From: Thermoanaerobaculia bacterium | GTDB lineage: Bacteria > Acidobacteriota > Thermoanaerobaculia > UBA5066 > Gp7-AA6 | Direction: 5' to 3' | Length of the DNA: 64,000 nt | Assembly: GCA_035498835.1 (NCBI GenBank) | Contig: DATJZU010000035.1 | Coordinates: forward strand, 8,625-72,624 | Shown here: in pieces, positions 1 to 64,000 of the stretch | Numbering within the stretch: position 1 is the first letter of the stretch | Layout of the letters: every line of letters begins with the position of its first letter | Translations under genes and position numbers: made by a program | Notes under the pieces: model-generated | What the model saw: the letters and a program-made list of their open reading frames with translations, nothing else | What the model was told of the DNA's origin: nothing | Databases searched by the model: none

Positions 1-447
1 GCCGCCCTGACGGCGACGGCCGTCGTTCTCGGCGTCGCTCTCGTTCCGCGCGAGCTCGCCGGGAAGATCGTACGGAGGGACCTCCCACCGGTCGATGAGG
101 CCTCGCGTGCGACGTATTTTTCGTCGCGCCTGCCGTCCTATCCGCTCTACCGGCGATTGAACGCCGAGCACGGCGGCCGCTACACGATCTACGCGTTTCA
201 CGACGAGACGATGAAGTACTTCTGCGAGGGGCGGCATCTTGGCGACTGGTTCGGCCTGGCGTCCTACGGCCGCATGAACCTGTCGAGCGGGAGCGCCCTG
301 CTTCGCAGTCTCCAGCAGCTCGGCGCAGATCACCTGCTCGTCAACGACTCGTACTTTCCGACGCGGTTGCCGCAGGACGACGTCTTCGCGGCCCACTTCG
401 AGGAGATCTTCCGCAGCGGCGCAATTCGCGCCTTCCGCGTCCGCTGA
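1..447 (+). CDS. hypothetical protein, 5'-truncated at window edge (C-terminal ~148 aa)
   Basis: Frame 1 is open from nt 1 to the stop at 445-447, so the Met at 157 in the ORF track is internal. Composition is normal (RYTIYAFHDETMKYFCEGRHLGDWFG...), unlike the shadow ORFs. It converges on the GT-C gene ending at 463. No family recognised. Confidence 0.45.
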   Translation, partial: AALTATAVVLGVALVPRELAGKIVRRDLPPVDEASRATYFSSRLPSYPLYRRLNAEHGGRYTIYAFHDETMKYFCEGRHLGDWFGLASYGRMNLSSGSALLRSLQQLGADHLLVNDSYFPTRLPQDDVFAAHFEEIFRSGAIRAFRVR

Positions 448-462
448 TCGGTGCCCGCGGCC

Positions 463-2139
463 TCAGGGCCGCGGGCAGAGCTCTACCTCGACGAAATCGT
501 CGTCGATCGTGATCGTCCGGAGCGCGAGGCCCGCTTCCGACGCGAGCGCCGGGATCTGTCTCTGCAGGTCTTCGCGTTCGCCTTCCGGGCGGAGCGTGTG
601 CGGCCCCGTGAAGAGATTGCGATTCACGCTGAACGCCGTCTGGCACGCCAGCCCGACCGCGCCGAAGGTCGCCCGCAGCTCCGCGTAGAGCGCGGGGCTG
701 CGGAAGTCCATGAGGAAGAGAAAGCGGTGGTAGATCGCGGTGAAATGCCGATCTCCGCGAGAGAACTCGTACCGGTCGGCCGGCGGAGACTCCGAAACGC
801 GGCCAGCGGAGCGGCAGTCCCACTGGTAGAAGTCCATGAAGAGGGCGATGAAGTTCAGTTGATCGAAATGCACCACCCCGGTTCCGGGGCCGCCGAGATT
901 CTTCGCGAAGATGCCGGCGCGCACGTTCATCGGCTCGTCGCGAAAGATCTGCGCGTTTCTGTTGTGGAAAGCGGCGAGCCCGATCGCCGCCGCGCCCAGG
1001 GCCCCGAGCGCGAGACGTCCCGGCGGCGGAGCCATTCGCACGAGCCGATCGAAGGCGATGGCCCCCGCGAGGACGGCGAGGTAGAGGATCAGGATCTGGT
1101 GCCGGTGGGTTCCGCCGAAGGGATAGCGGCCGAGATAACCGAGCGCCGCGCCGATGGCGAGGAGAAGCGTCAGCACGAGTGCCGGAAATAGCCGTTCGAC
1201 GCCGCGTCCGGCCGGCGGCCGTTCCGCGGCCGGCGCGAGGATCGCCACCGCGAGAAACAGCGCGAGGACGGTGAGGGCCGCTCGCGGGGCGAGCGCGACC
1301 GGCGAGTAGAGGTTCGCCGTCGCGGCGAGCGTCCGCGCGAGGAACGCTCCCGCGCTCTCCGCGCCGGGTCGAAAGTAGAAACGGGGGAGCCCGCTCGCGG
1401 GCCCGCTCAACATCCGGATCCAGGAGCTCGCGAGGAAGCGGTACAGAGCCGCTCCGACGAGGGCCGGAGGGAGGAGCGTCAGGGCGTCCGCCGCGATACG
1501 GCGGGGCAGCGCGCCGAGGAGACGACGCCGGTAGTCCGGCCGGAGGATCGCGGCGAGAAGCGGCGCGAGCACGACGGCGATCAGGAAGAGGCCCGAGAGG
1601 TACTCGGTCATCAGCGCCAGCGACGCGCAGATCGCGAAGCCCGCGCGGCGTCCGAACGGCGGCGGTGCGTCCATCCGGAAGAGGTCGAGCGCGAAAAGGA
1701 ACGCGGCGAGCACGAAGGCCACGGCGAGCGTGAACCCTTCCACCTGGACGGAGAGCGCGATCGCCGTCGTCGAGAGCGCGATCGCGAGCGCGCCGAGGGC
1801 GCTCGCCGCCGGGACGCATCCCAGCCGGTCGAGGATGAGGCCCACGAGAATCACCGAGCCGACGCCGGCCGCGAGCGGGACGAGGCGGTAGGAGAGGAGC
1901 GAGCGGCTGACACGGTCGCAGGCCTTGAGCAGCAGGAGGAAGAGCGGCGGGTGCGCGATCGTCCCGAGCTCCTGGCGGAAGAAGCGCGCGGCGAAGAGAT
2001 GCCAGGCGCCATTGTGCGAGAGCGGGCGGTGGGCCGCGAGCCACAGCCGCGGGACGAGGGAGATCGCGGCGACTGCGAGGAGAAGGGTCGCCGGGGCGCG
2101 CCGCCCCGATTCGGAAGGGGAGTCCGGTCCGCCGCTCAT
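463..2139 (-). CDS. polytopic membrane glycosyltransferase, GT-C fold (ArnT/PMT-like, presumably polyprenyl-phosphate-sugar dependent) with ~170-aa C-terminal soluble domain
   Basis: This is the C-terminal 558 aa of the 1728-aa track ORF 463..5649, starting at the ATG at 2139 (MSGGPDSPSE...). It has ~11-13 hydrophobic helices, an RLW...AWHLFAARFF N-terminal loop typical of ArnT/PMT-type GT-C enzymes, and a hydrophilic C-terminal domain. Its start overlaps the stop of the upstream giant gene (ATGA at 2136-2139). Confidence 0.7.
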   Translation of the reverse strand: MSGGPDSPSESGRRAPATLLLAVAAISLVPRLWLAAHRPLSHNGAWHLFAARFFRQELGTIAHPPLFLLLLKACDRVSRSLLSYRLVPLAAGVGSVILVGLILDRLGCVPAASALGALAIALSTTAIALSVQVEGFTLAVAFVLAAFLFALDLFRMDAPPPFGRRAGFAICASLALMTEYLSGLFLIAVVLAPLLAAILRPDYRRRLLGALPRRIAADALTLLPPALVGAALYRFLASSWIRMLSGPASGLPRFYFRPGAESAGAFLARTLAATANLYSPVALAPRAALTVLALFLAVAILAPAAERPPAGRGVERLFPALVLTLLLAIGAALGYLGRYPFGGTHRHQILILYLAVLAGAIAFDRLVRMAPPPGRLALGALGAAAIGLAAFHNRNAQIFRDEPMNVRAGIFAKNLGGPGTGVVHFDQLNFIALFMDFYQWDCRSAGRVSESPPADRYEFSRGDRHFTAIYHRFLFLMDFRSPALYAELRATFGAVGLACQTAFSVNRNLFTGPHTLRPEGEREDLQRQIPALASEAGLALRTITIDDDFVEVELCPRP

Positions 2140-5100
2140 CCGGCCGGCGGCGTCGCGAGCCGGCAGTAGAAGAGCTCGGTGTTCCGGATGCCCTGCTCCG
2201 GGAAGTCGTCCTTCGTGTAGTCGACCGTGAACCCGAGCGTGGCGAGCTTGTCGTCGAGATCCGTTCCATAGGAGCGGTACGTGAGCGTACGCCCTTCCCC
2301 CGAGTTGGCGTCGCCGTGGTGCTCCTTCGCCATCAGATAGCGGTCGGACGACGGGTCCGCCGGGTCCACCACCTCGATGCGCGTCACCGTCAGCCGATCG
2401 CGCAAGTGCGGCACCGTGAAGATGTGAACGCCGCCGGGCCTGAGCACGCGGCGGATCTCGGAGTGCGCGCGCTCGTCGAGGCGCACTTGCTCGAGGACGT
2501 CGCTCGTCACGACGACGTCGAAAGACGCGTCGGGGAAGGTCAGCGCCTCCAGGTTCTGGTTCGTCGCGCCGCCGCCGAGGCGCTTGCCGCGCTTCTGCTT
2601 CGGGTCGAAGCGCGAGGTCGAGACGTCGATCCAGGAGCAGCGCGCGAGAAGGTCCGGGATCGGGTAGGCGTTGCCCTCGCCGTAGAAGGCGACCTGCGTG
2701 TCGTAAACGGCGAGCTTCCGCTTCGGCAACGCGTCGCCGAGTGCCGCGAGGTTGTCGGCCCGGGCGCCCGCGAGCTCCTCGGCCGCGCGGAGGAGACCGC
2801 GCGCGATCGAGCGGTAGCGGGACGTCGTCAGGCAGTGGGCGCAGGTCAGCGACTCGCGGAAGAGGAGCGGATCCGTGTAGTAGAAGCGCGTCCTCTCGCC
2901 GCAGACGTTGCACGTGCCCGAGAGCGAGGACATGCCGCGGAAGCGGGGATCGGTTGGTCCTGTCGCTTCCTTTGGCGGCGCCGGCACAGCCGGCGCAGAT
3001 GCTGCGGCCCGCGGCGCCGCCTTCGGCGCGCGCTCTCTCTTCTCCAGGGCCTCCAGCACCGTGTCCACGCGCGCCGACCATGAGTTCTCGCGGCCGACCT
3101 GACGCACCCGCTCCCGATACGCCGCGTCCTTTCCGCGCTCGCGCGCCGGGTCGAGCGCCGCCGCGAAGTCCTCCGCCGTTTGGACGATCGCGACCTCCGG
3201 GTACGCCATGCACTCGGGCATCGGCGTCGTGATCGTGGCCTTCCCGCCCGCGAAGTACTCGTAGAGCTTGAGCGGCGACGTGGCCTTCGTGATGTCGTTG
3301 ATCTTGAACGGAATCGTCGCGACGTCGAAGAGCCGCAGATACCCCGGCAGCGAGTGATAGTCGCGCGGGCCGAGCCAGAGGACGTTGGGGCATTTCAGGA
3401 CCGGCTGCCCGCGCAGGCTCTGGTCGTACATCGGGCCGATCAGGAGGAAGTTCCAGTCCGGCCGCGCGCGCGCGACCTTCTCGAGAAGCTCGTAATCGAA
3501 CCATTCGGCGAGCGCGCCGTAGTAGCCGGCGATCGGCTTGCCGGACTCGCGGAAGGCGCGCAGCTCCTTGTCCTCGGGCAGCGGCGCCTCGTCGTCGGCG
3601 AACCGCTCGAACTCGACGCCGTTCGGCACGCCGACGGCGTCCGGCCGCACGGCCAGCGCCTGCTCGTGAAGCTTCTTCGCGACGCTCGCCACGACCGTCG
3701 CTTCGGCGAGGCCGCGCGCGTGGTTCTTCTCGAGGAGCGCGCGGTCGTACGGGAACACCTCGAGGTCGTCGATCCAGTCGTACACGGACGCGGAGCCGGC
3801 GGGGTAGGCGTCCACCTTCTGCCAGTTGTAGGTGAACGCCCAGAGCAGCGGCTCCGGAAGCTGCTCGAGGAGGCCCTCCGGTCCGCGGAAGAGGAAGAGG
3901 TTCGGCTGGATCTCCTTGAAGCCGTTCACGTCGTCGTGCGCGTTCGAGCAGTCGAAGATCGCGACCCATCCGCGCCGCGCGAACGTGCGCGCGAGGTGAT
4001 GCGGCCGCTGGAAGAGCGCGATGCCCCAGCCGACCGACGGGAGGAACACGACCGCGCCCTCGCTCGCCGCGATGCGCGCGCGCACCGCGTCGAGCTGCTC
4101 CCGGTAGAAGCCCAGATCGGCGCGCTTCCAGACGTCCACGCCTTCGGCCTTCCAGGCCTCGCCCCACTTCTCCTCGTACTTCTTCCGGTTCTCCTCGAAG
4201 AGCGCGAGGTACTTCTTCTCGCCGAGCAGGCGGAACGACGCCTTCTGCCAGTGGTGCACGAACGCGTCGCGCGCGCAGCGGATCTCCCAGCCCTTCGCGC
4301 GGGCGCGGCGGTTGAAGTCGTCGTCCTCGAACATCCCGGTGCCGAAGCGCTCGTCGAGCGCGCCGACCGATTCGTACACCTCGCGCTTCATCGCGAGGCA
4401 GAACATCGCGAGCATCGGGATCGCGAAGACGTGGCCGTCGTTCTCGCGGACGAAGTCCTCGGCCCAGGCGGGCAGGTCCTCGACGCCTTCGTATCCGACC
4501 TCGACCTTCGCCTCGTTCGAGATGGCATTGGTGACGGGGCCGACGAGGCCGAGCTTCGGCTCCGCGGCGAGGTGACGGACGAGCGCCGAGAGCCAGCCGC
4601 GGGTCACGACGGTGTCGTTGTTGAGGAGGACGAGGTAGTCGCCGGTCGCGAGTACCAGCCCCTGGTTGTTGGCGGCGGCGAAGCCGCGGTTGTCGTCGTT
4701 GAGGACCACGCGCAGGTTCGCGTATCGCGACTCGGCTTCGCGCAGGTACTCGCGCGTGCCGTCCTGCGACGCGTTGTCCACCACGATGACCTCGAAATTC
4801 GGCCACTCGGTGCGGCCGTAGAGGCTCTCGAGGCAGAGCCGGTTGAGGGACAGGTTGTTGTACGTCACGACGACGATCGTGGCCTTCGCGAACGTCGCGG
4901 CCACCGCGGGCGCGAGCGCCTCGAACCGTCGCTCCCAGGAGTTCTCTTTCCCGAAGGCGTGCCGGCGCGCGACGAGCGCCGGGTCGTCTTCCGCGAGCGC
5001 TGCCGCGATCTCGCGCTCGAATTCCTCGGCGCGGTTGGCGAGCCGGACGAGAGGCGCCATCGGCGCGACCTCCGGAATTGGCACCGACACGATCGGCCGG

Positions 5101-7604
5101 CCCGCGGCGAGGATCTCGAAGGCCTTGACCGGGCTCGTGGCCTCGGTCAGAGGATTGCGCTTGAAGGGCAGGATGGCCACGTCCATCCGGGCGAGCCAGG
5201 AGGGGATTTCCGCGTACGGCTTCTCGCCCGGCAGCGAGACGTTCGGCAGCTTCGACAGTCGGCTCGTGTCGGCGGTATAGGTCGAGCCCACGAGCAGGAA
5301 GTCCCAGTCGGGCCGTCTTTCCGCGACGTCGGCCACGAGGTCGGAGTCGAACCAGTTGGCGATCGCCCCGTAGTATCCGACGACCGGCCGGGCCTGCCGA
5401 GCGCAAGGCCCGATCTCGAAGTGGCCGGGCTCGCAGGCGTTGGGCAGGAGGAGCACGTTCGCATTCGCCGCGCGGGCCCGCGCTTCGAGGAGGCCGGAAG
5501 ACGCGACGACCAGGTCGGCCGCGGCGAAGAGCTCGCGCTCGTCCTCGGCCATGTCGGGGCGGTTGGTCGTGAAGCCCGCGTGGTCGTCCATGCAATCGTA
5601 GATCACCGGCCAGGCCAGCTCCTCTCGGGCCTTCTGCGCGAGCGGCCACCAGAAAGGCAGCTGGACGACCAGGGCGGTCGCACCGAGCGAGAGGTCGCGG
5701 CGCATGGCGTCGAGGTCCGAGAAAAGCGCGTCGCGGGCGGCGGCGTCCATGGTCTGCCGGTAGACATTGAGCGCGGCGCCGCGGAGCGACACCTCCCAGA
5801 CGTTGTCGCGCTTGCGGCGGAGCTCGTACGGCGCGCCGCCCTCGCGGAACGTCTGCGCGACGTAGAAGACGCGGTGCCCGGCCGCGGCGAAGCGGGACAT
5901 CAACTGCTGCGGTCGCTGGAAGCGGAAGTCCCAGTCGATGATGGGCAGGCAGACGACGTCATGGCGGTTCTCGGCGGCGATCGGCGCCGGCAGCGGAACG
6001 TGGGCCGCGCGCGCCGTCCGGGCGGACGGCGCGGCCGGGGCCGCGGTCCGCGCGTCGGGGCGGGCGGCCGGAGCGCCGCCGCCGAAGAGACGCCGGAGCC
6101 GGCGGCGGAGGGACCAGTAGACCGACATGAGCTTCCAGTAGCGCGAGGTCTGGATCGACAGGATTTCGTTGCGGACCTCGGAGACCTGCTTCTGCAGGAA
6201 GGCCGCCTCGCGCTGGCCGCGCCGCGCCTCGTCCTCGGCGCGCTTCTCGGCGGCGCGCAGCGAGACCGAGAGCGACGCCGCCTCTCGCTCCTTCTCGGAG
6301 AGCCGGCCCGAGAGCGACTGCGCACGCCGCTCCGTCTCGCCGAGCCGCTGCACGAGCCCGCGCTCGATCGGGAATCGTGCGAGCGCCGTCCGGCGAAGCA
6401 GATCGACGATGCCGGCGGTCGCGGCCAGCGCCGGCGCCGCCCCGGACTCGAGCCGCTCGGCGGCGATCTCGGCCGTGCGCCGGGCGCTCTGCGCGAGCGT
6501 GCGGGCGCGCTCGGACAGGTGTTGCGCGTAGCGGCCCCGCTCCTCGAAGGCTTCGGCCAGGCGCGACGCGAGCCCGCCGGCGTCGATCGTTGCGAGCGGG
6601 AGCGCATAGTCGGGCTGGCCGATCTGGCGCATGAACCGCGAGACCTTCGGGTCGTATTCGAGGGAAACGAGCGGCACGCCCGCCGTCGCGGCGAACACGC
6701 CCGCGTGGAGGCGCATCGCAAGCACGAGGTCGCACTGTCCGATCGCCGCCGCGAGCCGCGCGGGGTCGCTTCCTCCCGGCAGGATGCGGGCGGCGTCGCC
6801 GTGGCGCATCCGCTCCCGGACGCGCGCCGCGACGGCCGCGTCGTTCTCCTCGGCGACGGACTCCTGCTGGAACGGCAGGAAGAGCACGGCGCCGCCGCGG
6901 CCCGCCGTTTCGAGGAAGCGATCCAGAGCGCCCGCGGCTGCGGCCTCCCATTGGGCGGGCTCGACGCCGACGTCCCAGTGGCGCAGCGCGACGCCGAGGA
7001 GCGGCCGTTCTTCCGGAATCGCCGGCAGCGGCTCCGGGGCCGCGTCCGCGCGCGGGGCAAACGCAAGCGCGAACGCCGGATCGGCCGTGACCTCGATGCG
7101 CTCGGCCGGCACTCCGAGAGCGACGAGCTCGTCGCGGGACTCGTCGTCGCGCACCGTGATCGTCGCGGCGGCGTCGCAGACGGCCTTCGTGAAATCCCGC
7201 CCGGGTGCCGTCTGGAGCGGTCCGACGCCGGCCGCGTAGATCATGAGCGGCTTTCCATGCAGGACCGCGAGCACGGCCGGCGCGGCGTAGTAGGAGAGGC
7301 CCCAGTGCCGGTCGGTCAGGATGGCGTCGGCGGGGAAGCCCCAGTAATCGTGGAAGATCCCGCCGCCGCCGAGCACGATGAGGTCGGAGCCGCGCGCGGC
7401 GTCTTCGAGGCCGAGCGGATCGCGCCAGAAGACGGTTTCGACGCCGTGGGCCGCCGCCGTCGCGTCGGGATTTCCCGAGACCACCGTGACCGCGGCCTCG
7501 GGCGCGGCCGCGCGCAGGTGCGCCAGGATCGAGGCGAGGATCGCCTCGTCTCCGGCGTTGCCAAAGCCGTAGTAGCCGGCGAGAAGGATGCGGCGCGAGG
7601 TCAC
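2136..7604 (-). CDS. giant multidomain glycopolymer synthase/terminator: polysaccharide pyruvyltransferase (CsaB/WcaK-like) + coiled coil + GT4-like + GT2 + GT4-like + Zn-ribbon + class I SAM methyltransferase (~1822 aa)
   Basis: Uninterrupted ORF (track 2136..7796). The likely start is the GTG at 7604 (alternative TTG at 7616), just before RRILLAGYYGFGNAGDEAILASIL, the conserved N-terminus of the PS_pyruv_trans family. Farther upstream would run into the divergent gene at 7780. Motifs seen: IIDWDFRFQRPQQL with an EATSPVKAFEILAAGRPIV EX7E-like signature (GT4/GT-B); VVVTYNN...VIVVDNASQDGT...DYLVLLNNDTVV (GT2/GT-A); a second GT4-like domain (FLPSVGWGIALFQRPHHL...TSPLKLYEYFAGGKATI); CNVCGERTRFYY...CAHCLTT (4-Cys ribbon); FDVVVTSDVLEQV...VLRPGGVHIFTVPH (methyltransferase type 11). 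A heptad-like segment ERRAQSLSGRLSEKEREAASLSVSLRAAEKRAEDEARRGQREAAFLQKQVSEVRNEILSIQT sits between the pyruvyltransferase and the first GT. Confidence 0.85.
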   Translation of the reverse strand: MTSRRILLAGYYGFGNAGDEAILASILAHLRAAAPEAAVTVVSGNPDATAAAHGVETVFWRDPLGLEDAARGSDLIVLGGGGIFHDYWGFPADAILTDRHWGLSYYAAPAVLAVLHGKPLMIYAAGVGPLQTAPGRDFTKAVCDAAATITVRDDESRDELVALGVPAERIEVTADPAFALAFAPRADAAPEPLPAIPEERPLLGVALRHWDVGVEPAQWEAAAAGALDRFLETAGRGGAVLFLPFQQESVAEENDAAVAARVRERMRHGDAARILPGGSDPARLAAAIGQCDLVLAMRLHAGVFAATAGVPLVSLEYDPKVSRFMRQIGQPDYALPLATIDAGGLASRLAEAFEERGRYAQHLSERARTLAQSARRTAEIAAERLESGAAPALAATAGIVDLLRRTALARFPIERGLVQRLGETERRAQSLSGRLSEKEREAASLSVSLRAAEKRAEDEARRGQREAAFLQKQVSEVRNEILSIQTSRYWKLMSVYWSLRRRLRRLFGGGAPAARPDARTAAPAAPSARTARAAHVPLPAPIAAENRHDVVCLPIIDWDFRFQRPQQLMSRFAAAGHRVFYVAQTFREGGAPYELRRKRDNVWEVSLRGAALNVYRQTMDAAARDALFSDLDAMRRDLSLGATALVVQLPFWWPLAQKAREELAWPVIYDCMDDHAGFTTNRPDMAEDERELFAAADLVVASSGLLEARARAANANVLLLPNACEPGHFEIGPCARQARPVVGYYGAIANWFDSDLVADVAERRPDWDFLLVGSTYTADTSRLSKLPNVSLPGEKPYAEIPSWLARMDVAILPFKRNPLTEATSPVKAFEILAAGRPIVSVPIPEVAPMAPLVRLANRAEEFEREIAAALAEDDPALVARRHAFGKENSWERRFEALAPAVAATFAKATIVVVTYNNLSLNRLCLESLYGRTEWPNFEVIVVDNASQDGTREYLREAESRYANLRVVLNDDNRGFAAANNQGLVLATGDYLVLLNNDTVVTRGWLSALVRHLAAEPKLGLVGPVTNAISNEAKVEVGYEGVEDLPAWAEDFVRENDGHVFAIPMLAMFCLAMKREVYESVGALDERFGTGMFEDDDFNRRARAKGWEIRCARDAFVHHWQKASFRLLGEKKYLALFEENRKKYEEKWGEAWKAEGVDVWKRADLGFYREQLDAVRARIAASEGAVVFLPSVGWGIALFQRPHHLARTFARRGWVAIFDCSNAHDDVNGFKEIQPNLFLFRGPEGLLEQLPEPLLWAFTYNWQKVDAYPAGSASVYDWIDDLEVFPYDRALLEKNHARGLAEATVVASVAKKLHEQALAVRPDAVGVPNGVEFERFADDEAPLPEDKELRAFRESGKPIAGYYGALAEWFDYELLEKVARARPDWNFLLIGPMYDQSLRGQPVLKCPNVLWLGPRDYHSLPGYLRLFDVATIPFKINDITKATSPLKLYEYFAGGKATITTPMPECMAYPEVAIVQTAEDFAAALDPARERGKDAAYRERVRQVGRENSWSARVDTVLEALEKRERAPKAAPRAAASAPAVPAPPKEATGPTDPRFRGMSSLSGTCNVCGERTRFYYTDPLLFRESLTCAHCLTTSRYRSIARGLLRAAEELAGARADNLAALGDALPKRKLAVYDTQVAFYGEGNAYPIPDLLARCSWIDVSTSRFDPKQKRGKRLGGGATNQNLEALTFPDASFDVVVTSDVLEQVRLDERAHSEIRRVLRPGGVHIFTVPHLRDRLTVTRIEVVDPADPSSDRYLMAKEHHGDANSGEGRTLTYRSYGTDLDDKLATLGFTVDYTKDDFPEQGIRNTELFYCRLATPPAG
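2139..2915 (-). other. domain: CxxC...CxxC zinc-ribbon + class I SAM-dependent methyltransferase
   Basis: CNVCGERTRFYY...CAHCLTT, then the methyltransferase motifs FDVVVTSDVLEQV and VLRPGGVHIFTVPH. Confidence 0.65.
3042..4064 (-). other. domain: GT4-like glycosyltransferase B
   Basis: Second GT-B-like domain with a C-terminal TSPLKLYEYFAGGKATI motif. Confidence 0.6.
4152..4895 (-). other. domain: GT2 (GT-A fold) glycosyltransferase
   Basis: VVVTYNN / DNAS.DGT / NNDTVV / ED(D) motifs. Paralogous to the C-domain of the gene at 19481..21529. Confidence 0.7.
5052..5966 (-). other. domain: GT4-like glycosyltransferase A
   Basis: DWDFRFQRPQQL N-terminal motif and EX7E-like C-terminal motif. Paralogous to the N-domain of the gene at 19481..21529. 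Confidence 0.65.
6087..6359 (-). other. domain: predicted coiled-coil spacer (~90 aa)
   Basis: Charged heptad-like sequence rich in E/R/K/A/L/S without Pro/Gly, followed by a Pro/Ala-rich linker. Confidence 0.5.
6477..7604 (-). other. domain: polysaccharide pyruvyltransferase (residues ~65-440 of track ORF)
   Basis: GYYGFGNAGDE N-terminal motif plus ~375 aa with CsaB/WcaK-like features. Coordinates come from residue counting. Confidence 0.7.
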
Positions 7605-7779
7605 GTTCGCGCGCAAGTATATGGAGTGGGAGGACGTCTCGTGCCGCGCGGCCGCTTGTCGGTTCCGGCGCGAGCGTCTACAATTCCGGTAGCTCCCTGT
7701 CGAAAATGACGATCGCGCGCGCGATTTTCCGCACGAGCTCGGCCGCCGTGCGGGACCGCGTCCCAAGGAGGTCACGGCC

Positions 7780-8619
7780 ATGAAGGGACCCCGCATTCTT
7801 AGCCTCGCTCTGGCTTCTGCGCTCGGATTCGCCGGCGTCGGCCGCGCTCAGGCACCTCCGGCCCTGCCGAACCTCGAAGCGCCCCCGCCGGTGCACCCCG
7901 AGCCCGACATTCAGAGAGACGTCGCGTCCGGGAAACCGGCCTCGCCGCGCGACTACGGCGTCGGTAACGTCAACATCCTTCAGATTCCGGCCGCGGCCTT
8001 CGTCCCTTTCAACACCACCTGGACCCACGATGCCAACGGCTACTTCTTTCCGGTGACGTCGAGCACGATCGCGCACGCGTGGGCGCCGCTCCAACTCCCG
8101 AGCGGCGCGAGCATCCAGTACGTCGACCTCTACTACGACGACACGGACGCCACGTACGACGCGACGGCGAAGATTCTCGCGGCGACCGGCAGCGGCTTCC
8201 TGAGCTCCGTGGCCCTCAACCCGATCGGGACCATCGCTTCATCCTCGAGCAATTCCGGGCAGGGATACGCCGCGTCCACCAAGTTTGCCTACACCGTCAA
8301 CAATGACGTGCAGTACAACGGCGGCGCGCAGCTCATCGTGCAAGTCACCTTGCCCTCGACGGCCATTGGATTCAAGGCCGTGGACATCTGGTGGACGCGC
8401 CAGATCTCTCCCGCCCCCGCGACGGCGACCTTCGCCGACGTCCCGACGAATCATCCCTACTTCCGCGTCATCGAGGCGCTCGCCGCCTCGGGGATCACGA
8501 GCGGCTGCGGCGGAAACAACTTCTGTCCGAACGGCACCGTGACGCGGCAGGAGGTCGCCAAGTTCATGGTGCGGGCGCTCGGTCTCTACTGGAACGACTA
8601 CAACCTGGGGCCCTTCTAG
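7780..8619 (+). CDS. secreted protein with one C-terminal SLH (S-layer homology) domain
   Basis: AAGGAGG Shine-Dalgarno 7 nt before the ATG. Signal peptide MKGPRILSLALASALGFAGVGRAQA. The C-terminus FADVPTNHPYFRVIEALAASGITSGCGGNNFCPNGTVTRQEVAKFMVRAL matches the SLH consensus (F.DV...H....I..L...GI..G....F.P...VTR.E.A). It is divergent from the giant gene. Confidence 0.8.
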   Translation: MKGPRILSLALASALGFAGVGRAQAPPALPNLEAPPPVHPEPDIQRDVASGKPASPRDYGVGNVNILQIPAAAFVPFNTTWTHDANGYFFPVTSSTIAHAWAPLQLPSGASIQYVDLYYDDTDATYDATAKILAATGSGFLSSVALNPIGTIASSSSNSGQGYAASTKFAYTVNNDVQYNGGAQLIVQVTLPSTAIGFKAVDIWWTRQISPAPATATFADVPTNHPYFRVIEALAASGITSGCGGNNFCPNGTVTRQEVAKFMVRALGLYWNDYNLGPF

Positions 8620-8668
8620 CGATCGCTTCCGATCGAAGGCGAGCCGGCCCGGCGTAGACTCCTCCCCC

Positions 8669-11656
8669 GTGAGGGTGAGCTGGTCTCGCGTTCTCTGCGT
8701 GCGCCGGGCCGACCCCTTCCGTCTCTCGGTCGGCGACCAGGCGACCGCCGATTTCGGGCCGGGGCTGCTCCGCTTCCTCAGTCTCGCGGACGCGGAAGGC
8801 CGGCGCCTGGGAGAAGGCTTCGCCGGGGAATGGGTCATCCCGATCGCCGCGGCCGGGACCGCCGCCTTCGCCGCCGTCGGCGAGGAGTTCAATCCGTGGA
8901 CGGCCGCGTCGAACTCGGTCATCTTCCACCGCGCCGTCCGCGACGGCGAGACCGTGGAGGCCACGGTCGAGGTGGCGAGCCTCAAGGGGACGTCCGTGCG
9001 GCTGCCGTACCGGATCGTCGGCGCCGAGTCGCGCGATCCCGTGGCGGAGGGCGAGTTCGTCTTCGTCTGCGTCGGCCCGAGTGGGCCGAGGCGCTTCGAT
9101 CCGCGGCTGGTGCCCCGGAGCGCGCCGGAAGCGGCCGGAGCCGTTGCTGGCCGCCCCCCGCTTCCCGTTGCGGTCGGCCGGCCGACGTGGCGTGCGCGCG
9201 CCGCGGGCGCCGTTCTGCCGCGGTCGCTCACGCGCGGCCTGCGCGTCGCGTACTGGCACGGCCTGGCCCAGCGGGGCCGCCGGACCTCGCCCGCCGAATT
9301 CCTGTCGGGCCTCCGAAGCGTGTGGCGGTCCGACGCGGGGCGCGGGACCGAAGCTCCGTTGTCCTTTCGGGATCGCCTTCTCGACGTCTTTCTGCCGCCG
9401 TCCGCCGCGGACGCGTTCCGCGCCGCGTGGCGTGCCCCGAGAGAGACCGCCGAAGCCGGGCCGATCCGGTTCGCGGTGCGGCCCGTCGCACTGGCGAAAG
9501 GCCAGAGCGTCGACCTCCCGATCGAGATCTCGAATCCGGCCGGCGTCTCGATCGACGCCGAGATCGAGATCGAAACGCCGTACGGTTTCGGACTGGCCGC
9601 CGACTGGACGAAGAGCGAAAGGGTGCGGCTTTCGCCGGGCCAGACGGCGGGCGCGTCCGTGAGGGTCACGGCGCTCCGCCCGGACGAGGTCAACCTCGGT
9701 CGTCCATGGCCTCTCGTGTGCCGCCTCCGGGCGGGAGCGGCGGTGCTCGGCTCCGATCGGATCGCGCTCGCCGTCGCGGACCCGGACCCCGGGTCGATCT
9801 TCTACGTCCTCACCGAGGACTGCGAGACGTTCGACGGCGGCGAGACGACGGGCGCGTACGGTGCGGCGGGCGTCCTCGGAAATCGCAACGGCTTCATGGA
9901 TCCGGAGGAGTACCGCGTCCAGATGATCGCGAAGCCCGACGCGCTGAACGCCATCGCGGAGAAGCACGGGGCGCGCTGGACGCACTTCTGGACGGCGCCG
10001 CAGCGCTTCGCGGCGGCGTGGGCGGCGAGCCGATCGAAGACGGGGGCGTGGGACGCGGTGGTCCGCCAGCTCGACGAGTCCGTGCGGCGGGGCTCGCGCG
10101 CGCACGAGTACGCGCCCCACATCCATTTCGACTACGAGCCCGACTCGAGCCTTCCGCCGCAGCCCCGTCTCGTGTACGACGCGAAGACGGACGGAATCCT
10201 TCCGGCCGAGTACTACGATCCGGTATCCAATCCCGACCACCGGTACCACGGCTGGGATGGCGCCCGGAAGGGGATCGCCTACGTGCGCCGCGAGGGAGAT
10301 CTCTCCGACGTCGATTCGAAGAAGGGCTCCCTGCGCAAGTCCGTGCGCTATCTGGCGGATCTGTCTTTCGCCGGGCGCCTCTCCCGATGCGCCCGAACGG
10401 GGGCGGCCGACTTCGGAGCGGCGCCGGCGGATCTCGGTGCGAGCGCGCGCGCGGCCGCGGCCAACGGCCTCGTGGCCAACTCGGATGCCGGGGTCTATGC
10501 GGCGAAGAGCCCGCTGCCGCGGGGCCGGCAGATCTACTTCTGCCGACCGGACGACCTGGACGCGGAGATCGAGGAGCTCTCCGCCGCCGCGCTCGTCGAG
10601 CTGCGCGCGCCCGACTTTCAGCTCGAGCAGGGATCGCTCGAGGAGCTCAACGCGTGGTTCGACCGCCGATACCTCGAATCCCGGGGCCCCGGCGTGCGGG
10701 CGATCATCGCGATGACCCACGCGATGTTCGTCAAAGGCGCGCCGGATCCGTTTCGGGACACGGCGGGAGGCGATTTCGACAAGATCGACCATCACCTGGA
10801 GCACGTGGCCCGCGCACACCCCGACGTCCGGTTCGCGACGGCATCGGAAGCGGCGCTCGAGTTCCTCGACTACTACACGCCGGTGCCGCGCGCCGTGGCG
10901 CTCGAGGCGCGAGCCCGATCCGCCGACGGAACCGTATGGATCCACCCCGTCCGGATCCTGGGCAAGGGGATTCCGCTTCCCGCGCGGCTGACGGTGCAGG
11001 CACCGCCGCATCTGGACGCGCACGCGATCCGTTCCCTCGCGATCCTCGACGCCGGAGAGCCGATGCCGGATTGCTCCTGGACGGCGAGCCCGGGAGAGCT
11101 CGCCTCGGCGGAGTTCACGGCGGTGCGGCGGGAAGGGTACGCCCTGCGCGTCGAGACATCGCGCTCGATCGAGCACCGGCTCTGCGGCGCCGCGGTCCCG
11201 GCCGCGCCCGGCCCTCTCTTCGAGGAGGCCGGCGACGGGAGCGACGCCCGGGCCGATCTCCTTCGGCTCGATCCGCCGGAGCTCCTCCGCGGAGAGGTCC
11301 GAGGCATCGACGCCGTGAAGCCGGGCGACCGCTGGGAGTGGCGTTACCCGGGCGACCTCTTTCACCTGCTCGTCCATCCCGTCGCGGGCAACGCGCATCC
11401 CCTCGGACGGCGTCTCCATCCGTACGGGCGGTATTCCGAGGGCATCGCGATCGACGCCGCCCGGCGGGTGCTCGGGCCCGGCATCCGGCCGGCGGGATTC
11501 GAGCTCCAGTGGGTTCGGCCCGTGCGGGGCGGCGCGGATTTTCGCGTCGCGTGCCTGCTCGAGGCGATGACAGCCGAAGCGGCCGTCATGCAAACTTCGG
11601 TCGAAGAGTCGGGAGTCGAGGTCGCGCGGATCCGTCTGTCACTGGCGCGGTCTTAG
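8669..11656 (+). CDS. multidomain protein: N-terminal hotdog-fold thioesterase-like domain, central beta-sandwich-like segment, C-terminal NodB/polysaccharide-deacetylase-like or glycoside-hydrolase-like domain (995 aa)
   Basis: GTG start, continuous ORF. The N-terminal ~145 aa (GEWVIPIAAAGTAAF...VEATVEVASLKGTSVRLPYRIVG...GEFVFVCVG) resemble 4HBT-type thioesterases. Downstream motifs FYVLTEDCETFDGG and HEYAPHIHFD are reminiscent of the NodB/CE4 TFDDG and His motifs. Family assignment of the large domain is uncertain. Confidence 0.6.
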   Translation: MRVSWSRVLCVRRADPFRLSVGDQATADFGPGLLRFLSLADAEGRRLGEGFAGEWVIPIAAAGTAAFAAVGEEFNPWTAASNSVIFHRAVRDGETVEATVEVASLKGTSVRLPYRIVGAESRDPVAEGEFVFVCVGPSGPRRFDPRLVPRSAPEAAGAVAGRPPLPVAVGRPTWRARAAGAVLPRSLTRGLRVAYWHGLAQRGRRTSPAEFLSGLRSVWRSDAGRGTEAPLSFRDRLLDVFLPPSAADAFRAAWRAPRETAEAGPIRFAVRPVALAKGQSVDLPIEISNPAGVSIDAEIEIETPYGFGLAADWTKSERVRLSPGQTAGASVRVTALRPDEVNLGRPWPLVCRLRAGAAVLGSDRIALAVADPDPGSIFYVLTEDCETFDGGETTGAYGAAGVLGNRNGFMDPEEYRVQMIAKPDALNAIAEKHGARWTHFWTAPQRFAAAWAASRSKTGAWDAVVRQLDESVRRGSRAHEYAPHIHFDYEPDSSLPPQPRLVYDAKTDGILPAEYYDPVSNPDHRYHGWDGARKGIAYVRREGDLSDVDSKKGSLRKSVRYLADLSFAGRLSRCARTGAADFGAAPADLGASARAAAANGLVANSDAGVYAAKSPLPRGRQIYFCRPDDLDAEIEELSAAALVELRAPDFQLEQGSLEELNAWFDRRYLESRGPGVRAIIAMTHAMFVKGAPDPFRDTAGGDFDKIDHHLEHVARAHPDVRFATASEAALEFLDYYTPVPRAVALEARARSADGTVWIHPVRILGKGIPLPARLTVQAPPHLDAHAIRSLAILDAGEPMPDCSWTASPGELASAEFTAVRREGYALRVETSRSIEHRLCGAAVPAAPGPLFEEAGDGSDARADLLRLDPPELLRGEVRGIDAVKPGDRWEWRYPGDLFHLLVHPVAGNAHPLGRRLHPYGRYSEGIAIDAARRVLGPGIRPAGFELQWVRPVRGGADFRVACLLEAMTAEAAVMQTSVEESGVEVARIRLSLARS

Positions 11657-11678
11657 GAGCATGTAGACTCGCGCCGCT

Positions 11679-12719
11679 GTGGCGGCCGAGTCGATCGTCG
11701 TCGTCTGTCCCGACACGAACGTCCGCCTTTGGGTCTCCCGCGCCTCCGAAGCGCCGACGGGAGGGGGCAAGACCTCGATCCTCCAGCTCGCGGCCGCCTG
11801 GGTGAGGGCCGGCCACTCCGTCACGATCGCGGCATCGGCGGCTCGCCCCGAGGACCGCGACGGCATCGCCGTCCGCGAGATCGAGGCGGCGGCGGGAGAC
11901 TACGACGTCGCGATCTTCGTGACGGGCTCGCTCGGCCATTTCCGCGCGCCGGGTGTCGACGCGATCCGCGCGGACCGCCGGCTGTTCTGGCAGAACGGCC
12001 CGGGAAGGGCAGAGCTTCCGCCCGGCCGGGTGGACTGGTACGTCGCGCCGGCGAAGTTTCTCGCCCGGCGCGCCGTGGACGAGTGGGGGCATCCTCCCGA
12101 GAAGGTCGTCGTCATTCCCGGCGAAGCGGTGCGCCGCCGGCGCGCGGTCTCCGAGGCCGCGTCGCGCGATCCGCTCGCGGCGGTCTACGCGAGCCACCCG
12201 TTCAAAGGGCTCCGGGAAGCGGTCGAGGTGCTCGGGCATCTGCGCGCGGAGTTTCCCGACGTGCGGCTCGACGTGTACGGCTCCGAGCGATTGTGGGCCG
12301 ACGGCGCCGCGCCGTCCGCGGAGCGCGTTCTGCCGGAGTGGGTGCGCCGCGCCGGAGAGACGCCGCAGAGCGAAGTCGAGCGCCGCATGGCGGACTACGG
12401 ATTGATGCTGTACCTGACCGAATGGGTGGACGGGTTCTCGCTTTCCACCGCCGAGGCGCTCGCGGCGGGAGTCGTCGTCATCGCCACGGCGCACGGAGCG
12501 AACGCCGAGTTCCTGAGGCACGGCTGGAACGGCTTTCTCGTGGGCTCGGACGGCGGCCGCCCAGACCTGCTCGAGGCGCAGAGTCTCGCGCGCGCCTATC
12601 TGCGCGATCCGGCGGCCTTTGCCGGCGTCCGCGCCAACGCCATGGCGTCCGTGCCCACCTGGGACGAGCAGGCCGACGAGTGGCGCCGTCTGTGGCGGTC
12701 GCCCCTCAGGGGCGCCTAA
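11679..12719 (+). CDS. GT4 family glycosyltransferase (GT-B)
   Basis: GTG start 23 nt after the previous stop. Motifs GGGKTSILQLA and EGFSLSTAEALAAGVVVIATAHGANAEFL (EX7E signature). Confidence 0.8.
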   Translation: MAAESIVVVCPDTNVRLWVSRASEAPTGGGKTSILQLAAAWVRAGHSVTIAASAARPEDRDGIAVREIEAAAGDYDVAIFVTGSLGHFRAPGVDAIRADRRLFWQNGPGRAELPPGRVDWYVAPAKFLARRAVDEWGHPPEKVVVIPGEAVRRRRAVSEAASRDPLAAVYASHPFKGLREAVEVLGHLRAEFPDVRLDVYGSERLWADGAAPSAERVLPEWVRRAGETPQSEVERRMADYGLMLYLTEWVDGFSLSTAEALAAGVVVIATAHGANAEFLRHGWNGFLVGSDGGRPDLLEAQSLARAYLRDPAAFAGVRANAMASVPTWDEQADEWRRLWRSPLRGA

Positions 12720-12792
12720 AGGCCGATTTCGGGGGGATCCGGCGGGTTACAATTTTCTCCTCGGGCCGGAACGCCCAAACAAAGGACAGATC

Positions 12793-14826
12793 TTGAGGAT
12801 TCGGGGAAGAGGACTCTTTCGCGCGGCCCGCGCGTGCCTCGCCGTCCTGGCGCTCGGCGCCGGCGCGGCCGCCGCGCGCGCGCAGCCCGCCCCGGATGTC
12901 ACGCTCCAGCCGTACATCGGGTCCCTGACGTACCCCCTGGGGTTCGTCAACGCGGGCGACGGCAGCGGCCGCAACTTCGTCGTCACACAGTTCGGAAAGA
13001 TCTTCGTGTACCAGGGAAACACCGGCCTCGGCACGTTCCTGGACGTGAGCGGGCTCCTCCCTTGCGGCGATCCGAGTGCGGGGGGCTGCGGCGAGCAGGG
13101 GCTGCTCGGCCTCGCGTTCCACCCGAACTACGCGTCCAACGGGCTCTTCTTCATCGATTACACGAACGTGGACGGCGACGAGGTGATCGCGCGCTACAAG
13201 GTCTCGTCCGACCCGAACGTCGCCGACCCGGCGAGCGCGACGATCCTCCTCGTCGTGCCCGACCCGTTTCCCAACCACAACGGCGGCCAGCTCCAGTTCG
13301 GGCCCGACGGATACCTCTACATCGCGATGGGCGACGGCGGTTCCGGCGGCGACCCGGGCAACCGCGCACAGAACCTCGGCGTGCTGCTCGGCAAGATCTT
13401 GCGGATCGACGTGGACGGATCGGGAACGGTGCCCTGCGGCCAGTCCACGCCGATGCCCTACGCCATTCCGGACGACAACCCGTTCGTCGGCGCCGCGGGC
13501 GCCTGCGAAGAGGTCTGGGCCTACGGCATGCGGAATCCCTGGCGCTTCAGCTTCGACCGCGAGAACGGCGATCTCTTCATCGGGGACGTCGGGCAAGACC
13601 TCTACGAGGAGGTCGACGACCAGCCGGCGGGCACGCCCGGCGGCCGCAACTACGGCTGGCGCCGCATGGAAGGCTTCCACTGCTACGACCCCGCGGCCAA
13701 CTGCGACGACGGCACGCTGACGCACCCGATCCTCGAGCACGACCACTCCCTCGGCTGCGCGGTGACCGGCGGCTACGTCTATCGCGGCGCGGCCTACCCG
13801 CAGTTGAACGGCGTCTACGTCTACGGCGACTACTGCAGCGGGACGATCTGGGGCGCGGTGCGCGACGCGGCGGGCGTCTGGTCGGAGCGCGCGATCGGGA
13901 CGTCGCAGCTCATCAGCTCCTTCGGCGAGGATGAAGCGGGGGAGCTCTACGTCGTCGAGCACAGCGGTTCGGTGAAGAAAGTCACCAGCGCAACCGCATT
14001 CCTCAAGCCGTCGGTCTCCGCGCTCGCGCCGGGCGCGGCCGTCAAGGGCGACCCGGGAATCCTCCTCACGGTGGACGGTTCGGGCTTCACGCCTTCGTCG
14101 ATCGTGCGGTGGAATGGATCCGGCCGGGCGACGACCTACGTGTCCCGCACGCGTCTCGAGGCGGCGATCCCGGCCGGCGACCTGGCCGCGCCGGGGACGG
14201 CTTCGGTGGCGGTCGCGAACCCGGCGCCGGGCGGCGGCGTCTCGGCGGGAATGACGTTTTCGATCACAAACCGCTTCCTCGACGTGCCGCTCGCGTATCC
14301 GCTGCGGCGTCCGATCGAAGGGATCGCGGCGGCGGGGATCACGACGGGATGCGGCGACCGCATCTTCTGCCCGGAGTCCCCGGTGACGCGCGACCAGATG
14401 GCCGTGCTTCTCCTCCGCGGCGAGCACGGCTCGTCCTATGCGCCGCCAGGGGCGACCGGCACGATCTTCTCCGACGTCTCCAAGACGGCGTTCGCCGCGG
14501 CGTTCATCGAGCGGCTCTCCGCGGAAGGGATCACGACCGGCTGCGGCATGGGGAACTACTGTCCCGCCGTGCCGGTGACCCGCGCGCCGATGGCGAAGTT
14601 CCTGCTGCGCGCGCACGATGGCCCGACCTATCAGCCGCCGCCCGCGCAGGGAGTCTTCACGGACGTGCCGGCGTCGGCGCCGTTCGCCGCGTGGATCGAA
14701 GAGCTGTCCGCCCGCGGCATCACGACGGGCTGCGGCGGCGGCAAGTTCTGTCCCGACATGACCGTCACGCGCGCCCAGATGGCCGCGTTTCTCGCCCGGA
14801 CGTTTTCCATTTCGTTGCCGCCTTAG
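12793..14826 (+). CDS. secreted PQQ-dependent sugar dehydrogenase-like beta-propeller (GSDH/YliI family) + IPT/TIG-like domain + three C-terminal SLH repeats
   Basis: TTG start with an AAGGA Shine-Dalgarno 6 nt upstream. Signal peptide LRIRGRGLFRAARACLAVLALGAGAAAARA. GSDH hallmarks FHPNY...DGYLYIAMGDGG...YGMRNPWRFSFD...GRNYGWRRMEG. Three repeats of the form ...EGIAAAGITTGCGDRIFCPESPVTRDQMAVLLLRG. Confidence 0.8.
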   Translation: MRIRGRGLFRAARACLAVLALGAGAAAARAQPAPDVTLQPYIGSLTYPLGFVNAGDGSGRNFVVTQFGKIFVYQGNTGLGTFLDVSGLLPCGDPSAGGCGEQGLLGLAFHPNYASNGLFFIDYTNVDGDEVIARYKVSSDPNVADPASATILLVVPDPFPNHNGGQLQFGPDGYLYIAMGDGGSGGDPGNRAQNLGVLLGKILRIDVDGSGTVPCGQSTPMPYAIPDDNPFVGAAGACEEVWAYGMRNPWRFSFDRENGDLFIGDVGQDLYEEVDDQPAGTPGGRNYGWRRMEGFHCYDPAANCDDGTLTHPILEHDHSLGCAVTGGYVYRGAAYPQLNGVYVYGDYCSGTIWGAVRDAAGVWSERAIGTSQLISSFGEDEAGELYVVEHSGSVKKVTSATAFLKPSVSALAPGAAVKGDPGILLTVDGSGFTPSSIVRWNGSGRATTYVSRTRLEAAIPAGDLAAPGTASVAVANPAPGGGVSAGMTFSITNRFLDVPLAYPLRRPIEGIAAAGITTGCGDRIFCPESPVTRDQMAVLLLRGEHGSSYAPPGATGTIFSDVSKTAFAAAFIERLSAEGITTGCGMGNYCPAVPVTRAPMAKFLLRAHDGPTYQPPPAQGVFTDVPASAPFAAWIEELSARGITTGCGGGKFCPDMTVTRAQMAAFLARTFSISLPP

Positions 14827-14861
14827 GGGAAGTGAGGGAGGAGGTCCTCGAGAGGCCCAGA

Positions 14862-16937
14862 ATGACATCCGCACCGCCCGCCCCGCGGCGGGGAACAACG
14901 AGAGCCGGAGCCCGGCTCTTCTTGATCCTCGTCGCCGCTTCTTTGAGCGCGCTCCCCGCGCCCGCGGCCACGCTCGGCGGACCCGTGCCGCCGCCGCTGC
15001 CGCTCTTCCCGCAATCCAACTGGTGGAACCTGAACATCTCCGCCGCTCCGCTCGACCCGGGCTCGGCGTCGTACATCACGTTCCTCGGCGCCGGCGGCGT
15101 GACCGGCGCGCATCCGGATTTCGGCGGCAACAACGGGCCGGTCGCGATCTACGGCTTCCCGTATTGCGTCGTCCCGGGAAGCCAGGCGAAGAAGGCGGTC
15201 ACGTTCCAGTACTGGGACGAGAGCGACGGCGTCGACTACGGCACGCACGCCGGCCTGCCGTTCTATCCGATCCCCGACGAGGCGATCACGCAGAACCACT
15301 GGATCGAGGGCGGCCAGCCCGGCAACGCCACCGTCAGCGGCGATCGCCACATGCTCATCCTCGACCAGGACAACAAGATGCTTTACGAGCTCTTCGCGCT
15401 CAAGTGGGACACGACGAACTCGCGGTGGAAGGCGGGCTCGGGTGCCGCGTTCGACCTCAAGAAGAACGGCCGCCGTCCCGACACGTGGACGTCCGCCGAT
15501 GCCGCGGGGCTCGCGATCCTGCCCGGACTGGTGCGATATGACGAGGTGTACGGTCCCGGCGAGATCGGGCACGCCTTCCGCGTGACGGTGCGCGACTCGG
15601 ACGGCTACGTCTATCCCGCGTCGCACGACGCCGGCTCGCAGGCGGGCGCTCTGCCGATGGGCGCGCGGCTCCGTCTCAAAGCGTCGAAGGACATCTCGGG
15701 CTACGACCCCGCCGTGCAGAAGATCTTCCGCGCGATGAAGAAGTACGGCTTGATCGTGGCCGACAACGGGACCGACCTCTACGTCAGCGGGAGCTGGGAC
15801 ACGCGGTGGGACAACGACATCCTGAATCCCGCCTTCGGCGATCTCGCGCCGTCGGACTTCGAGGTCGTCACGCTGGGATACATGCCCCAGGTCGCCGCGG
15901 GCCTCGCCGTCGACGCGCACTCCGGGACGGGAACGACGTCCGACGCCAACGGCGTCCTCGAGCCCGGCGAGACCGTGCTGGTCGAGCCGTCGTGGACCTA
16001 CCAGGGGAATTCGTCGAAGTCTCTGACCGGCGCTGCCTCGGCGCTCGCGGGACCGGCCGGCGCTTCCTATACGCTCGCCGACGCGGCGGCGTCCTACGGG
16101 ACGGTCCCGGCCGTCGCAACGGGAGACGGCGCGACGGTCTCCTGCACGGGCGCCGGCGGCAATTGCTATCGCATCGCGGTCTCGGCGCCGGCGGTCCGGC
16201 CGGCGGCGCACTGGGACGCGACCGTCACCGAGACGCTGTCGACGAGCGGCGTCTGGAAGTGGACGCTCCACGTGGGCGATAGCTTCGCCGACGTGCCGCG
16301 CACGAACCCCTTCTACGCGAAGATCGAGACGCTCTTCCACCACGGTGTCACGTCGGGCTGCGCCGCGGGCCTCTACTGTCCCGACGACGCGGTCGTGCGC
16401 TATCAGATGGCGATCTTCCTCGCGAACACGCTCGCCCGCGGCGGTTCGAACGTGCCGGCCTCCGGCTCGTGGAACGGGCAGGCCTACAACTGCAAGGCGG
16501 GAGGCGTCTCGATCTTTCTCGACATCGCGCCGACGGACGCCTTCTGCAAGCACGCGCACTACCTGGCGGTCCAGAACGTGACGCTCGGATGCTCCGGGAA
16601 CTTCTTCTGCCCGAGCGCCGCCGTGTCGCGTCTCGAGATGGCGGGATTCGTCGCGCGGGAGATGGTCGCGCCGGGCGGCGGCGGCGCGGTCCCGGCGGCC
16701 TACGGCCCCGATCCCGTCACCGGACGTTCCTACAGCTGCAGCACGACCGCCCCGAACATCCATTTCACCGACGTGCCCTCGACCGACCCGTACTGCAAGC
16801 TCGCCCACTACCTCTGGGCGCGCGGCGTGATCGCCGGCTGCACGCCGACCGACTACTGCGCGGGCTCCCCCGTCACGCGCGGCGAGATGTCGAAGTTTCT
16901 TTCGAACGCGGCGGGGCTGACTCTGTACGGTTCGTAG
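14862..16937 (+). CDS. secreted protein of unknown N-terminal family with three C-terminal SLH repeats
   Basis: ATG preceded by GGGAGGAGG. Signal peptide MTSAPPAPRRGTTRAGARLFLILVAASLSALPAPAA. C-terminal repeats FADVPRTNPFYAKIETLFHHGVTSGCAAGLYCPDDAVVRYQMAIFL / FLDIAPTDAFCKHAHYLAVQNVTLGCSGNFFCPSAAVSRLEMAGFV / FTDVPSTDPYCKLAHYLWARGVIAGCTPTDYCAGSPVTRGEMSKFL. Confidence 0.8.
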   Translation: MTSAPPAPRRGTTRAGARLFLILVAASLSALPAPAATLGGPVPPPLPLFPQSNWWNLNISAAPLDPGSASYITFLGAGGVTGAHPDFGGNNGPVAIYGFPYCVVPGSQAKKAVTFQYWDESDGVDYGTHAGLPFYPIPDEAITQNHWIEGGQPGNATVSGDRHMLILDQDNKMLYELFALKWDTTNSRWKAGSGAAFDLKKNGRRPDTWTSADAAGLAILPGLVRYDEVYGPGEIGHAFRVTVRDSDGYVYPASHDAGSQAGALPMGARLRLKASKDISGYDPAVQKIFRAMKKYGLIVADNGTDLYVSGSWDTRWDNDILNPAFGDLAPSDFEVVTLGYMPQVAAGLAVDAHSGTGTTSDANGVLEPGETVLVEPSWTYQGNSSKSLTGAASALAGPAGASYTLADAAASYGTVPAVATGDGATVSCTGAGGNCYRIAVSAPAVRPAAHWDATVTETLSTSGVWKWTLHVGDSFADVPRTNPFYAKIETLFHHGVTSGCAAGLYCPDDAVVRYQMAIFLANTLARGGSNVPASGSWNGQAYNCKAGGVSIFLDIAPTDAFCKHAHYLAVQNVTLGCSGNFFCPSAAVSRLEMAGFVAREMVAPGGGGAVPAAYGPDPVTGRSYSCSTTAPNIHFTDVPSTDPYCKLAHYLWARGVIAGCTPTDYCAGSPVTRGEMSKFLSNAAGLTLYGS

Positions 16938-16974
16938 CGGCGCGATCCGCCGTGTGCCGGACCCCGCCGATTCG

Positions 16975-17799
16975 CTACCACTTCTCCCAGACCGAGAGGT
17001 CCTGATAGCGGTTGAGGCCGTTCTCGCGGAAGTGCCGCAGGCCGAAGCAGCGGCCCCAGGTCGCGACGAGGTACTCGCGCGAGTGGAACGCCGAATCGTC
17101 GTTGAATCGGCCGCCGCCCGCGGCAAAGACGAAACCGCGCCGGGCGAGGGCCTGGCGGTCATCCTCCGAAAGGTCGGGCCGGCTCCAGGAGAGCCCGGGA
17201 GCGTGGGTCGAGGCGATCAGGAGGCCGCCCGGGCGCATCACGCGATGGAGCTCGGCGAGCCAGGCCAGCTGGCGCTCCTCGGACAGGTGGGTGAAGACCG
17301 ACCCGGCGTAGACGACGTCCATGTGCCCCGGCGGCAGTGCGGTCGGCGGATCGGCCGCGACGCGCGCGTATCGGCCTCGGACGTGCGACGCCGTCCATTG
17401 GAGCGCCTCCTCGTCCACGTCGATTCCCCAGAGCTCGCCGATCGGAACGGTCCGTTCCAGATGGCGCGCGACGCGGCCGCAGCCGCAGCCGAAGTCGAGC
17501 CAGCGCGCGTAGCGGCTCGCCGGTTGCCGGCTCGCTTCGAAGACGTCGCGGATGTTTTCCGACGCTTCCCGGCCGGCCGAGAGAAAGGTCGCGCGCGAGC
17601 TCGTTCCCGAGACGCGGTAGCGGAGCCGGGGCGGCGGCAACGGGTCTTCGTGGAATCGGTCGAGGATGTCCGGAACGAGGTCGCGAAGACGCACCGGTGT
17701 TTCGCGAAGCAGGAGCCGGCCGCGCCGGCGCCAGTCGAGCGGCACACGCCGCCGTGCGATCGCCCGGATTCGGCCGCTATCGGCCGCGTTCGTGCTCAT
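16975..17799 (-). CDS. class I SAM-dependent methyltransferase
   Basis: Motifs LDFGCGCGRVARHL, VVYAGSVFTHL and VMRPGGLL. The start ATG at 17799 overlaps the wzt stop (ATGA), so it is the last gene of the wecB-GT-wzm-wzt operon. Confidence 0.75.
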   Translation of the reverse strand: MSTNAADSGRIRAIARRRVPLDWRRRGRLLLRETPVRLRDLVPDILDRFHEDPLPPPRLRYRVSGTSSRATFLSAGREASENIRDVFEASRQPASRYARWLDFGCGCGRVARHLERTVPIGELWGIDVDEEALQWTASHVRGRYARVAADPPTALPPGHMDVVYAGSVFTHLSEERQLAWLAELHRVMRPGGLLIASTHAPGLSWSRPDLSEDDRQALARRGFVFAAGGGRFNDDSAFHSREYLVATWGRCFGLRHFRENGLNRYQDLSVWEKW

Positions 17800-18584
17800 G
17801 AGGACGGCGGTCGAGCGGCGGGGCTCGGCAGCGGCGGAGCGTCTCCGCCTCCCACGGACCACTCGTGGTACGCCTCGGCCACTTCAGCGGCGGGGCCCTG
17901 GCTCACGACGAGGCCCTCGTGGATCCAGACCGCGCGGTTGCAGATCTCCTGGATCAGGCGCGTCGAGTGGGAGACGAAGACGATCGTCTTGCCGCTCCGG
18001 CGGAACTCGTTCATCCGCGCCTGGCACTTCAGCTGGAAGCGCTCGTCGCCGACGGCGAGCGCCTCGTCGATGAGGAGGACGTCGGGGTCGACGTCGGTCG
18101 CGACGGAGAAGGCGAGACGCGCGGCCATGCCCGTCGAGAACGTTCGCAGCGGCGCGTCCACGAACTCCTCGAGCTCCGCGAACGCGACGATTCGGTCCAG
18201 GCGGCGCTTCATCTCCGCCCGCGAGAACCCGAGGAGCGCCCCCTGCAGCATGACGTTCTCGCGTCCCGTCAGCTCGCCGTGGAGGCCGAGACCGAGCTCG
18301 AGGATCGGCGCGACGCGGCCGGCGACGATGACCCGGCCTCCCGTGGGCGGGATGATGCGCCCGATCACGCGCAGCGCCGTGCTCTTGCCGGCGCCGTTGC
18401 GGCCCACGATGCCGAGCGTCTCTCCGGTTCCGACCTCGAACGACACGCCGCGGAGAGCTTCGAACTGATCGAAGAAGATCCGCCGCTTCAGCTTGCGGAT
18501 CGCGTATTCCTTGATCGAGCGGATGCGCTCGCGCGGGACGAGGTACCCGACGTGAACGCCTTCGAGGCGGACCGCGACGCTCAT
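17796..18584 (-). CDS. wzt: polysaccharide ABC exporter ATP-binding protein (Wzt/TagH/KpsT-like), short form without C-terminal carbohydrate-binding domain
   Basis: Walker A GRNGAGKST, signature FSTGMAARL, Walker B LLIDEALAVGD. Only 262 aa. Confidence 0.9.
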   Translation of the reverse strand: MSVAVRLEGVHVGYLVPRERIRSIKEYAIRKLKRRIFFDQFEALRGVSFEVGTGETLGIVGRNGAGKSTALRVIGRIIPPTGGRVIVAGRVAPILELGLGLHGELTGRENVMLQGALLGFSRAEMKRRLDRIVAFAELEEFVDAPLRTFSTGMAARLAFSVATDVDPDVLLIDEALAVGDERFQLKCQARMNEFRRSGKTIVFVSHSTRLIQEICNRAVWIHEGLVVSQGPAAEVAEAYHEWSVGGGDAPPLPSPAARPPSS

Positions 18585-18599
18585 CCGGCGTTCAACCCG

Positions 18600-19445
18600 T
18601 CAGCCCATCAGCGCGAAGGAATCCCGCCGGCGACAGAAGAAGAGCCAGCCGGCCAGGAAGCAGACCACGGCGACCGCGAGCGACGGGAGGAAGACGTCGA
18701 GCGGCGGCAGCTCGCCGTCGTAGATCGGTTTCCGGAAGGTCTGCACGAGGTAGTACATCGGGTTCAACCAGATCGGGACGCGGTACCGAACGGGCACGAT
18801 CGAGATGTGGTACACGACCGGAGTCAGGTAGAACCAGACCTGCACGAACACGGTGTACATCTCGCGCACGTCGGTGAAGCGCGAGGCGAGCGTGAAGAGG
18901 AAGAAGCCGATTCCCGACGCGAACAGCGCGCCCATCAGGATCGAGACGGGCAGGAAGATCCACGTGGCGTGGAACGGGAACTTCGTCACCGCGAGGATCC
19001 CGAGCAGCGGGACGAGCGACAGCACGAGATTCACGAGCGCGCCGCCGATGGCCGCCGCGACGAAGACCGACCGCGGCACGAACGTCCGCTTCGCGATGGC
19101 GTTGGCGTCCTGTGTTTGGAACGCCGCCGCCGACGTGCTCTGAGAGAAGAAGTTCCAGAACAGGAATCCCGTCATGAAGTAGACGGGATAGTTCGCGATG
19201 GACGTCTTCAGGAGCGCCGAGAAGACGAGCGTCAACGTCGCCATGTTGAGGAGCGGTCCGAGCATGGTCCACGTCAGTCCGAGGATCGATCGTTTGTAGC
19301 GGACCTTGATGTCGCGCACGACGAGCTCGTGCACGAGGCCGCGGTACGCCCAGAGGGCGCGCGCCTCCTCGAGGGCGGCCGGCCCTCCCCGCGCGGAGTC
19401 GTAGATGGGCAACGCGGCCCGGACCGGCGGGGCGGCGGCGCTCAC
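18600..19445 (-). CDS. wzm: ABC-2 type polysaccharide exporter permease (Wzm/TagG/KpsM-like)
   Basis: Six-TM ABC-2 permease with the N-terminal LVVRDIKVRYKRSILGLTWTML motif. Start taken as the GTG at 19445 (281 aa). The track ORF runs on to 20306 through low-complexity sequence, so the true start could differ by a few codons. Confidence 0.8.
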   Translation of the reverse strand: MSAAAPPVRAALPIYDSARGGPAALEEARALWAYRGLVHELVVRDIKVRYKRSILGLTWTMLGPLLNMATLTLVFSALLKTSIANYPVYFMTGFLFWNFFSQSTSAAAFQTQDANAIAKRTFVPRSVFVAAAIGGALVNLVLSLVPLLGILAVTKFPFHATWIFLPVSILMGALFASGIGFFLFTLASRFTDVREMYTVFVQVWFYLTPVVYHISIVPVRYRVPIWLNPMYYLVQTFRKPIYDGELPPLDVFLPSLAVAVVCFLAGWLFFCRRRDSFALMG

Positions 19446-19480
19446 GCCGCGCGCTCTCGAGAGCGATGCATGGGCGAAGT

Positions 19481-21529
19481 CTATCGTCGCGCGCCGGGGC
19501 CGAGCTCCGGCTCCGCGGGCGCCGATCCCCACTTGCGCGCGTACCGCTCGCGATTCTCGCGGTAGATCCGGAGGTATTCCTCGTCGGGCAGGCGGCGGAA
19601 GCTGCCGCGGCCCCAGTGATGGACGAAGCTGTCGCGGGCGACCGCGAGCCGGAAGCCCTTCTCCCGCGCGCGCCGGCACCAGTCGTCGTCCTCGAACATC
19701 CCGACCGCGAACCGCTCGTCGAGCGGCCCGACCTGCTCGAAGACGCGGCGCCGGGTGAGCACGCAGAAGAAGGCGAGCATCGGGATCGGCTCGGATCGCC
19801 CAGAGTTGCCGCGGGTGAATTCCCGCGCCCAGGGCTCCAGGTCCTCGGGATCGCGATAGCCGACCGGCACTTTCGCCTCGTTGGCGATCTCGTTCGTCGA
19901 GGGCCCGACGAGCCCGAGCGACGGGTCCCGATCGAGGTGGCGGACGAGCGCCGAGAGCCAGCCGCGCGTGACGACCGTGTCGTTGTTCAAGAAGCAGAGC
20001 AGGTCGCCCCGGGCCGCGGCCGCCCCGGCGTTCGCCGCGGGCGCGAAGCCGCGGTTGTCGGGGAACGCGAGGAGCCGGAAGCCGCCGCCGCGCCGCGACG
20101 CCTCGGCCTCGAGGAGCTCGCGCGTGCCGTCCGTCGATCCGTTGTCGACGAAGACGAGCTCGACGCGGGGCCAGTCCGTGCGGCGGTCGAGCGAGGCGAG
20201 GCAGAGCTCCGTCAGGGGCCGGCCGCCGTGGGTGACGACGACGACCGAGACGAGCGGGTAGAGGGCGCCGACGGCGCCGTCGAGCGCCTCGGCGCGATGG
20301 TCCCACGTGTTGCGGGCGGCGAAGGCCCGGCGTCGGGCGGCGTTTTCCGGCGCGCGCGCCGCCTCGTCGGCGATGGCCGCGGCGAACTCCTGCATGGTCG
20401 CGGCCAGGCGGACGACTCCCGCGTCGGCGTGCGGCCGGAGCGCCTCGAGCGGCGTCGCGACGACCGGGCGGCCGGCGGCGGCCGCCTCGTAGAGCTTCAC
20501 GGGATCGACGGCGTGCGTGAGCGGCGACGGCCGGAACGGGATGATCTCCACGTCGAATCGGGACCGGAGCGCCGGGAGCTCCGCGTACGGGCGCTCGCCG
20601 TGAAAGGCGACGTTCGGCAGGCCCTTGGCGAGGTCCTCCCGCCCGCCCTCGCGCCCGCCGACGATCTCGAAGCGCCAGTCGGGCCGCGTCCGCGCGAGCC
20701 CCTCGAAGAGCTCCGCGTCGAACCAGTCGTCCACCGCGCCGACGTAGCCGACGGTGAGGGGCCTGCCGCGTCTCGCGGGCTCCGACGCCGGCGCTCCGAC
20801 CAGCGCGGCGTCCGCGGCGTTGGGAAGGAGGAGCGTGTTCGGGTTCTCCCGCGCGAGGCGCGCGCGCAGGACCTCGGAGGTCGCCGTGACGAGGTCGGCG
20901 CGCCGGACGAGCTCCGGCTCGGCCTGTCCGAGCAATCCGGGACGGTTCGCGCCGAAGGCCTCGTGCTCGTCGAGGCAGTCGTACACGACCTTCCAGCCGA
21001 AGCGGTCGGCCAGAAGCATCGCGAGCGGCGTCCAGAAGGGCGTCTGCACGACGATCGCGGTCTCGAAGAGACCGTAGGCGTCACGCGCCGCCGAAATCGA
21101 GGCGAACGCCTCTTCGAGCGGCCGCCCTTCGAGCCGCCGGTCGGCCGGATCCTCGCGGCGGACTCCGTCGATCGGGAGGAGCAGGACGCCGGGAGCCGCG
21201 CCCGTCGGCGTCTCGGGCTCGCCGCGTCCCCGGAGCGCCCCGTAGAAGACGCGTCGCCCGCGGCGCGCGAGCGCCTCGGCGAGTTGCTGCGGCCGCTGGC
21301 GGCGATAGGACCATGCGATGACCGGCAGGAAGAGGACGTCGGGGCGGCCGGGCAGCGCTTCGTTCGGATCGAAGGCGAAACGCGGGATGTCGACATCGGG
21401 CTTGTGGATGCCGAGGAGATGCTCGGGGGCGACTCGCCGGCGAAGCGCCCGGCGCCAGGACAGCGGCAGGAGGCGGCGGCCGAAGGCGTAGAGACGCCCG
21501 CGGAAACCCTTCTCCCACTCCGGTCTCAC
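19481..21529 (-). CDS. bifunctional glycosyltransferase: N-terminal GT4-like domain + C-terminal GT2 domain (682 aa)
   Basis: GTG start overlapping the wecB stop (GTGA). The N-domain [25 protein letters not shown] parallels IIDWDFRFQRPQQL of the giant protein. The C-domain has VVVVTHGG...[11 protein letters not shown]...[14 protein letters not shown]...FEDDDW (GT2). Confidence 0.85.
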
Positions 21530-22686
21530 GGCGCGCGGCGGGCCGCTCCGGACGCCGCGGCCGGGACCGGCGCGAAGCTCTTGTACGGGCGGCCGGCGAG
21601 GACGTCAGCGATCCGGTCGCTGGCGCGTCCGTCGCCGTACGGGTTGCCGCCCTCCGCCATGCGGCGGCGCGCGGCGGGATCCGAGAGCAGCCGCGACGCC
21701 TCGGCGACGATCCGATCTTCGTCGGTGCCCACGAGCCGCGCGAGCCCCGCCTCGACGCCTTCGGGCCGCTCCGTCTTCTCCCGCAGGACGAGCACGGGCT
21801 TTCCGAAGGTCGGCGCCTCCTCCTGGATGCCGCCGGAGTCCGTCAGCGCGAAGCGGCAGCGGCGCAGCAGACGGACGAGCCCGCGGTAGTCGAGCGGCTC
21901 GAGCAGCTCGACGTTGGGCAGGCCTTCGTTCGCGCGCACGGCGGCGAGCACGCTGGGGTTGGGGTGGACGACGTGCAGGAAACGCGTCTGCGGGAACGCC
22001 CGCGCCAGGCGCGCGATCGCGCGTACGATCCGGGCGAGGGGCTCGCCGAAGCTTTCGCGGCGGTGCGCGGTGATGAGGACGGTATCGGTCTCCGGCTCCG
22101 CGCCCTCGCGCGCGGCGATCTCGAGAAGCGCGTCCACGACCGTGTTCCCCGTCCGATGGATCCGATCGGCCGGCACGCCCTCGGCCTCGAGGGCCGCGGC
22201 GGCGCGCCGCGTGGGCGCGAAATAGACGTCGGCAACGAGGTCGACGACGCGGCGATTCATCTCCTCCGGGAAGGGGTGCTGGAAATCCCCGGTGCGCAAC
22301 CCGGCCTCGACGTGCCCGACGCGCACGCGCCGGTGGAACGCGGCGATCGCGGCGCACATGGCGGTCGTCGTATCGCCCTGTACGATCAGCCAGTCGGGGG
22401 AGCGCTCCGCGAGGAGCGGATCGAGCGCCGCGAAGACCCGGGAGGCCACCTCGTTGGGCGACTGGCCCGGCCGCATCAGGTCGAGATCGACGTCGGGCGC
22501 GAGGTCGAACACCTCCAGGACCTGATCGAGCATCTCCCGGTGCTGTGCCGTCGCGCAGAGTGTCGCTTCGAAGCGGTCCGGCTCGCGGCGCAGCCGCCGG
22601 ACGAGCGGCGCGAGCTTGATGGCTTCGGGCCGCGTGCCGGCCACGAGAAGGACGCGCGCCGGGGCGGACGAGGCGGCCGGAGTCAC
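21526..22686 (-). CDS. wecB: UDP-N-acetylglucosamine 2-epimerase (non-hydrolysing)
   Basis: [40 protein letters not shown] are diagnostic WecB/MnaA motifs. GTG start. Confidence 0.9.
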
Positions 22687-22730
22687 GCCGGCAGTCTAAG
22701 CCAACGGACGATCCGGGCGCCGCGGAAGCG

Positions 22731-23240
22731 CTACCGCGGGCGCGCGAACGCGAGCCACAGCAGCGCCGCGAGCGCGAGCCCGGCGGCGAGGGCGACACGG
22801 GCCGCCGCCGAGAGTGCCGGAATCGCGGCTCCGGTTCCCGGCGTCGGCGTGACGGACGGCGGAAGAGGCGTCGGGGTCGGGGTCGCCGTTGCGGTCGGCG
22901 TCGCGGCCGCGGCGACCTGGACGACGCCGTTCATCGCCGTGCCGCCGGCAAAGCTGTGCACCTGGCAGTGGAAGGCGTAGTTGCCCGGCGTGTTGAAGGT
23001 GTGCGCGAACGATCCGTTCGTCTGGACTCCGGAGTCCCACACCTCCGGTCCGGTCGTCGCGTCGCTCGTCGTCGAATGCGGAAGCGACGCCGCGGCCCAG
23101 GTCCACGTCACCGTTTCGCCGGTCGAGATCGAGACCGTCGAGGGCGAGAAGGAGATTCCGGGGCCCACCGTGATCGTCTGGTCCGCCGCGGCCGCCGCCG
23201 CACAGAGAATGCCCGCAAGGGCGAGGATTCGCGCGCGCAT
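22731..23240 (-). CDS. secreted cupredoxin (plastocyanin/pseudoazurin-like blue copper protein) with Pro/Thr-rich linker and C-terminal hydrophobic anchor
   Basis: GGAGGA Shine-Dalgarno 6 nt before the ATG. Signal peptide. Type-1 copper ligand pattern H...GNYAFHCQVHSFAGGTAM. C-terminus ATPTATATPTPTPLPPSVTPTPG...ALAAGLALAALLWLAFARPR. Confidence 0.8.
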   Translation of the reverse strand: MRARILALAGILCAAAAAADQTITVGPGISFSPSTVSISTGETVTWTWAAASLPHSTTSDATTGPEVWDSGVQTNGSFAHTFNTPGNYAFHCQVHSFAGGTAMNGVVQVAAAATPTATATPTPTPLPPSVTPTPGTGAAIPALSAAARVALAAGLALAALLWLAFARPR

Positions 23241-23327
23241 CTGCCGTCCTCCGGTCTCTGGAGCAACACTACCCGCGGCGGAGGAGCCGCGGGGGGGCTT
23301 TTATCCAGCTGTTAAAGTCTCTTCGGA

Positions 23328-24188
23328 ATGCTCGCCGCGGCGATTCTGGCGGCCGCGCTCTCCGGAGAGGCCCCGCAGCTGACGGTCCGTCCCGCGCCGG
23401 AGCGCCCGAAACCCGGCGGCGTCGTGGTGCTCGAGATCGGGAGCGACCGGCCCCTCCGAATGCTCGAGGCCGCGGAAAGCCCGAAGGGTTTCTGGCTCGA
23501 GCCGGGGCCCGGAGCTTCCCGCTATCGGGGACTCCTCGGCATCGACCTCGATCGGGAGGCCGGTCCGTACCGGCTGGCCCTCCGCGGACTCGACGCCGCG
23601 GGGCATCCCTTCACGTTCGCGTATTCGATCCGGGTCGCCGCCGGGCATTTCGCCGTCGAGCCGCTGCGGGTGGACCCGGGCTTCGTCGAGCCGCCGGCGA
23701 GCGTGGCGGAGCGCATCGAGGCCGAGCGCGCGCGCGTGGCCCGCGTGTGGGAGACCGGCGACCGGGAACGGCGATGGACGGGTCCGTTCGGCCTGCCGCT
23801 CGAGAAGACCGCCGCGCGCGACAACTTCGGGGCGCGCCGGATCCTGAACGGCCAGAAGCGCGCGCCGCACAACGGCGTCGACTTTTCGGCGCCCGTCGGA
23901 ACGCCGGTGGAGGCGCCGGCGCCCGGGCGGGTCGCGCTTGCCGAGGACCTCTACTTCTCGGGCGGCACCGTCATCCTGGACCACGGCGGCGGGCTCTTCA
24001 CGAGCTACTTCCATCTCTCGAAGATCGACGTCGCGGCGGGAGATGTCGTCGAGCCGGGCCGGCGCCTCGGCGCGGTCGGGGCGACCGGTCGCGTGACGGG
24101 CCCGCATCTGCACTGGAGCGCCCGGCTCGCCGGCGCACGAATCAATCCGCTGAGCCTCCGGGGGCTGCCGGAGTGGCCGATCCCGTAG
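23328..24188 (+). CDS. M23 family metallopeptidase (LytM-like)
   Basis: HNGVDFSAPVGTPV...GGTVILDHGGGLFTSYFHLS...TGRVTGPHLHW. Confidence 0.85.
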   Translation: MLAAAILAAALSGEAPQLTVRPAPERPKPGGVVVLEIGSDRPLRMLEAAESPKGFWLEPGPGASRYRGLLGIDLDREAGPYRLALRGLDAAGHPFTFAYSIRVAAGHFAVEPLRVDPGFVEPPASVAERIEAERARVARVWETGDRERRWTGPFGLPLEKTAARDNFGARRILNGQKRAPHNGVDFSAPVGTPVEAPAPGRVALAEDLYFSGGTVILDHGGGLFTSYFHLSKIDVAAGDVVEPGRRLGAVGATGRVTGPHLHWSARLAGARINPLSLRGLPEWPIP

Positions 24189-24237
24189 GGGCGGCCGGCC
24201 TTCCCCGCCTCAGTCGCATCCAACCCCAAACATACAA

Positions 24238-24260
24238 GGGGCGGGGCTTGACCCCGCCCC
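24238..24260. terminator. GC-rich hairpin between convergent genes (GGGGCGGGGC-ttga-CCCCGCCCC), no U-tract
   Basis: Read directly from the sequence. Sits between the M23 stop (24188) and the metB-family stop (24263). Confidence 0.4.
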
Positions 24261-24262
24261 GA

Positions 24263-25393
24263 TCAGCCGGCGAGCGCCTGCTCGAGGTCTGCGACGAGAT
24301 CGTCCGGGTGCTCGAGGCCGATCGACAGGCGGATGAGCTCGGGCGGCGTCCGCGACGCGGGGCCTTCGCTCGTGGCGCGGTGCTCGATCAGGCTCTCGAA
24401 GCCGCCGAGCGACGTGGCTCGCGTGAAGAGCTTCGCGCGCGTGACGGCGCGGATCGCCGCCTCGCGGCCGGCGCGCACGCGGAAGGACAGCATGCCGCCG
24501 AAGGCGGACATCTGTCGCCGCGCGGCCTCGTGGCCGGGATGCGATTCGAGACCGGGATAGTGCACCGCGGAGACTCCGGGATGGCGCGCGAGCGCATTGG
24601 CCACCGCGACGCCGTTCGCGCTGTGCCGCTCCATACGGAGCGCGAGCGTGCGCAGTCCCCGAAGCGCGAGCCAGGAGGCGAAGGGCGAGGCGACGCCGCC
24701 GAGGATGTGGCGCGCGTGCTCGACCCTCTCGAAGAGCGCGTCGCGCCGCGCGAAGACGAGCGCGCCGCCCTGGACGTCGCTGTGGCCGCCGATGTACTTC
24801 GTCGTCGAGTGGAGGACGACGTCGGCGCCGAGCGCAAGCGGACGCTGGAGCGCCGGCGTCGCGAACGTGTTGTCCACGAGGACGAGCGCGCCGGCCTCGC
24901 GCGCGATGGCGATGGCGGCCGCGAGATCGGTGATCTTCATCAGCGGGTTCGAAGGCGTCTCGAGCCAGACGAGGCGCGTCTGCGGCCGGATCGCCGCGCG
25001 CAGCGCCGCCGGATCGTCCATCGCCGCGAGGTCCGTGCGGACGTTCCAGTGCCGCAGGAAATCGAACGCCGCGACGCGAAAGCCGTAGTAGACGTCGTCG
25101 GGGAGGAGGACGTGATCTCCCGACACGAGCGTCTGGAGGACGGCCGTCCCCGCCGCCATGCCCGAGGAAAACGCGAGCGCCGCCTCGCCGCCCTCGAGCG
25201 GCGCGAGCGCCTCCTCGAAGAGCGTCTGCGTCGGATTCCCCTCGCGGATGTACTGCGTCGGGCCGAGAAGCTCGTTCTTCTCGTCGCGCGCAAAGGTCGT
25301 CGAGAAGTGCAGCGGGGGAGCGATCGCGCCGGTTGCCGGATCCACGCGGTGTCCGGCGCGGACGAAGAGGGTCTCGCGCTTCATCGGCGGCAA
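24263..25393 (-). CDS. PLP-dependent Cys/Met-metabolism enzyme (cystathionine gamma-synthase / beta-lyase / O-succinylhomoserine sulfhydrylase family)
   Basis: MKRETLFVRAGH..., PLP-lysine motif STTKYIGGHSD, ~375 aa. Confidence 0.85.
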   Translation of the reverse strand: MPPMKRETLFVRAGHRVDPATGAIAPPLHFSTTFARDEKNELLGPTQYIREGNPTQTLFEEALAPLEGGEAALAFSSGMAAGTAVLQTLVSGDHVLLPDDVYYGFRVAAFDFLRHWNVRTDLAAMDDPAALRAAIRPQTRLVWLETPSNPLMKITDLAAAIAIAREAGALVLVDNTFATPALQRPLALGADVVLHSTTKYIGGHSDVQGGALVFARRDALFERVEHARHILGGVASPFASWLALRGLRTLALRMERHSANGVAVANALARHPGVSAVHYPGLESHPGHEAARRQMSAFGGMLSFRVRAGREAAIRAVTRAKLFTRATSLGGFESLIEHRATSEGPASRTPPELIRLSIGLEHPDDLVADLEQALAG

Positions 25394-25443
25394 GCCTATG
25401 GCGAGGAAGGGCTTGCGTCGAGCGCCGCATCGGGCCCTCGAAT

Positions 25444-25474
25444 TTGACTGACTGATCGGTCAATTAATGACTCA
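25444..25474. promoter_or_regulatory. AT-rich island with inverted repeat TTGAC-N10-GTCAA and TGACTGA direct repeats in a divergent promoter
   Basis: aatTTGACTGACTGATCGGTCAAttaATGACTCAtttcc. Only AT-rich stretch in this region, between the metB-family start (25393) and the molybdoenzyme operon start (25510). Confidence 0.4.
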
Positions 25475-25509
25475 TTTCCTCATCAAAACAAAGGGATTAC
25501 ACTGCTGCG

Positions 25510-26094
25510 ATGGTGAGACGTTCGAAGAAATCCGAAGCGGTCGCCGGCAAGCGGGTGATCCGCCTCGTCGTCAACGGGCAGCCGGTCGAGGCCGCCTTCG
25601 AGCCGCACAAGACGCTCCTCGAGGTGCTTCGCGAGGATCTGGCGCTGACCGGCACGAAGCACGGCTGCGAGCTCGGCGAGTGCGGAACGTGCGCGGTGCT
25701 CGTGGACGGCCGGCCGGTGCTCTCCTGCCTCGCGCTCGGCCTCGAATGCGAGGGACGCGCCGTCGAAACCGTCGAGGGGATGGCGGGCGCGTCGGGGCTC
25801 CATCCGCTCCAGAAGGCGTTCGCCGAGCTCGGCGCGGCGCAGTGCGGCTACTGCACGCCGGGGTTTCTGCTGACCGCCAGGGCCCTCCTCGAGGAGCGCC
25901 CCCGGGCGTCGCGCGACGAGATCCGCGAGGCCCTCGCCGGCAACCTCTGCCGCTGCACCGGCTACGTGAAGATCTTCGAGGCCGTCGAGCTCGCCGCGGC
26001 GTGGATGCGGGGTGAGGACGCGGCGCCGCGCAAGGAAGCGATTTACGGGTTTGATTTCGACGAGAGCGGGCTGCTTCCGGTCGTCAAGAGCTAA
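25510..26094 (+). CDS. molybdenum hydroxylase family [2Fe-2S] small subunit (CoxS/HcrC-like)
   Basis: Plant-type ferredoxin cysteines GCELGECGTCAV and the second cluster motif CGYCTPG...CRCTGY. Confidence 0.9.
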   Translation: MVRRSKKSEAVAGKRVIRLVVNGQPVEAAFEPHKTLLEVLREDLALTGTKHGCELGECGTCAVLVDGRPVLSCLALGLECEGRAVETVEGMAGASGLHPLQKAFAELGAAQCGYCTPGFLLTARALLEERPRASRDEIREALAGNLCRCTGYVKIFEAVELAAAWMRGEDAAPRKEAIYGFDFDESGLLPVVKS

Positions 26095-26271
26095 CGCGAT
26101 GAACGAAGCCCCGGGTTTGAAATCGTTCGTGCGCCGGTCGCGAAGCGACCGCGGGCTGTTGCCCACCCATCAATCCGCAGCCGTAGGGGCGGCCCTCGCG
26201 GCCGCCCGGGATGACAAGAAGCTTCCCGAAGTGAGCGGGGACGCGCCCCGCCCCGACGACCGGGGATCACG

Positions 26272-28710
26272 ATGACGGCGGGATCACGAACCCGCGTCGT
26301 CGGCCGCCCCTACGCCAAGGTGGACGCGGCCGCGAAGGTCACCGGACAGACACGCTTCGCCGACGACGTCGTCCTGCCGCGGATGCTTCACTGCAAGCTC
26401 CTGCGTTCGCGCCTGGCGCACGCGCGCATCCTGAGGATCGACGCATCCAGGGCGCGTGCCCTGCCCGGAGTCGTCGCGGTCGCGACCGGCGCGGAGCTCC
26501 CGATTCCGTTCGGCATCCTCCCGGTCTCGCAGGACGAGCACGCGCTCGCGATCGACCGCGTGCGGTTCGTGGGCGATCCCGTGGCGGCCGTCGCGGCGAC
26601 GGACGAGGACACCGCGGCCGAAGCGCTCGCGGCGATCGCGGTCGAGTACGAGCCGCTGCGGCCCATTGGCACGATGGAAGAGGGGCTCGCGCCGGCGGCG
26701 CCGCCGATTCACGACTACGGAGATTCCGGCAACATCCACAAGCTCGTCGCGATGGAGTTCGGCGACACGGCCGAGGGCTTCGCGCGCGCCGACCGCGTCT
26801 ACGAGGACCTCTACTTCTACGAGGGCTCGACGCACCTGCCGCTCGAGCAGCACGCCGCGGTCGCGGACTTCGGGCCCGACGGCAAGCTCACGGTCTGGTC
26901 TTCCACCCAGACGCCGCACTACGTCCATCGCGCGCTCTCGAAGGTGCTCGAGATGCCGCCCGCGAAGATCCGCGTCATCGCGACGCCCAACGGCGGGGGA
27001 TTCGGCGGCAAGTCGGACCCGTTCGCCCACGAGATCGTCGTCGCGCATCTCTCCCGCGCCACCGGCCGCCCCGTGAAGATCTGCCTGACCCGCGAGGAGG
27101 TCTTCTACTGCCATCGCGGGCGCCATCCGACGCTCATGAAGGTCCGGACCGGAGTGAAGCGCGACGGCGCCGTCACGGCGATGCACTTTCAGACGCTCCT
27201 CGACGGGGGCGGCTACGGTTCCTACGGCGTCGCCTCGACGTACTACACGGGCGCGCTGCAGACGGTGACCTACAAGATTCCCACCTACCGCTTCGAAGGC
27301 GCGCGCGTGTTCACGAACAAGCCGCCCTGCGGGCCCAAGCGTGGGCACGGCACACCCCAGCCGCGCTTTGCGCTCGAGGCGCAGCTCGACAAGATCGCCT
27401 GCGACCTCGGGCTCGATCCCGCGGAGCTGCGCAAGTCCCAGCTCCAACCGCCCGACTCGCTGACCGCGAACTTCCTGCGCGTCGGCTCGATGGGCCTCGG
27501 CGCGTGCATCGACAAAGTCGTCGCGGCGTCCGGCTGGAAGAAGCGCCGCGGCCGGCTTCCCGAGGGCCGGGGCCTCGGCCTCGCGTGTTCCTCGTACCTG
27601 TGCGGCGCGGGCCTGCCGATCTACTGGAACTCGATGCCGCAGTCGGGCGTGCAGCTGAAGCTCGACCGCGGCGGCGGCGTGACGGTCTTCTGCGGCTCGA
27701 CCGACATCGGACAGGGATCCGACACGATCCTCGCGGCCATCGTCGCGGAGGTGCTCGGGATCGACCCCTTCGACATCCGCGTCGTGACGGGCGACACCGA
27801 TCTGACACCGGTGGATCTCGGCTCCTACTCCTCGCGCGTGACGCTCATGACGGGCAACGCGGCGATCCAGGCTGCGGAGCGCGCGCGGGAGATGCTCGTG
27901 ACGGCCGCCGCCGCGAAGCTCGGAATTCCCGAGGAGCGCGTCGGGCTCGCCGCCGGCCGCGTCTTCGACGTCGCGGAGCCGGAAAAGGGCATGCCGTTTC
28001 CCGAGGCCGTCGTGCTCGCCGAGTCGCGCTTCGGGACCCTCGGAACGGTCGGCTCCTACTCGCCCCCGCCCTCGGCAGGCCGGTACCGCGGCGCGGGCGT
28101 CGGGCCGTCGCCCGCCTACTCCTACTCCGCCGCGGTCGTCGAGGTGGAAGTGGATCCCGAGACCGGCATTTACACCGTGCCGAAGGTCTGGATCGCGCAC
28201 GACGTCGGCAAGTGCATCAACCCCGTTCTCGTCATGGGCCAGGTCGAAGGCTCCGTGTACATGGGCCTCGGCGAAGCCATGATGGAGGAGATGGCCTACC
28301 GCACGGACGCGAATCGAAACGTCGTCCACAAGTTCCCGTCGCTCCTCGAGTACAAGAGCCCGACGACCAAGGAGATGCCCGAGGTCGAGACGTACCTCGT
28401 CGAGGATCCGGACCGCAACGGGCCGTTCGGAGCCAAAGAAGTCGGGCAAGGCCCGCTCCTCCCGATCCCGCCCGCGGTCGCCAACGCCGTCTACGACGCG
28501 GTCGGCGTGCGGATCGACGAGATTCCCGTCACGCCCGAGAAGATCCACCGGGCGTTGAAGGCCAAGGCTCAGGGCAAGGAGGCGCGGTACGGGCCGGCGA
28601 AGTTTCCCGCGGTCCCGTACCCCGATCCGATCCACGTGCCGACGCCCGCGGAGGGCGGCGACGGGCGCGCGGCGGACGCGGCCGTGACGGGCGCGGGCGG
28701 CGTGCGGTGA
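26272..28710 (+). CDS. molybdenum hydroxylase family molybdopterin-binding large subunit (CoxL/HcrA-like, aldehyde oxidase/xanthine dehydrogenase a/b hammerhead + MoCo domains)
   Basis: 812 aa. N-terminus VVGRPYAKVDAAAKVTGQTRFADDV. Typical large-subunit features throughout. Confidence 0.9.
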   Translation: MTAGSRTRVVGRPYAKVDAAAKVTGQTRFADDVVLPRMLHCKLLRSRLAHARILRIDASRARALPGVVAVATGAELPIPFGILPVSQDEHALAIDRVRFVGDPVAAVAATDEDTAAEALAAIAVEYEPLRPIGTMEEGLAPAAPPIHDYGDSGNIHKLVAMEFGDTAEGFARADRVYEDLYFYEGSTHLPLEQHAAVADFGPDGKLTVWSSTQTPHYVHRALSKVLEMPPAKIRVIATPNGGGFGGKSDPFAHEIVVAHLSRATGRPVKICLTREEVFYCHRGRHPTLMKVRTGVKRDGAVTAMHFQTLLDGGGYGSYGVASTYYTGALQTVTYKIPTYRFEGARVFTNKPPCGPKRGHGTPQPRFALEAQLDKIACDLGLDPAELRKSQLQPPDSLTANFLRVGSMGLGACIDKVVAASGWKKRRGRLPEGRGLGLACSSYLCGAGLPIYWNSMPQSGVQLKLDRGGGVTVFCGSTDIGQGSDTILAAIVAEVLGIDPFDIRVVTGDTDLTPVDLGSYSSRVTLMTGNAAIQAAERAREMLVTAAAAKLGIPEERVGLAAGRVFDVAEPEKGMPFPEAVVLAESRFGTLGTVGSYSPPPSAGRYRGAGVGPSPAYSYSAAVVEVEVDPETGIYTVPKVWIAHDVGKCINPVLVMGQVEGSVYMGLGEAMMEEMAYRTDANRNVVHKFPSLLEYKSPTTKEMPEVETYLVEDPDRNGPFGAKEVGQGPLLPIPPAVANAVYDAVGVRIDEIPVTPEKIHRALKAKAQGKEARYGPAKFPAVPYPDPIHVPTPAEGGDGRAADAAVTGAGGVR

Positions 28711-28728
28711 GGCGGTGAGGTTTCAGCC

Positions 28729-29703
28729 ATGATGCGCCTGCCGAAGTTCCGCTACTTCGCGCCCACGACGGTGCGCGAGGCCCTGCGTCTCCGCGCGGAA
28801 GCGGGCCCGGACACCGCCTTCGTCGCGGGAGGAACCGATCTCTATCCGAACATGAAGCGGCGCCAGCAGACGCCCGCGACGGTCATCGGCCTCGCGCGCA
28901 TCCCGCCGCTCGCGCGGCTGCGGTTCGGCCGCGACGCCGTCTCGATCGGCGCGGCGGTCCCGCTGTCGGCGATCGAGCGGCACCGCCGGATGCGCCGCGC
29001 CTTCCCCGGCCTCGTTGCGGCGATCCAGGAGATCTCGACGCCGCCGCTCCGCAACATGGGGACGCTCGGAGGCAACGTCCTCCTCGACACGCGCTGCAAC
29101 TATTACGACCAGAACGCCGAGTGGCGTCAGGCGATCGACTACTGCATGAAGAAGGACGGCGCGATCTGCTGGGTCGCGCCGGGCTCTCCGAAGTGCCTGG
29201 CCGTGCAGTCGGCCGACTCGGTGCCGGTGTTGATCGCGCTCGGCGCGCGGGCGCGGCTCGCGTCGCCGGAGGGGGAGCGGGACATCGCGCTCGAGGATCT
29301 GTACCGCAACGACGGAATCCACTACCTCACGAAGCGCCCGGAAGAGCTCCTGACCGAGATCCGCCTGCCGCCGCCCGACGGCTGGCGCGCGAGCTACAGG
29401 AAGCTGCGCCGCCGCGGCGCCTTCGACTTCCCGGTGCTCTCCGTCGGGGCGGCGGTCCGCCGCGAGGGGGGTGTCGTGGCCGAGGCGCGCCTCGTCCTCG
29501 GAGGCGTGGCGTCCGCGCCCCTGCGCCTGACGCGCGCGGAGGAGATCCTCCGGGGCCGCCGGCTGGATGCCGAATCGATTGCCGACGCGGCGGAGGCCTC
29601 TTCCGGCCCTGCCCGGCCGATGGACAACACGGATTTCTCGTTCCTGTGGCGAAAGGAAATGACCCGTCGGTTCGTCGCTTCCGCCCTGAAGGGCCTCGCT
29701 TAA
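28729..29703 (+). CDS. molybdenum hydroxylase family FAD-binding medium subunit with 4-Cys insertion (HcrB-like, putative extra [4Fe-4S])
   Basis: FAD_binding_5-like AFVAGGTDLY. Insertion TRCNYYDQNAEWRQAIDYCMKKDGAICWVAPGSPKCLAV gives Cx15Cx7Cx8C. Confidence 0.85.
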   Translation: MMRLPKFRYFAPTTVREALRLRAEAGPDTAFVAGGTDLYPNMKRRQQTPATVIGLARIPPLARLRFGRDAVSIGAAVPLSAIERHRRMRRAFPGLVAAIQEISTPPLRNMGTLGGNVLLDTRCNYYDQNAEWRQAIDYCMKKDGAICWVAPGSPKCLAVQSADSVPVLIALGARARLASPEGERDIALEDLYRNDGIHYLTKRPEELLTEIRLPPPDGWRASYRKLRRRGAFDFPVLSVGAAVRREGGVVAEARLVLGGVASAPLRLTRAEEILRGRRLDAESIADAAEASSGPARPMDNTDFSFLWRKEMTRRFVASALKGLA

Positions 29704-29884
29704 GAGCGGCTTAGGCCGGCTTGCGTTTCGGCACGTCCTCGCCTAGACTGCAGGCCTTCTCGTATCGCCTGCCTTCCGCACGCTTCCGCGCTGTCCGAAG
29801 TCCGACGAGGTTCACGGGAAGCCGGCAAGGCCGATCGGCGCGGCGGGGCCGGAACGGACACGCCGGATTAGGACTCAAGGTTCG

Positions 29885-30184
29885 ATGAAGCTGTACGTTG
29901 GAAATCTCCCCTACAACACCACCGAGGAAGATCTGCGCAATTTGTTCTCGCAGTACGGGACCGTCGAGAACGTCGCCGTCGTGACGGACCGGGACACCGG
30001 CCGCTCCCGCGGCTTCGGGTTCGTCGAGTTCCCGGACGACAACGAGGCGCGCAACGCCATCTCCGGCCTTTCGGGCCAGGAGTACGGCGGCCGGGCGCTG
30101 ACCGTCAACGAGGCCCGTCCGAAGACGGGCGGAGGAGGCGGCGGCGGCGGGCGGGGCGGTTACGGCGGGCGTCCGCAGTACTGA
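29885..30184 (+). CDS. RRM-type RNA-binding protein with Gly-rich tail
   Basis: RNP-2 KLYVGNL and RNP-1 RGFGFVEF, C-terminal GGGGGGGGRGGYGG. Confidence 0.9.
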   Translation: MKLYVGNLPYNTTEEDLRNLFSQYGTVENVAVVTDRDTGRSRGFGFVEFPDDNEARNAISGLSGQEYGGRALTVNEARPKTGGGGGGGGRGGYGGRPQY

Positions 30185-30206
30185 CCGCAATCGGTTTCGC
30201 CAAGAC

Positions 30207-30234
30207 GGGGGCCTTCGGGCCCCCTTTTCTTTTT
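30207..30234 (+). terminator. rho-independent terminator
   Basis: GGGGGCC-ttcg-GGCCCCC followed by TTTTCTTTTT, immediately after the RRM gene stop. Confidence 0.8.
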
Positions 30235-30280
30235 GCGCGGGGCCCGCGCCTTCTGATTTGATGGCGGCAGGGGGACTCGA

Positions 30281-30889
30281 ATGGCCAAGAACAAGAAACC
30301 GAAGAAGGAAGAGAAGCCGGCGATGGAAGCAGCGCCCGCCGAGGGCGATTTCCTGAGCGACGTCCAGGAGCTGCGCCGCCGCGCGCGGAAACACATCGCC
30401 GACGGCGCCGTGACGCAGGGCTACCTCGCGGACCGCAAGAAGGTGATCGACGTGCTCAACCAGGCGCTCGCCACCGAGATCGTCTGCGTGCTCCGCTACA
30501 AGCGGCACTACTTCATGGCCAACGGAATCCACGCGAAGGCCGTTGCCCAGGAGTTTCTCCAGCACGCCAACGAGGAGCAGGGCCACGCCGATTCGATCGC
30601 CGAGCGGATCACGCAGCTCGACGGCGAGCCCGACTTCTCGCCGGAAGGCCTCGCCGCGCGCAGCCATTCCGAGTACAAGGAGGGCAAGACGCTCGTCGAC
30701 ATGATCCAGGAAGATCTCGTCGCCGAGCGCATCGCGATCGAATCGTACGGCGAGATCGTGCGCTTCCTGGGCGACCGCGACATCACCTCGCGGCGTCTCA
30801 TGGAGGAGATCCTCGCGGTCGAGGAGGAGCACGCCGACGACATGAAGAACCTCCTCGCCACCTTCGATCCGAGGAAGCCAGGCGTCTGA
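30281..30889 (+). CDS. ferritin-like diiron protein (bacterioferritin-like) with Lys-rich N-terminal extension
   Basis: AGGGGGA Shine-Dalgarno. Ferritin-like E...H / EE..H pairs: LATEIVCVLRYKRHYF...QHANEEQGHADSIAERI...EEEHADDMKNL. Confidence 0.7.
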   Translation: MAKNKKPKKEEKPAMEAAPAEGDFLSDVQELRRRARKHIADGAVTQGYLADRKKVIDVLNQALATEIVCVLRYKRHYFMANGIHAKAVAQEFLQHANEEQGHADSIAERITQLDGEPDFSPEGLAARSHSEYKEGKTLVDMIQEDLVAERIAIESYGEIVRFLGDRDITSRRLMEEILAVEEEHADDMKNLLATFDPRKPGV

Positions 30890-30902
30890 CCGGGCCTCGC
30901 GC

Positions 30903-31217
30903 ATGAGCGGGATCCGCCTCGAACGCTGGACGGCGGAGGACGGACCCCTGAACGAGCGGCGTCTGATGGCGCGCATGGAGCGCGAGGGCTACGAGGTGGC
31001 GGTCTACACCTACCGCGAGGGCACCGTGTTTCCCGAGCACGCGCACGCGCAGGACAAGTGCGACGCGGTTCTCGAAGGAGTGCTGCGGATCACCGTGGAC
31101 GGCGTCGCTTACGACCTCGAGGCCGGAGACCGGCTCTTCCTCCCGAAGGGCGCGCGGCACGCCGCGGAAGTCGTCGGCCGGCGGACGGTCGTCTCGCTCG
31201 ACGGGACGATCTGGTGA
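30903..31217 (+). CDS. cupin domain protein
   Basis: VFPEHAHAQDKCDAVLEGVL...GDRLFLPKGARHAAE is a two-motif cupin pattern. Confidence 0.75.
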   Translation: MSGIRLERWTAEDGPLNERRLMARMEREGYEVAVYTYREGTVFPEHAHAQDKCDAVLEGVLRITVDGVAYDLEAGDRLFLPKGARHAAEVVGRRTVVSLDGTIW

Positions 31218-31230
31218 GCGCCGGACGGCC

Positions 31231-32007
31231 GTGAGAGTCGCTCTCCTGCAGCTCGACACCGCCTGGGAGGACGCCGCCCGGAGCCACGCGCGCGCGGGAC
31301 CGCTCCTCGAGCGTGCCGCGCGGGAGGGCGCGCGGCTGGCCGTGCTGCCCGAGATGTTCTCGACCGGATTCTCGATGCATCCCGAGCGCGTGGCGCAGTC
31401 TCCCGGCGGCCCGTCCGAGTCCTTCCTCCGCGAGCGGTCGCGCGCCCTGGGTCTCTGGATCCTCGCGTCGATTCCGGAGAAGGAGGACGGCCGGTCGCGG
31501 AACGTCGCGCTCCTCGTCGCGCCGGCAGGCGAGGTGACGCGCTACGCGAAGATCCATCCCTTCTCGTTCGCGGGGGAGGACCGCGTCTATGCCGGCGGCG
31601 ACGGCGTCGTGACGGCAGCCGTCGAGGGCGTGCGCGTCACGCCCTTCGTCTGCTACGACCTTCGGTTTCCCGAGCCGTTCCGACTGGCAGCGGATGGCAC
31701 CGACCTCTACGCCGTCGTCGCGAACTGGCCCGAACGGCGGCAGGCGCATTGGAGGGCGCTCCTCCAGGCGCGCGCGATCGAGAACCTGGCCTTCGTCGTC
31801 GGGGTCAACCGGGCGGGCGAAGGCGACGGCGTGCGGTACGCCGGGGGATCGGCGGCCTTCTCGCCGTGGGGAGAGCTCCTCGCGGAGGCCGGAGCGGCGG
31901 AGGAGGTCCTCTTCTGCGACGTCGACCCGGCGGCGGTCGCGAAGGCGCGGGAGACTTTCCCGGCGCTGCGCGACCGGCGCCCCGACGCGTACCGCCGGCG
32001 GGGTTGA
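31231..32007 (+). CDS. carbon-nitrogen hydrolase (nitrilase superfamily)
   Basis: Catalytic triad contexts LAVLPEMF (E), RYAKIHPF (K), PFVCYDLRFPE (C). GTG start. Confidence 0.85.
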   Translation: MRVALLQLDTAWEDAARSHARAGPLLERAAREGARLAVLPEMFSTGFSMHPERVAQSPGGPSESFLRERSRALGLWILASIPEKEDGRSRNVALLVAPAGEVTRYAKIHPFSFAGEDRVYAGGDGVVTAAVEGVRVTPFVCYDLRFPEPFRLAADGTDLYAVVANWPERRQAHWRALLQARAIENLAFVVGVNRAGEGDGVRYAGGSAAFSPWGELLAEAGAAEEVLFCDVDPAAVAKARETFPALRDRRPDAYRRRG

Positions 32008-32035
32008 TAGGATCGGAAGGCAAGGAGGAGCCCCC

Positions 32036-32242
32036 ATGCCCGACGACAAACCCAAAGCTCCGGGCGCCGACGCCTGGGACGCCACGCAGTGGCACGAGGT
32101 GCAGAAGGGGGAGACCCTCTCGAAGATCGCGCAGAAGTATTACGGCGACCCGAGCCTGTATACGAAGATTTTCGAGGCGAACAAGGACACGATCAAGGAC
32201 CCCAATCTGATCCGCATCGGACAGAAGCTCCGGATTCCGTAG
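32036..32242 (+). CDS. small LysM-domain protein (68 aa)
   Basis: AAGGAGGAG Shine-Dalgarno 5 nt upstream of the ATG. GETLSKIAQKYYGDPSLYTKIFEANKDTIKDPNLIRIGQKLRIP is a LysM domain. Confidence 0.85.
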   Translation: MPDDKPKAPGADAWDATQWHEVQKGETLSKIAQKYYGDPSLYTKIFEANKDTIKDPNLIRIGQKLRIP

Positions 32243-32301
32243 AAGGCGCCGGCCCCGGGCCCACGCCGGGGCGGTCGAAGAGGAGAGAGGAAGGAGGGCC
32301 C

Positions 32302-32904
32302 ATGCTCCGGAAGTCGTCTCGGTTTGCTCTGGTGATCCTCGCCTGCGGCCTGGCCGTCGGCTGCGGGAAGTACAAGCGTCTCGCCGACACCGCCATCAAG
32401 ACGGCGGACACGGCGGTGGCTTCCGCGGGCGACGACGTCGTCAAGTACGCCACGGACCAGTGGCAGCCGATCGTGGACGCGGTCTCCTCGGCCAAGGCGT
32501 CCTACGCCAAGGGAGACTACAAGGCCGCGATCGCGAGCCTTCAGGACATCGGGCCGAAGATTCAGGCAGCCCAGGCCGCGGCGAGCGCGAAGAAGACCGA
32601 GCTCGAGAACGCGTGGACCAACCTGTCGGGCGGATTGCCTCAGATGATGGATGCGATCAAGAGCCGCGTGGACATTCTGTCGGCGTCGAAGAAGCTGCCC
32701 GCGGGAATGGACAAGGCGAAGCTCGAGTCCGCCAAGTCGGGACTTGCCGCCGCGACCTCGGACTGGTCGGCTGCGCAGGATGCCTTCAAGGCCGGCAAGC
32801 TGACCGATGCGATCGCGAAAGCGAACAGCGTCAAGGATCAGGCCACGCAGATCATGCAGAGCCTCGGAATGACACCGCCGCCCGCGGCGGCGGCAGCGAA
32901 GTAG
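32302..32904 (+). CDS. lipoprotein, alanine/lysine-rich, unknown function
   Basis: AAGGAGGG Shine-Dalgarno. Signal and lipobox MLRKSSRFALVILACGLAVGC. Confidence 0.75.
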   Translation: MLRKSSRFALVILACGLAVGCGKYKRLADTAIKTADTAVASAGDDVVKYATDQWQPIVDAVSSAKASYAKGDYKAAIASLQDIGPKIQAAQAAASAKKTELENAWTNLSGGLPQMMDAIKSRVDILSASKKLPAGMDKAKLESAKSGLAAATSDWSAAQDAFKAGKLTDAIAKANSVKDQATQIMQSLGMTPPPAAAAAK

Positions 32905-32928
32905 CCCGGCCGAGCGATCAACGAGTTT

Positions 32929-32964
32929 CCGGGGCCGCGCGTGAGCGCGGCCCTCGTTTTCTTG
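32929..32964 (+). terminator. rho-independent terminator
   Basis: CCGGGGCCGCGC-gtga-GCGCGGCCC followed by tcgTTTTCTTG, 25 nt after the lipoprotein stop. Confidence 0.75.
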
Positions 32965-33112
32965 CTGTGTCCTTGTTCGCAACGCGACCAGGGTTTGCGA
33001 GCCGTCGAGCAAACCGACTCGCGTTGCGGGAGCCGGAGCGCAGCGAGAGGATCAGGCGAGCGGTCGAGGCCCTTTGGCTGAGCCGCGAGCCCCGAGCAAG
33101 CGAAGGCGACGG

Positions 33113-35581
33113 CTAGTCTCTCGACAGCACGTCGTGCAGAGCGTTCACGACGGCGCGATCGGGAGGCTTCGGCAGCTCCGCCTCGAGATGGACCGGCGCC
33201 GTCGTGCTGCCGACGAGCGTGACGAAGCCGATGCGCCGCGCCTCGCCCTTCGAGACGGCGTAGACCGGAAGCCGTGTGCGGAAGTCCGGCGAGACGCCGC
33301 TTTGCGAAACCGTTCCGGTGATCGCGTACCGATTGCCTCCCGCCGGTGCGACCACGAGGTTGGTCTCGAACCGCGGAATCTCGGTGCCCGTCACCCACTG
33401 GCGGAAGAACCAGTCCATCTTGCCGTCTCCCGCGAGGTCGAGCTCCGGAGCCATGTGACGCTCGACCGCATCCTGAAAATCCCGCGTCGTCGGGCTCTGG
33501 TCCTCCTGCGAGGAGAGAAAGTCCTGCATCATCGCGATGAACCGCGCATCGGGACGGTCGGACTCCGGATCGCGCAGGAGCGCGCGTAGCATGTGGAGGA
33601 TGTAGGCGCCCTTGGAATAGATCATCGCCTGCGCCGCGAAACGGTTGCGCCAGGTCGAGAGTCGATAGCCGTCGGTGATCGGCCCCGCTTCGTCGTTCGC
33701 CACGGACGCGTAGCGGGGTTTCTGGGTGATGCGGCGCCGGGCCTTCTCCCAGAATCCGTTCATCCGGCCGACGCCTTCGGTGAACTGGAGGACGAGCGCC
33801 GCGGTGAACTCGGCGAAGCCCTCGGAGAGCCACTGGTCCCGGTAGCTCGCCCAGCCCACGCGGTGGCCCCACCACTGATGGGCGAACTCGTGCGGGCCGA
33901 CGAGGTCCACGAAATCCGACGCGTTCTGAAGGCCGAGCTCGTGGCGGATCGTGGAATCGAAGGCCGCGATGTACGGGAGGTAGACGAGGGTGGGCCAGGA
34001 CTGTCCGAAGAAGGCCTGCGTCTGCTGCGTGATGGAGACGACCCGGTCCGGGAGCGGGCCGTAGTACATCGTGGCGACGCGCGCGGTGTTGATTCCATCC
34101 GCGATCGCGGAGCTCGTCAGGGTCTCGGGGTCGGCGGAGACGTGGCGCAGTCCGGCGTCCGTTCGGTTCTCGAGGGCGAAGTTGATCTGACGCAGGAAGT
34201 CAGGCTCGCCCGGGTTGGTGTACACCTCGACCGTGAGGCCGCTGACCGAGTCGGTCTGGCCGCGCCGGCGAAACTTCCCGTAGTTGAAACCGGCTACGCG
34301 GAACGGGCGATCCGATTTCCAGATCGAGATTCGCTGGTCGCCTTCGACGCGGTCCTCGCGGAGCTCGCCGACCGACACGATCTGAAGCGCCTTCGGACAG
34401 TGGTACGTCAGGTCGTAGCGCGCGAGCTCCGTGAACGTCCCGAGGTTCGGGTACCAGCTTTCCCGCGCGCCGACGACGAAGTTTCCGTCTCCCGCGTCCT
34501 GCAACACGTCCTTGCCTTCGTATTCGAGCCGAACGCGATAGAGCTGCCCGGCGGTCAGGGGCCTCGGCATCACGACGGCGAGATCGGCGTCCTCGTCCTC
34601 GTCCTCCTGGACGAAAGCGACGGGAAGCAGCGCCTCGCTCTCGCCGTTGCCGAGCGCCGCCTGTTTGACGCGGAGCTTCGAGAGCAGGGCCACGGGTAGG
34701 ACCCGCAGTCCGTCCACCGTCGGCTTGAAGAAGATGTCCGTGCGCCCTTGAAGCCGCGTATTGCGCGCGATCGTCGTGTCGACGGCGTAGCGCTCGGCGC
34801 GGGCGCGGCGGCGCGCCCGGGGGAACCGGCCCGCGGCGATCTCGTCGCGCGTGTGGGAGGCGTACCAGTAGCCGCCACGCTCGTCGTGGAGGACGTAGAG
34901 GACCACGGACTCGCCTCCGAGTTCGTCCGAGAACCAGTCCGCCAGCCCCGCGGGGTCCGCGATCGCCAGCGCCGGCGGAAGCTTCTTGCCGGTAAATCCC
35001 GCGAGAAACAGGCCCCTGGACGCCGGCCGGGCCTCGAGCACATCCTCCAGGAGGCGGATCTGGAGGTTGTTTTTCAGGTCCTTCCGTTGGCGTTTGAAGA
35101 ACTTCTCGAAAACCTCGCGGGCGGAGGCGAGCGCCGGAGCGGCGGGTGGGGCCGGCGTGCCGTTGGCGCGGATCTCGTCGGCCGTCGCGTCGGTGAAGAG
35201 AAACACGGCCGCATCGAACGAGTCGGTCAGGATCTCGAGCCTGGGATCGCCCGTGACGAAGGCGAGGTGACGCCGCTCGGACGGGGTGGCCGGAGAGAGC
35301 TCGAAGCGTCCATCGCCGACGAAGACGGCGCCGACCGTCCGGTCTGAGACCGGCGTCAGGAACTGGACGACGCCGGACGAGAGGCGGAAGCGGAAGGCGT
35401 CGCGCTCGATCGTCAGCCCGTTCACGGTGACCGCTGGCCCGTCGGGACGCGCCGCGCGAAGCGCCGCGTACACCGGATCGGCCGGCGGCGCGGCCGCGGT
35501 GGCCCCGAGCGCCGCCGCCGCGGCGAGGAGGGAAGCGGCGAGGAAGGCGGCAGGCCGCCTTGCGAGGTGGGTCACGGGCAC
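33113..35581 (-). CDS. secreted zinc metallopeptidase, M1-like gluzincin (HEFAHQWWG...X18...E), paralog A
   Basis: Signal peptide. HEFAHQWWGHRVGWASYRDQWLSEGFAEF (HEXXH + 18 + E). No GAMEN motif seen. Confidence 0.8.
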   Translation of the reverse strand: MPVTHLARRPAAFLAASLLAAAAALGATAAAPPADPVYAALRAARPDGPAVTVNGLTIERDAFRFRLSSGVVQFLTPVSDRTVGAVFVGDGRFELSPATPSERRHLAFVTGDPRLEILTDSFDAAVFLFTDATADEIRANGTPAPPAAPALASAREVFEKFFKRQRKDLKNNLQIRLLEDVLEARPASRGLFLAGFTGKKLPPALAIADPAGLADWFSDELGGESVVLYVLHDERGGYWYASHTRDEIAAGRFPRARRRARAERYAVDTTIARNTRLQGRTDIFFKPTVDGLRVLPVALLSKLRVKQAALGNGESEALLPVAFVQEDEDEDADLAVVMPRPLTAGQLYRVRLEYEGKDVLQDAGDGNFVVGARESWYPNLGTFTELARYDLTYHCPKALQIVSVGELREDRVEGDQRISIWKSDRPFRVAGFNYGKFRRRGQTDSVSGLTVEVYTNPGEPDFLRQINFALENRTDAGLRHVSADPETLTSSAIADGINTARVATMYYGPLPDRVVSITQQTQAFFGQSWPTLVYLPYIAAFDSTIRHELGLQNASDFVDLVGPHEFAHQWWGHRVGWASYRDQWLSEGFAEFTAALVLQFTEGVGRMNGFWEKARRRITQKPRYASVANDEAGPITDGYRLSTWRNRFAAQAMIYSKGAYILHMLRALLRDPESDRPDARFIAMMQDFLSSQEDQSPTTRDFQDAVERHMAPELDLAGDGKMDWFFRQWVTGTEIPRFETNLVVAPAGGNRYAITGTVSQSGVSPDFRTRLPVYAVSKGEARRIGFVTLVGSTTAPVHLEAELPKPPDRAVVNALHDVLSRD

Positions 35582-35585
35582 GACT

Positions 35586-38102
35586 CTAATCCCGGGAGAG
35601 CACTTCGTGGCGCGGGTTGGCGACGACGCGGCGGGGCCGTTCGGCGGTTTCGAGCGGCAGGTCGAGCGACGCCTCGACGTTGCCGACGAGCGTCACGGAT
35701 GTGACGTAGGCGAGCTCGCCTCGCGAGAGCTCGGCGAAGAGCGGGACGACGGAACGAAAGTCCGGAGGAACGCCATCCTGCGTGACGGAGCCGGCCGCGC
35801 GCCACTTCCCTCCCGGTGCGTCGATCACGCGGAGCTTTCCGCGGAGGCGCGGGATGTCGGTGCCGTAGACCCACTGGCGAAAGAACCAGTCGAGCCTCCC
35901 GTCTTCGGCGCCCCGGAGGCCCGTGACGTGCCGCTCGACGGCCGCCTGGAAATCGCGCGTGGACGGGTTGGCGCCCGCCCAGGACTGCGCGAAGTCCTTC
36001 ATCGCAGCGAAGAAGCTCCGGTCCGGGTCGGGAGCACCCCGGTCGCGCATCCACTCCCGCAGCATGCGGAGCACGTACGCTCCTTTCGTGTAGACGACGA
36101 CGTCGTAGGCCCACGGGTTGCGCGCCGTGAAAAGGCGCTGTCCCATGATGATCGGTCCCGCGGCGGCGTTCGAGATCCCGCTGCCCGGAGGCTTCTCGAG
36201 GATCCGCCGGCGGGCGCGCTCCCAGTAGTCCACGCCCCTCTTCGCTCCGCCGGTCGTCTCGATGACCATGGCGGCGGTGAACTCCGCGAAGCCCTCCGAG
36301 AGCCATCGATCGCGGTATCCCTTCCAGCCGACGAGCTGTCCCCACCACTGGTGCGCGAACTCGTGCGGGATGACGCCCTCGAGAAAGTTCGCCTCGCCCT
36401 CGAGCCCGATCTGCCGCCGCGTGGCGTCGTCGAGGGCGGCGGCGTACGGAACGTAGAGGAGGCCCGGCCAGGATTGGCCGGAGAACGCCTGCGTTTGCTG
36501 CGTGATCGCGATCCGCGAATCCGGAAGGGGGCCGAACGCCGAGGATCCGATCCGCGCGGTCGCGAGGCCGTCGGCGATCGCCGCCGCGGCGAGGACGTCG
36601 GGGTCGAGGTGGAGCGGCCGGATTCCGGAGCCCGCGATCGGGGAGTCCCCGGAGACGCCGATCCGCTCGACGGGAACGTTCGCGAAGTTGGCCAGATCGG
36701 GATGGATCACGCGGGCCGCGGCGGCGATCTGGACGAGCTTCAGATTCAGCCGATGGATGTAGTTCGGCGTGCCGCGGTTCGTGTAGACGCGGACTCCCAC
36801 GCCGACCGACGGGTCCGATCGGTCGATCTCGCGGAACTTTCCGTAGTTGAAGCCGGCGACGCGGATCGGCCGGTCGGCCCTCCAGACCGAGACGGCCGTC
36901 TCGCCCTCGAGCCGCTCCGAGACCTTCGTTCCGACCGAGACGACCTCGTACTCCTTCGGATGGTGGTACGTCATCTCGTAGGCCGAGAGGTCGTGGAACC
37001 ATCCGAGGTTCGGGTACCAGTTGTCGCGGGCGCCGACGAGAAAGTTGCCGTCGCCGGCGTCGCGCAGGGTCCCGCGGCCGTCGGTCGAGATCCGGAGACG
37101 AAACGTTGCGCCGCGCGCCGGCGCGGGGTCGAGCAGGACGGCCGCGTCGAGCTCGTCGGACTCCGCCTCCTGGATGAAATCGACGGGAGCCCATTCGGAG
37201 CTTTCGGACCACCGGACCTCGGCACTCCGGACCCGCTGGCGCTCCGACAGATTGAGCCGCAGCACGCGGAGGCCCTCCGACGTCGGCGTGACCTGAATCG
37301 TCGTCGCGACCGCCATGTGTGCGTCCGGGAAGATCGTCGTGTCGATGCCGTACCAGAGCGCGCGGGCGAACGGCGGCGGAGCGGCTTCCGCGACGGTCCC
37401 CGGCCCGCGGCCCCGCGGCGCGGCGCAGTACCAGAGCCCGCCGGCGTCGCCGGTCGCGAAGAACGCCGTGGTCTCTCCGTCGACGCGCCCGAGAATGCTT
37501 TCGAGGCCGGCCGGATCGAAGGCCGCGAGCCCGGAGGGCGTCTTGTCGCCCGGAATCCAAGCGGCGAAGAATCCCGGACGACCCCGCGACAGTCCCTCGA
37601 GAAGCTCGAGCGGAAGGTTGATGCGCAGCTCCCGCGCCTCCCAGTCGCGGAACGCCCGATAGGTATCTTCCGCGCGCCGCGAGGGCGCCGTTCGCCGGAC
37701 CGAAGCGCGCGCGATCTCCGCTGCCGTGGCATCGGTGAAGAGAAGAACCGATCGTTCGATGGGAATGCGCAGAGTCGCGAGGTTGCCCTTGCCGCTCACG
37801 AGCGCCAGGTGCTCGCGCTCCATCTCGTTCGCCGGATCGATCTCGAACGTTCCCGACCCGTTGAAGACCGCGCCGACGATTCGCCCGTCGACCGGGGCGA
37901 GGAACTGCAGCGTTCCCGACGCGAAGCGGAATCGGAGCGCGTCCCGCTCGAGCGTCACTCCGGAGGCGTCGAGTGCCTCGCCCGCGGGCCGCTCGGAACG
38001 GAGGGCGTCGTACAGGCTCCGGAGCTCCCCACCCGGCGCCGCCGCCCGAACGAGCGATCCGGCGAGGAGCGCGGCGGCGAGCGGGAGGGGCGGCTTTCGC
38101 AT
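35586..38102 (-). CDS. secreted zinc metallopeptidase, M1-like gluzincin, paralog B
   Basis: Same architecture and motif (HEFAHQWWGQLVGWKGYRDRWLSEGFAEF). The C-terminal HEVLSRD is shared with paralog A. Lies 4 nt upstream of A. Confidence 0.8.
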   Translation of the reverse strand: MRKPPLPLAAALLAGSLVRAAAPGGELRSLYDALRSERPAGEALDASGVTLERDALRFRFASGTLQFLAPVDGRIVGAVFNGSGTFEIDPANEMEREHLALVSGKGNLATLRIPIERSVLLFTDATAAEIARASVRRTAPSRRAEDTYRAFRDWEARELRINLPLELLEGLSRGRPGFFAAWIPGDKTPSGLAAFDPAGLESILGRVDGETTAFFATGDAGGLWYCAAPRGRGPGTVAEAAPPPFARALWYGIDTTIFPDAHMAVATTIQVTPTSEGLRVLRLNLSERQRVRSAEVRWSESSEWAPVDFIQEAESDELDAAVLLDPAPARGATFRLRISTDGRGTLRDAGDGNFLVGARDNWYPNLGWFHDLSAYEMTYHHPKEYEVVSVGTKVSERLEGETAVSVWRADRPIRVAGFNYGKFREIDRSDPSVGVGVRVYTNRGTPNYIHRLNLKLVQIAAAARVIHPDLANFANVPVERIGVSGDSPIAGSGIRPLHLDPDVLAAAAIADGLATARIGSSAFGPLPDSRIAITQQTQAFSGQSWPGLLYVPYAAALDDATRRQIGLEGEANFLEGVIPHEFAHQWWGQLVGWKGYRDRWLSEGFAEFTAAMVIETTGGAKRGVDYWERARRRILEKPPGSGISNAAAGPIIMGQRLFTARNPWAYDVVVYTKGAYVLRMLREWMRDRGAPDPDRSFFAAMKDFAQSWAGANPSTRDFQAAVERHVTGLRGAEDGRLDWFFRQWVYGTDIPRLRGKLRVIDAPGGKWRAAGSVTQDGVPPDFRSVVPLFAELSRGELAYVTSVTLVGNVEASLDLPLETAERPRRVVANPRHEVLSRD

Positions 38103-38156
38103 GATGGCCCGGGAGGATGCCTCCTCGAAGCTACACCCGCGAGGCTTCGGCGACGC

Positions 38157-39602
38157 CTACTTTGTGACGAGCTCCTCGCCGACGCGCGCCGTCTCCTCGA
38201 GGAGGGCGATCAGGTCCTCCTCCCGCGTCCGGAAGTTCACGATCGCGACGCGCAGCGCCGAGCGCCCCTTGAGGATCGTCGGCGCGAGGAAGAACGAGCC
38301 GTCGCCGACGAGCCGGTTCACGATCCGGCGGTTGAGGCGGTCGAGCGCCTCGTCGGACAGGTCGCGGCCGCGAGGGCGATAACGGAAATTGGCGATCGAG
38401 AGAACGGACTCGGCCAGGCGCTCGAAATCCGGCCGGCGGTCCACCTCGGCGGAAAGGAACCGCGCGAGGCGGACGTCCTCCTCGATGGCCTCCGCGTACG
38501 CGCGCCGTCCGTGCGTCTTCAGTCCCATCCAGACCTTCAATGCTTTGAATCCCCGCGAGAGCTCGACGCCCCGCTCGGCGAACCAGGCCGGGCCCGGGAA
38601 GGGCGAGTCCGGATCGGCGGCGAGGTACTCGGGGAACTTCCGGAACGCGGCGCCGAGGCGCCCGGGCTCGCGCACGAGGGTCGCGCCCGCCTCGTAGGGA
38701 ACGTAGAGCCATTTGTGAGGATCGGCGGCGATCGAGTCGGCGCGCTCCATCCCGGAGAAGAGCGGCGCCAGCTCCTTCGACATCGCCGCCATCGCGCCGT
38801 ACGCGCCGTCCACGTGGTACCAGAGCGACTCGCGGCGGCAGAAGTCGGCAAGCTCCCCGAGCGGATCGATCGCTCCCGTGTTGACCGTCCCGGCGTTGCC
38901 GACGACGATCGCGGGCCGGAGGCCCTCCTTCCGGTCGCGTGCCACGGCTTGCTCGAGGAGATCCATGCGGATCCGGAATCGCGCATCCGTCTCGATCTTG
39001 CGCAGCCGCCGCGTGCCGATCCCGAGAAGGTCCACCGCCTTGTCGACGCAGGAGTGGACCTGGTCCGAGGCGTAGACGGCGATCGGCGCGCCGCCGAAGA
39101 GGCCGTCCTCGCGGACGTTGCCGGCGACGACGGCGCGCCGGGCGGCCGCGAGCGCGGTGAAGTTGGCCATCGACCCGCCGGAGACGAGGATGCCTTCCGC
39201 ATCCGGCGGGAACCCGAGGAGCTCGGCGAGCCAGCGTACGACGCGCTCCTCGACGTGGATCGCGGCATGGTCGCCGCCCCAGCAATTCGAGTTCATCGCG
39301 CTGGCGAGGTAGTCGGCGGCGACGCCGACGGGGTCGGCGGTCGCGTTGATGAAACCGAAAAAGCGCGGGTGCGAGTTCCCCATCGGGAAGGGGAGGATGT
39401 GCTCGCGCACGAGGTCGAGCACCGCGTCGAAGGACTGGCCCTCCTCGGGCACGGGCTCCGCGAAAACCGCGGCCCGGCCGGCGACCTTGCCGAACACGGG
39501 CCGCGATTCCAGCCGCGCGCGGTGCTCCGCCACGGCGTCGGCCGCTGCGCGGCCCATCCGGCGGACCTCTTCGGGTGGCCGGTCGAACGGAGGCCGGCTC
39601 AA
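38157..39602 (-). CDS. PLP-dependent group II amino-acid decarboxylase (glutamate/aromatic-L-amino-acid decarboxylase family)
   Basis: SGGSMANFTAL, HVDGAYG, and the PLP-lysine context DSIAADPHKWLYVPYEAG. Confidence 0.85.
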   Translation of the reverse strand: MSRPPFDRPPEEVRRMGRAAADAVAEHRARLESRPVFGKVAGRAAVFAEPVPEEGQSFDAVLDLVREHILPFPMGNSHPRFFGFINATADPVGVAADYLASAMNSNCWGGDHAAIHVEERVVRWLAELLGFPPDAEGILVSGGSMANFTALAAARRAVVAGNVREDGLFGGAPIAVYASDQVHSCVDKAVDLLGIGTRRLRKIETDARFRIRMDLLEQAVARDRKEGLRPAIVVGNAGTVNTGAIDPLGELADFCRRESLWYHVDGAYGAMAAMSKELAPLFSGMERADSIAADPHKWLYVPYEAGATLVREPGRLGAAFRKFPEYLAADPDSPFPGPAWFAERGVELSRGFKALKVWMGLKTHGRRAYAEAIEEDVRLARFLSAEVDRRPDFERLAESVLSIANFRYRPRGRDLSDEALDRLNRRIVNRLVGDGSFFLAPTILKGRSALRVAIVNFRTREEDLIALLEETARVGEELVTK

Positions 39603-39612
39603 GCGGCGCCGG

Positions 39613-40134
39613 CTACCGGACGACGCCGCACGCGAGACGGCCGCCCGCGTTGCCCGTCGGCTGAGTCTTCAGGTCGTCGGCCTTCTCGTGGAAGATCACG
39701 GCCCGCCCGACGACCGAATTCGGCCCCGGCTTGACCGTGAGCATCTTCGAAGTGATCGTCAGGTCGCCCGTGCCGTCCGCCTTGATCTCGATGTTGCCGA
39801 GGTCTCCCGCGTGATGCTGCGGGTCCATCGGGCCGGCGTGCGGCATCGCCGTCGGGTTGAAGTGGCCCCCGGCCGACGTCGCGTCCGGCGCCGAGCAGTC
39901 GCCCTTTTCGTGGATGTGCAGGCCGTGCGTCCCGGGCGGGGCCTTCTCGATGTGCACGACGGCGCGGACGCCGCCCTCCGGCAGCTCCGTGAACGTGGCC
40001 GTTCCCATGACCGTCGAGCCGCTCTTCGGCTCGAGCGTCGCCCTGGCCGTCGCCGCGGCATCGGCGCCGCGGGCGGAAACGCCGGCGAGCCAGACCGCCC
40101 CGAGGACGGCCGCGAAACCCATCGTCTTTCTCAT
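39613..40134 (-). CDS. sodC: periplasmic Cu/Zn superoxide dismutase
   Basis: GAGGAGG Shine-Dalgarno. Signal peptide. GLHIHEKGDC...GGHFNP...AGDLGN...RLACGVV. Confidence 0.9.
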   Translation of the reverse strand: MRKTMGFAAVLGAVWLAGVSARGADAAATARATLEPKSGSTVMGTATFTELPEGGVRAVVHIEKAPPGTHGLHIHEKGDCSAPDATSAGGHFNPTAMPHAGPMDPQHHAGDLGNIEIKADGTGDLTITSKMLTVKPGPNSVVGRAVIFHEKADDLKTQPTGNAGGRLACGVVR

Positions 40135-40200
40135 ACTGTCCTCCTCGAAAGCCGGGATGATAGAAGATATGTTGTTCGAGTGCCCCCACCGCAGGCCGCC

Positions 40201-40425
40201 ATGACGCGACGACTCTCCGAAACGGTGCCTCCCGTCGAGGTTTCTCGCCTCCTGCTCGCCGCGCTCGTCGCGGCCGGCGCGGTCGTCTCCGTCACCTCGG
40301 AAGGCCGGCTTTCGAACTTCGCGGGCGGATTCGCCGCGGGCGCCGGTTCGGCGTTCGTGGCGTCCTTCCTGCGCACGCGGCGCGACGGCCGGGACGAGCC
40401 GCCGCCGGGACCGGAGACGCCGTGA
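40201..40425 (+). CDS. small single-TM protein (74 aa), hypothetical
   Basis: High GC3, one hydrophobic helix LLLAALVAAGAVVSV. Its stop overlaps the response-regulator GTG (GTGA at 40422-40425). A 15-codon uORF upstream also ends ATGA on its ATG. Confidence 0.4.
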   Translation: MTRRLSETVPPVEVSRLLLAALVAAGAVVSVTSEGRLSNFAGGFAAGAGSAFVASFLRTRRDGRDEPPPGPETP

Positions 40426-41126
40426 GGGTCCTGGTCATCGAGGACGAGCAGAAGATCGCGCAGTTCCTGAAGAAGGGGCTCACGGAAAAGGGCTACGCGG
40501 TCGAGACGGTCGGGGACGCCGACGCGGCGCTCGAGCGCGCCTCCTCGTCGCCGTTCGACCTCGTGATCCTGGACCTGCTTCTTCCGGGCTCGCGCGACGG
40601 GCTCGAGCTCTGCCGCGAGCTGCGGACCCGCGGTGTGAAGGCGAAGATCCTCATGCTGACGGCGCGTGACACGGTCGAGAACAAGATCGAGGGCCTCGAC
40701 GCCGGCGCCGACGACTATCTCGTCAAGCCGTTCTCGTTTCGCGAGCTCCTCGCGCGCCTGCGCGCGCTGGCGCGTCGCACGGAGATGGCGGAGCCCGGCC
40801 CCATCGTCTCGGGCGAGATCCGCTACGACCCCGACTCGCGCGAGGTCTCGCGCGGCGGCGAGACGATACGGCTGACGGCGCGTGAGGGCGCGCTCTTCGA
40901 GCTCCTGCTGCGGCGGCGCGGGAAGGTCGTTCCGCGCTCGGAGATCCAGGCGCGCATCTGGGAGGACTCGTTCGACCTTTCGACCAACATCATCGACGTC
41001 TACATCAACGCGCTGCGCAAGAAGCTCGACGCGGGAGCGCGCGAGAAGCTGATCCAGACCGTCCGCGGCGTGGGCTACCGCATCCGCCCGGCCGCGGGGG
41101 AAGACCCCGGCCCCGCCGAGGATTGA
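40422..41126 (+). CDS. OmpR-family response regulator
   Basis: Receiver VLVIEDE...DLVILDLLLP...LMLTA, and a winged-helix C-terminus. Confidence 0.9.
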   Translation: MRVLVIEDEQKIAQFLKKGLTEKGYAVETVGDADAALERASSSPFDLVILDLLLPGSRDGLELCRELRTRGVKAKILMLTARDTVENKIEGLDAGADDYLVKPFSFRELLARLRALARRTEMAEPGPIVSGEIRYDPDSREVSRGGETIRLTAREGALFELLLRRRGKVVPRSEIQARIWEDSFDLSTNIIDVYINALRKKLDAGAREKLIQTVRGVGYRIRPAAGEDPGPAED

Positions 41127-41129
41127 GGC

Positions 41130-41990
41130 GTGGCGCTCTTCGGGCGGCGGGACGACCGCGACGGCACCGAGCTGAATCTCCTCAAGAAGCGCCTGGCGGA
41201 CACCGAAGCGCATCCGCTGAAGCGGGTGCCCGTCGAGGGCCTCTCGGGGGACGCGCGGCAGATCGCCGAAAGCCTGAACGCGCGGCTCGACGCGGTGGCG
41301 GGCGCGGAGAAGGAGCAGCAGCAGTTCATCGCGGACGTGTCGCACGAGTTGCGCACGCCGCTGACGGTGCTGCGCGGCACGCTCGAAGTGGCGCTCGAAG
41401 AGGAGCGCGCGCCCGAGGAATACCGCGAGACGCTCGGCAACGCGCTGCTCGAGGTGCGCCACCTCTCGCGTCTCTCGCAGAACCTGCTCTTTCTGGTGCG
41501 CGGAGAGAGCGGCCGCATCACGCTCTCCTTCGCCAACCTCGATCTGACGCGCCTCCTCTCCGACCTCGTGCGCGATCTGGCGTCCGCCGCCGGCGACCGG
41601 GGCCTCTCCGTCACGTCCGAGATCCCGGAGAAGCCGATCACGGCCTTCGTGGACGCGGATCGCTTCCGGCAGGTCTTTCACAACCTCTTCGAGAACGCGA
41701 TGCGGTACACGCCTGCGGGCGGCGCGATCCGGGTGCGACTGTCGGAGGCGCCGGGCGAAGCGCGCATGGACGTGTCCGATACGGGCATCGGGATTCCGCC
41801 CCAGGACCAGCCCTTCATCTTCGAACGGTTCTTCCGGAGCGACCGCGCGCGCCGGGCCTACACGGGCGGCTCGGGCCTCGGGCTGTCGATCGTCCGATGG
41901 ATCGTGGACGCGCACAAGGGCACGATCGCGGTCGAGAGCGCTCCCGGCAAGGGGTCCACTTTCACGGTCCGGCTGCCCCTCATCCGCTGA
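41130..41990 (+). CDS. histidine kinase, soluble (HisKA + HATPase_c only, no TM/sensor domain)
   Basis: H-box ADVSHELRTPL, N/G boxes FHNLFENAMRYT, DTGIGI, GGSGLGLSIV. No hydrophobic N-terminus. Confidence 0.85.
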   Translation: MALFGRRDDRDGTELNLLKKRLADTEAHPLKRVPVEGLSGDARQIAESLNARLDAVAGAEKEQQQFIADVSHELRTPLTVLRGTLEVALEEERAPEEYRETLGNALLEVRHLSRLSQNLLFLVRGESGRITLSFANLDLTRLLSDLVRDLASAAGDRGLSVTSEIPEKPITAFVDADRFRQVFHNLFENAMRYTPAGGAIRVRLSEAPGEARMDVSDTGIGIPPQDQPFIFERFFRSDRARRAYTGGSGLGLSIVRWIVDAHKGTIAVESAPGKGSTFTVRLPLIR

Positions 41991-42020
41991 CGGCCGCGGG
42001 CGTCTAGAATCGCCGCTTCG

Positions 42021-43205
42021 ATGCGCCCGGTCTACGTCCTCTCCGCCGCCCGCACACCGATCGGCAAATTCGGCGGCGCTTTCGCGGCCCTCTCGCCGGC
42101 CGATCTCGGAGAGGCCGCCGCCCGAGCCGCCATCGAGCGCTCGGGTCTTCCCGCGACGGCGATCGACGAGACGATCTTCGGGCACGCGCGGCAGGCCGGG
42201 GGAGGGCCGAACACGGCGCGGCAGGTCTCGCACCGCGCCGGCGTTCCGGACGCCGTACCGGCCTACACCGTCAACAAGGCTTGCGCGTCTTCGCTCAAGG
42301 CGCTCACGCTCGGTGCGCTCTCGATCGCCGCCGGCGAGAACGATCTCGTGCTCGTGGGCGGGACCGAGTGCATGTCGGCCACCCCGTACCTGCTCCCGCG
42401 GGCGCGCTTCGGCTACCGCATGGGGAACGCGGAGGTCGTGGACGCGATGTACCGCGACGGGTTCCTGTGTCCGCTCTGCGGGAAGCTCATGGGCGAGACG
42501 GCCGAGACTCTCTCGCGCGAATACGGGATCCTGCGCGCCGAGCAGGACGCCTTCGCGCTCGAGTCGCAGCGGCGCGCCGGCGCGGCCGCCGCGGCGGGAC
42601 ATTTCGACCGCGAGATCGCGCCGGTCGAGATCGCCGGGAAGAAGGGCTCCGTCCGCGTGGAGAAGGACGAGCATCCGCGCCCCGACACGACGCTCGAGGC
42701 GCTCGCGAAGCTGCCGCCCGTGTTCGACCCGAAGGAGGGCACCGTGCACGCGGGCAATTCGTCGGGCGTGACGGACGGGGCCGCAGCGCTCGTGCTGGGG
42801 ACGGAGGAGGAGGCCGCGAAGTCCGGCGTCGCGCCCCTCGCGCGCATCGTCGCCTGGGCGTCGGCGGGCGTCGATCCGGCGCGCATGGGCATCGGGCCGG
42901 TGCCGGCGGTCCGCGCGGTCCTCGAGAAGGCGGGGCGAAGGCTCTCCGACCTGGATCTCGTCGAGTTGAACGAGGCGTTCGCCGCGCAGGTGATCGCGTG
43001 CGCGCGGGAGCTGCCGCTCGACCTCGGGCGCGTCAACGTCAACGGCGGTGCCATCGCCCTCGGGCATCCGATCGGAGCGACGGGCGCGCGGATCGCGACG
43101 ACGCTGCTCCACGAGATGGCCCGGCGCGGCTCGCGGCTGGGCCTCGCGACCCTCTGCGTCTCCGGCGGAATGGGCATGGCCGTGCTCTTCGAGAGGGCGG
43201 AGTGA
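42021..43205 (+). CDS. acetyl-CoA C-acyltransferase (thiolase)
   Basis: [11 protein letters not shown] active-site Cys, C-terminal [16 protein letters not shown]...CVSGGMG. Confidence 0.9.
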
Positions 43206-43249
43206 GCGGCCCGCGACGCGCGCCCGCGCAAACCCGTACAATTCCTTCC

Positions 43250-43963
43250 GTGCGGATCGCCCTCACGCTCGACCGCGACGCCACCGCGTGCGAAGAGAAC
43301 GACTATCTCGCCTCGCTCGTCGCCGCGGGGTTCCGGCGCGAGGAGATCGTCGTGCTGCCTCCCGGAGCGCTCGCCGACGCGGAATTCGACGGGATCGTGA
43401 TCGGCGGCGGCTGCGACGTGGACCCGTCCCGCTACGGCGAGACGGCGCGCGCCGGCGCCCACCTCGAGCTCGACGCCGCGCGCGACGAGACCGACTTCCA
43501 GCTCTTCGAGAAAGCTCGTCGCGCCCGGACGCCGACGCTCGCGATCTGCCGCGGGCTCCAGGTCGTCAACGTCGCGCTCGGGGGAACGCTCGTGCAGGAC
43601 CTCCCGAGCCAGCGCCCCGAGGCCCTCGCACACCAGACGGACGAGTCGAAGCGGAAGGACAAGGCGCTGCGCGACCACGCAGTGCGCATCGCGCCGGGCA
43701 CGCTGCTCTCCGGCATCGCCGCGGCGGCGGAGGTCGAGGTCAACAGCCGCCATCATCAGGCGATCGCGCGTCCCGCGCCGGGGCTGACGGTTTCCGCGGT
43801 CGCGCCCGACGGCGTGATCGAGGCCGTCGAAACGGCCGAGCCGTGGGTGCTCGCGGTGCAGTGGCATCCGGAAAACCTCTCGGGCGCCGACGCGCCGTCC
43901 CGCCGGATCTTCGAGGCGTTCGCCCGGGCGGTCCGGCGGAGCGCCGGGAACGGCGGCCGCTGA
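43250..43963 (+). CDS. class I glutamine amidotransferase-like / peptidase C26 (gamma-glutamyl hydrolase, PuuD-like)
   Basis: GIVIGGG...LAICRGLQVVNVALGG...HHQAI...VQWHPE. Confidence 0.75.
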   Translation: MRIALTLDRDATACEENDYLASLVAAGFRREEIVVLPPGALADAEFDGIVIGGGCDVDPSRYGETARAGAHLELDAARDETDFQLFEKARRARTPTLAICRGLQVVNVALGGTLVQDLPSQRPEALAHQTDESKRKDKALRDHAVRIAPGTLLSGIAAAAEVEVNSRHHQAIARPAPGLTVSAVAPDGVIEAVETAEPWVLAVQWHPENLSGADAPSRRIFEAFARAVRRSAGNGGR

Positions 43964-44036
43964 TTTCGGAAATCGGGAAGCGGGGAGCCGGTGTTCTGAG
44001 AGGCTGGACTTTCCGACGCATGCGACAGGAGAAGAG

Positions 44037-44981
44037 ATGACTCGTCGCCTTTCGGTCGCCCTTGCCCTCGCCCTCGCGGGAGGACTGCTCGCCTCGGCCG
44101 CCCCGGGGCAAACCAAGATCGCTTCGGAGAAACTCGCCGACGGCGTGTGGGCCGCGCCGACTCCGGGCGGCGCCAACGTCGGCTGGTTCACCGTCGGCGA
44201 CACGGTCGTCGCCGTGGACTCGGGCGTGAGCGAGGACGTGGGCCGTGCACTCCTCGACGAGATTCAGAAAACGGCCGGGCGCAAGCCGCGGTATCTCGTC
44301 CTGACGCACGCGCACAAGGACCACGCCGGCGGCGCCGCGGCGTTCGCGGCGGCCGGAGTGCAGGTCATGTCGGCGGAGAAGGCCGCGTCCGGCGTCCTCT
44401 TCGTGCTCGGCGGGTCCGGCGCGGCCACGGCGGGCAAGTCCGCCGCGCCGCCGCTCGTGCTGACGGTCTCCGAACGTTCCCTCCTCGTCGGAAAGGACGC
44501 GCGGCGCGCCGAGATCTACTACCTCGGTCCCGGCCACACGCAGGGCGACCTCGTCGTCGTCGTGCCCGACGCCGGCGTTCTCTTCTCGGGCGACCTGGCC
44601 GTCAACGGCGTCCTTCCGTTCCTCCGCTCGAACGACGTGGATCCCATCGGCTGGGAGCGGATTCTGCCGCGGCTCGCGGCGCTGAAGGTCGACAAGCTCG
44701 TGCCCGGCCACGGCGCGATCGGACCGACGAACGGGATCGCCGACACGGACGCGTACCTGCGGCGCGTGAACGAGATCGCCGCCAGGATCGTGGTGGCGGG
44801 GCTGCCGCCGGCGATGTGGGAGGCCCAGATCCGCGCGCCGGAGAACCTCATCGAGAACGTTCCCGTGACGCCCGATCACATCGCGAACATCCGGGCGATC
44901 GCCGAGCGCGAGATCGCGCGCCGCGCGGCGGTTCCTGCGACGCCGGCGCCGACACCCTCCCCGACGGTTCCGCCGAAGTGA
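44037..44981 (+). CDS. secreted MBL-fold metallo-hydrolase
   Basis: AGGAGAAGAG Shine-Dalgarno. Signal peptide. LVLTHAHKDHAGG (HxHxDH) ... GPGHTQGD ... PGHG. Confidence 0.85.
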   Translation: MTRRLSVALALALAGGLLASAAPGQTKIASEKLADGVWAAPTPGGANVGWFTVGDTVVAVDSGVSEDVGRALLDEIQKTAGRKPRYLVLTHAHKDHAGGAAAFAAAGVQVMSAEKAASGVLFVLGGSGAATAGKSAAPPLVLTVSERSLLVGKDARRAEIYYLGPGHTQGDLVVVVPDAGVLFSGDLAVNGVLPFLRSNDVDPIGWERILPRLAALKVDKLVPGHGAIGPTNGIADTDAYLRRVNEIAARIVVAGLPPAMWEAQIRAPENLIENVPVTPDHIANIRAIAEREIARRAAVPATPAPTPSPTVPPK

Positions 44982-45733
44982 CCGCGGGCGGGATCGCCCT
45001 CCGCGTCTCCGCGACGGGCCGCGCCGATCTCGAGATCCGCCTTCCGCCGGTCAACGTCCTGGGCGTCGCGGACCTCGAGGCGATCGCCGCCGCGGTGCCG
45101 CGCGCCGCGTCGTCCCGCGTCCTCGTTCTGACCGGCCTGCCTCGCGCGTTCTCGGCCGGCGTCTCGGTGGCCGAGCACGTTCCGGAGTCCGCGCCCATCG
45201 AGCGCATGCTCACGGCGATGCGCCGCGCGCTCGAGGCGCTCCTCGACGCGCCGGCGGTCACCGTCGCCTCGGTTTCGGGCGCGTGCCTGGGCGGCGGGGC
45301 GGAGATCGCCGCGGCGTGCGACCTCGTGCTCTGCGCGGGCGACGCGCGCGTCGGATTTCCCGAGATCCGCCTCGGCTGCTTTCCTCCGGGAGCGGCGGCG
45401 CTCCTCCCGGGCCGCGTGGGGGAGGCGCGCGCCGCGGACTGGATCCTGACGGGACGCACGGTCTCCGGTCGCGAGGCGGCCGAAGCCGGGTTCGCGACCC
45501 GCGCCGTCGAGCCGGCGGCGCTCGTCCCGGAGACGGACCGGCTCGCCGCGCAGCTCCTGTCGCGCGGCGCCGCGGCGATGTCCGCGGCGCGCGAGCTGGC
45601 GCGCACCGGCCGGAGGCGAGCGCTCGTCTCGATCCTGCCGCGCGCGGAGGAGGCGTACCGGGCGCTTGCCGGCGATGTGGAGCTCGCGCGCGCGGTGCGG
45701 GAGTTTCCGGGACGCGGGACGCCGCGCCGGTGA
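44978..45733 (+). CDS. enoyl-CoA hydratase/isomerase (crotonase) family protein
   Basis: GTG overlapping the MBL stop (GTGA). AFSAGVSVAE...VSGACLGGGAEIAAACDL. Confidence 0.75.
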   Translation: MTAGGIALRVSATGRADLEIRLPPVNVLGVADLEAIAAAVPRAASSRVLVLTGLPRAFSAGVSVAEHVPESAPIERMLTAMRRALEALLDAPAVTVASVSGACLGGGAEIAAACDLVLCAGDARVGFPEIRLGCFPPGAAALLPGRVGEARAADWILTGRTVSGREAAEAGFATRAVEPAALVPETDRLAAQLLSRGAAAMSAARELARTGRRRALVSILPRAEEAYRALAGDVELARAVREFPGRGTPRR

Positions 45734-46563
45734 TCTTCTACGTCAACGGCCGTTACGTGCCGCGGGAGCAGGCGGCCATCTCGCCGGAGGACCGCGGCTT
45801 TCTTTTCGGGGATGCCATCTACGAGGTCGTGCGGTTCTGGAAGGGCCGGCCTTATCACCTCGCGGAGCACCTCGAGCGGATGCGCGAGGGCCTCGATGCG
45901 ATCCGCATCGAGGCGGACCCGTCGTTCTTTCCGGAGGTCGCGCGGCGTCTTCTCGCGGAGAACGGGCTCGCCGACGGCGACGCGATCGTGTACGCGCAGG
46001 TCTCGCGCGGCGCCGCGCCGCGCACGCACGGCTTTCCGCCGAAGGGCACGACGCCGACGGTCTTCGCGTTCGCGCGCGCAAGCGATCCCCCGCCGCCCGA
46101 AGGCGGAGGCCGCGCCATCCTGCTCCCCGACGAGCGCTGGGGGCGCTGCGACATCAAGACGGTGATGCTCCTGGCCAACGTCCTCGCCTTCCAGACAGCG
46201 CGCGAGGCCGGCGCGATCGACGCGATCCTCGTTCGCGACGGCGTGGCGCTCGAGGGCACGAAGGCGAACCTTTTCGCCTGCGTGGACGGCGGCGTGCGCA
46301 CCGCGCCTCTCGGGCCGGCGATCCTTCCCGGCGTCACGCGCGGAGCGACGCTCGCGGCGGCCCGGCGAATGGGTCTCGCCGTCGAGGAGCGCGCGCTCGC
46401 CGTCGAGGAGCTCTTCGCCGCGTCCGAGGTCTTTCTCGCCTCGACGACGCTGTGGGCCTATCCGCTCGTCGAGATCGCCGGGCGGCCCATCGCCGGCGGA
46501 CGGCCGGGGCCCGTCGTCGGGAAGCTCAAGGACGCCCTCCGCGCGGAGTTCCTCGCTTCGTGA
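45730..46563 (+). CDS. class IV PLP aminotransferase (branched-chain/D-amino-acid aminotransferase family)
   Basis: GTG overlapping the previous stop (GTGA). FGDAIYEVVRFWKGRPYHLAEHLERM...EGTKANLFAC...PGVTR. Confidence 0.75.
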   Translation: MIFYVNGRYVPREQAAISPEDRGFLFGDAIYEVVRFWKGRPYHLAEHLERMREGLDAIRIEADPSFFPEVARRLLAENGLADGDAIVYAQVSRGAAPRTHGFPPKGTTPTVFAFARASDPPPPEGGGRAILLPDERWGRCDIKTVMLLANVLAFQTAREAGAIDAILVRDGVALEGTKANLFACVDGGVRTAPLGPAILPGVTRGATLAAARRMGLAVEERALAVEELFAASEVFLASTTLWAYPLVEIAGRPIAGGRPGPVVGKLKDALRAEFLAS

Positions 46564-47867
46564 GGGACACGCGGCCCACCCGCGTGCGCTGGCTCGTGCT
46601 GGCGCTCATCTGCCTCATGAGCTTCGTCAGTTACGTGCTCAAGAGCACGATGTCGGTGGCCGGCGTTTCGATGATCCGGGACCTCGGCCTCTCGGAGCTT
46701 CAGCTCGGTGCCGTTCTGTCGGCTTACGCCTGGGGTTACGGCATCTTTCAAATGCCCGGCGGCGTGTTCGGGGAAGCGAAGGGCGCCCGGCGATCGATGG
46801 CGTGGCTGACGCTCGCGTGGGGGATCCTGACGTTCGCGACGGGCCTCGTGCCCGGCCGCGCGGCGGCGCCGGCAGCCGTGTCGCTCGCGATGCTCGTCCT
46901 CCTGCGCTTCGCCCTGGGCGCCGCGCAGGCGCCGCTCTATCCGGTGACGAGCGGCGTCTCCATCGCACGCTGGTTCCCGCCGCGCCTGTGGGGTTTCGCC
47001 AACGGCCTCGGATCGACCGCGCTGACGCTCGGAGCCGCCGCCGCCGGACCCGGAGTGGCGTGGCTCGTCGGCGCGGCCGGCTGGCGCGGATCCTTTCTGG
47101 CCACGGCGCCCCTCGGGGCCCTGACCGCGTGGCTCTGGTGGCGCTCCTACCGCGAGTCGCCGGCGGAAGACTCTCGCGTCAATGCAAGCGAGCGTGAGCT
47201 GATCGGCGCGGGAGCGCCGGCGTCCCATGCGGCATCGGTCGCCGGCGTCTGGAAGGCCGTAGCGCGCGACCGCGACGTGCTGGCGATCACCGGGAGCTAT
47301 TTCTGCATGAACTACGTTTTCTATCTCTTCTTCAACTGGTTCTATTACTACCTCGTGGACGTGCGCGGCCTCTCGCGGCAGGTCGGCGGATATTTCAGCG
47401 GCGCCCAGTGGATCGTCGGCGCGATGACCGCGGTCCTCGGCGGATGGCTGGGAGACCGGCTCGCCCGGCGGTTCGGACCCCGCCGCGGGTATCGCCTGAC
47501 GGTCGTCGGCGGAATGCTGCTTTGCGCACCGCTCCTCGTGGCGGGCGCGCTCGCGAAGAACGGCGCGCTCGCCGTGGCGCTGCTCTCGCTCAGCTTCGGG
47601 GCCACGCAACTGGTCGACGGACCTTACTGGGCCGTCGCGATGCGGATCGGCGGCGCGCACGGCGCCGTGACGAGCGGGCTGATGAACACCGGCGGCAATG
47701 TCGTCGGGGGCGTGGGCGCGCTGCTCGTTCCTCTCGTCGCGCGCGCTTTCGGCTGGCCGGCGGCGATCTCGACGGGCGCGATCTTCGCCCTCGTGGCCGC
47801 GGTGCTCTGGATCTGGATCCGCGCGGACCGGACGTTCGGTCACGCCGCGGCGAAGGTGTCCTCATGA
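46560..47867 (+). CDS. MFS transporter
   Basis: GTG overlapping the previous stop. 12 predicted TM helices, 435 aa. Confidence 0.8.
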   Translation: MRDTRPTRVRWLVLALICLMSFVSYVLKSTMSVAGVSMIRDLGLSELQLGAVLSAYAWGYGIFQMPGGVFGEAKGARRSMAWLTLAWGILTFATGLVPGRAAAPAAVSLAMLVLLRFALGAAQAPLYPVTSGVSIARWFPPRLWGFANGLGSTALTLGAAAAGPGVAWLVGAAGWRGSFLATAPLGALTAWLWWRSYRESPAEDSRVNASERELIGAGAPASHAASVAGVWKAVARDRDVLAITGSYFCMNYVFYLFFNWFYYYLVDVRGLSRQVGGYFSGAQWIVGAMTAVLGGWLGDRLARRFGPRRGYRLTVVGGMLLCAPLLVAGALAKNGALAVALLSLSFGATQLVDGPYWAVAMRIGGAHGAVTSGLMNTGGNVVGGVGALLVPLVARAFGWPAAISTGAIFALVAAVLWIWIRADRTFGHAAAKVSS

Positions 47868-48382
47868 ACGCCGACGAGCTTCGGTCCCTGCAGTCGCCGC
47901 TGAAGGAAAAGTATCGGGCCGACGGATCGGCCGCCCTCGTCACGCTCCGCGCGCAGGGCCGCGTGGGCGCCGGCGTCTCGTGCCGCGTCGAGACCGGAAA
48001 GGCGCTCGTCGAGGCCGGGCTCCATCCGGCCACCGGAGGCTCGGGGCTTCAGGCGTGCTCGGGGGACATGCTCCTCGAGGCGCTCGCCGCTTGCGCCGGC
48101 GTGACCCTGTCGGCGGTGGCGACGGCGCTCGGGATCGAGATCCGCGAAGGGACGGTTCGCGCCGAGGGCGACATCGACTTCCGCGGGACGCTCGGCGTCT
48201 CGAAAGACGTGCCCGTCGGCTTCTCGCGGATCCGGCTGGAGTTCGACCTCGCGACCCCGGCTTCCGAAGAGCAGCTCGCGACGCTGCAGCGCCTCACCGA
48301 GAGGTACTGCGTCGTCTACCAGACCCTGCGCCAGCCGCCCGAGATCTCCGTGTCCCGCCGCGCCGCGCCGCCGGCTCCGTAG
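47864..48382 (+). CDS. OsmC/Ohr family protein
   Basis: ATG overlapping the MFS stop (ATGA). ~170 aa with the two conserved Cys (LQACSGDML...CAGVTL). Confidence 0.75.
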   Translation: MNADELRSLQSPLKEKYRADGSAALVTLRAQGRVGAGVSCRVETGKALVEAGLHPATGGSGLQACSGDMLLEALAACAGVTLSAVATALGIEIREGTVRAEGDIDFRGTLGVSKDVPVGFSRIRLEFDLATPASEEQLATLQRLTERYCVVYQTLRQPPEISVSRRAAPPAP

Positions 48383-48779
48383 ACGTCACGCCGGCCGCCG
48401 CGCGCGGATATCGCGCCTCCACGACCGACGAGATCCCGCCGCGCGAGGAGAAGGTCCCGCGCACCGACATGCTCTTCGGCCGGCACGCCGCCGCGCAATC
48501 GTCGAGGATCCGGTTCACGGCGTTCTCGTAGAAGATCCCGAGATCTCGGAACGCGACGATGTAGAGCTTGAGCGACTTGAGCTCCAGGCAGTCGCGGTCG
48601 GGCACGTAGCGGATCGTCAGGTGCCCGAAGTCCGGCAGTCCGGTCTTCGGGCAGATCGCGTTGTACTCCGGGATCTCGACGGTGATCTCGTAGTCCGGGT
48701 ACTGGTTCGGCCACGTCTCGAGCGCCGGAAGCTCCGCCTCGATTCCGGACCGCGCGTGCTCTTCTGTGTAGTCGCCCAT
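48294..48779 (-). CDS. queF: NADPH-dependent 7-cyano-7-deazaguanine reductase
   Basis: EYNAICPKTGLPDFGHLTIRYVPD...ELKSLKLY...RGGIS closely follows type-I QueF. The C-terminal ~30 codons run antisense through the OsmC 3' end. Confidence 0.8.
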   Translation of the reverse strand: MGDYTEEHARSGIEAELPALETWPNQYPDYEITVEIPEYNAICPKTGLPDFGHLTIRYVPDRDCLELKSLKLYIVAFRDLGIFYENAVNRILDDCAAACRPKSMSVRGTFSSRGGISSVVEARYPRAAAGVTSTEPAARRGGTRRSRAAGAGSGRRRSTSR

Positions 48780-48825
48780 CGGCCAGATCCTATTCCAGGG
48801 CGTCTGCTACCATGCCGCGACCTCG

Positions 48826-49476
48826 ATGGACCTGCTGCGCGAGATCTGGCACCGCCTGACGGACGTGCAGTCGCTCGTGCGCGTCGGCGGCCTCGCGGCG
48901 ATCACCGCCGTGATCTTCGCCGAGACCGGCTTGATGATCGGTTTCTTTCTGCCGGGCGACTCGCTTCTCTTCACGGCGGGCGCGATCGCGGCGCACGCGC
49001 AGTTCTCGATCGTCACGCTGAACGTCGTGCTCTCCCTCGCGGCGATCGCCGGAGACACCGCGGGCTACTGGATCGGCCGGCGGGCCGGACCGGCGCTCTT
49101 CAAGAAGCCGAAGTCGCTCTTCTTCAACCCCGACCACCTGCGCCGCGCGCACGATTTCTACGAGCAGTACGGCGGCAAGACGATCGTGCTCGCGCGATTC
49201 ATCCCGATCATCCGGACGTTCGCGCCGGTCGTCGCGGGCATGGGCCGGATGGAGTACCGGAGATTCGTCTTCTTCAACGTCTTTGGAGGCATCGGGTGGG
49301 TGCTCTCGATGACGCTCGCGGGCTACTTCCTCGGACGCCTGCCGTTCGTTGCGCGGCACTTCGAGGGCTTCGTGCTCGGGATCATCGTGCTCTCGATCCT
49401 GCCCGGGGCCTTCGCCGTCCTGCGCGAGCGCCGCCGCCACCGCGCCGCGAAGAGTCCCGAGACCGCGGAGAAATAA
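48826..49476 (+). CDS. DedA family membrane protein (VTT/SNARE-associated domain)
   Basis: GFFLPGDSLLFTAG...RFIPIIRTFAPVVAGMGRM. Confidence 0.85.
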   Translation: MDLLREIWHRLTDVQSLVRVGGLAAITAVIFAETGLMIGFFLPGDSLLFTAGAIAAHAQFSIVTLNVVLSLAAIAGDTAGYWIGRRAGPALFKKPKSLFFNPDHLRRAHDFYEQYGGKTIVLARFIPIIRTFAPVVAGMGRMEYRRFVFFNVFGGIGWVLSMTLAGYFLGRLPFVARHFEGFVLGIIVLSILPGAFAVLRERRRHRAAKSPETAEK

Positions 49477-49546
49477 AAAAAGGCCGGCGGCGCGGGCGCG
49501 GAGCCGGAAGGAGGGTTCTCGCTCCGCGAGCCGGCCGCCGGGCCGG
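49475..49546. terminator. imperfect long GC hairpin flanked by A7 (U-tract for the minus-strand DinB-family transcript); probably bidirectional
   Basis: aaataaaaaaa then CGCGGAGC...GCTCCGCG with outer GCCGGCGGC/GCCGCCGG pairing, between convergent genes ending at 49476 (+) and 49559 (-). Confidence 0.55.
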
Positions 49547-49558
49547 AGCCGACGAACT

Positions 49559-50068
49559 TCAGGCGACGGCCGAGCTCGGCCGTGGGGTATCGAAGCTCTC
49601 TCCCGAGAGCAGGGCGCGGATCTCCTCGACGTGCGAGCGGTCGTGCTCGGCCATCATGCGCGGGATGTCGGCGAGCGTCACGCGGCCCGCGGACTCCTGA
49701 TGGCCGCCGCGCTTCCAGCCCGCGCGCGGCACGGAGCGCAGGCGCTCGACATTGCGGCGGCGCGCCAGCGTGAACGCCGCGAGACCCTCGCCGAGGCTGC
49801 GGCCCTGATAGCCGCGCTCGCGCGCGATTCGATCACCGTCGAAATTCGAGAGCGCGGGCTCCTCCTCCGTCAGGAGACGGCGAATGCGCACGCCGTAACC
49901 CTCGCGCTCGAGATCCGCGAGATGCCACACGTTCTCGACGAGCGAGAAACCGCCCGCGGCGGGGCGCCGCGTGACGTCGCCCTCGGGACACGTCCTCGCG
50001 GCTTGAGCGAGCAGCGCCGGGGTGGATTCGAGCGTCAGCAGCAGGGTCTCGAGCTTGCGGCGATTCAT
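49559..50068 (-). CDS. DinB/YfiT-like metal-dependent hydrolase family protein
   Basis: 169 aa. VENVWHLADLE and EHDRSHVEEI His motifs typical of DinB_2. Confidence 0.65.
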   Translation of the reverse strand: MNRRKLETLLLTLESTPALLAQAARTCPEGDVTRRPAAGGFSLVENVWHLADLEREGYGVRIRRLLTEEEPALSNFDGDRIARERGYQGRSLGEGLAAFTLARRRNVERLRSVPRAGWKRGGHQESAGRVTLADIPRMMAEHDRSHVEEIRALLSGESFDTPRPSSAVA

Positions 50069-50189
50069 GGCGTTTCCTCATCTCTCTCTACGCACCTCGC
50101 GGGCGAAAGTTTCCCGGATTCGGGCGGATTTCCGTCCGAATGGCCTGCCGAAGTGGCCGCGGCGCGGCGGTACACTCTCGTCCCTCGAG

Positions 50190-50660
50190 ATGCTCGATTC
50201 GTTCCGTGACTTCGTCTCGCGCCATCTGGGCGCGGCGCCTCCACCCGCGGCGTCGCCGGATCGCGTTCGCATCGCGGCGTGCGCTCTGCTGCTCGAGCTC
50301 GCGCACGCCGACGGCGATTTCTCCGAGGAGGAGCGCCGGCGCATCGCGCGCGCGGCCCGCGAGATGGGCATCGCGGCGTCGCAGGTCGAGGAGACGTTGC
50401 GCCTCGCCGAAGCCGAGCGGCGCGACAGCGTCGATCTCTTTCAGTTCACGCGCCGCGTGACCGAGAGCTTTTCGCGCGACGAGCGGCTGCGGCTCGTCGA
50501 GGCGGTCTGGGGCGTCGTCTACTCGGACGGGCAGCTCACCGAAGCGGAGAACCGGCTGGCGCGGCGGATCGCCGAGCTGCTCGGGTTCCAGCATCCGGAG
50601 GTCCAGGCGGTCAAGGACCGGGTGGCGGAACGCGCCTCGGGGCCGGAGGAGGGACATTAG
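50190..50660 (+). CDS. TerB-like (tellurite-resistance TerB/DjlA-N family) protein
   Basis: Two repeats ADGDFSEEERRRIARAAREMG / SDGQLTEAENRLARRIAELLGF. The track's upstream Met at 50022 lies in the divergent promoter. Confidence 0.65.
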   Translation: MLDSFRDFVSRHLGAAPPPAASPDRVRIAACALLLELAHADGDFSEEERRRIARAAREMGIAASQVEETLRLAEAERRDSVDLFQFTRRVTESFSRDERLRLVEAVWGVVYSDGQLTEAENRLARRIAELLGFQHPEVQAVKDRVAERASGPEEGH

Positions 50661-50823
50661 GAGGTCGTTCGTCCCTGGAAACAGGCCGTTTGTCCCGGAG
50701 AATCGCTTCTTCTGCCGTTGATCACTAGAATGCTGCGCGTCTCGAAAATCAATGAATTCCGGAGGTTCTCCTAAGGACTCTCGTGTGGGCGCGACGCATG
50801 CTGTGCTGCGGGAGGAGACTTTC

Positions 50824-51891
50824 GTGACCAACGCCCGCCGTACCCGTTTCCTGCGCGCCGGCTTCCTCGCGATCGGCGCGGCGCTCGCGTTCACCGCCCT
50901 CGCCGCCGCCGGCGCCCCGCCGGCGAAGCCGCGCAAGAAACCCGTGGGGCCGTACGGCCGCGCCGTCATGGCTGTCGCCGTCGATCCGAGCGCGCCGGGC
51001 ACGATCTACGCCGGCACGGGAGGGGGAGCCTTCCGCAGCGCCGACGGCGGCGCGACGTGGTCCGCGCTCGATCCCGGTCTCTCCGGAATGTCCGTCGGCG
51101 CGCTCGCGGTCGATCGGTCCGCACCCACGACGGTGTGGGTCGGAACGGGCAGCGGGATCTTCAAGAAGACTCCGGATGGCATCCGCCGCATGGCGCTCGA
51201 AACCGAGATGGGCGGCCTCTTCGTGGGCGCGCTGGCGATCGACCCGTCGTCTCCGGCGACGATCTACGCGGGAACGGGCTCGGGAATCTTCAAGAGCCGC
51301 GACGCCGGCGTGACGTGGGCCGAGGCCGGCCACGGCCTCACGAATCAGTTCGTCACGACTCTTCTGATCGATCCGTCGGCGCCGCAGACGCTTTACGCGG
51401 CGACCAATGGCGGCGGGGTGTTTAAGAGCTCGGACGCCGGCGGGACGTGGAAGGCCGTCAACTCGGGTCTGCGCAGCACGATCGTGCTCGCGATGGCGAT
51501 CGACCCCGACCATCCCGCGAGGCTCTATGCGCAGACCGTCGAGGGGGTCTTCAAGACCGCCGACGGGGGCGCGAGCTGGACTCCGACCAACAAGGGGCTG
51601 GCGAGCCGCTTCACGCTCGCGCTCGCCGTCCATCCGACGTCGTGCGCGACGCTCTACGCCGGAACCGCCAGCGGGGTCTTCAAGAGCTCCGACGGCGGCG
51701 CGACATGGTCCTCCGCGAGCGAGGGCCTGACGAATCTGTTTGTGACGTCGATCGCGATCGATCCGCAGAGCCCCGAGACGCTGTACGCTGGCACCGATGG
51801 CGGCCTCTTCAAGTCGACGACCGGCGGTTTGAGCTGGAGCGAGCTGAAGAGGAATAATGACGCGAGTCGTGCGAGAGCCGGAAACGAGTGA
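50824..51891 (+). CDS. Tat-secreted BNR/Asp-box repeat beta-propeller protein (Ycf48-like), paralog 1
   Basis: GGGAGGAG Shine-Dalgarno 6 nt before the GTG. Twin-arginine motif NARRTRFLRAG. At least seven S.DGG.TW Asp-box repeats. Confidence 0.8.
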   Translation: MTNARRTRFLRAGFLAIGAALAFTALAAAGAPPAKPRKKPVGPYGRAVMAVAVDPSAPGTIYAGTGGGAFRSADGGATWSALDPGLSGMSVGALAVDRSAPTTVWVGTGSGIFKKTPDGIRRMALETEMGGLFVGALAIDPSSPATIYAGTGSGIFKSRDAGVTWAEAGHGLTNQFVTTLLIDPSAPQTLYAATNGGGVFKSSDAGGTWKAVNSGLRSTIVLAMAIDPDHPARLYAQTVEGVFKTADGGASWTPTNKGLASRFTLALAVHPTSCATLYAGTASGVFKSSDGGATWSSASEGLTNLFVTSIAIDPQSPETLYAGTDGGLFKSTTGGLSWSELKRNNDASRARAGNE

Positions 51892-52912
51892 CGCGGGTCT
51901 CTTCGGATCCTCCGTGCGGCATCCGGCGGCGGCCGGCCTCGTTCTGCTCGCCGCCGTTCTCGTTCCCTCGGCCCGCGCGGAGGAGCGCAGCGCCGGAAGC
52001 GTGCTGACGATCGCCGTCGCGCCCGGTTCCGCGACCGTCTTTGCCGGCACCGCGGCCGGCGGCCTCTACCGAAGCGACGACGGTGGAGAGTCCTGGACCC
52101 TCGTCGAAGGACCGCTCGCCGGCCTGTCCGTTTCCGCCCTCGCCTTCGACGGCGCCGAACCGTCGGTCGTATGCGCCGGCACCAACGGCGCGGGGGTCTT
52201 TCACAGCGCGGACGGCGGTCGGACCTGGGCGGAGTCGAAGTCGGGCCTCGCGAATCTCTTCGTCGAGGCGCTCGCGTTCGATCCCGGGCCGCCGCGCGGC
52301 GTTCTCGCCGGCACCGACGGAGGCGTGTTTCGGAGCGCCGACGGCGGGCAGACGTGGACCGAGGTCTCCGAAGGCCTGCCCGAGCGCACGGTGACCGTGC
52401 TCGCCGTGCCGCCGGGCGGCGGTACGGCGTTCGTCGGGACGAAGAAGTCGGGCATCTACCGGCGCGACACGTCCGGGAAGTGGACGGCCGCCGCGACGGG
52501 TCTCGGCCGCGGAGCGGTCCGAGGCCTCGCGATTTGCGCCGCCGAGCCCCGCGCGATGTATGCGGGGACCGAGTCCGGGCTCTTTCGCAGCGGGAACGGC
52601 GGCGACGCATGGACGCCGGTGAACTCCGGCCTCACGAGCACCTCGGTGCTGGCGCTCGCCGTGGATCCCGCCTCGGCGAGCCGCGCTTTCGCCGGTACGG
52701 TGACGGGTCTCTACCGGACGTCCAACGGCGGGACGAACTGGTCTTCGGCGGAGACGGGCGCCGGCTCGTTCTTCAATGCCGTCGCTTTCGGGCCGTCGGG
52801 CGCGGTGCTCCTCGGCGGCGACGGCGCGATCATCCGGAGCGGCGACGGCGGGAAGACGTGGACCGCGAAGAAGCTGCCGCCCGCGCCGCCCGCCGCGGAG
52901 GACGAAGAGTGA
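51857..52912 (+). CDS. secreted BNR/Asp-box repeat beta-propeller protein, paralog 2
   Basis: Same repeat architecture. The track start overlaps paralog 1 by 35 nt. The true start may be the GTG near 51914 (VRHPAAAGLVLLAAVLVPSARA signal). Confidence 0.75.
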   Translation: MTRVVREPETSDAGLFGSSVRHPAAAGLVLLAAVLVPSARAEERSAGSVLTIAVAPGSATVFAGTAAGGLYRSDDGGESWTLVEGPLAGLSVSALAFDGAEPSVVCAGTNGAGVFHSADGGRTWAESKSGLANLFVEALAFDPGPPRGVLAGTDGGVFRSADGGQTWTEVSEGLPERTVTVLAVPPGGGTAFVGTKKSGIYRRDTSGKWTAAATGLGRGAVRGLAICAAEPRAMYAGTESGLFRSGNGGDAWTPVNSGLTSTSVLALAVDPASASRAFAGTVTGLYRTSNGGTNWSSAETGAGSFFNAVAFGPSGAVLLGGDGAIIRSGDGGKTWTAKKLPPAPPAAEDEE

Positions 52913-52935
52913 GTCGATCGAACAGGGAGGTTCCC

Positions 52936-55170
52936 GTGCTGCGTCTCTTCCGGATCGCCGTTTCCGCCGCCCTTGCTTTCGTTGCGGTCGCCGCGGCATT
53001 CGGCGTCGCCGCGAGCCGTATGTTTGCGCAGGAGAAGCCGCCCGCGCCGCCGGCCGGCTCCGTCGTTCACGAGGCCACCGGGGTCACGCTGATCGAGATC
53101 CCGGTCAACGTCGTGGGCAAGGACGGAAAGCCCGTCGCCGGATTGACTCTGGACGACTTCGAGCTCACCGACGACGGCAAGAAGCAGCCGATCTCGGGAA
53201 TGGACGTGATCGATCTGACGAAGGCCGCCGATCCGTCCTCTCCGCAGGCGGTTCCCGTTCCGGCCGCGGCGCGCCGCCTCTGGCTGCTCGTCTTCGATCT
53301 CACGTACACGAGCCCCTCGGGCCTCGTGCGCGCGCGGGACGGCGCGCGACGTTTCGTCACCGAGGCCATGAAGCCGACCGACCTCGCCGCCGCGGGGACG
53401 CTGTCCGTGGACACGGGCTGGAAGCTGCTGGTCAACTTCACGCGCGACCGCAAGCAGCTCGCCTACGCCATCGACACGCTCGGCCTGACGCCGGGCGAGC
53501 ATCGGACGACGGATCCGCTTTCGTTCGCTTTCGAGACTCCCGGCCCGGGCGGCGACATCGGCTCGTCGAGCAGCACAGGGAACGGCAAGATGGACGCCCT
53601 CATCCTCGAGAACATCCGCGATCTTCAGCGCCTGCAGAAGCAAGCCAACGACGACCTCAATCGAGGACGCGTGACCAAGCTCGTCGGGACGCTCGCCGGC
53701 ATCGGCCGCACGCTCGATTCCGCCCGCGGCCGCAAGCACGTCCTCTACTTCTCCGAGGGTTTCGAGACGCGCCTGCTCGCGGGGCACATGGCCAACGGAG
53801 ACAAGTCCAATTCGATGCTGCAGAATCAGGGGACCGCCTCCCTCGACACTTCGACGCCGCAGGGCATGGGCGACGCCGCGCTTTCCGGCGAGATCTGGAA
53901 GATCGACAACGACACCCGCTACGGGAACTCGGCCACCCGGACCCAGATGCTCGACGCGCTCTCGTTGTTCAACCGCTCCGATGCCGTTCTCGACGCGATC
54001 GACATCAGCGGACTGCGCGCGGACGGGGACGCGAGCGGCGGGAAGGCCGGCAGCGGGACCGACGCGCTCTTCGCGATGGCCCAGGCGACCGACGGCGATC
54101 TCGTCCGCAACGCCAACGCGCTCGCGCCGGAGCTCGGAAAGATCGAGGAGCGGAGCGCGCTCGTCTATCTCCTCGTCTATCAGCCCAAGAACCTCTCCAA
54201 GCCGGGCGCCTTCCACGCGCTCAAGATCAAGGTGCGCGCGCCGGGCGCCCGGGTCGTCGCGCGGTCGGGCTACTACGAGCCGCGGCCCTACGAGAGCCTC
54301 TCGCCATACGAAAAGGTCCTCGCGGCGGGCGACCTCGTGACCGGCGGCTCCCGCGAAAACACGCTCCAGGCAAACCTGCTCGTGGCGCCTTTCGCGTCGC
54401 AGGCCGACGTGCCGCAGGTTCCCGTGTTGATCGAGATCCCGGGAGCCGGCCTGCTCGCCGGAGAGACCGGCGCGCAGACGACGGTGCAGATCTACGTCTA
54501 CGCCAACGACGCGTCGGGAACGCTCGCGGACTACATGGTGTCCGAGATGACGCTCGAGCTCAGCAAGGTTCGCGCGGGGCTCGAGGCCGGCGGCCTCAAG
54601 TACTACGGGACGCTCTATCTGCGGCCGGGCGAGTACGGCGTGCGGGCGCTCGTTCGGAGCGCCGGAAGCGGCCGTTCCGGCCTTTTCTCGACCAACGTGA
54701 CGGTGCCGGAGATCCCGGGCCAGGCGCCCACGGTCCTCCCGCCGTTCTTCGAGGAGCCGGCGGGCCGCTGGCTCATGGTGCGCGGCGCCCCGCGGGCCGA
54801 CGCGCCGCCGCGCCCGGCGGACTATCCGTTCGCGATCGCGGGCGACTCCTTCATTCCGTCGGTTCTGGGCTCCGTGTCCGCCGCCGACACGGCGCGAGTC
54901 GCCGTCGTCGCGTACAACCTCGGCGCGCCCGTCGCGAAGCCCGAGCCGCTCGACGTGCGCGCGGAGATCGTCGGCGCGGACGGGAAGGCGCGTCCGGCCG
55001 CGGTGACCGTGGCGAGCCGCTCGGACGTCGAGCGCGGCGCCGGCCGGAAGGTGCTCCTCGACTTCAAGCCGCAGGGACTGGCGCCGGGCCGCTACGCGCT
55101 GAAGGTCGCCGTGACCGATCCGACGTCGAAGAAGTCCGCCGAAGCCTCGAGCGCGTTCGAGGTGAAGTGA
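52936..55170 (+). CDS. secreted VWA-domain-containing protein (744 aa)
   Basis: AGGGAGG Shine-Dalgarno 5 nt before the GTG. Signal/anchor VLRLFRIAVSAALAFVAVAAA. The central region with LYFSEGFETR...DISGL resembles von Willebrand A-type domain proteins. Assignment is by pattern only. Confidence 0.6.
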   Translation: MLRLFRIAVSAALAFVAVAAAFGVAASRMFAQEKPPAPPAGSVVHEATGVTLIEIPVNVVGKDGKPVAGLTLDDFELTDDGKKQPISGMDVIDLTKAADPSSPQAVPVPAAARRLWLLVFDLTYTSPSGLVRARDGARRFVTEAMKPTDLAAAGTLSVDTGWKLLVNFTRDRKQLAYAIDTLGLTPGEHRTTDPLSFAFETPGPGGDIGSSSSTGNGKMDALILENIRDLQRLQKQANDDLNRGRVTKLVGTLAGIGRTLDSARGRKHVLYFSEGFETRLLAGHMANGDKSNSMLQNQGTASLDTSTPQGMGDAALSGEIWKIDNDTRYGNSATRTQMLDALSLFNRSDAVLDAIDISGLRADGDASGGKAGSGTDALFAMAQATDGDLVRNANALAPELGKIEERSALVYLLVYQPKNLSKPGAFHALKIKVRAPGARVVARSGYYEPRPYESLSPYEKVLAAGDLVTGGSRENTLQANLLVAPFASQADVPQVPVLIEIPGAGLLAGETGAQTTVQIYVYANDASGTLADYMVSEMTLELSKVRAGLEAGGLKYYGTLYLRPGEYGVRALVRSAGSGRSGLFSTNVTVPEIPGQAPTVLPPFFEEPAGRWLMVRGAPRADAPPRPADYPFAIAGDSFIPSVLGSVSAADTARVAVVAYNLGAPVAKPEPLDVRAEIVGADGKARPAAVTVASRSDVERGAGRKVLLDFKPQGLAPGRYALKVAVTDPTSKKSAEASSAFEVK

Positions 55171-55331
55171 GCGGCTAGGGATTCGGCTGCGGCGGTCGAA
55201 GACGAAGCGCAGCCGAGGGTTTCGGCCCGGGCTCGCGCGCGAACCGAGCCGGGAACTCTCGTCCGCCGCTCGCGGAGCAAGCGTCCGCGGCCGACCGTCG
55301 GGACCCGGCGGCCGTGTCCATTTTCAGCCTG

Positions 55332-56750
55332 TCAGCGCTTCTTCGGCTCGATCCGCAGGCTCTCCGGTATCCGCTCGAACGGTTCCGGAGCCGAAGCGGC
55401 GGCGTACGTGAAGGCAGCGATCGCCGCGGACAGCCGGTCCAGACTCGCGGGCTCGAGCTGCATCGCCGTGTCGTTGGCCGTGTGGTGCACGTCGAAATAG
55501 TGCGACATGTCCTGCAAGACCGAGAAGAGCGGAACGCCCGCGGCGCGCAGAACGCCGACGTCGGCGCCGCCCGATCCGTTGCCCTCGAGCCGTGCCGCGC
55601 CCGCCGGCGCGAGGACGTCGGAGAGCGCCCGGAGCTCCGGCTCGGCGGAGGGACCGGCGAGCCAGGAGAGCCCGGTCGGCGCTCCCGATCCGCTGTCGGC
55701 CTCGAGTGCCGCGACGTGCGCCGGAAGCTCCGCGGCGTGCGCCGCCGCGTAGGCCTTCGCGCCGCCCTGCCCGTTCTCCTCGTTGGCGAAGAGGATGACG
55801 CGGATCGTGCGCGCCGGCCGCGGCGACGCCCCGGCGGCGAGGCGCGCGCCCTCGATGGCCGCGGCGCAGCCGGCGGCGTCGTCGACCGCACCACGGCCGA
55901 GGTCCCAGGAGTCGAGGTGCCCGCCGAGGAGCACGATCTCGTTCGGCTTGCCCGCGCCGGGAAACTCGCCGATCACGTTGGCCGACTCGCCCATCCCCTC
56001 GTCGCCGCAGGCGAGCCGGAAACGGACGCGCACCGGACCGAGCCGGCCGAGCCGCGCGAGCATCTCGGCGTCGGGGACCGCGAGAGCGGCCGCGGGGATC
56101 TTCGGCGTCCCCGCGTCGTAGTCGACGCCGCCGGTATGGGGAAACCGGTCGTGGTCCGTTCCGATCGAGCGGATGAGGACGCCGAGAGCTCCGGAGCGCG
56201 CCGCCCGCGACGCGCCGTGCGCGCGCACGCCCACGGCCTCGCCGTAGCCGTCCATCTCCGTGGTCTTTCGCATCGCGCTGTCGAAGAAGACGATTTTTCC
56301 GCGCGCCGTGGCGGCCCGCGCGTCCAGATCCTCGAGCGAGGAGACCTCGAGGAGCTCGGCTTCGAGACCCACCTCGGGCGTCGCGACGCTGCCGCCGAGC
56401 GCCGTCAGCGCGAGGGGCTGCGGCCAGGGGAGGACGACCTCGCCCGATTCGGACCGCCGCTTCCAGACGCGCACCGGCGCCTTCTCGGCGCGGACGTTCG
56501 CGAAATGGAGCGCGCGGAGCGTCTCGACGCCCCAGGCCACCGCGGCCTTGTCGCCGGGAGAACCGGCGAGCCGAGGTCCGGCGCGATCGGTCAGGCTCGT
56601 CGCGATCTCGGCGGTCTTGGTGCCCGCGAGCGCCTTCTTCACGATCTCGGTTGCGGCGCGCTCCGTCTCCGGAGGCAGAGTCCGTTCGGGCGGCGGGGCG
56701 TGAAGGGCCGTCCCTCCGAGCGCAACGGCGAGGAGTACGGAGATCCGCAT
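55332..56750 (-). CDS. secreted M28 family zinc aminopeptidase
   Basis: Signal peptide. GGHLDSWDLGRGAVDDAAG and FANEENG metal-ligand motifs. Confidence 0.8.
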   Translation of the reverse strand: MRISVLLAVALGGTALHAPPPERTLPPETERAATEIVKKALAGTKTAEIATSLTDRAGPRLAGSPGDKAAVAWGVETLRALHFANVRAEKAPVRVWKRRSESGEVVLPWPQPLALTALGGSVATPEVGLEAELLEVSSLEDLDARAATARGKIVFFDSAMRKTTEMDGYGEAVGVRAHGASRAARSGALGVLIRSIGTDHDRFPHTGGVDYDAGTPKIPAAALAVPDAEMLARLGRLGPVRVRFRLACGDEGMGESANVIGEFPGAGKPNEIVLLGGHLDSWDLGRGAVDDAAGCAAAIEGARLAAGASPRPARTIRVILFANEENGQGGAKAYAAAHAAELPAHVAALEADSGSGAPTGLSWLAGPSAEPELRALSDVLAPAGAARLEGNGSGGADVGVLRAAGVPLFSVLQDMSHYFDVHHTANDTAMQLEPASLDRLSAAIAAFTYAAASAPEPFERIPESLRIEPKKR

Positions 56751-56810
56751 CGGGCCGGCATCCTAGCAGGAGGACGTTCGCCGGGGCCGCCGGCATAGAA
56801 TCGGCCTCCC

Positions 56811-59800
56811 ATGGCGACCCGTGCGAGCGACGTCGATTCCGCCGCCGATCTCGCGGCCGAGTTCGGCGAGAACGCGAGCTACGTGGCGGAGCTCCTCTCC
56901 CGCTATCGGACGGACCCCGGCAGCGTGGACGAGGAGTGGCGCGCGTTCTTCCGCGAGCGCCTCGGCGAGCCCGAGCCGGCGCCCCCGCCCCGCGCGCCGG
57001 CGGCGGCTCCGGGACCTGCCCCCTCGCCCTTGCCCGCCGCGGCGGCCGCCGCGATCCCCGGTGACGACCGGGCTCCGATCCGAGGGGCGGCGCTCCGCAT
57101 CGCCGAGAACATGGAGGCCTCGCTCTCGGTCCCGACGGCGACGTCGCAGCGCGAGGTTCCGGTGCGCCTGCTCGAGGAAAATCGCCGGCTCGTCAACGAC
57201 TTTCGCGCCGCCAGCGATCAGAGCAAGATCTCCTTTACGCAGCTCGTGGCCTGGGCGATCGTCCAGGCGATCAAGGCGTTCCCGCGGCTGAACGACGCGT
57301 TCGACAATTCCTCGGGAGCGCCGGCGCGCGTGCGCCGCGACGTCATCCGGTTCGGCCTCGCGGTGGACGTCGAGAAGGCGGACGGCTCCCGGTCGCTCCT
57401 CGTGCCGAACGTCAAGGGCGCGGAGGCGATGTCCTTCGCGCAGTTCGCCGCGGCGGTGGACGACGTCGTGGCGCGCGCCCGCTCCGGCAGGCTTCAGGTC
57501 TCCGACTTCGAAGGGACGACTGTTTCGCTCACGAACCCCGGCACGCTCGGCACGACCGCGTCCGTCCCGCGCCTCATGCCGGGACAGGCGCTCATCGTCG
57601 CGACCGGGGCGATCGAGTTTCCGGCACAGTTCCGCGCGGCCGCGCCGGCGACGCTCTCGCGTCTGGCCGTCAGCAAGGTCTCGACCTTCACCTCGACGTA
57701 CGACCACCGGATCGTCCAGGGCGCCGAGTCGGGCCGCTTCCTGGCGCGCGTCGAGGAGCTGCTGCTCGGCGAGCACGGCTTCTACGAGGAGGTCTTCTCG
57801 GAGCTCCAGATTCCCTACCGGCCCTACCGCTGGTCGGTGGACCGGGATCCGGCCCTTCTCGCGGAAGGCCGATCGGCCGAGATCGCGAAGGAGGCGCAGG
57901 TCCTCGCGCTCATCAACTCGTACCGCGTCCGCGGGCATCTCATCGCCGACACCGATCCGCTGCGCTTCCGGCCCGTCGTGACGCACCCGGAGCTCGACCT
58001 CGAGACGTACGGGCTCACGATCTGGGATCTCGACCGCGAGTTCTGGACCGGAGGACTTCAGGGCGGCGATTACATGCCGCTGCGCGACATCATCGCGGTG
58101 ATGCGCCGCGCCTACTGCGGCAAGGTGGGGGTCGAGTACCGCCACATCCCGAGCCCCGAGGAGAAGGAGTGGATCCGCCACCGCGTCGGCGCGCCGCCGA
58201 AGCCGCTCGCGCCGGAGGTGCGCCGGCAGATCCTCGAGAAGCTCATCGCCGCGGAGGATTTCGAGCGTTTCCTGGGGACGAAGTTCCTCGGACAGCGCCG
58301 GTACTCCATCGAGGGCTGCGACACGGCGATCCCGCTCCTCGACCGCCTCGTCGAGGGCGCCGCGCGCCGGGGCGTCGGCGAGATCGTCCTCGGGATGTCG
58401 CACCGCGGGCGCCTGAACATCATGGCGAACGTGGTCGGCAACTCGGCCGAGCGCATCTTCGCCGGCTTCGAGGGGACGGTGCACCCCGACTTCCCGGCCG
58501 ACGAGGGCGACGTCAAGTACCACCAGGGTGCGCGGACCGAGCGCACGAGCCAGAGCGGGCGCCGCATCGCGATCACCGTACCGTCGAACCCGTCGCACCT
58601 CGAGGCCGTGGACCCCGTGGTCGAAGGCATGGTCCGCGCGAAGCAGGAACGGATCGGCCACGGCGAGGAATCGTGGAAGCGGGTGCTGCCGCTGCTGCTG
58701 CACGGCGACGCGGCGTTCGCGGGGCAGGGGATCGTGGCCGAGGTCTTCAACCTGGCGCAGCTCTCCGGCTACCGGACGGGCGGCACGGTCCACGTCGTCA
58801 TCAACAACCAGATCGGATTCACGACGCCGCCGTCGGCCGGCCGGTCCTCCGTCTATTCGACCGACGTCGCGAAGATCAACCAGATCCCGATCTTCCACGT
58901 CAACGGCGACGATCCGGAGGCCGCCGACCGCGTCCTGGAGATCGCGCTCGACTACCGGCAGGAGTTCCACAAGGACGTCGTCATCGACTTGATCGGCTTC
59001 CGCCGGCACGGCCACAACGAAGGCGACGAGCCGACGTACACGCAGCCGGTGATGTACCGCAAGATCGCGGACCATCCGGGCGTGCGCACGCTCTACGCGC
59101 GGCGCCTCGTGCGCGAGGGCGTCCTCACGGAGGAGGAGCTCGAAGCGATGGAGGCGCGCCAGGTCGCGGCCTACGAGCAGGCGCTCGCCGCGGCCAAGGA
59201 AGCCGCGCGCCGGGCGGGACCTCCCGCGCCGCCGGCTCCCCGCGCCGAGTTCGGCCTCGGAGTGGTGGAGCTCGAGACGGGCGTCCCGAAAGAGACGCTC
59301 GCGCGCATCGGCCGGGTGCTCACGACCGTGCCCGCCGGGTTCCGCCTGAATCCGAAGATGGTTCAGCAACTCACGCGGCGCGCCCGCATGACCGAGGGCG
59401 CCCTCCCGCTCGACTGGGGAACCGCCGAGGCCCTCGCGTTCGGCTCGCTGCTCCTCGAGGGCACCGGCGTCCGGGTCTCCGGCCAGGACTCGAGCCGCGG
59501 CACGTTCTCGCAGCGCCACGTCGTCTTCCACGACGCCTTCACCGGAGAGCGGTGGACGCCCCTCTCGCAGCTCGATCCGAAGCAGGGACCCTTCGCCGCG
59601 TGCGACAGCCCGCTGTCGGAGATGGGCGTGCTCGGTTTCGAGTACGGGTACAGCGTGGAGGAGCCCCGGGCGCTCGTCCTCTGGGAGGCGCAGTTCGGCG
59701 ACTTCGCCAACGGCGCTCAAGTCATCGTGGATCAGTTCATCTCTTCGGCCGAGGACAAGTGGCGCGAGACCTCGCGTCTCGGGATGCTCCTGCCGCACGG

Positions 59801-60440
59801 TTCGGAGGGCCAGGGACCGGAGCACTCGAGCGCGCGCATCGAGCGGTACCTGCAGCTCTGTGCCGACGGCAACCTCCAGGTCTGCAACGTCACGACGCCG
59901 GCGCAGTACTTCCACGTCCTGCGCCGGCAGATGCGGCAGGCGCCGGCCAAGCCGCTGATTCTCTTCACCCCGAAGAGCCTGCTTCGGCTGCCGGCCGCGG
60001 CGTCGCCGCTGGAGGCGCTGACGTCGGGAGGATTCCGCGCGAGCCTCGACGATCCCGAGGTCTCCGACGGCGCCGCCGGCTCCGTACGCCGGGTGATCTT
60101 CTGCAGCGGCAAGGTGTACTACGACCTGCGCGCCGAGCGCGAGAAGCGCCGCGACGCGCGCGCCGCGATCGTGCGCGTGGAGCAGCTCTACCCGTTCCCG
60201 GCGTCGGAGCTCGCGCGGATCCTCGCGCGGTTCTCTTCGGCCGGCGAGACGCTCTGGGTCCAGGAGGAGCCGCGCAACATGGGCGCCTTCGCGTTCGTCG
60301 AGCCGCATTTCGCCGAAAAGGTCGCGCCGGGGCGGACGCTCCGCTATGTCGGGCGCGTCGCGTCCGCGTCTCCCGCCACGGGAAACGCCTCGGTTCACAA
60401 GAAGGAGACGGAGGCGTTCCTGGCCGAGGCGTTCGCATGA
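56811..60440 (+). CDS. sucA: 2-oxoglutarate dehydrogenase E1 component fused to an N-terminal E2-type acyltransferase catalytic domain (OdhA/Kgd-type, 1209 aa)
   Basis: The N-terminal region ends in TSTYDHRIVQGAESGRFL (DHRxxDG acyltransferase motif). ThDP-dependent E1o motifs GHNEGDEP and full-length E1o follow. Confidence 0.9.
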   Translation: MATRASDVDSAADLAAEFGENASYVAELLSRYRTDPGSVDEEWRAFFRERLGEPEPAPPPRAPAAAPGPAPSPLPAAAAAAIPGDDRAPIRGAALRIAENMEASLSVPTATSQREVPVRLLEENRRLVNDFRAASDQSKISFTQLVAWAIVQAIKAFPRLNDAFDNSSGAPARVRRDVIRFGLAVDVEKADGSRSLLVPNVKGAEAMSFAQFAAAVDDVVARARSGRLQVSDFEGTTVSLTNPGTLGTTASVPRLMPGQALIVATGAIEFPAQFRAAAPATLSRLAVSKVSTFTSTYDHRIVQGAESGRFLARVEELLLGEHGFYEEVFSELQIPYRPYRWSVDRDPALLAEGRSAEIAKEAQVLALINSYRVRGHLIADTDPLRFRPVVTHPELDLETYGLTIWDLDREFWTGGLQGGDYMPLRDIIAVMRRAYCGKVGVEYRHIPSPEEKEWIRHRVGAPPKPLAPEVRRQILEKLIAAEDFERFLGTKFLGQRRYSIEGCDTAIPLLDRLVEGAARRGVGEIVLGMSHRGRLNIMANVVGNSAERIFAGFEGTVHPDFPADEGDVKYHQGARTERTSQSGRRIAITVPSNPSHLEAVDPVVEGMVRAKQERIGHGEESWKRVLPLLLHGDAAFAGQGIVAEVFNLAQLSGYRTGGTVHVVINNQIGFTTPPSAGRSSVYSTDVAKINQIPIFHVNGDDPEAADRVLEIALDYRQEFHKDVVIDLIGFRRHGHNEGDEPTYTQPVMYRKIADHPGVRTLYARRLVREGVLTEEELEAMEARQVAAYEQALAAAKEAARRAGPPAPPAPRAEFGLGVVELETGVPKETLARIGRVLTTVPAGFRLNPKMVQQLTRRARMTEGALPLDWGTAEALAFGSLLLEGTGVRVSGQDSSRGTFSQRHVVFHDAFTGERWTPLSQLDPKQGPFAACDSPLSEMGVLGFEYGYSVEEPRALVLWEAQFGDFANGAQVIVDQFISSAEDKWRETSRLGMLLPHGSEGQGPEHSSARIERYLQLCADGNLQVCNVTTPAQYFHVLRRQMRQAPAKPLILFTPKSLLRLPAAASPLEALTSGGFRASLDDPEVSDGAAGSVRRVIFCSGKVYYDLRAEREKRRDARAAIVRVEQLYPFPASELARILARFSSAGETLWVQEEPRNMGAFAFVEPHFAEKVAPGRTLRYVGRVASASPATGNASVHKKETEAFLAEAFA

Positions 60441-60751
60441 CCGGGCGCCGACAGGTCGTCAGGCCCGGAGCCGCCGCCGTTCTGGCCGCGTCGCTCTTCG
60501 CGTTGACGCGCCTCGTCGCGGCGCGGACGCCCGACGCCCCGAAGCGCGTGACCTGCTCCTTCAGCAATCCCGCGTACTCCGGTTACTGCCGCGAGACGGC
60601 CGACGTTCCGAAAAACGGCACCGGCGACGCCGTCTGCGCCGACATCCTCGCTTGCTTGAACGACACCGCCTGCATCAAGACCTATTGCCAGGCCACGACG
60701 GTGCGCGGCGGCTGGAAGCTCGAATCGGTCAAGGAGGAGGAGAAGAAATGA
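60437..60751 (+). CDS. small secreted Cys-rich protein (104 aa)
   Basis: ATG overlapping the sucA stop (ATGA). Signal peptide, eight Cys in the mature part (CSFSNPAYSGYCRETADVPKNGTGDAVCADILACLNDTACIKTYC). Confidence 0.6.
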   Translation: MTGRRQVVRPGAAAVLAASLFALTRLVAARTPDAPKRVTCSFSNPAYSGYCRETADVPKNGTGDAVCADILACLNDTACIKTYCQATTVRGGWKLESVKEEEKK

Positions 60752-61110
60752 AGCGAGCCCTGGCGATTTCGTCGATGGTTGTCGCGGCGGCGCTCCTCGG
60801 CCCGGCGCCGGCCCGGGCCGTCAACTACGGCTTCCAGATCAAGATCGCGCCGGTGCCCGGCGCCGACAAGCAGTTCGTGTGCGAGGCGACGCTGACCGAC
60901 CTCGCGACGAACCAGGTCGTGTTCTCGCCGCGGCTCCAGGTGCTCGCCGGCAAGTCGAACGTCGCGAGCTCCGGCGGCGAGAAGGGCGCGCGCGACTACC
61001 TGCTCTCCGTCTCGATCGAAGGCGAGGCCAAGGAGGCCCGGTACACCCTCGAGGTCCACGACGGCGAGACGCTCGTCGACTCGGAGAAGGCGTCCATCAA
61101 GCTGCGCTGA
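60748..61110 (+). CDS. small secreted protein (120 aa)
   Basis: ATG overlapping the previous stop (ATGA). Signal peptide MKRALAISSMVVAAALLGPAPARA. Confidence 0.6.
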   Translation: MKRALAISSMVVAAALLGPAPARAVNYGFQIKIAPVPGADKQFVCEATLTDLATNQVVFSPRLQVLAGKSNVASSGGEKGARDYLLSVSIEGEAKEARYTLEVHDGETLVDSEKASIKLR

Positions 61111-61141
61111 GAGCTCGGCGTCCGGCGGAGGAAGTGGGGCC

Positions 61142-62146
61142 ATGCTCGACCGGAGGGGCTTTCTCGGAACCGGCGCCGCGGCCATCGCGGCGGCGGTGGC
61201 GCGCTTCGGCGGCGTGCTGCTCGCCGAGCCCGCGCCCGAGGTCAAGACCGGCGGCATCCGGATGCTCCCGGTGGACGGGAAGTACCGCGTGTGGACCAAG
61301 AAGGTCGGCCGCGGCCCGATCAAGCTCCTCACGCTCCACGGCGGGCCCGGCTGCACGCACGAGTACTTCGAGTGCTTCGAGGACTTTCTTCCGCAGGAAG
61401 GCGTCGAGTTCTACTACTACGACCAGCTGGGATCGGCGTACTCGGACCAGCCCGACGACGCGAGCCTCTGGACCGTCGACCGGTTCCGCGAGGAGGTCGA
61501 ACAGGTCCGGCGCGGCCTCGGCCTCGACAACTTCTATCTTCTCGGCCACTCCTGGGGCGGCATGCTCGCGATCGAGTACGCGCTCGAGTATCCGCAGCAC
61601 CTGAAGGGCCTCGTCATATCCGACATGACGGCGTCGATTCCCTCCTACATGGCGTACGCCGCGAAGCTCCGCGCGGCGCTTCCGAAGGACGTCATCGCCG
61701 TGCTCGACAGGTACGAGGTGAAGGGGGAGTACGACGCTCCGGAGTATCAGGAGGCGATGATCGGGAAGGTCTACCGCGAGCACCTCTGCCGCCTCGATCC
61801 GTGGCCGGATCCCGTCGAACGCACGTTGAAGCACCTCGCAATGCCGGTCTACAAGACGATGCAGGGGCCCAACGAGTTCGTCATCACCGGAAACTTCAAG
61901 AACTGGGACCGCTGGAACGACCTGCCGAAGATCCGAGTCCCGACGCTCGTGACCGGGGCGCGCCACGACACGATGAACCCGGAAGACATCCGCCGCGAAG
62001 GGCGGCTCCTCCCCAATTCGCGCGTGTGGATCAGCGAGACCGGGAGTCACCTCGCGATGTACGACGATCAGCCCGGCTACTTCGCCGCGCTGATCGGCTT
62101 CCTGAAAGACGTCGAGGCCGGGCGGTTCTCCAAGAAGACGGCGTGA
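61142..62146 (+). CDS. Tat-secreted alpha/beta hydrolase, proline iminopeptidase-like (S33)
   Basis: GGAGGAAG Shine-Dalgarno. Twin-arginine signal MLDRRGFLGTGAAA. HGGPG and the nucleophile elbow GHSWGG. Confidence 0.8.
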   Translation: MLDRRGFLGTGAAAIAAAVARFGGVLLAEPAPEVKTGGIRMLPVDGKYRVWTKKVGRGPIKLLTLHGGPGCTHEYFECFEDFLPQEGVEFYYYDQLGSAYSDQPDDASLWTVDRFREEVEQVRRGLGLDNFYLLGHSWGGMLAIEYALEYPQHLKGLVISDMTASIPSYMAYAAKLRAALPKDVIAVLDRYEVKGEYDAPEYQEAMIGKVYREHLCRLDPWPDPVERTLKHLAMPVYKTMQGPNEFVITGNFKNWDRWNDLPKIRVPTLVTGARHDTMNPEDIRREGRLLPNSRVWISETGSHLAMYDDQPGYFAALIGFLKDVEAGRFSKKTA

Positions 62147-62424
62147 AGGGCGGCGGGCCGCCGGCTTACGCGCGGCGGCTCGCGGACGGCGCGATCGAGA
62201 TCGACCTCAAGGTCGTGCCCGGCGCCGCCCGCTCCGAGGTCGTGGGCCCGCTCGGCGAGCGGCTGAAGGTCCGCGTCGCCGCGCCGCCCGAGGGCGGCCG
62301 CGCGAATCGCGCGGTCGTGGAACTGCTGCGCGAGTGGCTCGGGGCCGACGTCGTCGAGATCGTCGCGGGGCACGGAAGCCCGAAGAAGACGGTGCGGGTG
62401 CGCGGCGGGCGCCTGCCGGATTAG
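62143..62424 (+). CDS. DUF167 (YggU) family protein
   Basis: GTG overlapping the previous stop (GTGA). 93 aa, ...LKVRVAAPPEGGRANRAVVELL... typical of YggU. Confidence 0.6.
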   Translation: MKGGGPPAYARRLADGAIEIDLKVVPGAARSEVVGPLGERLKVRVAAPPEGGRANRAVVELLREWLGADVVEIVAGHGSPKKTVRVRGGRLPD

Positions 62425-62429
62425 CCGGA

Positions 62430-63314
62430 TTAGCCCTTCTCCCCCTTCCGCGGGCGCAGCGCCTCGAACGCCGCCGCGAGGCGCTCGCGCGGCACGCGGC
62501 GATAGTCGGAGAACTCGCCGGCGCCGGCCAGCCATTCGCCGCCGTCCATGGTCACGCAGTCGCCGGTCTGGAACGGGCAGAGGTCCGACATCAGGAACGT
62601 CGCGAGCGCCGCGATCTCCTCCGGCGTCCCGAACCGCCCGAGGGGGATGCGCCCGAGCGCGTTCTTCTTCGCTTCCTCGCTGGCCATGAGGCGCGAGAAG
62701 GCGCCCTCGGTCGGGATCGGGCCCGGCGCGATTCCGTTCAGCCGGATGCCGAAGGGCGCCCATTCGACCGCGAGGGAGCGTGTCATGGCGAGCACTCCCG
62801 CCTTGGCGCAGGCCGAGGGCAGCGCGAACGCGGTCCCGGTCTCCACGTAGGTCGCGAGGATCGAGACGATCGCCCCGGGGGCGCGCCGCTCCATCAGGTG
62901 GCGGCCGACGGCGAGCGTGCAGTTCACCGAGCCGTAGAGGACCGTGCGCACGACGGCGTCGAAGCCATTCGGAGACAGCTTCTCGGAGAACGCGAGGAAG
63001 TTTCCCGCGGCGTTGTTGACGAGGCCGTCCACCTTGCCGAAGCGCGAGACGGCGAAGCGCACGAGCGCCGCGACCTCGTCCGGCTCGCGGACGTCGGCCG
63101 TCAGGTGCGCCGCCCGACCGCCTTCGCGCGCCGCGGCGGCGATCTCGCGCTCGGCCGCCACGAGGCGCTCGCGTCTCCGTCCGGCGATCGTGACGTGCGC
63201 GCCGTGCGCCGCGAAGGCCTTCGCCATCGCGAGGCCGAGCCCCGAGCCGCCTCCGGTGACCAGGATCGAGCGGCCGGACAGGATCCGAGGATCGAAGAGC
63301 GCGCGCGAGCTCAC
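62430..63314 (-). CDS. SDR family oxidoreductase (2,4-dienoyl-CoA reductase-like)
   Basis: VTGGGSGLG and NNAAGNF motifs. GTG start overlapping the upstream S9 peptidase stop (GTGA). Confidence 0.8.
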   Translation of the reverse strand: MSSRALFDPRILSGRSILVTGGGSGLGLAMAKAFAAHGAHVTIAGRRRERLVAAEREIAAAAREGGRAAHLTADVREPDEVAALVRFAVSRFGKVDGLVNNAAGNFLAFSEKLSPNGFDAVVRTVLYGSVNCTLAVGRHLMERRAPGAIVSILATYVETGTAFALPSACAKAGVLAMTRSLAVEWAPFGIRLNGIAPGPIPTEGAFSRLMASEEAKKNALGRIPLGRFGTPEEIAALATFLMSDLCPFQTGDCVTMDGGEWLAGAGEFSDYRRVPRERLAAAFEALRPRKGEKG

Positions 63315-64000
63315 TTCTTCGCGGCGAGGTACCGGTCGAACCAGCCGACGCTCCGGCGAACGATGTCGTGCTGGTGCTCGAGCCTCCGGATGCCGTGCCC
63401 CTCGTCCGGGTAGATGACGAGCTTTGTGTCCACGCCGAGCGCCTTCAGCGCGTGCCAGAACTCGTAGCCCTGCGGCGTCGGGACCTCGGAGTCGCGGTCA
63501 CCGTGCAGCACGAGCGTCGGCGTCTTGACCTTCTTGATGAACTCGATCGGCGAGGATCGCGCATACACGGCCGGGTCGTCGTACACCGAGGCGCCGAAGA
63601 ACGGCAGCATCCAGGTGTCGATCTTGTTCTGGCCGTAGTAGCTGCGCCAGTCGACGATCCCCGCGCCGGCCACGGCGGCGGCGAAGCGGTTCGTCTGCGT
63701 CACCGCCCACATCGTCATGTACCCGCCGTAGCTCCAGCCGATGATCCCGAGCCGCGCCGGGTCGATGGGCGCCGCTTTGAGCGCCTCGTCCACGCCGGAG
63801 AGAATGTCGCGCAGATCGCCGCCTCCGAAATCCTTGACGTTGCCCTGCGTGAACTTCTCGCCGAAGCCGTAGCTTCCGCGCGGGTTCGGCAAGAAGACGA
63901 AATAGCCCTGCGACGGAAGCGCGCCCGTCCAGCGCGAGGGCCACGCGATGCGCTGGTCGGAGGACGGGCCTCCGTGCACCGAGACGATCATCGGATACCG
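63311..64000 (-). CDS. S9 family serine peptidase (prolyl oligopeptidase/acylaminoacyl peptidase catalytic domain), 5' end beyond window
   Basis: GWSYGGYM nucleophile elbow. The frame stays open to the window edge upstream of the track's internal Met. Confidence 0.8.
   Translation of the reverse strand, partial: RYPMIVSVHGGPSSDQRIAWPSRWTGALPSQGYFVFLPNPRGSYGFGEKFTQGNVKDFGGGDLRDILSGVDEALKAAPIDPARLGIIGWSYGGYMTMWAVTQTNRFAAAVAGAGIVDWRSYYGQNKIDTWMLPFFGASVYDDPAVYARSSPIEFIKKVKTPTLVLHGDRDSEVPTPQGYEFWHALKALGVDTKLVIYPDEGHGIRRLEHQHDIVRRSVGWFDRYLAAKK

Follow-up and report, generated by a model that had tools for sequence, protein, structure and literature searches.

The window analysed here, a stretch of 64,000 nucleotides, belongs to a MAG lineage of uncultured soil Acidobacteriota (Thermoanaerobaculia-like) and contains a gene cluster of about 22 kb, which is organized as three adjacent operons. 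The gene coordinates given in the initial annotation all correspond to open reading frames (ORFs) that show the coding signature typical of the genome (third-position GC of 0.82–0.92, genome 70% GC), and nearly all of the domains named there were recovered in profile searches (Pfam and NCBIfam), the exception being the GT-C call for the gene at 463..2139. Overlaps of the ATGA or GTGA type couple the synthase and GT-C genes, the Wzt and methyltransferase genes, and the WecB and glycosyltransferase (GT) genes. A divergent intergenic region of 175 bp (7605..7779, no strand), presumed from the sequence and gene orientation to be a shared promoter region, separates the synthase operon from that of the SLH and GT genes.

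The synthase is a multi-domain protein of 1822 aa encoded by a single ORF (2136..7604, minus strand; third-position GC 0.92). Its domains, assigned with Pfam and NCBIfam, are, in order, a CsaB-type pyruvyltransferase, a helical spacer, a TuaH-like GT4, a GT2, a second TuaH-like GT4, and a Zn-ribbon with a SAM methyltransferase. The N-terminal domain (aa 1–385; 6450..7604, minus strand), previously proposed to be a pyruvyltransferase of the CsaB/WcaK family, does match PS_pyruv_trans over the full model (3.3e-35, positions 1–280 of 280), and it scores far better as CsaB (TIGR03609 S_layer_CsaB, 7.2e-61, 206.1 bits, just below the cut-off of 213.1) than as WcaK (only 51 bits; NCBIfam). Residues Y12, F14, R152, R208, R298, H300, and K320 are invariant in an alignment of 18 sequences and correspond, by spacing, to residues that were demonstrated to be critical for the function of Paenibacillus alvei CsaB (PMC10435577).

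This domain is followed by a helical, heptad-like spacer (aa ~416–490) and a basic/aromatic amphipathic helix (together 6084..6359, minus strand). The spacer is short, at about 75 residues; it matches the Pfam coiled-coil family Filament at 8.7e-4, and its heptad score exceeds that of shuffled sequences, although this is a crude test. The amphipathic helix, SRYWKLMSVYWSLRRRLRRLF (aa 487–507), is conserved, and a Pro/Ala linker joins it to the first GT module. Linker lengths among 114 homologues range from 51 to 675 aa. The three GT modules (3015..5972, minus strand) are a TuaH-like GT4 (aa ~545–900), a GT2 (~905–1150; Glycos_transf_2 1.8e-27, resembling chondroitin synthase 2z87 at 6.5e-12), and another TuaH-like GT4 (~1165–1530), with both Glyco_trans_1_4 (1.6e-18) and the NCBIfam TuaH model (3.7e-51) matching in two stretches. 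A Cys4 motif and a class I SAM methyltransferase (2139..2747, minus strand; Methyltransf_11 1e-10, also Methyltransf_25) end the protein. Only the closest relatives and some other family members have the methyltransferase domain (13/80 loci), the conserved core being CsaB, spacer, GT4, and GT2. The synthase has more than 160 homologues, every one metagenomic or MAG-derived, and such CsaB–glycosyltransferase fusions form a large, unstudied family.

Overlapping the synthase gene by an ATGA, the gene at 463..2139 (minus strand) encodes a polytopic membrane protein of 558 aa. Its designation as a GT-C transferase finds no backing from HMMs, with no Pfam or NCBIfam family matched (PMT, E = 0.83), but it does agree with the predicted structure. 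The AlphaFold (AF2) model (pLDDT 77.7, pTM 0.80) has a GT-C fold with a C-terminal alpha/beta (predicted periplasmic) domain, and PDB ranks 1–16 of the Foldseek search are GT-C enzymes without exception, with Pmt4 at the top (9i5k, E 6.6e-4, TM 0.44/0.49) and AftA, AftB, Pmt1/2, EmbA/B/C, AglB, and ArnT among the further matches. A search of 5.8 billion proteins yielded 16 homologues, and PF02366 PMT is present in one of them. As a part of the module the enzyme holds for the closest relatives and not beyond them: an orthologue is found at 3 of 80 related loci, whereas elsewhere its place is taken by other membrane-protein families that are Pfam-related to GT-C-type enzymes.

The plus-strand operon encodes three Sec-exported proteins with C-terminal SLH repeats, as had been described. 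The first (7780..8619, 279 aa) has a visible signal peptide, a novel N-terminal domain, and one SLH repeat (Pfam SLH 9.2e-10), and its gene is present as 5–6 tandem paralogues in two close relatives. The second (12793..14826, 677 aa) is the PQQ-type sugar dehydrogenase that had been predicted, a glucose/sorbosone dehydrogenase propeller (GSDH 6.8e-34) followed by a choice-of-anchor-Z repeat (CoaZ_rpt_PGGG 1.5e-30, NCBIfam) and three SLH repeats (7.5e-19), and its C-terminus matches Sap SLH (6bt4/3pyw, 8e-6). The third (14862..16937, 691 aa) has three divergent SLH repeats after an N-terminal domain of unassigned family, for which a sequence search of the PDB gave no match; its Pfam SLH score (0.0072, 16.7 bits) is under the 20.8-bit cut-off, but its C-terminal 220 aa match the SLH part of the S-layer protein SbsB, of which the structure is known (4aq1, 1.2e-5). 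Of the functional residues, Gly29 and Arg43, which bind the ligand in known SLH domains (PMC6081394), are kept in 7/7 repeats as read from the sequence. Trp13 is absent, and a Cys pair (G-C-x4-5-C-P) replaces the G-Y-x-D-G-x-F-x-P loop. An S-layer lattice domain was not recognised. SLH-type ORFs are confined to 7.7–17 kb, with none in the remaining 47 kb of the window.

The same strand encodes a GT4 glycosyltransferase of 346 aa (11679..12719, plus strand; Glycos_transf_1 7.4e-12, Glyco_transf_4 3e-9) and a cytoplasmic protein of 995 aa that had been overlooked (8669..11656, plus strand), in which a TesB-like double hotdog fold is interrupted by beta-sandwich domains and by the barrel of a CE4-type polysaccharide deacetylase.

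The third operon, on the minus strand, includes a stand-alone SAM methyltransferase (16975..17799; Methyltransf_25 1.8e-14), the ORF of which spans 16975–17862 and probably has its true start at 17799, in an ATGA shared with the stop codon of Wzt. It is accompanied by a Wzt-type ABC ATPase (17796..18584, 262 aa; ABC_tran 4.1e-19), a Wzm-type ABC-2 permease (18600..19445; ABC2_membrane 6.5e-18), a TuaH-like GT4–GT2 enzyme of 682 aa (19481..21529; Pfam), which is a paralogue of synthase aa 543–1150 (47% identity over 619 aa, E 2e-164), and a non-hydrolysing UDP-GlcNAc 2-epimerase of the WecB/MnaA type for UDP-ManNAc supply (21526..22686; Epimerase_2 4.8e-107; NCBIfam WecB TIGR00236, 419.7 bits vs. 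a cut-off of 210). These assignments and that of the separate GT4 agree with the initial annotation. The Wzt consists of the nucleotide-binding domain only, with no Wzt_C, SLH, or CBM extension in Pfam; therefore, termination-coupled export is not indicated for this locus. In relatives, Wzt_C or SLH occupies this part of the protein.

None of the coding ORFs in the 64 kb matched a family for LCP, TagO/WecA, WbaP, TagA, or WaaL, and no Wzy_C gene lies within the window, which bears out the remark that LCP ligase and TagO/TagA are missing and is a statement on these 64 kb rather than on the remaining genome. Calling the locus self-contained was an overstatement, since the 64 kb lack a priming transferase, and the GT-C protein is the one possible ligase that could be recognised.

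The expected co-occurrence of SLH and csaB genes was borne out among relatives. SLH ORFs occur within 10 kb of a CsaB-fusion homologue at 53 of 80 genome loci (108 ORFs, 1.45 Mb), as opposed to 0/80 control loci anchored on an unrelated gene (1.09 Mb), a contrast that overstates the enrichment because the controls (anchor protein 44–59% identical to that of the window) are not lineage-matched. The SLH HMM was built from the Cys-type repeats of the window and is biased towards such repeats. The SLH ORFs are evenly distributed across the 10-kb flanks, with no peak beside the fusion gene, and two family members have neither SLH nor ABC genes nearby. Wzm and Wzt genes are immediate neighbours of the CsaB fusion and the SLH genes in loci from Acidobacteriota, Anaerolineae (two loci), Acidimicrobiia, Desulfohalobiaceae, and Chloroflexi; the combination of CsaB fusion, Wzm/Wzt, and SLH genes recurs in four phyla (Acidobacteriota, Chloroflexota, Acidimicrobiia, and a Desulfohalobiaceae MAG). 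In some relatives, the Wzt ATPase itself carries SLH repeats (60, 100, and 56 bits in three proteins) at the exact place of the usual Wzt_C glycan-binding module, and two loci have this Wzt–SLH protein and the CsaB–GT fusion in one operon. Such fusions imply that the exported chain would already carry the SLH ligand in the cytoplasm, and suggest that in these relatives a pyruvate tag may be read there prior to export.

Most likely, judging from gene content, the cluster makes and exports a pyruvate-tagged envelope sugar polymer and encodes three secreted SLH proteins to dock on the tag. We consider it probable that the locus directs ABC-transporter-dependent synthesis of a pyruvylated, ManNAc-containing polymer, the ligand of the co-encoded SLH proteins; this core coupling, already put forward in the initial annotation, is favoured by every computational test run. 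The glycopolymer would be assembled at the cytoplasmic face of the inner membrane from UDP-ManNAc supplied by WecB, with the TuaH-like GT4 and GT2 modules of the synthase, the 682-aa paralogue, and the stand-alone GT4 building the chain. The CE4-type deacetylase/hotdog protein may trim or re-acylate it, and methylation may also occur. The CsaB-type domain is predicted to transfer pyruvate from PEP as a 4,6-ketal, most probably onto ManNAc, and after export by Wzm/Wzt the pyruvyl-sugar would serve as a non-covalent dock for the sugar dehydrogenase and the two SLH proteins of unassigned function. At the periplasmic face, the GT-C enzyme could either add a sugar borne on lipid phosphate or move the finished chain to an acceptor. 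The window has no TagA-type ManNAc transferase, priming enzyme, LCP ligase, or WaaL, and gives no support for ManNAc incorporation or for a particular attachment site.

The pyruvate is possibly a cap at the non-reducing end that stops elongation, rather than a decoration of each repeat. Capping is favoured because the spacer and amphipathic helix hold the CsaB domain apart from the GT modules, as in WbdD and WbbB, where a coiled coil bears the terminator at its far end and is followed by an amphipathic helix and then the polymerase (PMC11231755); moreover, in a pathway that depends on an ABC transporter, the pyruvyltransferase WbbZ caps the O1 chains of Klebsiella pneumoniae and ends them prematurely (PMC10629545). 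The two methyltransferases of the locus could be terminators instead, which counts against a pyruvate cap. Indeed, a possible though somewhat unlikely arrangement is that every ManNAc-containing repeat is pyruvylated, as in P. alvei, where CsaB acts on each lipid-linked disaccharide (PMC6030368, PMC6801904), while a methyltransferase supplies the cap (as do WbdD of E. coli O8/O9a and WsaE of Geobacillus) and the helix serves only for oligomerisation or membrane association. The synthase ends in a methyltransferase domain, a second methyltransferase is translationally coupled to Wzt, and the spacer is short, all in keeping with this arrangement; yet the methyltransferase domain falls outside the family core, the Wzt–SLH fusions best fit a terminal pyruvylated residue, and even in P. 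alvei, the SLH domain of SpaA is reported to bind the terminal pyruvylated residue (PMC8942822). The wording that one polypeptide holds the whole polymerase and terminator was too strong, given the GT4–GT2 paralogue, the separate GT4, and a terminating modification that may be pyruvate or methyl.

Acidobacteriota are a diderm phylum, in line with the "probably diderm" host proposed, and we regard it as unlikely, but worth weighing, that the polymer is an LPS O-antigen or other outer-surface glycan, finished by an O-antigen ligase encoded elsewhere, with the SLH proteins bound at the cell surface or mere neighbours. Wzm/Wzt with a coiled-coil-borne terminator is a hallmark of ABC-dependent O-antigen assembly (PMC11231755), a Wzy_C (WaaL-type) gene adjoins Wzm in a related Wzt–SLH locus, and LCP ligase is absent from the window; WaaL/Wzy_C is likewise absent, however, and established SLH ligands are peptidoglycan-linked polymers (PMC6081394). 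Beyond their Sec signal peptides, the SLH proteins show no recognisable tag for export to the outer membrane, which makes the periplasm the default location. The term "cell-wall glycopolymer" was an overstatement, with LPS-linked and protein-linked glycans as alternatives.

It is quite improbable that the PMT-like GT-C enzyme moves the exported lipid-linked glycan to the secreted proteins of the locus to yield a glycoprotein of the S-layer type, as in the slg system of Geobacillus stearothermophilus. Protein O-mannosyltransferases are its best structural matches, the oligosaccharyltransferase AglB is also matched, one homologue matches Pfam PMT, and the tandem paralogues of the small SLH protein are a common trait of abundant surface proteins; against this, the matches also include ArnT, Aft, and Emb, which act on lipid or polysaccharide acceptors, the orthologue is rare whereas the CsaB–SLH link is broad, and a lattice domain was not recognised. 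Adjacency by chance or for unrelated reasons, with an ordinary pyruvylated exopolysaccharide as the product, is very unlikely and disfavoured: the even flank distribution, the solitary fusion genes, and the unmatched controls would allow it, but not readily the 53/80 vs. 0/80 contrast (controls not lineage-matched), the restriction of the window's three SLH ORFs to the locus, the recurrence in four phyla, or the fusion of SLH to the pathway's own ABC ATPase.

The slg cluster of G. stearothermophilus is like the present locus in having Wzm/Wzt, a multi-domain methyltransferase–glycosyltransferase, and a surface-protein context, and it includes an oligosaccharyltransferase. It differs in that a Wzy_C-type transferase puts the glycan on protein, the cap is methyl, and a CsaB domain is not known there. 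With the coiled-coil "molecular rulers" of K. pneumoniae O12 WbbB and E. coli O9a WbdD/WbdA, the locus shares Wzm/Wzt and, in one polypeptide, an N-terminal candidate terminator, helical spacer, amphipathic helix, and polymerising GT modules, and the spacer is a candidate for a ruler function. It differs in its putative cap, which would be ketal-pyruvate where those systems use Kdo, methyl, or phosphomethyl, and it shares no sequence homology with GT99 or the WbdD kinase. Its spacer is far shorter than theirs, and its Wzt is without the carbohydrate-binding module by which they couple capping to export.

We know of no SLH readers in the WbbZ system of K. pneumoniae O1b, which likewise combines a cytoplasmic pyruvyltransferase with an ABC-transporter-exported glycan and a transporter without a CBM. 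There, pyruvate caps the non-reducing end and halts polymerisation in vitro, although WbbZ is stand-alone, has no coiled coil, and diversifies the chain instead of measuring it (PMC10629545); pyruvate-based chain-length control is merely an unvalidated candidate in Burkholderia and Pseudomonas (PMC10629545).

CsaB/SLH anchoring in Bacillus anthracis and P. alvei, and outer-membrane tethering in Thermus and cyanobacteria, resemble the locus in the TIGR03609-like pyruvyltransferase, the WecB/MnaA epimerase for ManNAc supply, SLH triplets that keep Gly29 and Arg43, and csaB–SLH chromosomal linkage. The differences are that CsaB is here a domain of an 1822-aa multi-GT synthase rather than a stand-alone enzyme, that export is by Wzm/Wzt with TagO, TagA, and LCP not nearby, that the SLH repeats have a Cys pair and no Trp13, and that soluble enzymes are the clients here, in place of porins of the OmpM type or lattice proteins of an S-layer. 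Acidobacteriota are placed within the Gracilicutes. A survey of 1093 genomes found CsaB/SLH to be "practically absent" in that group (bioRxiv 10.1101/2021.05.31.446380), and the locus is a candidate for such anchoring where it was reported to be nearly absent.

The window has a GC content of about 70%, and real genes are marked by a third-position GC content of 0.82–0.93. The locus (463–22686) contains 12 such high-GC3 genes arranged as three operons, and the rest of the window carries unrelated housekeeping genes. Operon A (minus strand) encodes a 1822-aa fusion of a CsaB domain with glycosyltransferases (GTs), here called the synthase (7604→2136), followed at an ATGA stop/start overlap by a 558-aa membrane protein (2139→463). 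Operon B (plus strand), separated from the divergent operon A by a 175-bp spacer, encodes a 279-aa SLH protein (7780–8619), a 995-aa protein (8669–11656), a GT4 (11679–12719), a PQQ-type sugar dehydrogenase with SLH repeats (the GSDH-SLH protein, 12793–14826), and a 691-aa SLH protein (14862–16937). Operon C (minus strand), which is convergent with operon B, encodes WecB (22686→21526), a GT4-GT2 enzyme (21529→19481, GTGA overlap), Wzm (19445→18600), Wzt (18584→17796), and a methyltransferase that probably starts at 17799, in overlap with the stop codon of Wzt. Elsewhere in the window, positions 44000–48300 show a strongly negative AT skew (−0.1 to −0.2) and include a 585-aa ORF with high second-position GC (44848–46605, minus strand), beyond which lie several short high-GC3 ORFs; this 44–48 kb stretch gave neither tandem repeats nor a Pfam match.

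The domain calls of the initial annotation were upheld almost item by item across the locus by Pfam and NCBIfam. The N-terminal domain of the synthase, which had been read as a pyruvyltransferase, matches PS_pyruv_trans (PF04230) over the whole model (positions 1–280 of 280) at 3.3e-35, with 122.8 bits against a gathering score of 25.3. Its score against S_layer_CsaB (TIGR03609) is 206.1 bits (E 7.2e-61), that is, 7 bits under the curated equivalog cut-off of 213.1 and four times its score against WcaK (51 bits). Y12, F14, R152, R208, R298, H300, and K320 are invariant across 18 aligned members of the family; matched by motif and spacing only, they correspond to Y14, F16, R148, R207, R306, H308, and K328 of Paenibacillus alvei CsaB, where residues for PEP and acceptor binding were found critical by mutagenesis (PMC10435577). 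The predicted activity, as judged from sequence, is PEP-dependent 4,6-ketal pyruvylation of beta-ManNAc on a lipid-linked acceptor. When the giant protein was searched by sequence against the PDB, the matches were GT2 and methyltransferase proteins only, and none was a solved chain of CsaB type. The WecB/MnaA-type non-hydrolysing UDP-GlcNAc 2-epimerase is unambiguous, as had been claimed (419.7 bits against the TIGR00236 equivalog cut-off of 210.15).

The order of parts in the synthase is CsaB domain, heptad-like helix, amphipathic helix, Pro/Ala linker, and GT modules. At about 75 residues, the spacer helix does not reach the length of known rulers (its heptad test was a crude one), and the amphipathic helix is basic/aromatic and conserved (SRYWKLMSVYWSLRRRLRRLF). 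The length of the CsaB-GT linker varies within the family, whose core consists of CsaB, spacer, GT4-like, and GT2 parts (about 1150–1300 aa); a second GT4 and a methyltransferase domain are add-ons present in some relatives only. A 682-aa paralogue is 47% identical to the GT4-GT2 core of the synthase and, together with the stand-alone GT4, probably builds a primer/adaptor region or a second repeat type.

The initial annotation described three secreted proteins ending in SLH-like domains, and all three do have plausible Sec signal peptides. Two of them pass the Pfam SLH gathering score of 20.8 (PF00395), namely the 7780–8619 protein with 38.8 bits and the 12793–14826 protein with 67.9 bits; the 14862–16937 protein falls below it at 16.7 bits, and is supported by a match of its C-terminal 220 residues to the SLH region of SbsB in the PDB (4aq1, 1.2e-5). 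The GSDH-SLH protein also matches the Sap SLH domains in a PDB sequence search (8e-6), and the N-terminal domain of the 14862–16937 protein has no sequence relative in the PDB. The two larger proteins possess three SLH repeats each (one pseudo-trimer), and the 7780–8619 protein would have to oligomerise because it has a single repeat.

In SpaA and Sap, Gly29 (GIIxG) and Arg43 (TRAE) of the SLH domain contact the pyruvate (PMC6081394). The glycine (G-[IV]-[TI]-x-G) and the TRAE-equivalent arginine ([TSV]-R-x-x), one of the features singled out for checking earlier, are kept in all seven window repeats. Trp13, which stacks on the ManNAc ring, is absent from every one of them, its place being taken by Pro/Ala followed by Phe/Tyr/Leu/Cys; the aromatic residue adjoining the lost position may substitute for it. 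The canonical loop G-Y-x-D-G-x-F-x-P has become G-C-x(4-5)-C-P, and this Cys pair presumably forms a disulfide.

Several further features of the SLH genes should be recorded. Residues 405–491 of the GSDH-SLH protein form a "choice-of-anchor Z" PGGG repeat domain (NF058597, 1.5e-30). A plastocyanin/azurin-type cupredoxin gene (22731–23300, minus strand; Copper-bind 2.5e-7) lies directly upstream of wecB on the same strand, and its product could be the electron acceptor for the SLH-anchored PQQ-type dehydrogenase, or be unrelated. The small SLH gene (7780–8619) has as its counterpart in two close relatives, L004 (5460–9850) and L081 (3810–9583), a tandem array of five to six diverged paralogues, and in L004 these occupy the place of the window's 995-aa gene; such a variable segment beside the synthase gene suggests diversifying surface proteins. 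In Pfam-annotated neighbourhoods of homologues, SLH is attached to varied exoproteins (TIG, reprolysin and M10 metalloproteases, S8 subtilase, and BNR/SBBP). Clients of this kind, including the PQQ sugar dehydrogenase, suggest that abundant soil Acidobacteriota retain degradative and redox enzymes in the envelope via SLH.

More than 160 homologues of the synthase are present in the protein collection, and relatives occur in at least 547 genomes among the GTDB species representatives (tblastn E ≤ 1e-3); all listed homologues and loci come from metagenomes or MAGs. The closest among the matches listed, at 95% identity, is from the uncultured Acidobacteriota MAG MFD00822.bin.2.174, and others are labelled Thermoanaerobaculia, Bryobacterales, Terriglobia, Holophagales, Anaerolineae/Chloroflexota, Acidimicrobiia, Pirellulales, and Desulfohalobiaceae. 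The synthase gene of a 95%-identical relative (L004, 9650–15482) is split over four overlapping frames, probably through indel errors in the MAG assembly; the window ORF is intact.

Co-occurrence of SLH and csaB in homologous neighbourhoods was examined by scanning six-frame ORFs with an SLH HMM built from the seven window repeats, and therefore biased to their Cys-containing type. Within the window, this HMM matches the three locus genes only. SLH ORFs were found within 10 kb of the synthase homologue in 53 of 80 loci (108 ORFs in 1.45 Mb; the best 80 of at least 547 relatives), and in none of 80 metagenome control loci of similar GC (1.09 Mb) anchored on an unrelated gene, the Kgd-type 2-oxoglutarate dehydrogenase of the window. 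The control homologues are 44–59% identical to the window's protein and not lineage-matched, so they serve only as a control on HMM specificity in high-GC six-frame ORFs. Because of this, and because the distribution of SLH ORFs over the flanks of the synthase homologues is even, the contrast should be read as HMM specificity and regional association, not as a calibrated enrichment. The control anchor itself (56799–60440, plus strand) is an E1 component with a fused E2-like acyltransferase domain in an Acidobacteriota-like genome; this Kgd/OdhA-type architecture is best known from Actinobacteria.

Shared gene order is the more persuasive evidence for the SLH link. Wzm-Wzt, TuaH-like GTs, the CsaB fusion, and SLH proteins stand side by side in one locus each from Acidobacteriota, Acidimicrobiia, Desulfohalobiaceae, and Chloroflexi, and in two from Anaerolineae.

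The export genes were correctly called as an adjacent ABC-2 permease and ABC ATPase inside a glycosyltransferase cluster: Wzm (ABC2_membrane, 6.5e-18) and Wzt (ABC_tran, 4.1e-19) are encoded 15 bp apart, between GT and methyltransferase genes. Unlike Wzt of the terminator-coupled export class (Escherichia coli O9a, Klebsiella pneumoniae O12), the window Wzt is a bare NBD of 262 aa with no C-terminal module binding a chain-end cap. The evidence from Wzt-SLH fusions therefore bears on the family and not directly on the window locus.

These fusions in relatives are the most striking lead. The Wzt ATPase of locus L163 (6334–7569, the same as L017 8488–9948; 411 aa) ends in SLH repeats (Pfam SLH, 1.6e-16); a Wzt-SLH gene is likewise present in L167 (1901–3238), and P0328 is among the proteins of this type. 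When the window Wzt was searched against 1.84 billion cluster representatives, three more clusters with C-terminal SLH were found among the best 150 matches (P0310, P0316, and P0313, with 100, 56, and 22 bits in Pfam). At least three 50%-identity Wzt clusters carry SLH at the position held in other relatives by the carbohydrate-binding module Wzt_C. In two of four contexts (L163 and L167) the Wzt-SLH gene is in the same operon as a CsaB-GT fusion; the P0310 operon comprises Wzm, a GT4-GT4-GT2 enzyme, a methyltransferase, and a CsaB-GT4-methyltransferase fusion. The Wzt-borne repeats are of canonical type and, unlike the exported Cys-pair repeats, mostly Cys-free, which is what one would expect of a domain in the cytoplasm. 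In the O9a and O12 paradigms, recognition of the chain-end cap by the Wzt module is the licence for export (PMC10629545, PMC11231755). SLH repeats at the Wzt_C position argue that the glycan of these pathways bears the SLH ligand before export, probably at its terminus.

The protein encoded at 463–2139 had been called a GT-C membrane transferase; its fold supports this, and by sequence it falls into no curated GT-C family. It has 16 relatives among 5.8 billion proteins and no Pfam or NCBIfam match at E<0.01, including PMT, PMT_2, ArnT, and YfhO (PMT, E=0.83). Its AlphaFold model (pLDDT 77.7, pTM 0.80) retrieves GT-C enzymes at all of Foldseek ranks 1–16 (Pmt4, AftA, AftB, Pmt1/2, EmbA/B/C, AglB, and ArnT; probability 0.93–1.00, with modest TM scores of 0.27–0.49), and for this reason we regard the fold assignment as sound. 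E57 and D75, invariant in 12 homologues, are candidates for the catalytic acidic residue of the first periplasmic loop in GT-C enzymes. A membrane protein of a GT-C-related Pfam family adjoins the fusion gene in several lineages, directly downstream in three of four cases, and a different family is represented in each (that of the window protein, PMT_2, YfhO, and DUF7657). The enzyme may add a periplasmic side-chain or move the chain en bloc to an acceptor, and the polymer may be attached to peptidoglycan, lipid A-core, lipid, or protein.

The 995-aa protein (8669–11656, plus strand) belongs to a family with at least 127 homologues; few of these bear a taxon label, and those that do are Acidobacteriota. 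In this family a CE4-type polysaccharide deacetylase barrel is joined to a TesB-like double hotdog, the hotdog halves coming from the N- and C-termini, and the core matches no Pfam family. Members co-occur with CsaB fusions in some Bryobacteraceae contigs (P0218/P0077 and P0216/L057).

How the pyruvate is placed on the glycan can be read in two ways. A cap at the non-reducing end that stops chain growth is favoured by the part order of the synthase (CsaB, spacer, amphipathic helix, GT) and by two precedents: in K. pneumoniae O1b, WbbZ-type pyruvate is a non-reducing-end cap that stops polymerisation in vitro (PMC10629545), and in SpaA it is the terminal pyruvylated residue to which the SLH domains bind (PMC8942822). 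Pyruvylation of every repeat, as in P. alvei, is nearly as well placed, since the spacer is short and two methyltransferases offer alternative terminators. We therefore favour capping at roughly even chances.

Under capping, a ketal-pyruvate added by a CsaB module held away from the polymerase would bring elongation to a stop; in relatives, the cytoplasmic SLH module of Wzt would read this cap and license export; and on the exported chain it would also serve to dock SLH-tagged exoenzymes in the envelope. That one mark is used in all these ways is a tentative proposal, to which we give well under an even chance. If true, SLH would be a general reader of pyruvyl-glycans that also works inside the cell, and the Acidobacteriota, on the Gracilicutes side, would possess a complete CsaB/SLH display system independent of OmpM-type tethering. 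That pyruvate ends chains and controls their length is a published proposal still awaiting validation (PMC10629545); the CsaB-spacer-polymerase fusion and the SLH reader on Wzt of relatives make a directly testable system for it.

Among known systems, the Firmicutes-type SCWP pathway has a TagO/WecA primer, a TagA (GT26) ManNAc transferase, and an LCP ligase, and these defining features fail within the window: a profile search of all coding ORFs in the 64 kb found no WecA/TagO, WbaP, TagA, LCP, or WaaL homologue, in agreement with what had been said of LCP and TagO/TagA. An OmpM-like tether fails as well, the SLH repeats being C-terminal to the GSDH propeller or other soluble domains and not joined to a porin beta-barrel (no porin family was matched). 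In P. alvei, neither a Wzx/Wzy nor an ABC export route is supported for the pyruvylated SLH ligand (PMC6801904); export and polymerisation of such ligands are unresolved even there, and the present loci offer an ABC-transporter solution that is explicit and recurs. According to a survey covering 1093 genomes (bioRxiv 10.1101/2021.05.31.446380), Gracilicutes are practically devoid of CsaB/SLH and Chloroflexi have lost it. Against this, the best 80 of at least 547 genomes with CsaB relatives belong mainly to Acidobacteriota, Chloroflexota, and Acidimicrobiia, and have mostly CsaB-GT fusions, usually with SLH genes nearby. This spread bears on scenarios tying SLH/CsaB to an ancestral outer-membrane tether of Terrabacteria.

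Literature searches returned no paper linking Acidobacteriota with "S-layer homology", and none linking Wzt with SLH in the relevant sense. The parts of the locus are of known kinds: CsaB/SLH anchoring, Wzm/Wzt export, and a terminator-spacer-polymerase architecture. As far as we have searched, the following had not been described: CsaB as a module of the polymerase polypeptide, an explicit ABC route for the SLH ligand, CsaB/SLH in Acidobacteriota and Chloroflexota, contrary to that survey, and SLH clients that are soluble enzymes and not porins or lattice proteins.

What the first reader, a model, noticed from the sequence alone, without database searches (positions are those of the whole stretch)
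2136..7604. 1.8k-aa single-polypeptide polymerase/terminator: pyruvyltransferase, coiled coil, GT4, GT2, GT4, Zn-ribbon, methyltransferase
Seen: one uninterrupted ORF encodes six recognisable modules in this order, with a ~90-residue heptad-like charged segment between the pyruvyltransferase and the first GT, and Pro/Ala-rich linkers elsewhere. Established knowledge: in ABC-transporter-dependent O-antigen systems, chain length is set by separate or fused terminators (the WbdD kinase/methyltransferase with a coiled-coil ruler, and WbbB with a coiled coil separating polymerase and terminating GT). Inference: this protein fuses three GT activities with two potential non-reducing-end capping chemistries (pyruvylation and methylation). 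The coiled coil may act as a molecular ruler. Pyruvylation may double as the SLH-binding epitope. The Wzt here lacks the cap-recognising carbohydrate-binding domain, so capping may not gate export. I do not recall this domain combination as a described enzyme.
Basis: partly seen in the sequence, partly recalled or inferred. Interest (0 to 1): 0.85.

Follow-up and report, generated by a model that had tools for sequence, protein, structure and literature searches.

The report
Pyruvate-capping, ruler-bearing cell-wall polysaccharide synthase
One 1,822-residue protein of an uncultured acidobacterium joins a pyruvate-adding enzyme, a long coiled-coil spacer and a three-enzyme sugar polymerase, and most likely builds a length-limited, pyruvate-tipped wall polysaccharide that anchors the neighbouring SLH-domain surface proteins.

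Summary
Window 2136-7604 (minus strand) is one uninterrupted gene of 1,822 aa. Its modules, in order:
- CsaB-type pyruvyltransferase
- ~90-110 aa helical heptad segment
- Trp/Arg-rich helix
- Pro/Ala linker
- GT4, GT2 and TuaH-like GT4 domains
- four-Cys ribbon
- class-I methyltransferase-like domain

The same architecture occurs in at least six independent assemblies (74-92% identity).

The spacer behaves as a real coiled coil. It shows 3.5-residue periodicity (p=0.0025). AlphaFold2 predicts long helices. Indels among close orthologues are exactly +7, +11, +14 and +18 residues.

Across more than 100 relatives the coil always sits just N-terminal to the GT4-GT2 unit, and its length varies about five-fold. 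The distal module is interchangeable: CsaB, CsaB plus a GT, a sulfotransferase, or a separate methyltransferase-coil protein.

The locus also holds Wzm, a Wzt without a carbohydrate-binding module, UDP-GlcNAc 2-epimerase and three SLH proteins.

Best reading: a WbbB-like terminator-ruler-polymerase of an ABC-transporter pathway, whose pyruvate cap ends the chain and forms the SLH ligand. The capping and ruler roles are inferred, not shown.

Pyruvate termination had already been proposed for proteobacteria, so this is a new variant of a known kind.

The parts
2136..7604 (-). The whole gene (1,822 aa): pyruvyltransferase, coiled coil, W/R helix, linker, GT4, GT2, GT4, Zn ribbon, methyltransferase-like domain.
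   Evidence: ORF; uniform GC3; start agrees with orthologues; domains.
6585..7604 (-). CsaB-type ketal-pyruvyltransferase domain (aa 1-340). Universal motifs are present: N16xG18D19, R152xxxS156, R208, H300, K320.
   Evidence: Pfam and NCBIfam. These residues are invariant in 55 sequences. Motifs as defined in PMC10629545. Functional residues of P. alvei CsaB from PMC10435577. pLDDT mostly above 90.
6150..6416 (-). Coiled-coil spacer (aa 397-485), about 130 Å if fully extended.
   Evidence: Heptad score; period-3.5 power p=0.0025; AlphaFold2 helices; +7/+11/+14/+18 indels in orthologues.
6087..6143 (-). Trp/Arg-rich helix SRYWKLMSVYWSLRRRLRRLF (aa 487-507). It is conserved family-wide as SRxW(K/R)...YW(R/K)xRR. 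Probably a membrane-interface or docking helix.
   Evidence: Motif found in 55 family members and in L005, L006 and L025. It sits at the N-terminus of the separate polymerase proteins in L009 and L022. Predicted helix 488-506. Its role is inferred.
5961..6086 (-). Pro/Ala-rich disordered linker (aa 507-548).
   Evidence: pLDDT below 40 and no secondary structure.
4899..5960 (-). GT4a: GT-B fold, TuaH-like retaining-type glycosyltransferase (aa 549-902). Begins with the W..FRFQRPQQL motif.
   Evidence: Pfam; Foldseek hits to MshA, BshA and SPS; invariant residues.
4155..4889 (-). GT2: GT-A fold, inverting-type glycosyltransferase (aa 906-1150) with DNAS, NNDT and FEDDD motifs.
   Evidence: Pfam; Foldseek hits to GalNAc-T and K4CP; invariants.
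3030..4049 (-). GT4b: second TuaH-like GT-B domain (aa 1186-1525), 33% identical to GT4a.
   Evidence: NCBIfam TuaH 174 bits; blastp GT4a against GT4b.
2832..2912 (-). Four-Cys ribbon: C1565-x2-C1568...C1588-x2-C1591.
   Evidence: All four Cys are invariant in 19 sequences; positions verified; two β-hairpins in the model.
2139..2822 (-). Class-I methyltransferase-like domain (aa 1595-1822). Motif I is atypical (invariant YDTQ..F..G..AYPIP instead of the usual GxGxG).
   Evidence: Methyltransf_11 matches only profile positions 19-95; Foldseek hits to SAM MTases with TM 0.4-0.5; invariants.
463..2139 (-). 558-aa polytopic membrane protein. Its start overlaps the big gene's stop (ATGA). Possibly GT-C/PMT-like.
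   Evidence: Junction sequence; no Pfam or NCBIfam hit; 16 homologues, one of which hits PMT; a PMT-like or YfhO protein holds the same position in L025 and L050.
7780..8619 (+). Divergently transcribed secreted protein with a C-terminal SLH domain (TRQE motif).
   Evidence: Pfam SLH; sequence; 5-6 tandem paralogues at this position in L001, L002 and L004.
11679..12719 (+). Stand-alone GT4 glycosyltransferase.
   Evidence: Pfam.
12619..14826 (+). Glucose/sorbosone dehydrogenase-like protein with three C-terminal SLH domains.
   Evidence: Pfam; SLH triplet at 14266-14811.
14862..16937 (+). 691-aa secreted protein of unknown family with three C-terminal SLH domains.
   Evidence: tblastn SLH hits at 16251-16919; sequence and start.
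16975..17799 (-). Stand-alone class-I methyltransferase. Its start overlaps the Wzt stop (ATGA).
   Evidence: Pfam; junction.
17796..18584 (-). Wzt-like ABC ATPase, 262 aa, with no C-terminal carbohydrate-binding module.
   Evidence: Pfam reports ABC_tran only. For contrast, Wzt_C is present in L022 and L018.
18600..19478 (-). Wzm-like ABC-2 permease.
   Evidence: Pfam ABC2_membrane.
19481..21604 (-). Second GT4-GT2 bi-domain synthase. It is a paralogue of aa 543-1150 of the big protein (47% identity) and has no coiled coil.
   Evidence: Pfam; blastp; heptad score.
21526..22695 (-). UDP-GlcNAc 2-epimerase, the supplier of UDP-ManNAc.
   Evidence: Pfam Epimerase_2, 358 bits.

Best explanation
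The gene encodes a cytoplasmic, membrane-associated synthase of an ABC-transporter-dependent (Wzm/Wzt) cell-envelope polysaccharide.

Proposed steps:
1. The C-terminal block (GT4a, GT2, GT4b) extends a ManNAc-containing glycan on a polyprenol carrier at the membrane. The methyltransferase-like domain may decorate it.
2. The N-terminal CsaB-type pyruvyltransferase is held away from the polymerase by an oligomeric coiled coil about 130 Å long. The coil is rooted near the membrane by the Trp/Arg-rich helix.
3. When the growing non-reducing end reaches the distal domain, its terminal sugar receives a PEP-derived 4,6-ketal pyruvate.
4. This cap blocks further extension, so the coil length sets the chain length. 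The same cap is the epitope bound by the SLH domains of the proteins encoded next door.
5. The finished chain is exported by Wzm/Wzt, which has no cap-reading module.

Shown: gene integrity, domain identities, conserved catalytic motifs, the coiled-coil character of the spacer, conservation and modular variation of the architecture, and the gene neighbourhood.

Inferred: that pyruvylation is terminal and terminating, that the coil measures length, the identity of the sugars, and the membrane anchor.
For: 1. Single gene with intact domains. The three universal pyruvyltransferase motifs, and the residues shown to matter in P. alvei CsaB, are invariant across 55 homologues.

2. The spacer is a coiled coil:
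- heptad score is an outlier;
- periodicity p=0.0025;
- AlphaFold2 predicts long helices;
- four indels at three positions inside the helix in 74-92% identical orthologues are +7, +11, +14 and +18 residues, which are heptad/hendecad quanta.

3. Family-wide rule. The distance from the CsaB YDPK motif to the W helix ranges from 126 to 273 aa. The number of coil-scored residues ranges from 0 to 263 and tends to rise with spacer length, and the longest Pro-free run ranges from about 50 to 340. In variants with an extra GT after CsaB (P0040, P0041, P0042), the coil moves so that it still lies directly before the GT4-GT2 unit.

4. The distal module is swappable on a homologous polymerase:
- a sulfotransferase in a Desulfobacteraceae MAG (L005);
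- a separate methyltransferase with a 255-aa coil in Brevibacillus (L009);
- a separate pyruvyltransferase with a short helix and an SxSFKLTAPLR tail in Pseudomonas, next to a CBM-bearing Wzt (L018).

5. Context:
- Wzm, Wzt and the epimerase are in the window;
- Wzm/Wzt lie directly upstream of the fusion in Anaerolineaceae, Chloroflexia, Pleurocapsa and Desulfobacteraceae loci;
- three SLH proteins are in the window, and SLH paralogue arrays lie beside the gene in L001, L002, L004 and L049;
- all seven SLH domains keep the pyruvate-binding Arg of the TRAE motif (role of that Arg from PMC6081394).

6. Literature:
- terminator at the distal end of a coil, polymerase GTs proximal, in WbdD, WbbB and ORF6-O7 (PMC11231755);
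- pyruvate addition stops polymerisation in vitro for WbbZ/WbbY (PMC10629545);
- SLH domains bind the terminal, not internal, 4,6-Pyr-ManNAc, and B. anthracis SCWP is pyruvylated only at its end (PMC6081394).
Against: - No biochemical or structural data exist for any member, and the polymer is unknown.
- A 4,6-ketal terminates only if the next linkage uses O4 or O6. In P. alvei the same modification sits on every repeat and does not stop growth.
- Wzt has no carbohydrate-binding module, so uncapped chains would not be held back. This weakens strict length control.
- In two more distant family loci (L049, L050) no Wzm/Wzt lies within 10 kb.
- The CsaB equivalog score is just under its cutoff (206.1 against 213.1).
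- The coil is modelled with low confidence as a monomer (pLDDT 44-63), and its a/d positions are only moderately hydrophobic.
- A mod-7 test of spacer lengths over the whole family was not significant.
Confidence: 0.55

Rival explanations
1. Same fused synthase, but the CsaB domain pyruvylates internal repeat units (as in Paenibacillus alvei SCWP) and does not stop elongation. The coiled coil only oligomerises or scaffolds the enzyme. Chain length is set by the balance of synthesis and export, as in Klebsiella O2a/O1.
For: - P. alvei CsaB acts on the lipid-linked disaccharide, and every repeat is pyruvylated (PMC6801904; PMC6081394).
- Wzt lacks a CBM. The published systems without a CBM show broad length distributions, and the WbbZ cap there does not set length (PMC10629545).
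Against: - A pure oligomerisation role does not explain the roughly five-fold range of coil length.
- It does not explain the rapid heptad-quantised length changes between close orthologues.
- It does not explain the fixed position of the coil between the distal module and the GT4-GT2 unit.
- It does not explain replacement of CsaB by a sulfotransferase or a methyltransferase-coil protein.
Confidence: 0.28
2. The C-terminal Zn-ribbon methyltransferase-like domain, or the stand-alone methyltransferase after wzt, provides the chain-terminating cap. Pyruvylation is only a decoration.
For: - Methyl caps dominate in known systems (PMC10629545).
- A methyltransferase gene is translationally coupled to wzt.
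- Firmicute relatives use methyltransferase-coil proteins.
Against: - Neither methyltransferase in the window has, or is separated from the polymerase by, a coiled coil.
- The fused methyltransferase module is absent from many otherwise identical homologues.
- It lacks a canonical SAM-binding glycine loop.
- Wzt has no CBM to read a methyl cap.
Confidence: 0.1
3. The long ORF is an assembly or sequencing artefact that joins separate genes.
For: High-GC genomes give long spurious ORFs. Some long-read MAG copies (L003/P0007, L004) show truncated calls.
Against: - GC3 stays at or above 0.86 in one frame throughout.
- The full architecture recurs in P0001-P0006 from JGI, ENA and NCBI assemblies, and in L001 as an intact 1,839-codon ORF.
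- More distant fusions occur in four other phyla.
Confidence: 0.02

Closest known systems
WbbB of Klebsiella pneumoniae O12 / Raoultella terrigena (single-polypeptide terminator, coiled-coil ruler, dual-GT polymerase). Described in PMC11231755, citing Williams et al. 2017.
   Same: - One polypeptide in an ABC-transporter-dependent pathway.
- Capping enzyme at the N-terminal, distal end of a coiled coil; polymerase GT modules at the C-terminal side.
   Different: - The cap enzyme here is a PEP-dependent CsaB-type pyruvyltransferase, not a GT99 Kdo transferase.
- The GT modules are unrelated (GT4/GT2/GT4 here).
- Extra Zn-ribbon methyltransferase-like domain.
- Wzt lacks the cap-binding CBM that the O12 system has.
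- The context is SLH-protein anchoring in Acidobacteriota, not LPS O antigen.
- No sequence homology detected.
ORF6 of K. pneumoniae O7 (methyltransferase-kinase, coiled coil, GT2, GT2) and WbdD of E. coli O9a (PMC11231755; PMC3482155).
   Same: - Terminator, coiled-coil ruler, membrane-proximal region, polymerase logic.
- In WbdD an amphipathic membrane helix follows the coil, as the W/R helix does here.
   Different: - Different cap chemistry (methyl or phosphomethyl there).
- Those systems have CBM-bearing Wzt proteins.
- WbdD carries no polymerase.
WbbZ of K. pneumoniae O1 (terminal pyruvyltransferase, PMC10629545), and the unvalidated pyruvate-termination candidates in Burkholderia vietnamiensis and Pseudomonas protegens mentioned there.
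   Same: - A PEP-dependent ketal-pyruvyltransferase acts on the non-reducing end of an ABC-pathway glycan, and capping stops the polymerase in vitro.
- The Pseudomonas-type locus (L018) even uses a homologous GT4-GT2 polymerase (41% identity).
   Different: - WbbZ is a stand-alone enzyme without a coil and does not set chain length.
- WbbZ and the L018 enzyme belong to other pyruvyltransferase clades (27% identity to the domain here).
- Here the enzyme is CsaB-type, covalently fused through a long coil.
CsaB of Paenibacillus alvei, Bacillus anthracis and Thermus (SCWP pyruvyltransferase enabling SLH anchoring; PMC6030368, PMC10435577).
   Same: - Closest family by HMM, with conserved catalytic residues.
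- Genomic association with SLH proteins and a UDP-GlcNAc 2-epimerase.
   Different: - The characterised CsaB enzymes are stand-alone proteins of about 370-400 aa.
- The SCWP polymerisation route in those organisms is unknown (PMC6801904).
- Here CsaB is the N-terminal module of the polymerase itself.
WsaE of Geobacillus stearothermophilus S-layer glycan biosynthesis (methyltransferase plus two rhamnosyltransferase domains). From my own knowledge, not checked here.
   Same: A multifunctional polymerase-plus-capping enzyme in an ABC-transporter-dependent glycan pathway of an SLH/S-layer organism. The Firmicute relatives found here (L009, L022) sit in that type of cluster.
   Different: Methyl cap, no pyruvyltransferase, different GT families.

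Membership tests
Coiled-coil terminator/polymerase assemblies of ABC-transporter-dependent glycan synthesis (WbdD / WbbB / ORF6-O7 type) | Wzm/Wzt ABC transporter encoded with the synthase. | tested here: met
   Wzm at 18600-19478 and Wzt at 17796-18584 in the same locus. They are directly adjacent to the fusion in L005, L006, L025-L027 and L035. They are not within 10 kb in L049 and L050.
Coiled-coil terminator/polymerase assemblies of ABC-transporter-dependent glycan synthesis (WbdD / WbbB / ORF6-O7 type) | Extended coiled coil in the terminator-bearing protein. | tested here: met
   Heptad score, periodicity p=0.0025, AlphaFold2 helices 397-485, and indels of 7, 11, 14 and 18 residues. Oligomeric state not testable.
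Coiled-coil terminator/polymerase assemblies of ABC-transporter-dependent glycan synthesis (WbdD / WbbB / ORF6-O7 type) | [quoted passage not shown] | tested here: met
   Domain order PT-CC-GT4-GT2-GT4. The coil always lies directly before the GT4-GT2 unit, even when extra modules are present.
Coiled-coil terminator/polymerase assemblies of ABC-transporter-dependent glycan synthesis (WbdD / WbbB / ORF6-O7 type) | The cap actually terminates polymerisation, and coil length sets chain length. | not testable with these tools
   Needs in vitro polymerisation with and without PEP, and coil-length mutants. Only indirect support: coil length variation and module swaps.
Coiled-coil terminator/polymerase assemblies of ABC-transporter-dependent glycan synthesis (WbdD / WbbB / ORF6-O7 type) | Wzt carries a C-terminal carbohydrate-binding module that reads the cap. 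| tested here: not met
   Wzt is 262 aa with ABC_tran only. The Wzt ORFs next to the fusions in L006 and L025 are also short, 279 and 278 aa. Wzt_C is present in the split systems L009, L022 and L018.
CsaB (TIGR03609) SCWP ketal-pyruvyltransferase | Scores above the equivalog cutoff. | tested here: not met
   206.1 bits against a cutoff of 213.1. It is well above the Pfam PS_pyruv_trans cutoff (122.9 against 25.3). So it is CsaB-like, narrowly short of equivalog.
CsaB (TIGR03609) SCWP ketal-pyruvyltransferase | Catalytic and PEP-binding motifs: NxGD, Rxxx(S/T), His, plus the R207, H308 and K328 equivalents of P. alvei CsaB. | tested here: met
   N16, G18, D19, R152, S156, R208, H300 and K320 are invariant or nearly invariant in 55 sequences. 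Motifs are from PMC10629545 and PMC10435577. Residue equivalence is by position, not by direct alignment to P. alvei CsaB.
CsaB (TIGR03609) SCWP ketal-pyruvyltransferase | Co-occurrence with SLH-domain proteins and a UDP-ManNAc supply. | tested here: met
   Three SLH proteins and a UDP-GlcNAc 2-epimerase lie within 15 kb. SLH genes flank the orthologues.
CsaB (TIGR03609) SCWP ketal-pyruvyltransferase | 4,6-pyruvylation of β-D-ManNAc on a lipid-linked acceptor. | not testable with these tools
   Requires an enzyme assay.
Class-I SAM-dependent methyltransferase (C-terminal domain) | Rossmann-like MTase fold. | tested here: met
   Methyltransf_11, E=1e-10. Foldseek top hits are SAM MTases, but with modest TM of 0.4-0.5.
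Class-I SAM-dependent methyltransferase (C-terminal domain) | Canonical motif I (D/E-x-G-x-G-x-G) SAM-binding loop. | tested here: not met
   The Pfam match starts at profile position 19. The invariant sequence is YDTQ..F..G..AYPIP. Activity is therefore uncertain.

The most novel reading that the evidence does not exclude
A widespread, unrecognised class of synthases in Acidobacteriota, Cyanobacteria and Chloroflexi uses a coiled-coil-tethered CsaB domain for two jobs at once: to measure and end the wall polysaccharide, and to install the single terminal pyruvyl-ManNAc that SLH domains grip.

If so, it would show that pyruvylated SLH-ligand polymers are made by an ABC-transporter/ruler pathway, a route still undecided for Paenibacillus SCWP. 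It would also show that SLH-based anchoring operates in a Gram-negative phylum where it is not described, and that it works without cap proofreading by Wzt.
Probability: 0.4. Interest if true: 0.75.

Novelty: new variant of a known kind. Interest (0 to 1): 0.62.

Why it matters
How pyruvylated secondary cell-wall polymers are polymerised has been open. As of 2019 no data favoured either a Wzy or an ABC route for Paenibacillus alvei (PMC6801904). It has also been unclear why SLH domains bind only the terminal pyruvylated residue.

This protein joins the pyruvyltransferase to a polymerase through a ruler-like coil, beside an ABC transporter and SLH proteins. That gives a concrete model in which one enzyme sets polymer length and makes the anchoring epitope.

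The model can be tested with a single recombinant protein, and the natural orthologues differ by 7 to 18 coil residues. It would extend the WbdD/WbbB ruler principle to a new cap chemistry, to cell-wall polymers and to phyla far from the enterobacterial models. It would also provide modular parts (swappable cap domains, tunable coils) for glycoengineering.

Tried and rejected
1. Mod-7 test of spacer length over all 55 family members. Result: chi-square about 11.8, df 6, and the sequences are not independent. Inconclusive, not used.
2. Eisenberg hydrophobic moment of the W/R helix. It is among the top windows but not a clear outlier (0.61). The membrane-anchor role therefore stays an inference.
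3. phmmer of the whole protein against PDB. Only GT2 and MTase relatives were found, and no solved pyruvyltransferase or WbbB. Foldseek of the aa 1-1185 model returned generic GT-B and GT-A folds, nothing specific to polymerases apart from K4CP and Cps3.
4. The 558-aa downstream membrane protein:
   - no similarity to the PMT-like protein at the same position in L025;
   - no Pfam or NCBIfam hit;
   - no PDB hit with a 12-sequence profile;
   - one homologue carries a PMT hit.
   It is left as 'possibly GT-C'.
5. A search for a second pyruvyltransferase in the window found none.
6. The rest of the window (23-64 kb) was scanned for WecA/TagO, TagA, LCP or WaaL-type genes. Only housekeeping genes were found.
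7. The L031 (Thermoleophilia) large homologue has no recognisable distal module.
8. Mann et al. 2019 (Glycobiology) could not be read. Its content is cited only through PMC10629545.
9. The frameshift/artefact idea was rejected on GC3 and on conservation in independent assemblies.
Full report

Yes. On the minus strand an ORF is open from 7796/7847 to the stop at 2136. The window is about 70% GC, so long spurious ORFs abound. I therefore checked codon-position composition. Third-position GC is 0.86-0.98 in this one frame in every 50-codon block from about 7600 to 2136, and it drops upstream.

The GTG at 7604 gives VTSRRILLAGYYGFGN. This aligns with the annotated N-termini of orthologues P0003 and P0006 (MTAPRILLAGYYGFGN and MAPRRILLTGYYGFGN). 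The gene is thus 2136-7604, 1,822 aa.

- PS_pyruv_trans aa 16-319, and CsaB TIGR03609 aa 5-333 (206.1 bits, cutoff 213.1);
- a group-1/GT4 domain (aa 751-867 is the scored C-terminal half);
- GT2 aa 909-1125;
- a second, TuaH-like GT4 (aa 1301-1517);
- Methyltransf_11 aa 1654-1729.

The four cysteines C1565, C1568, C1588 and C1591 are invariant in 19 homologues.

**2. The spacer is a coiled coil, on four independent grounds.**

(a) In a simple heptad scorer, only aa 345-387 (the last helix of the CsaB domain) and aa 415-488 exceed the 99.5th percentile of shuffled sequence. No other segment in the 1,822 residues does. No other protein of the locus scores at all.

(b) Hydrophobicity power at period 3.5 over aa 415-488 is reached by 0.25% of shuffles.

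(c) An AlphaFold2 model of aa 1-1185, built on 55 sequences, has mean pLDDT 84.6. The catalytic domains are mostly above 90. It predicts helices 356-387, 397-432, 437-485 and 488-506, followed by a disordered Pro/Ala linker 507-548. Confidence in the helices is low (44-63), as expected when an oligomeric coil is modelled as a monomer.

(d) This is the most telling point. I aligned this region in the ten closest sequences (74-92% identical overall). The length differences fall inside the helix at three different places. They are +7 (P0005), +11 (P0007), +14 (P0004/P0006) and +18 (P0008) residues. These are the heptad and hendecad quanta (7, 11, 7+7, 7+11) that keep a coiled-coil seam in register.

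An extended helix of about 89 residues would span roughly 130 Å (my arithmetic, 1.5 Å per residue).

**3. Where it comes from, and the family.**

The nearest genomic loci are Acidobacteriota / Thermoanaerobaculia MAGs (L001-L004, 74-95% identity over the best segment). A protein search returned 163 relatives.

Mapping the query's modules onto 120 of them shows several recurring architectures:
- the full architecture in P0001-P0006, from JGI, ENA and NCBI assemblies;
- a common shorter form, CsaB-spacer-GT4-GT2 (about 1,150-1,300 aa), much of it labelled Bryobacteraceae or Acidobacteriota;
- forms with or without the second GT4 and the methyltransferase module.

Spacer length varies widely:
- The distance from the CsaB YDPK motif to the first GT-B QRPQQ motif runs from 207 to about 500 aa.
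- The number of coil-scoring residues ranges from 0 to 263 and tends to rise with spacer length, and the longest proline-free run ranges from about 50 to 340.
- The distance from YDPK to the conserved post-coil helix (SRxW[K/R]..x.YW[R/K]xRR) runs from 126 to 273 aa.

The coil sequence is also less conserved (58-67% identity) than the flanking catalytic domains (70-87%) in the same protein pairs.

Some relatives have an extra GT directly after CsaB (P0040, P0041, P0042). In these the coil is not next to CsaB. It lies between that N-terminal 'CsaB+GT' unit and the C-terminal GT4-GT2 unit.

The rule across the family is therefore: [distal module(s)] - coil - W/R helix - linker - [GT4-GT2 ± GT4 ± MTase].

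**4. Module swapping on a homologous polymerase.**

- L005 (Desulfobacteraceae MAG): right after Wzm/Wzt, a 1,743-aa protein with Sulfotransfer_3, a coil (aa 288-379) and SWSWRVTAPVRW, then GT4-GT2-GT4-MTase. It is 43% identical to the query from the coil onward.
- L006 (the cyanobacterium Pleurocapsa): Wzm, Wzt and the epimerase precede a 2,195-aa protein with GT, CsaB, coil, GT4, GT2, GT4 and Methyltransf_24.
- L025 (Anaerolineaceae): Wzm and Wzt, then CsaB-coil-GT2-GT2 (1,304 aa), then an overlapping PMT-like membrane protein.
- L009 (Brevibacillus) and L022 (Lysinibacillus): the system is split. The genes are Wzm, Wzt with a Wzt_C carbohydrate-binding module, a separate methyltransferase (with a 255-aa coil in L009), a GT4-GT2 protein that begins with the W motif (TKAWK), and a separate GT4. 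L022 additionally has an O-antigen-ligase-like gene and an SLH S-layer protein. This is an S-layer-glycan-type cluster.
- L018 (Pseudomonas sp.): Wzm, Wzt with Wzt_C, a stand-alone 439-aa pyruvyltransferase ending in a short helix and SNSFKLTAPLR, and a GT4-GT2 protein 41% identical to aa 545-1148 of the query.

So one homologous polymerase scaffold is paired in different lineages with pyruvyl-, sulfo- or methyl-transferases. Each is placed beyond a coil, either fused or as a separate protein. That is the behaviour expected of a cap or terminator module, not of a repeat-unit decorating enzyme.

**5. The neighbourhood in the window.**

On the minus strand one operon reads:
- UDP-GlcNAc 2-epimerase (21526-22695);
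- a 707-aa GT4-GT2 paralogue of the big protein (47% identity, no coil);
- Wzm (18600-19478);
- Wzt (17796-18584, 262 aa, no Wzt_C);
- a methyltransferase whose ATG overlaps the Wzt stop.

The big gene is followed by a 558-aa polytopic membrane protein with an ATGA start/stop overlap.

Between the two operons, on the plus strand, lie:
- a secreted protein with one SLH domain (7780-8619);
- a 995-aa protein of no known family;
- a GT4;
- a glucose/sorbosone-dehydrogenase-like protein with three SLH domains;
- a 691-aa secreted protein with three SLH domains.

All seven SLH domains keep the arginine of the TRAE motif. That arginine contacts the pyruvate of 4,6-Pyr-ManNAc in solved SLH complexes (PMC6081394).

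In L001, L002 and L004 the single-SLH gene is present as five or six tandem paralogues at the same position. A more distant family member (L049) is also flanked by SLH proteins.

The rest of the window is housekeeping. No WecA/TagO, TagA, LCP or WaaL-type gene was seen.

**6. Are the catalytic domains likely to be active?**

The pyruvyltransferase motifs defined across all clades are NxGD, Rxxx(S/T) and His (PMC10629545). They are present as N16-G18-D19, R152...S156 and H300.

R208 and K320 match, by position, R207 and K328 of P. alvei CsaB. In that enzyme H308 and the R207 loop are essential (PMC10435577). All of these residues are invariant or nearly so in 55 sequences.

The GT2 domain keeps DNAS, NNDT and FEDDD. 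The GT4 domains keep their P-V-K..E signature. Foldseek places GT4a with retaining GT-B enzymes (MshA, BshA) and GT2 with GT-A enzymes, including the chondroitin polymerase K4CP.

The C-terminal domain folds like a class-I methyltransferase. However, it lacks the canonical glycine-rich motif I; the invariant sequence is YDTQ..F..G..AYPIP. I treat its activity as unproven.

**7. Mechanism.**

The anatomy matches the published 'terminator at the distal end of a coiled-coil ruler, polymerase at the membrane-proximal end' scheme of ABC-transporter-dependent glycan assembly. That scheme covers WbdD, WbbB and ORF6-O7 (PMC11231755; PMC3482155).

Three published facts make pyruvate a plausible terminator and a useful one:
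- WbbZ caps Klebsiella O1 with pyruvate, and in vitro it shortens the polymerase's products in a PEP-dependent way (PMC10629545).
- B. anthracis SCWP is pyruvylated only on its terminal ManNAc (PMC6081394).
- SLH domains bind the terminal, not the internal, pyruvylated residue (PMC6081394).

I therefore propose the following sequence:
1. The GT block polymerises a ManNAc-containing chain at the membrane.
2. The chain end eventually reaches the CsaB domain, about 130 Å away.
3. It is capped there, which both stops growth and creates the SLH ligand.
4. Wzm/Wzt then export the chain.

The domains, the coil, the conservation and the context are shown. Terminal specificity, the ruler function, the sugars and the anchoring are inferred.

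**8. Weak points and rivals.**

- A 4,6-ketal blocks extension only if the next linkage uses O4 or O6. P. alvei pyruvylates every repeat without stopping growth.
- Wzt here, and the Wzt ORFs next to the fusions in L006 and L025 (279 and 278 aa), lack the cap-reading module. Uncapped chains are therefore not excluded from export. In Klebsiella O1 such a system does not use the cap for length control.
- Two distant loci have no Wzm/Wzt within 10 kb.

The main rival is internal pyruvylation with the coil as a mere oligomeriser, which I put at about 0.28. It does not explain the length variation, the register-preserving indels, the fixed coil position or the module swaps.

A methyl cap from one of the two methyltransferases is possible but unsupported (about 0.1). 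An assembly artefact is effectively excluded.

**9. Comparison and novelty.**

It works like WbbB or ORF6-O7, but it is not homologous to them. One feature of that class, the Wzt carbohydrate-binding module, was tested and is absent.

Its N-terminal domain is CsaB-like. It falls 7 bits short of the equivalog cutoff and, unlike every characterised CsaB, it is fused to the polymerase.

I found no paper describing a coil-tethered or polymerase-fused CsaB. The 2019 pyruvylation review contains none of the words 'fused', 'fusion', 'multidomain' or 'domain architecture'. It also says the SCWP polymerisation route is unknown.

The idea of pyruvate as a chain terminator is not new, however. PMC10629545 notes candidate systems in Burkholderia vietnamiensis and Pseudomonas protegens from a 2019 bioinformatic survey that I could not read. 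L018 looks like that type.

Verdict: a new variant of a known kind. The new elements are a new cap chemistry fused into the ruler-polymerase format, in an SLH/cell-wall-polymer context, in Acidobacteriota, Cyanobacteria and Chloroflexi. Interest is moderate to high, mainly because a single recombinant protein and its natural coil-length variants could test both the ruler idea and the open question of how SLH ligands are made.

Noticed in passing
window 463-2139 (-): A 558-aa polytopic membrane protein is translationally coupled (ATGA) to the big gene. It has no Pfam, NCBIfam or PDB match. Only 16 homologues were found, all close relatives, and one of them hits PMT. A polytopic GT-C-type protein (PMT-like or YfhO) occupies the equivalent position in L025 and L050. 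It may be a periplasmic transferase or ligase for the polymer.
   Followed up: partly
window 1-447 (+); L004 17174-19051 and 20658-23705: The window starts inside the 3' end of a gene that in L004 encodes a 626-aa PMT_2 (GT-C) protein. L004 has a second PMT_2 protein (1,016 aa) and a metallopeptidase-TIG-SLH protein just beyond. The glycan/SLH locus therefore probably extends past the window's left edge.
   Followed up: partly
window 7780-8619 (+); L001 3151-8136, L002 3819-9418, L004 5460-9628: The small secreted single-SLH protein is present once here. In close relatives it occurs as 5-6 tandem, diverged paralogues (36-51% identity). L004 also lacks the 995-aa gene, so the content between the synthase and the transporter operon varies quickly.
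   Followed up: partly
window 8669-11656 (+) and 14862-16937 (+): Two large proteins of no recognisable family. One is 995 aa with only a weak 4HBT hit. The other is 691 aa with a signal-peptide-like N-terminus and three C-terminal SLH domains.
   Followed up: no
window 8380-8619, 14266-14811, 16251-16919: All seven SLH domains carry a conserved Cys pair (G-C ... F/Y-C-P) in addition to the TRAE-type arginine. This pair is not part of the classical Firmicute SLH consensus, as far as I recall.
   Followed up: no
window 17796-17799 (-): The stand-alone methyltransferase (274 aa from ATG 17799) overlaps the Wzt stop by ATGA. This is the gene position that WbdD-type terminators occupy, yet it has no coiled coil.
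   Followed up: partly
L005 3924-9155: A Desulfobacteraceae MAG has the same coil-GT4-GT2-GT4-MTase scaffold with an N-terminal sulfotransferase in place of CsaB. This is a candidate sulfate-capping terminator. I did not find that chemistry among those named in the papers I read.
   Followed up: partly
L006, L025 (fused; Wzt ORF lengths read) versus L009, L022, L018 (split): Where I read the Wzt ORF next to a fused cap-coil-polymerase protein it is short (L006 279 aa, L025 278 aa; 262 aa in the window). The three split systems have a Wzt_C carbohydrate-binding module. The sample is small. WbbB of Klebsiella O12 is a known counter-example.
   Followed up: partly
window 56811-60440 (+): A 1,209-aa 2-oxoglutarate dehydrogenase E1 carries an N-terminal 2-oxoacid acyltransferase (E2) catalytic domain. 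This is an OdhA/Kgd-like fusion, best known from Actinobacteria.
   Followed up: no
window 29747-30184 (+): A small bacterial RRM_1 RNA-binding protein (94 bits).
   Followed up: no

Follow-up and report, generated by a model that had tools for sequence, protein, structure and literature searches.

Seven repeats of the S-layer homology (SLH) type, each with two cysteines at the same positions, are encoded by three plus-strand genes (A, B and C) of a Thermoanaerobaculia bacterium (Acidobacteriota), within the 64-kb stretch of DNA analysed here (the window), whose closest genome match is an Acidobacteriota MAG with 95% identity. Taken as a whole, the reading that we consider probable is that the three proteins are exported, that their SLH domains anchor them to a pyruvylated glycan made by the same locus, and that a Cys30-Cys36 disulfide serves as a staple stabilising the fold. 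SLH is the textbook non-covalent wall anchor, studied almost entirely in the Firmicutes, the lineage in which it was defined, and in a few deep-branching diderms. The CsaB-linked locus described below suggests that SLH/pyruvyl-glycan anchoring is also at work in Acidobacteriota, and the Cys pair apparently marks a widespread and undescribed variant of a well-known domain, an embellishment that brings no new mechanism.

A six-frame regex scan combined with a register table gave exactly seven Cys-pair SLH repeats in the three genes, and the scan recovered no further ones in any of the six frames of the 64-kb window. A preliminary description of this DNA had reported seven such repeats over three proteins, and every string that it quoted was located, including the seven motifs given here. 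Protein A has a single repeat (profile positions 1-52 at 8419..8574, + strand; GITSGCGGNNFCP; motif TRQE), with the codons of Cys30 at 8506-8508 and of Cys36 at 8524-8526. Those of protein B, all on the + strand, are B1 (14263..14418; GITTGCGDRIFCP; TRDQ), B2 (14455..14610; GITTGCGMGNYCP; TRAP) and B3 (14644..14799; GITTGCGGGKFCP; TRAQ). Protein C, also on the + strand, contains C1 (16272..16427; GVTSGCAAGLYCP; VRYQ), C2 (16503..16658, or 16491..16658 with an extra Cys pair; VTLGCSGNFFCP and NVTLGCSGNFFCP; SRLE) and C3 (16752..16907, or 16737..16907 with an extra Cys pair; VIAGCTPTDYCAG and GVIAGCTPTDYCAG; TRGE). In PROSITE numbering, the register table places the two Cys at SLH-30 and SLH-36 in all seven repeats, with a uniform C-x5-C spacing (positions i and i+6) and zero indels relative to the canonical profile. 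The canonical residues that had been proposed for these columns (Gly, Asp, Thr or Phe-Arg) are roughly right; solved SLH structures show variable residues there, with N/T and E for Sap and with K and G for the first repeat of SbsB. The additional upstream Cys noted earlier in DAFCKHAHYL and DPYCKLAHYL was found as well, in C2 and C3, respectively, and each has as its partner a linker Cys located 18-19 residues upstream (YNC at 16491-16493 with FCK at 16545-16547 in C2; YSC at 16737-16739 with YCK at 16794-16796 in C3). All four of these extra Cys are retained in the orthologues of loci L005-L007.

The three proteins differ in what precedes these repeats. Gene A (7780..8619, + strand; 279 aa) encodes a predicted Sec-type signal peptide (MKGPRILSLALASALGFAGVGRAQA), a domain of ~190 aa and its one C-terminal Cys-pair SLH repeat. 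The product of gene B (12793..14826, + strand; 677 aa, TTG start) combines a predicted signal peptide with a beta-propeller of the PQQ-dependent glucose/sorbosone dehydrogenase type (Pfam GSDH, 118 bits; NF058597, 105 bits), a CoaZ/Ig-like repeat and its three SLH repeats of the Cys-pair form; an identical protein is present in NCBI as HTO75271.1, 'PQQ-dependent sugar dehydrogenase [Thermoanaerobaculia bacterium]'. Gene C (14862..16937, + strand; 691 aa) encodes a predicted signal peptide and a ~400-aa domain; an Ig-like segment containing a Cys pair comes next, ahead of three divergent SLH repeats of the Cys-pair form. Its near-identical NCBI entry is annotated 'hypothetical protein'. By inspection, all three N-termini resemble Sec signal peptides. 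The passenger domains of A and C gave no significant NCBIfam family and no sequence match in the PDB. Cys are mostly locally paired in the mature proteins: exactly two in A, 14 in B, forming seven local pairs, and 13 in C, with six local pairs and one single Cys.

The assignment of the repeats to SLH, as originally proposed, is upheld by profiles and by predicted structures. Searches with the Pfam SLH profile (PF00395), a check that had been suggested with the proposal, gave SLH for A (38.8 bits) and B (67.9 bits in three stretches), both above the gathering cutoff of 20.8. Protein C scored 16.7 bits, below this cutoff, and all three of its repeats were aligned by a profile of the homologues of B (153 bits, E 1.7e-48); more distant orthologues of C have standard SLH repeats. 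PF00395 is precomputed on all of the best 120 homologues, and the PDB matches of the family profile are Sap, SbsB, SlpA and 8bz2, 8bym and 8bys. The last three are chains that the PDB lists under the name 'S-layer homology domain-containing protein'. AF2 modelled the SLH repeats of B with a pLDDT of 97.2 and a pTM of 0.91, and those of C with a pLDDT of 85.5. The models superpose on the Sap and SpaA trimers, with TM scores of 0.64-0.84 against 3pyw, 6bt4 and SpaA-SLH; the predicted structure of B reached 0.79/0.84 against 3pyw and ~0.7/0.8 against SpaA, and that of C a target-normalised 0.80 against 3pyw. The three repeats of B and those of C are thus each predicted by the models to form one pseudo-threefold SLH unit, with a three-helix core and three lobes.

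Regarding ligand residues, Gly29 and Arg43 are present in all seven window repeats and Gly25 in six of them (Asn in C2). Trp13, the third SLH ligand residue, which stacks on the ManNAc ring, occurs in none of the seven: Pro13 is followed by Phe14 or Tyr14 in A, B3, C1 and C3, Phe13 is found in B2, Ala13-Phe14 in C2 and Pro13-Leu14 in B1. Position 13 or 14 is nevertheless aromatic in six of the seven and in most of the family, where the residue at 13 is W in 29%, F in 26% and P in 22% of repeats. In SpaA, Gly29 and Arg43 bind pyruvate; Gly29 is near-universal in the SLH GIIxG motif and its backbone flips on ligand binding (PMC6081394). The exact TRAE motif is absent from all seven repeats, and the preliminary description had seen in this variability a possible sign of a modified ligand. 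This suggestion finds no support, since Arg43 is invariant here, the motif is mostly TRAQ across the family, SpaA itself carries TRAE/TVEE/TRAQ (PMC6081394) and the enzymes for the canonical epitope adjoin the SLH genes.

These enzymes belong to a polysaccharide locus on both sides of the SLH genes. Upstream of gene A, an 1822-aa fusion (2136..7604, - strand) starts with a CsaB-like polysaccharide pyruvyl transferase domain (PF04230, 122.8 bits) and continues with GT1, GT2 and methyltransferase domains; its CsaB domain scored 210.4 bits against TIGR03609, covering the full model and falling just below the equivalog cutoff of 213.1. This fusion is presumed to be the maker of the SLH ligand. Between gene A and a GT4-family glycosyltransferase gene (11679..12719, + strand) lies a conserved 985-aa ORF (8699..11656, + strand), syntenic in L005 and L006, for which no Pfam, NCBIfam or PDB family was found beyond a weak N-terminal 4HBT/YbgC match. 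Downstream of gene C, all on the - strand, follow a SAM-dependent methyltransferase (16975..17799), a Wzt/TagH-like ATPase of a polysaccharide-export ABC transporter (17796..18584), a Wzm-like ABC-2 permease (18600..19445), a GT1 and GT2 fusion glycosyltransferase (19481..21529) and a non-hydrolysing UDP-GlcNAc 2-epimerase of the WecB/MnaA type, for UDP-ManNAc supply (21526..22695; PF02350, 358 bits; TIGR00236, 419.6 bits versus a cutoff of 210). The predicted CsaB and WecB/MnaA next to the SLH genes are the activities needed to make the canonical 4,6-pyruvyl-ManNAc epitope. The arrangement of SLH genes with CsaB, WecB and Wzm/Wzt is syntenic in L005-L007, and CsaB is also located less than 10 kb from SLH genes in L060 and L066. 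An OdhA-like fused 2-oxoglutarate dehydrogenase is encoded in the window as well. It raised the idea of an actinobacterial origin, which is rejected on account of the 95% match to an Acidobacteriota MAG and of the Thermoanaerobaculia entry identical to protein B. Scans for tRNAs and Rfam families gave no matches in the 64 kb.

It is conceivable, yet unlikely, that the domains keep the SLH fold without anchoring to a pyruvylated polymer in this diderm, serving another glycan or as a protein-protein module, with the CsaB locus being coincidental. The lack of conservation of Trp at position 13 would agree with this, as would the TRAQ consensus in place of TRAE and the Val that replaces SpaA Lys48 in the family consensus, but the pyruvate-binding Gly29 and Arg43 are invariant and an aromatic is mostly kept at 13 or 14. 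Acidobacteriota, to our knowledge, also fall outside the diderm groups in which SLH anchoring has been studied. CsaB lies within 10 kb in only 4 of 79 loci, a further point for this alternative; nevertheless, this is several times the rough expectation of ~0.4 (assuming one csaB per ~4 Mb genome), and CsaB and the ManNAc epimerase flank three SLH genes in an arrangement that is kept in L005-L007.

Concerning the Cys pair itself, 952 distinct repeats related to these were compared from other genomes and metagenomes: both Cys are present in 945 and both are missing in 5, with no true singles. Shared ancestry inflates this count, because all 952 are fairly closely related to the query (39-72% identity). 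Two apparent single-Cys repeats were rejected as mis-registered C-x8-C repeats. Since 945 of the 952 have both Cys, the pair is conserved rather than fortuitous, and the earlier view that it marks a recognisable SLH subtype holds. A neutral peculiarity passed down within one large paralogous subfamily, its two residues neither bonded nor coupled, appears very improbable indeed as an explanation of the pair. The relatedness of the sampled repeats to the query does mean that conservation could reflect shared ancestry, but no true single-Cys repeat was found among the 952, which come from at least four phyla, the adjacent columns (28, 32, 34 and 38-40) vary freely in the family consensus, and an unpaired Cys in an exported protein is usually selected against. 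The five repeats that lack both Cys also argue against it, among them one of an otherwise Cys-type triple in L060, in which the two were lost together. This joint gain and loss matches the prediction for a disulfide, which is thereby supported at the sequence level, and because the Cys strictly co-occur across related repeats, a disulfide staple between Cys30 and Cys36 is the most likely reading of the pair.

The length of the inter-Cys loop varies (x5 in 792 repeats, x7 in 127, x6 in 14, x8 in 11 and x4 in 1), while both ends remain Cys, and the intervening residues are mostly Gly and Asn (C-G-G-G-N-Y-C in the 718-repeat consensus). DSSP detected an isolated i/i+3 bridge at SLH-31/34 on the B and C models, a pattern suggestive of a tight hairpin whose base is formed by the two Cys. 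Counting against the disulfide, residues 30 and 36 of an ideal 2-residue hairpin would be offset by one residue and not directly cross-strand. A metal site or a redox switch for ligand binding beside Gly29, in domains that would still be SLH, is quite improbable as an explanation of the pair. Lys110 of SpaA (SLH-30), the position taken by Cys30, is among the pocket-forming residues (PMC6081394), and His residues are close to the extra Cys in C2 and C3 (FCKHAHYL), both points in favour of such a role. Each repeat nonetheless offers only two thiols, with no conserved His, Asp or third Cys alongside in the 718-repeat consensus, and the variable C-x4 to C-x8 spacing is typical of loop closure and not of a metal site; the remaining Cys of A, B and C are likewise in local pairs. 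A joint metal cluster of six Cys was rejected because the published fold puts the SLH loops in three separate lobes (PMC6081394).

Under the disulfide reading, A, B and C would be Sec-exported envelope proteins held in place non-covalently, most likely by their C-terminal SLH domains. Each of B and C, with three repeats, would form the usual pseudo-trimeric SLH unit; the single repeat of A could not do so alone and would need oligomerisation. The ligand would most likely be a pyruvylated, ManNAc-containing polysaccharide, built and exported by the surrounding locus through the CsaB-like fusion, the WecB/MnaA epimerase and the Wzm/Wzt ABC exporter, and located either as a periplasmic wall polymer or at the cell surface. 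The Cys-pair loop would form one side of the ligand groove, directly after the ligand-binding Gly29, with its base probably closed by the Cys30-Cys36 bond. The staple would be a fold-stabilising extra in lineages able to oxidise exported proteins and would leave function unchanged. No Dsb or VKOR genes were found within the 64-kb window.

A survey of other genomes, as had been recommended, recovered the variant in Acidobacteriota, Chloroflexota, Gammaproteobacteria and Rokuibacteriota, with strong matches to more than 11,000 protein clusters (at 50% identity) in public data. The Cys-pair form therefore accounts for a very large part of the SLH domains in environmental sequences. Among the best 79 loci, Chloroflexota/Anaerolineales and Acidobacteriota are about equally common (30 to 44), which leaves the initial idea of an adaptation to the diderm periplasm unsupported, as Chloroflexota/Anaerolineales are usually taken as monoderm. 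Full-text literature searches on SLH in connection with cysteine, disulfides or Acidobacteria brought up no account of this variant, and the PDB has no solved structure of it. LysBT1 was rejected as a precedent, given that its Cys are stated to form no disulfides and that its SLH domain is from a Firmicute (PMC12285257). A broader proposal, which we regard as rather unlikely, is that the Cys-stapled SLH and the CsaB locus constitute a general Gram-positive-style display system in Acidobacteriota, some Gammaproteobacteria and Chloroflexota, with a pyruvylated glycan of the envelope as the attachment site for dozens of enzymes and adhesins, and that the disulfide beside Gly29 alters the binding mechanism, for example by pre-organising a flexible loop and thereby making all three grooves active. 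The Acidobacteriota and those Gammaproteobacteria are diderms outside the groups with known SLH tethering. As to the staple, its neighbour would be Gly29, with the backbone flip through which the ligand is bound. If real, the staple would offer an easy route to SLH tags of greater stability and would also serve to recognise oxidative folding in phyla that have not been cultured.

The closest known systems are Sap of Bacillus anthracis (3PYW, 6BT4) and SpaA of Paenibacillus alvei (6CWC-6CWR, 7SV3-7SV6), which likewise have three tandem repeats of ~55 residues. The predicted three-lobed fold agrees with theirs (TM 0.68-0.84 for the B model), and so does the register, including the GIxxG motif, Gly29 and T-R at 42-43. 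Position 45 is variable in the window repeats, as in the three SpaA motifs, and the genomic partnership of the SLH proteins with CsaB and a UDP-GlcNAc 2-epimerase is shared. In contrast, Cys occupy SLH-30/36 where Sap has N/T and E, the loop is a Gly-rich C-G-G-G-N-Y-C instead of the x-x-D-G-x-F-x of Sap/SpaA-type SLH, the Trp13 of the latter is often Pro13-Phe14, and the family consensus is TRAQ-M-A-V-F-L. The hosts also differ (Acidobacteriota, Chloroflexota and Gammaproteobacteria versus Firmicutes), and the Cys-pair SLH is the C-terminal domain of enzymes and adhesin-like proteins rather than a part of S-layer lattice proteins.

SLH modules in a diderm periplasm are also known from SlpA of Deinococcus (7ZGX), matched by the family profile, and from OmpM of Negativicutes. 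These outer-membrane tethers of diderm Terrabacteria have one SLH repeat per chain, the unit being formed by trimerisation, and by analogy they may provide a model for gene A. Nevertheless, they combine an N-terminal SLH with a coiled coil and a beta-barrel, whereas A, B and C have a C-terminal SLH and neither barrel nor coiled coil, and A, unlike them, lacks an evident trimerisation element. We know of no conserved Cys pair in SlpA or OmpM. Finally, proteome statistics, in which SLH domains are not covered, indicate that Firmicutes exclude Cys from exported proteins while other lineages use disulfides (Daniels et al., 2010; PMC2823432). With their mostly locally paired Cys, in even number in A and B, the three window proteins resemble the disulfide-dependent exported proteomes of Actinobacteria and diderms, and the Cys-free canonical SLH derives from the Cys-excluding lineage, the Firmicutes.

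Three plus-strand genes in the 7.7–17 kb interval of the window, whose G+C content is about 70%, encode products that end in SLH-like repeats; their gene calls were taken from the identical public contig. Gene A (7780–8619, +) encodes 279 amino acids with one repeat, gene B (12793–14826, +) starts with TTG and encodes 677 amino acids with three repeats behind a PQQ-type sugar dehydrogenase domain and an Ig-like repeat, and gene C (14862–16937, +) encodes 691 amino acids, also with three repeats. In a six-frame scan of the 64 kb, the pattern G-[IV]-x-x-G-C-x5-C-[PA] retrieved exactly these seven repeats, without any eighth outside A, B and C, and all the strings quoted in the preliminary description were found in them. 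The spacing of the Cys pair is C-x5-C in the window repeats. Repeats 2 and 3 of C carry in addition an extra cysteine with a partner 18–19 residues upstream (YNC…FCK and YSC…YCK), and these four residues are all retained in orthologues from three related genomes. By inspection, A, B and C have Sec-type signal peptides. A and C carry passenger domains without assignment. That of C (14862–16200, +, about 400 amino acids) matched no family or PDB entry; among the 79 related loci analysed, 24 encode relatives of it, and in full-length C orthologues it is followed by a Cys-pair Ig-like segment and an SLH triple.

The repeats of A, B and C are SLH domains. A and B pass the curated Pfam SLH cutoff (38.8 and 67.9 bits, respectively), whereas C remains below it (16.7 bits, cutoff 20.8). 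A profile of 76 B-triple homologues (A1) aligned all three repeats of C, with 153 bits, and searched against the PDB it matched SLH proteins only (Sap, SbsB, Deinococcus SlpA and three chains named "S-layer homology domain-containing protein"). The AlphaFold2 model of the B triple has very high confidence (pLDDT 97.2, pTM 0.91); it can be superposed on 3pyw, the crystal structure of the Sap SLH, with TM-scores of 0.79/0.84, and on the SpaA-SLH structures too. The model of the C triple (pLDDT 85.5, with low values confined to the long linkers) reaches a target-normalised TM-score of 0.80 on 3pyw.

The window is part of a metagenome contig. Its protein B has an identical counterpart in NCBI, HTO75271.1, assigned to a Thermoanaerobaculia MAG; among genomes, an Acidobacteriota MAG matches best, with 95% identity. 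The A1 profile matched 150,835 clusters at E ≤1e-3 and 11,260 at ≤1e-30 among 1.84 billion representatives. The genome scan retrieved at least 599 stretches, and the 79 best loci comprise 44 from Acidobacteriota, 30 from Chloroflexota (Anaerolineales, Ca. Villigracilis) and five from Gammaproteobacteria (Sedimenticola and another). The proposal that the Cys pair is an adaptation to the diderm periplasm is therefore not supported, because among these loci Chloroflexota carry the variant about as often as Acidobacteriota. Rokuibacteriota is the name on one metagenomic match within the best 120 word-index matches. Several MAGs encode many paralogues with varied passenger domains. Cys-type SLH triples are present in Gammaproteobacteria MAGs (Sedimenticola, SZUA-272; loci L029, L047, L048, L054 and L077); Proteobacteria are not usually associated with SLH anchoring. 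At L054, they are accompanied by a UDP-GlcNAc 2-epimerase and a weak match to a pyruvyl transferase. The L066 locus comes from a Chloroflexi genome in which Cys-type SLH triples and a nearby CsaB coexist with a canonical Cys-free SLH (HWA…GISGGYPDGTYKP…TRAE). The latter is located N-terminally in a protein (5785–6930, +) that has its own cysteines elsewhere (GCFSD…FICW).

In our window, A, B and C are embedded in a glycan locus. A fusion of a CsaB-like pyruvyl transferase, GT1, GT2 and a C-terminal methyltransferase (2136–7604, −; 1822 amino acids) has an N-terminal domain that matches PF04230 with 122.8 bits and scores 210.4 bits against the CsaB model TIGR03609 (cutoff 213.1). The fusion is unusually large for a single polypeptide, and similar fusions are found in two related loci (L060 and L007). 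The locus further contains a related GT1+GT2 fusion (19481–21529; 682 amino acids), a GT4 glycosyltransferase, a methyltransferase, a Wzt/TagH-like ATPase, a Wzm-like permease and a WecB/MnaA-type UDP-GlcNAc 2-epimerase (419.6 bits). Just upstream of the CsaB fusion adjoin a polytopic membrane protein of 558 amino acids without family match (463–2139, −) and the tail of a 594-residue protein with weak PMT_2/GT-C matches (1–447, +), both of which could be periplasmic-face glycosyltransferases of the same pathway. Between A and the GT4 gene lies a 985-residue ORF (8699–11656, +) for which Pfam, NCBIfam and the PDB yielded no family beyond a weakly YbgC/4HBT-like N-terminus; it is conserved and syntenic in L005 (91%) and L006 (58%). 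Outside this locus, the window encodes a 1209-residue 2-oxoglutarate dehydrogenase (56811–60440, +) in which an E2-type acyltransferase domain is fused to the front of E1. This is the OdhA/Kgd architecture, known above all from Actinobacteria and present here on an acidobacterial contig. The window also contains two tandem paralogous genes (33113–38102, −) of about 830 amino acids each, in whose products a long N-terminal part without assignment is followed by an M1 peptidase domain at the C-terminus.

The gene order A, 985-residue ORF, GT4, B and C is retained in L005, L006 and L007, and in L060 and L066, too, CsaB is found no more than 10 kb away from genes for Cys-type SLH proteins (in L060 at 10650–11561, close to an SLH triple at 3–2537). 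The 4,6-pyruvyl-ManNAc epitope to which SLH trimers bind is the product of CsaB and MnaA (PMC6081394; PMC10435577, PMC11464976). Therefore, the presence of these epitope enzymes beside the SLH genes, together with the kept gene order, makes ordinary SLH anchoring the most likely mechanism for A, B and C. A pyruvylated polysaccharide produced from the same locus, either wall-linked in the periplasm or exposed at the surface, would hold the exported enzymes and binding proteins in place. Protein A, with its single repeat, would need to oligomerise, as SlpA is reported to do (PMC9388160).

The seven repeats fit the SLH profile numbering of Blackler et al. (2018; PMC6081394) without indels, with cysteines at SLH-30 and SLH-36. 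The three ligand residues in that study are Trp13, Gly29 and Arg43. Gly29 ends the GIIxG motif, and its backbone flips when the ligand binds; Arg43 belongs to the TRAE motif. Both Gly29 and Arg43 occur in every one of the seven repeats, and Cys30 thus comes immediately after the glycine that flips. Trp does not occur at position 13; most repeats have Pro13 with Phe/Tyr14 behind it, or Phe13. The variable TRAE motif had been taken to suggest recognition of a modified ligand; this reading is not supported, since Arg43 is invariant, TRAQ is the norm in the family, SpaA presents similar variation (PMC6081394) and the enzymes for the canonical ligand adjoin.

On indirect evidence, a disulfide between Cys30 and Cys36 is the best reading of the pair. 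The best 120 word-index matches, the 79 best species-representative loci and the best 149 cluster representatives yielded 952 distinct repeats; both cysteines are present in 945 and neither in five, although these repeats are relatives of the query and so do not count as independent events. Two apparent single-Cys repeats were mis-registered C-x8-C repeats. Repeat 1 of the L060 triple (3–2537, +) has lost its two cysteines jointly (GITQGSGGNFQP), with repeats 2 and 3 retaining theirs. The inter-Cys length varies (x5 in 792 repeats, x7 in 127, x6 in 14, x8 in 11 and x4 in one) and both ends stay Cys, which is how a closed loop behaves. Gly and Asn are frequent in the segment between them (consensus C-G-G-G-N-Y-C from 718 repeats), and on the predicted models DSSP assigns an isolated i/i+3 bridge to SLH-31/34. 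In repeat 3 of C this bridge is missing, yet the separate "E-E" marks before helix 2 are still there, and an isolated "E--E" is also seen in a linker of the C model; the 31/34 bridge thus appears self-paired, suggesting a tight hairpin with the two cysteines at its base. Against a disulfide, positions 30 and 36 would lie one residue out of register in an ideal hairpin, and no Dsb gene was found within the window. In favour of it, the other cysteines of these proteins are locally paired as well; in total, mature A has two cysteines, B 14 in seven pairs, and C 13 in six pairs plus one. Cysteines are excluded from exported proteins in Firmicutes, where SLH was defined; in other lineages, Cys counts are biased towards even numbers (Daniels et al., PMC2823432). 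A further Cys pair joins the linker to the repeat start (PPAC-x-G-x-F-x-DV-x-CP) in P0002, P0007, P0008 and the L060 triple and is common to many homologues; additional putative staples have therefore arisen within the subfamily at more than one site.

The Cys-pair SLH subtype advanced in the preliminary description is real. Public pipelines label these proteins SLH, with C as "hypothetical"; our full-text literature search found no description of the Cys-pair form, and the A1 search retrieved no PDB entry with it. This form is a widespread and apparently undescribed variant of a familiar domain, worth knowing about and unsurprising. In characterised SLH proteins, the two Cys columns hold other residues: SpaA has the pocket-forming Lys110 in the place of Cys30 (PMC6081394), Sap has N/T and E in the two columns, and repeat 1 of SbsB has K and G, so that SLH-30 and SLH-36 are variable positions in the canonical domain.
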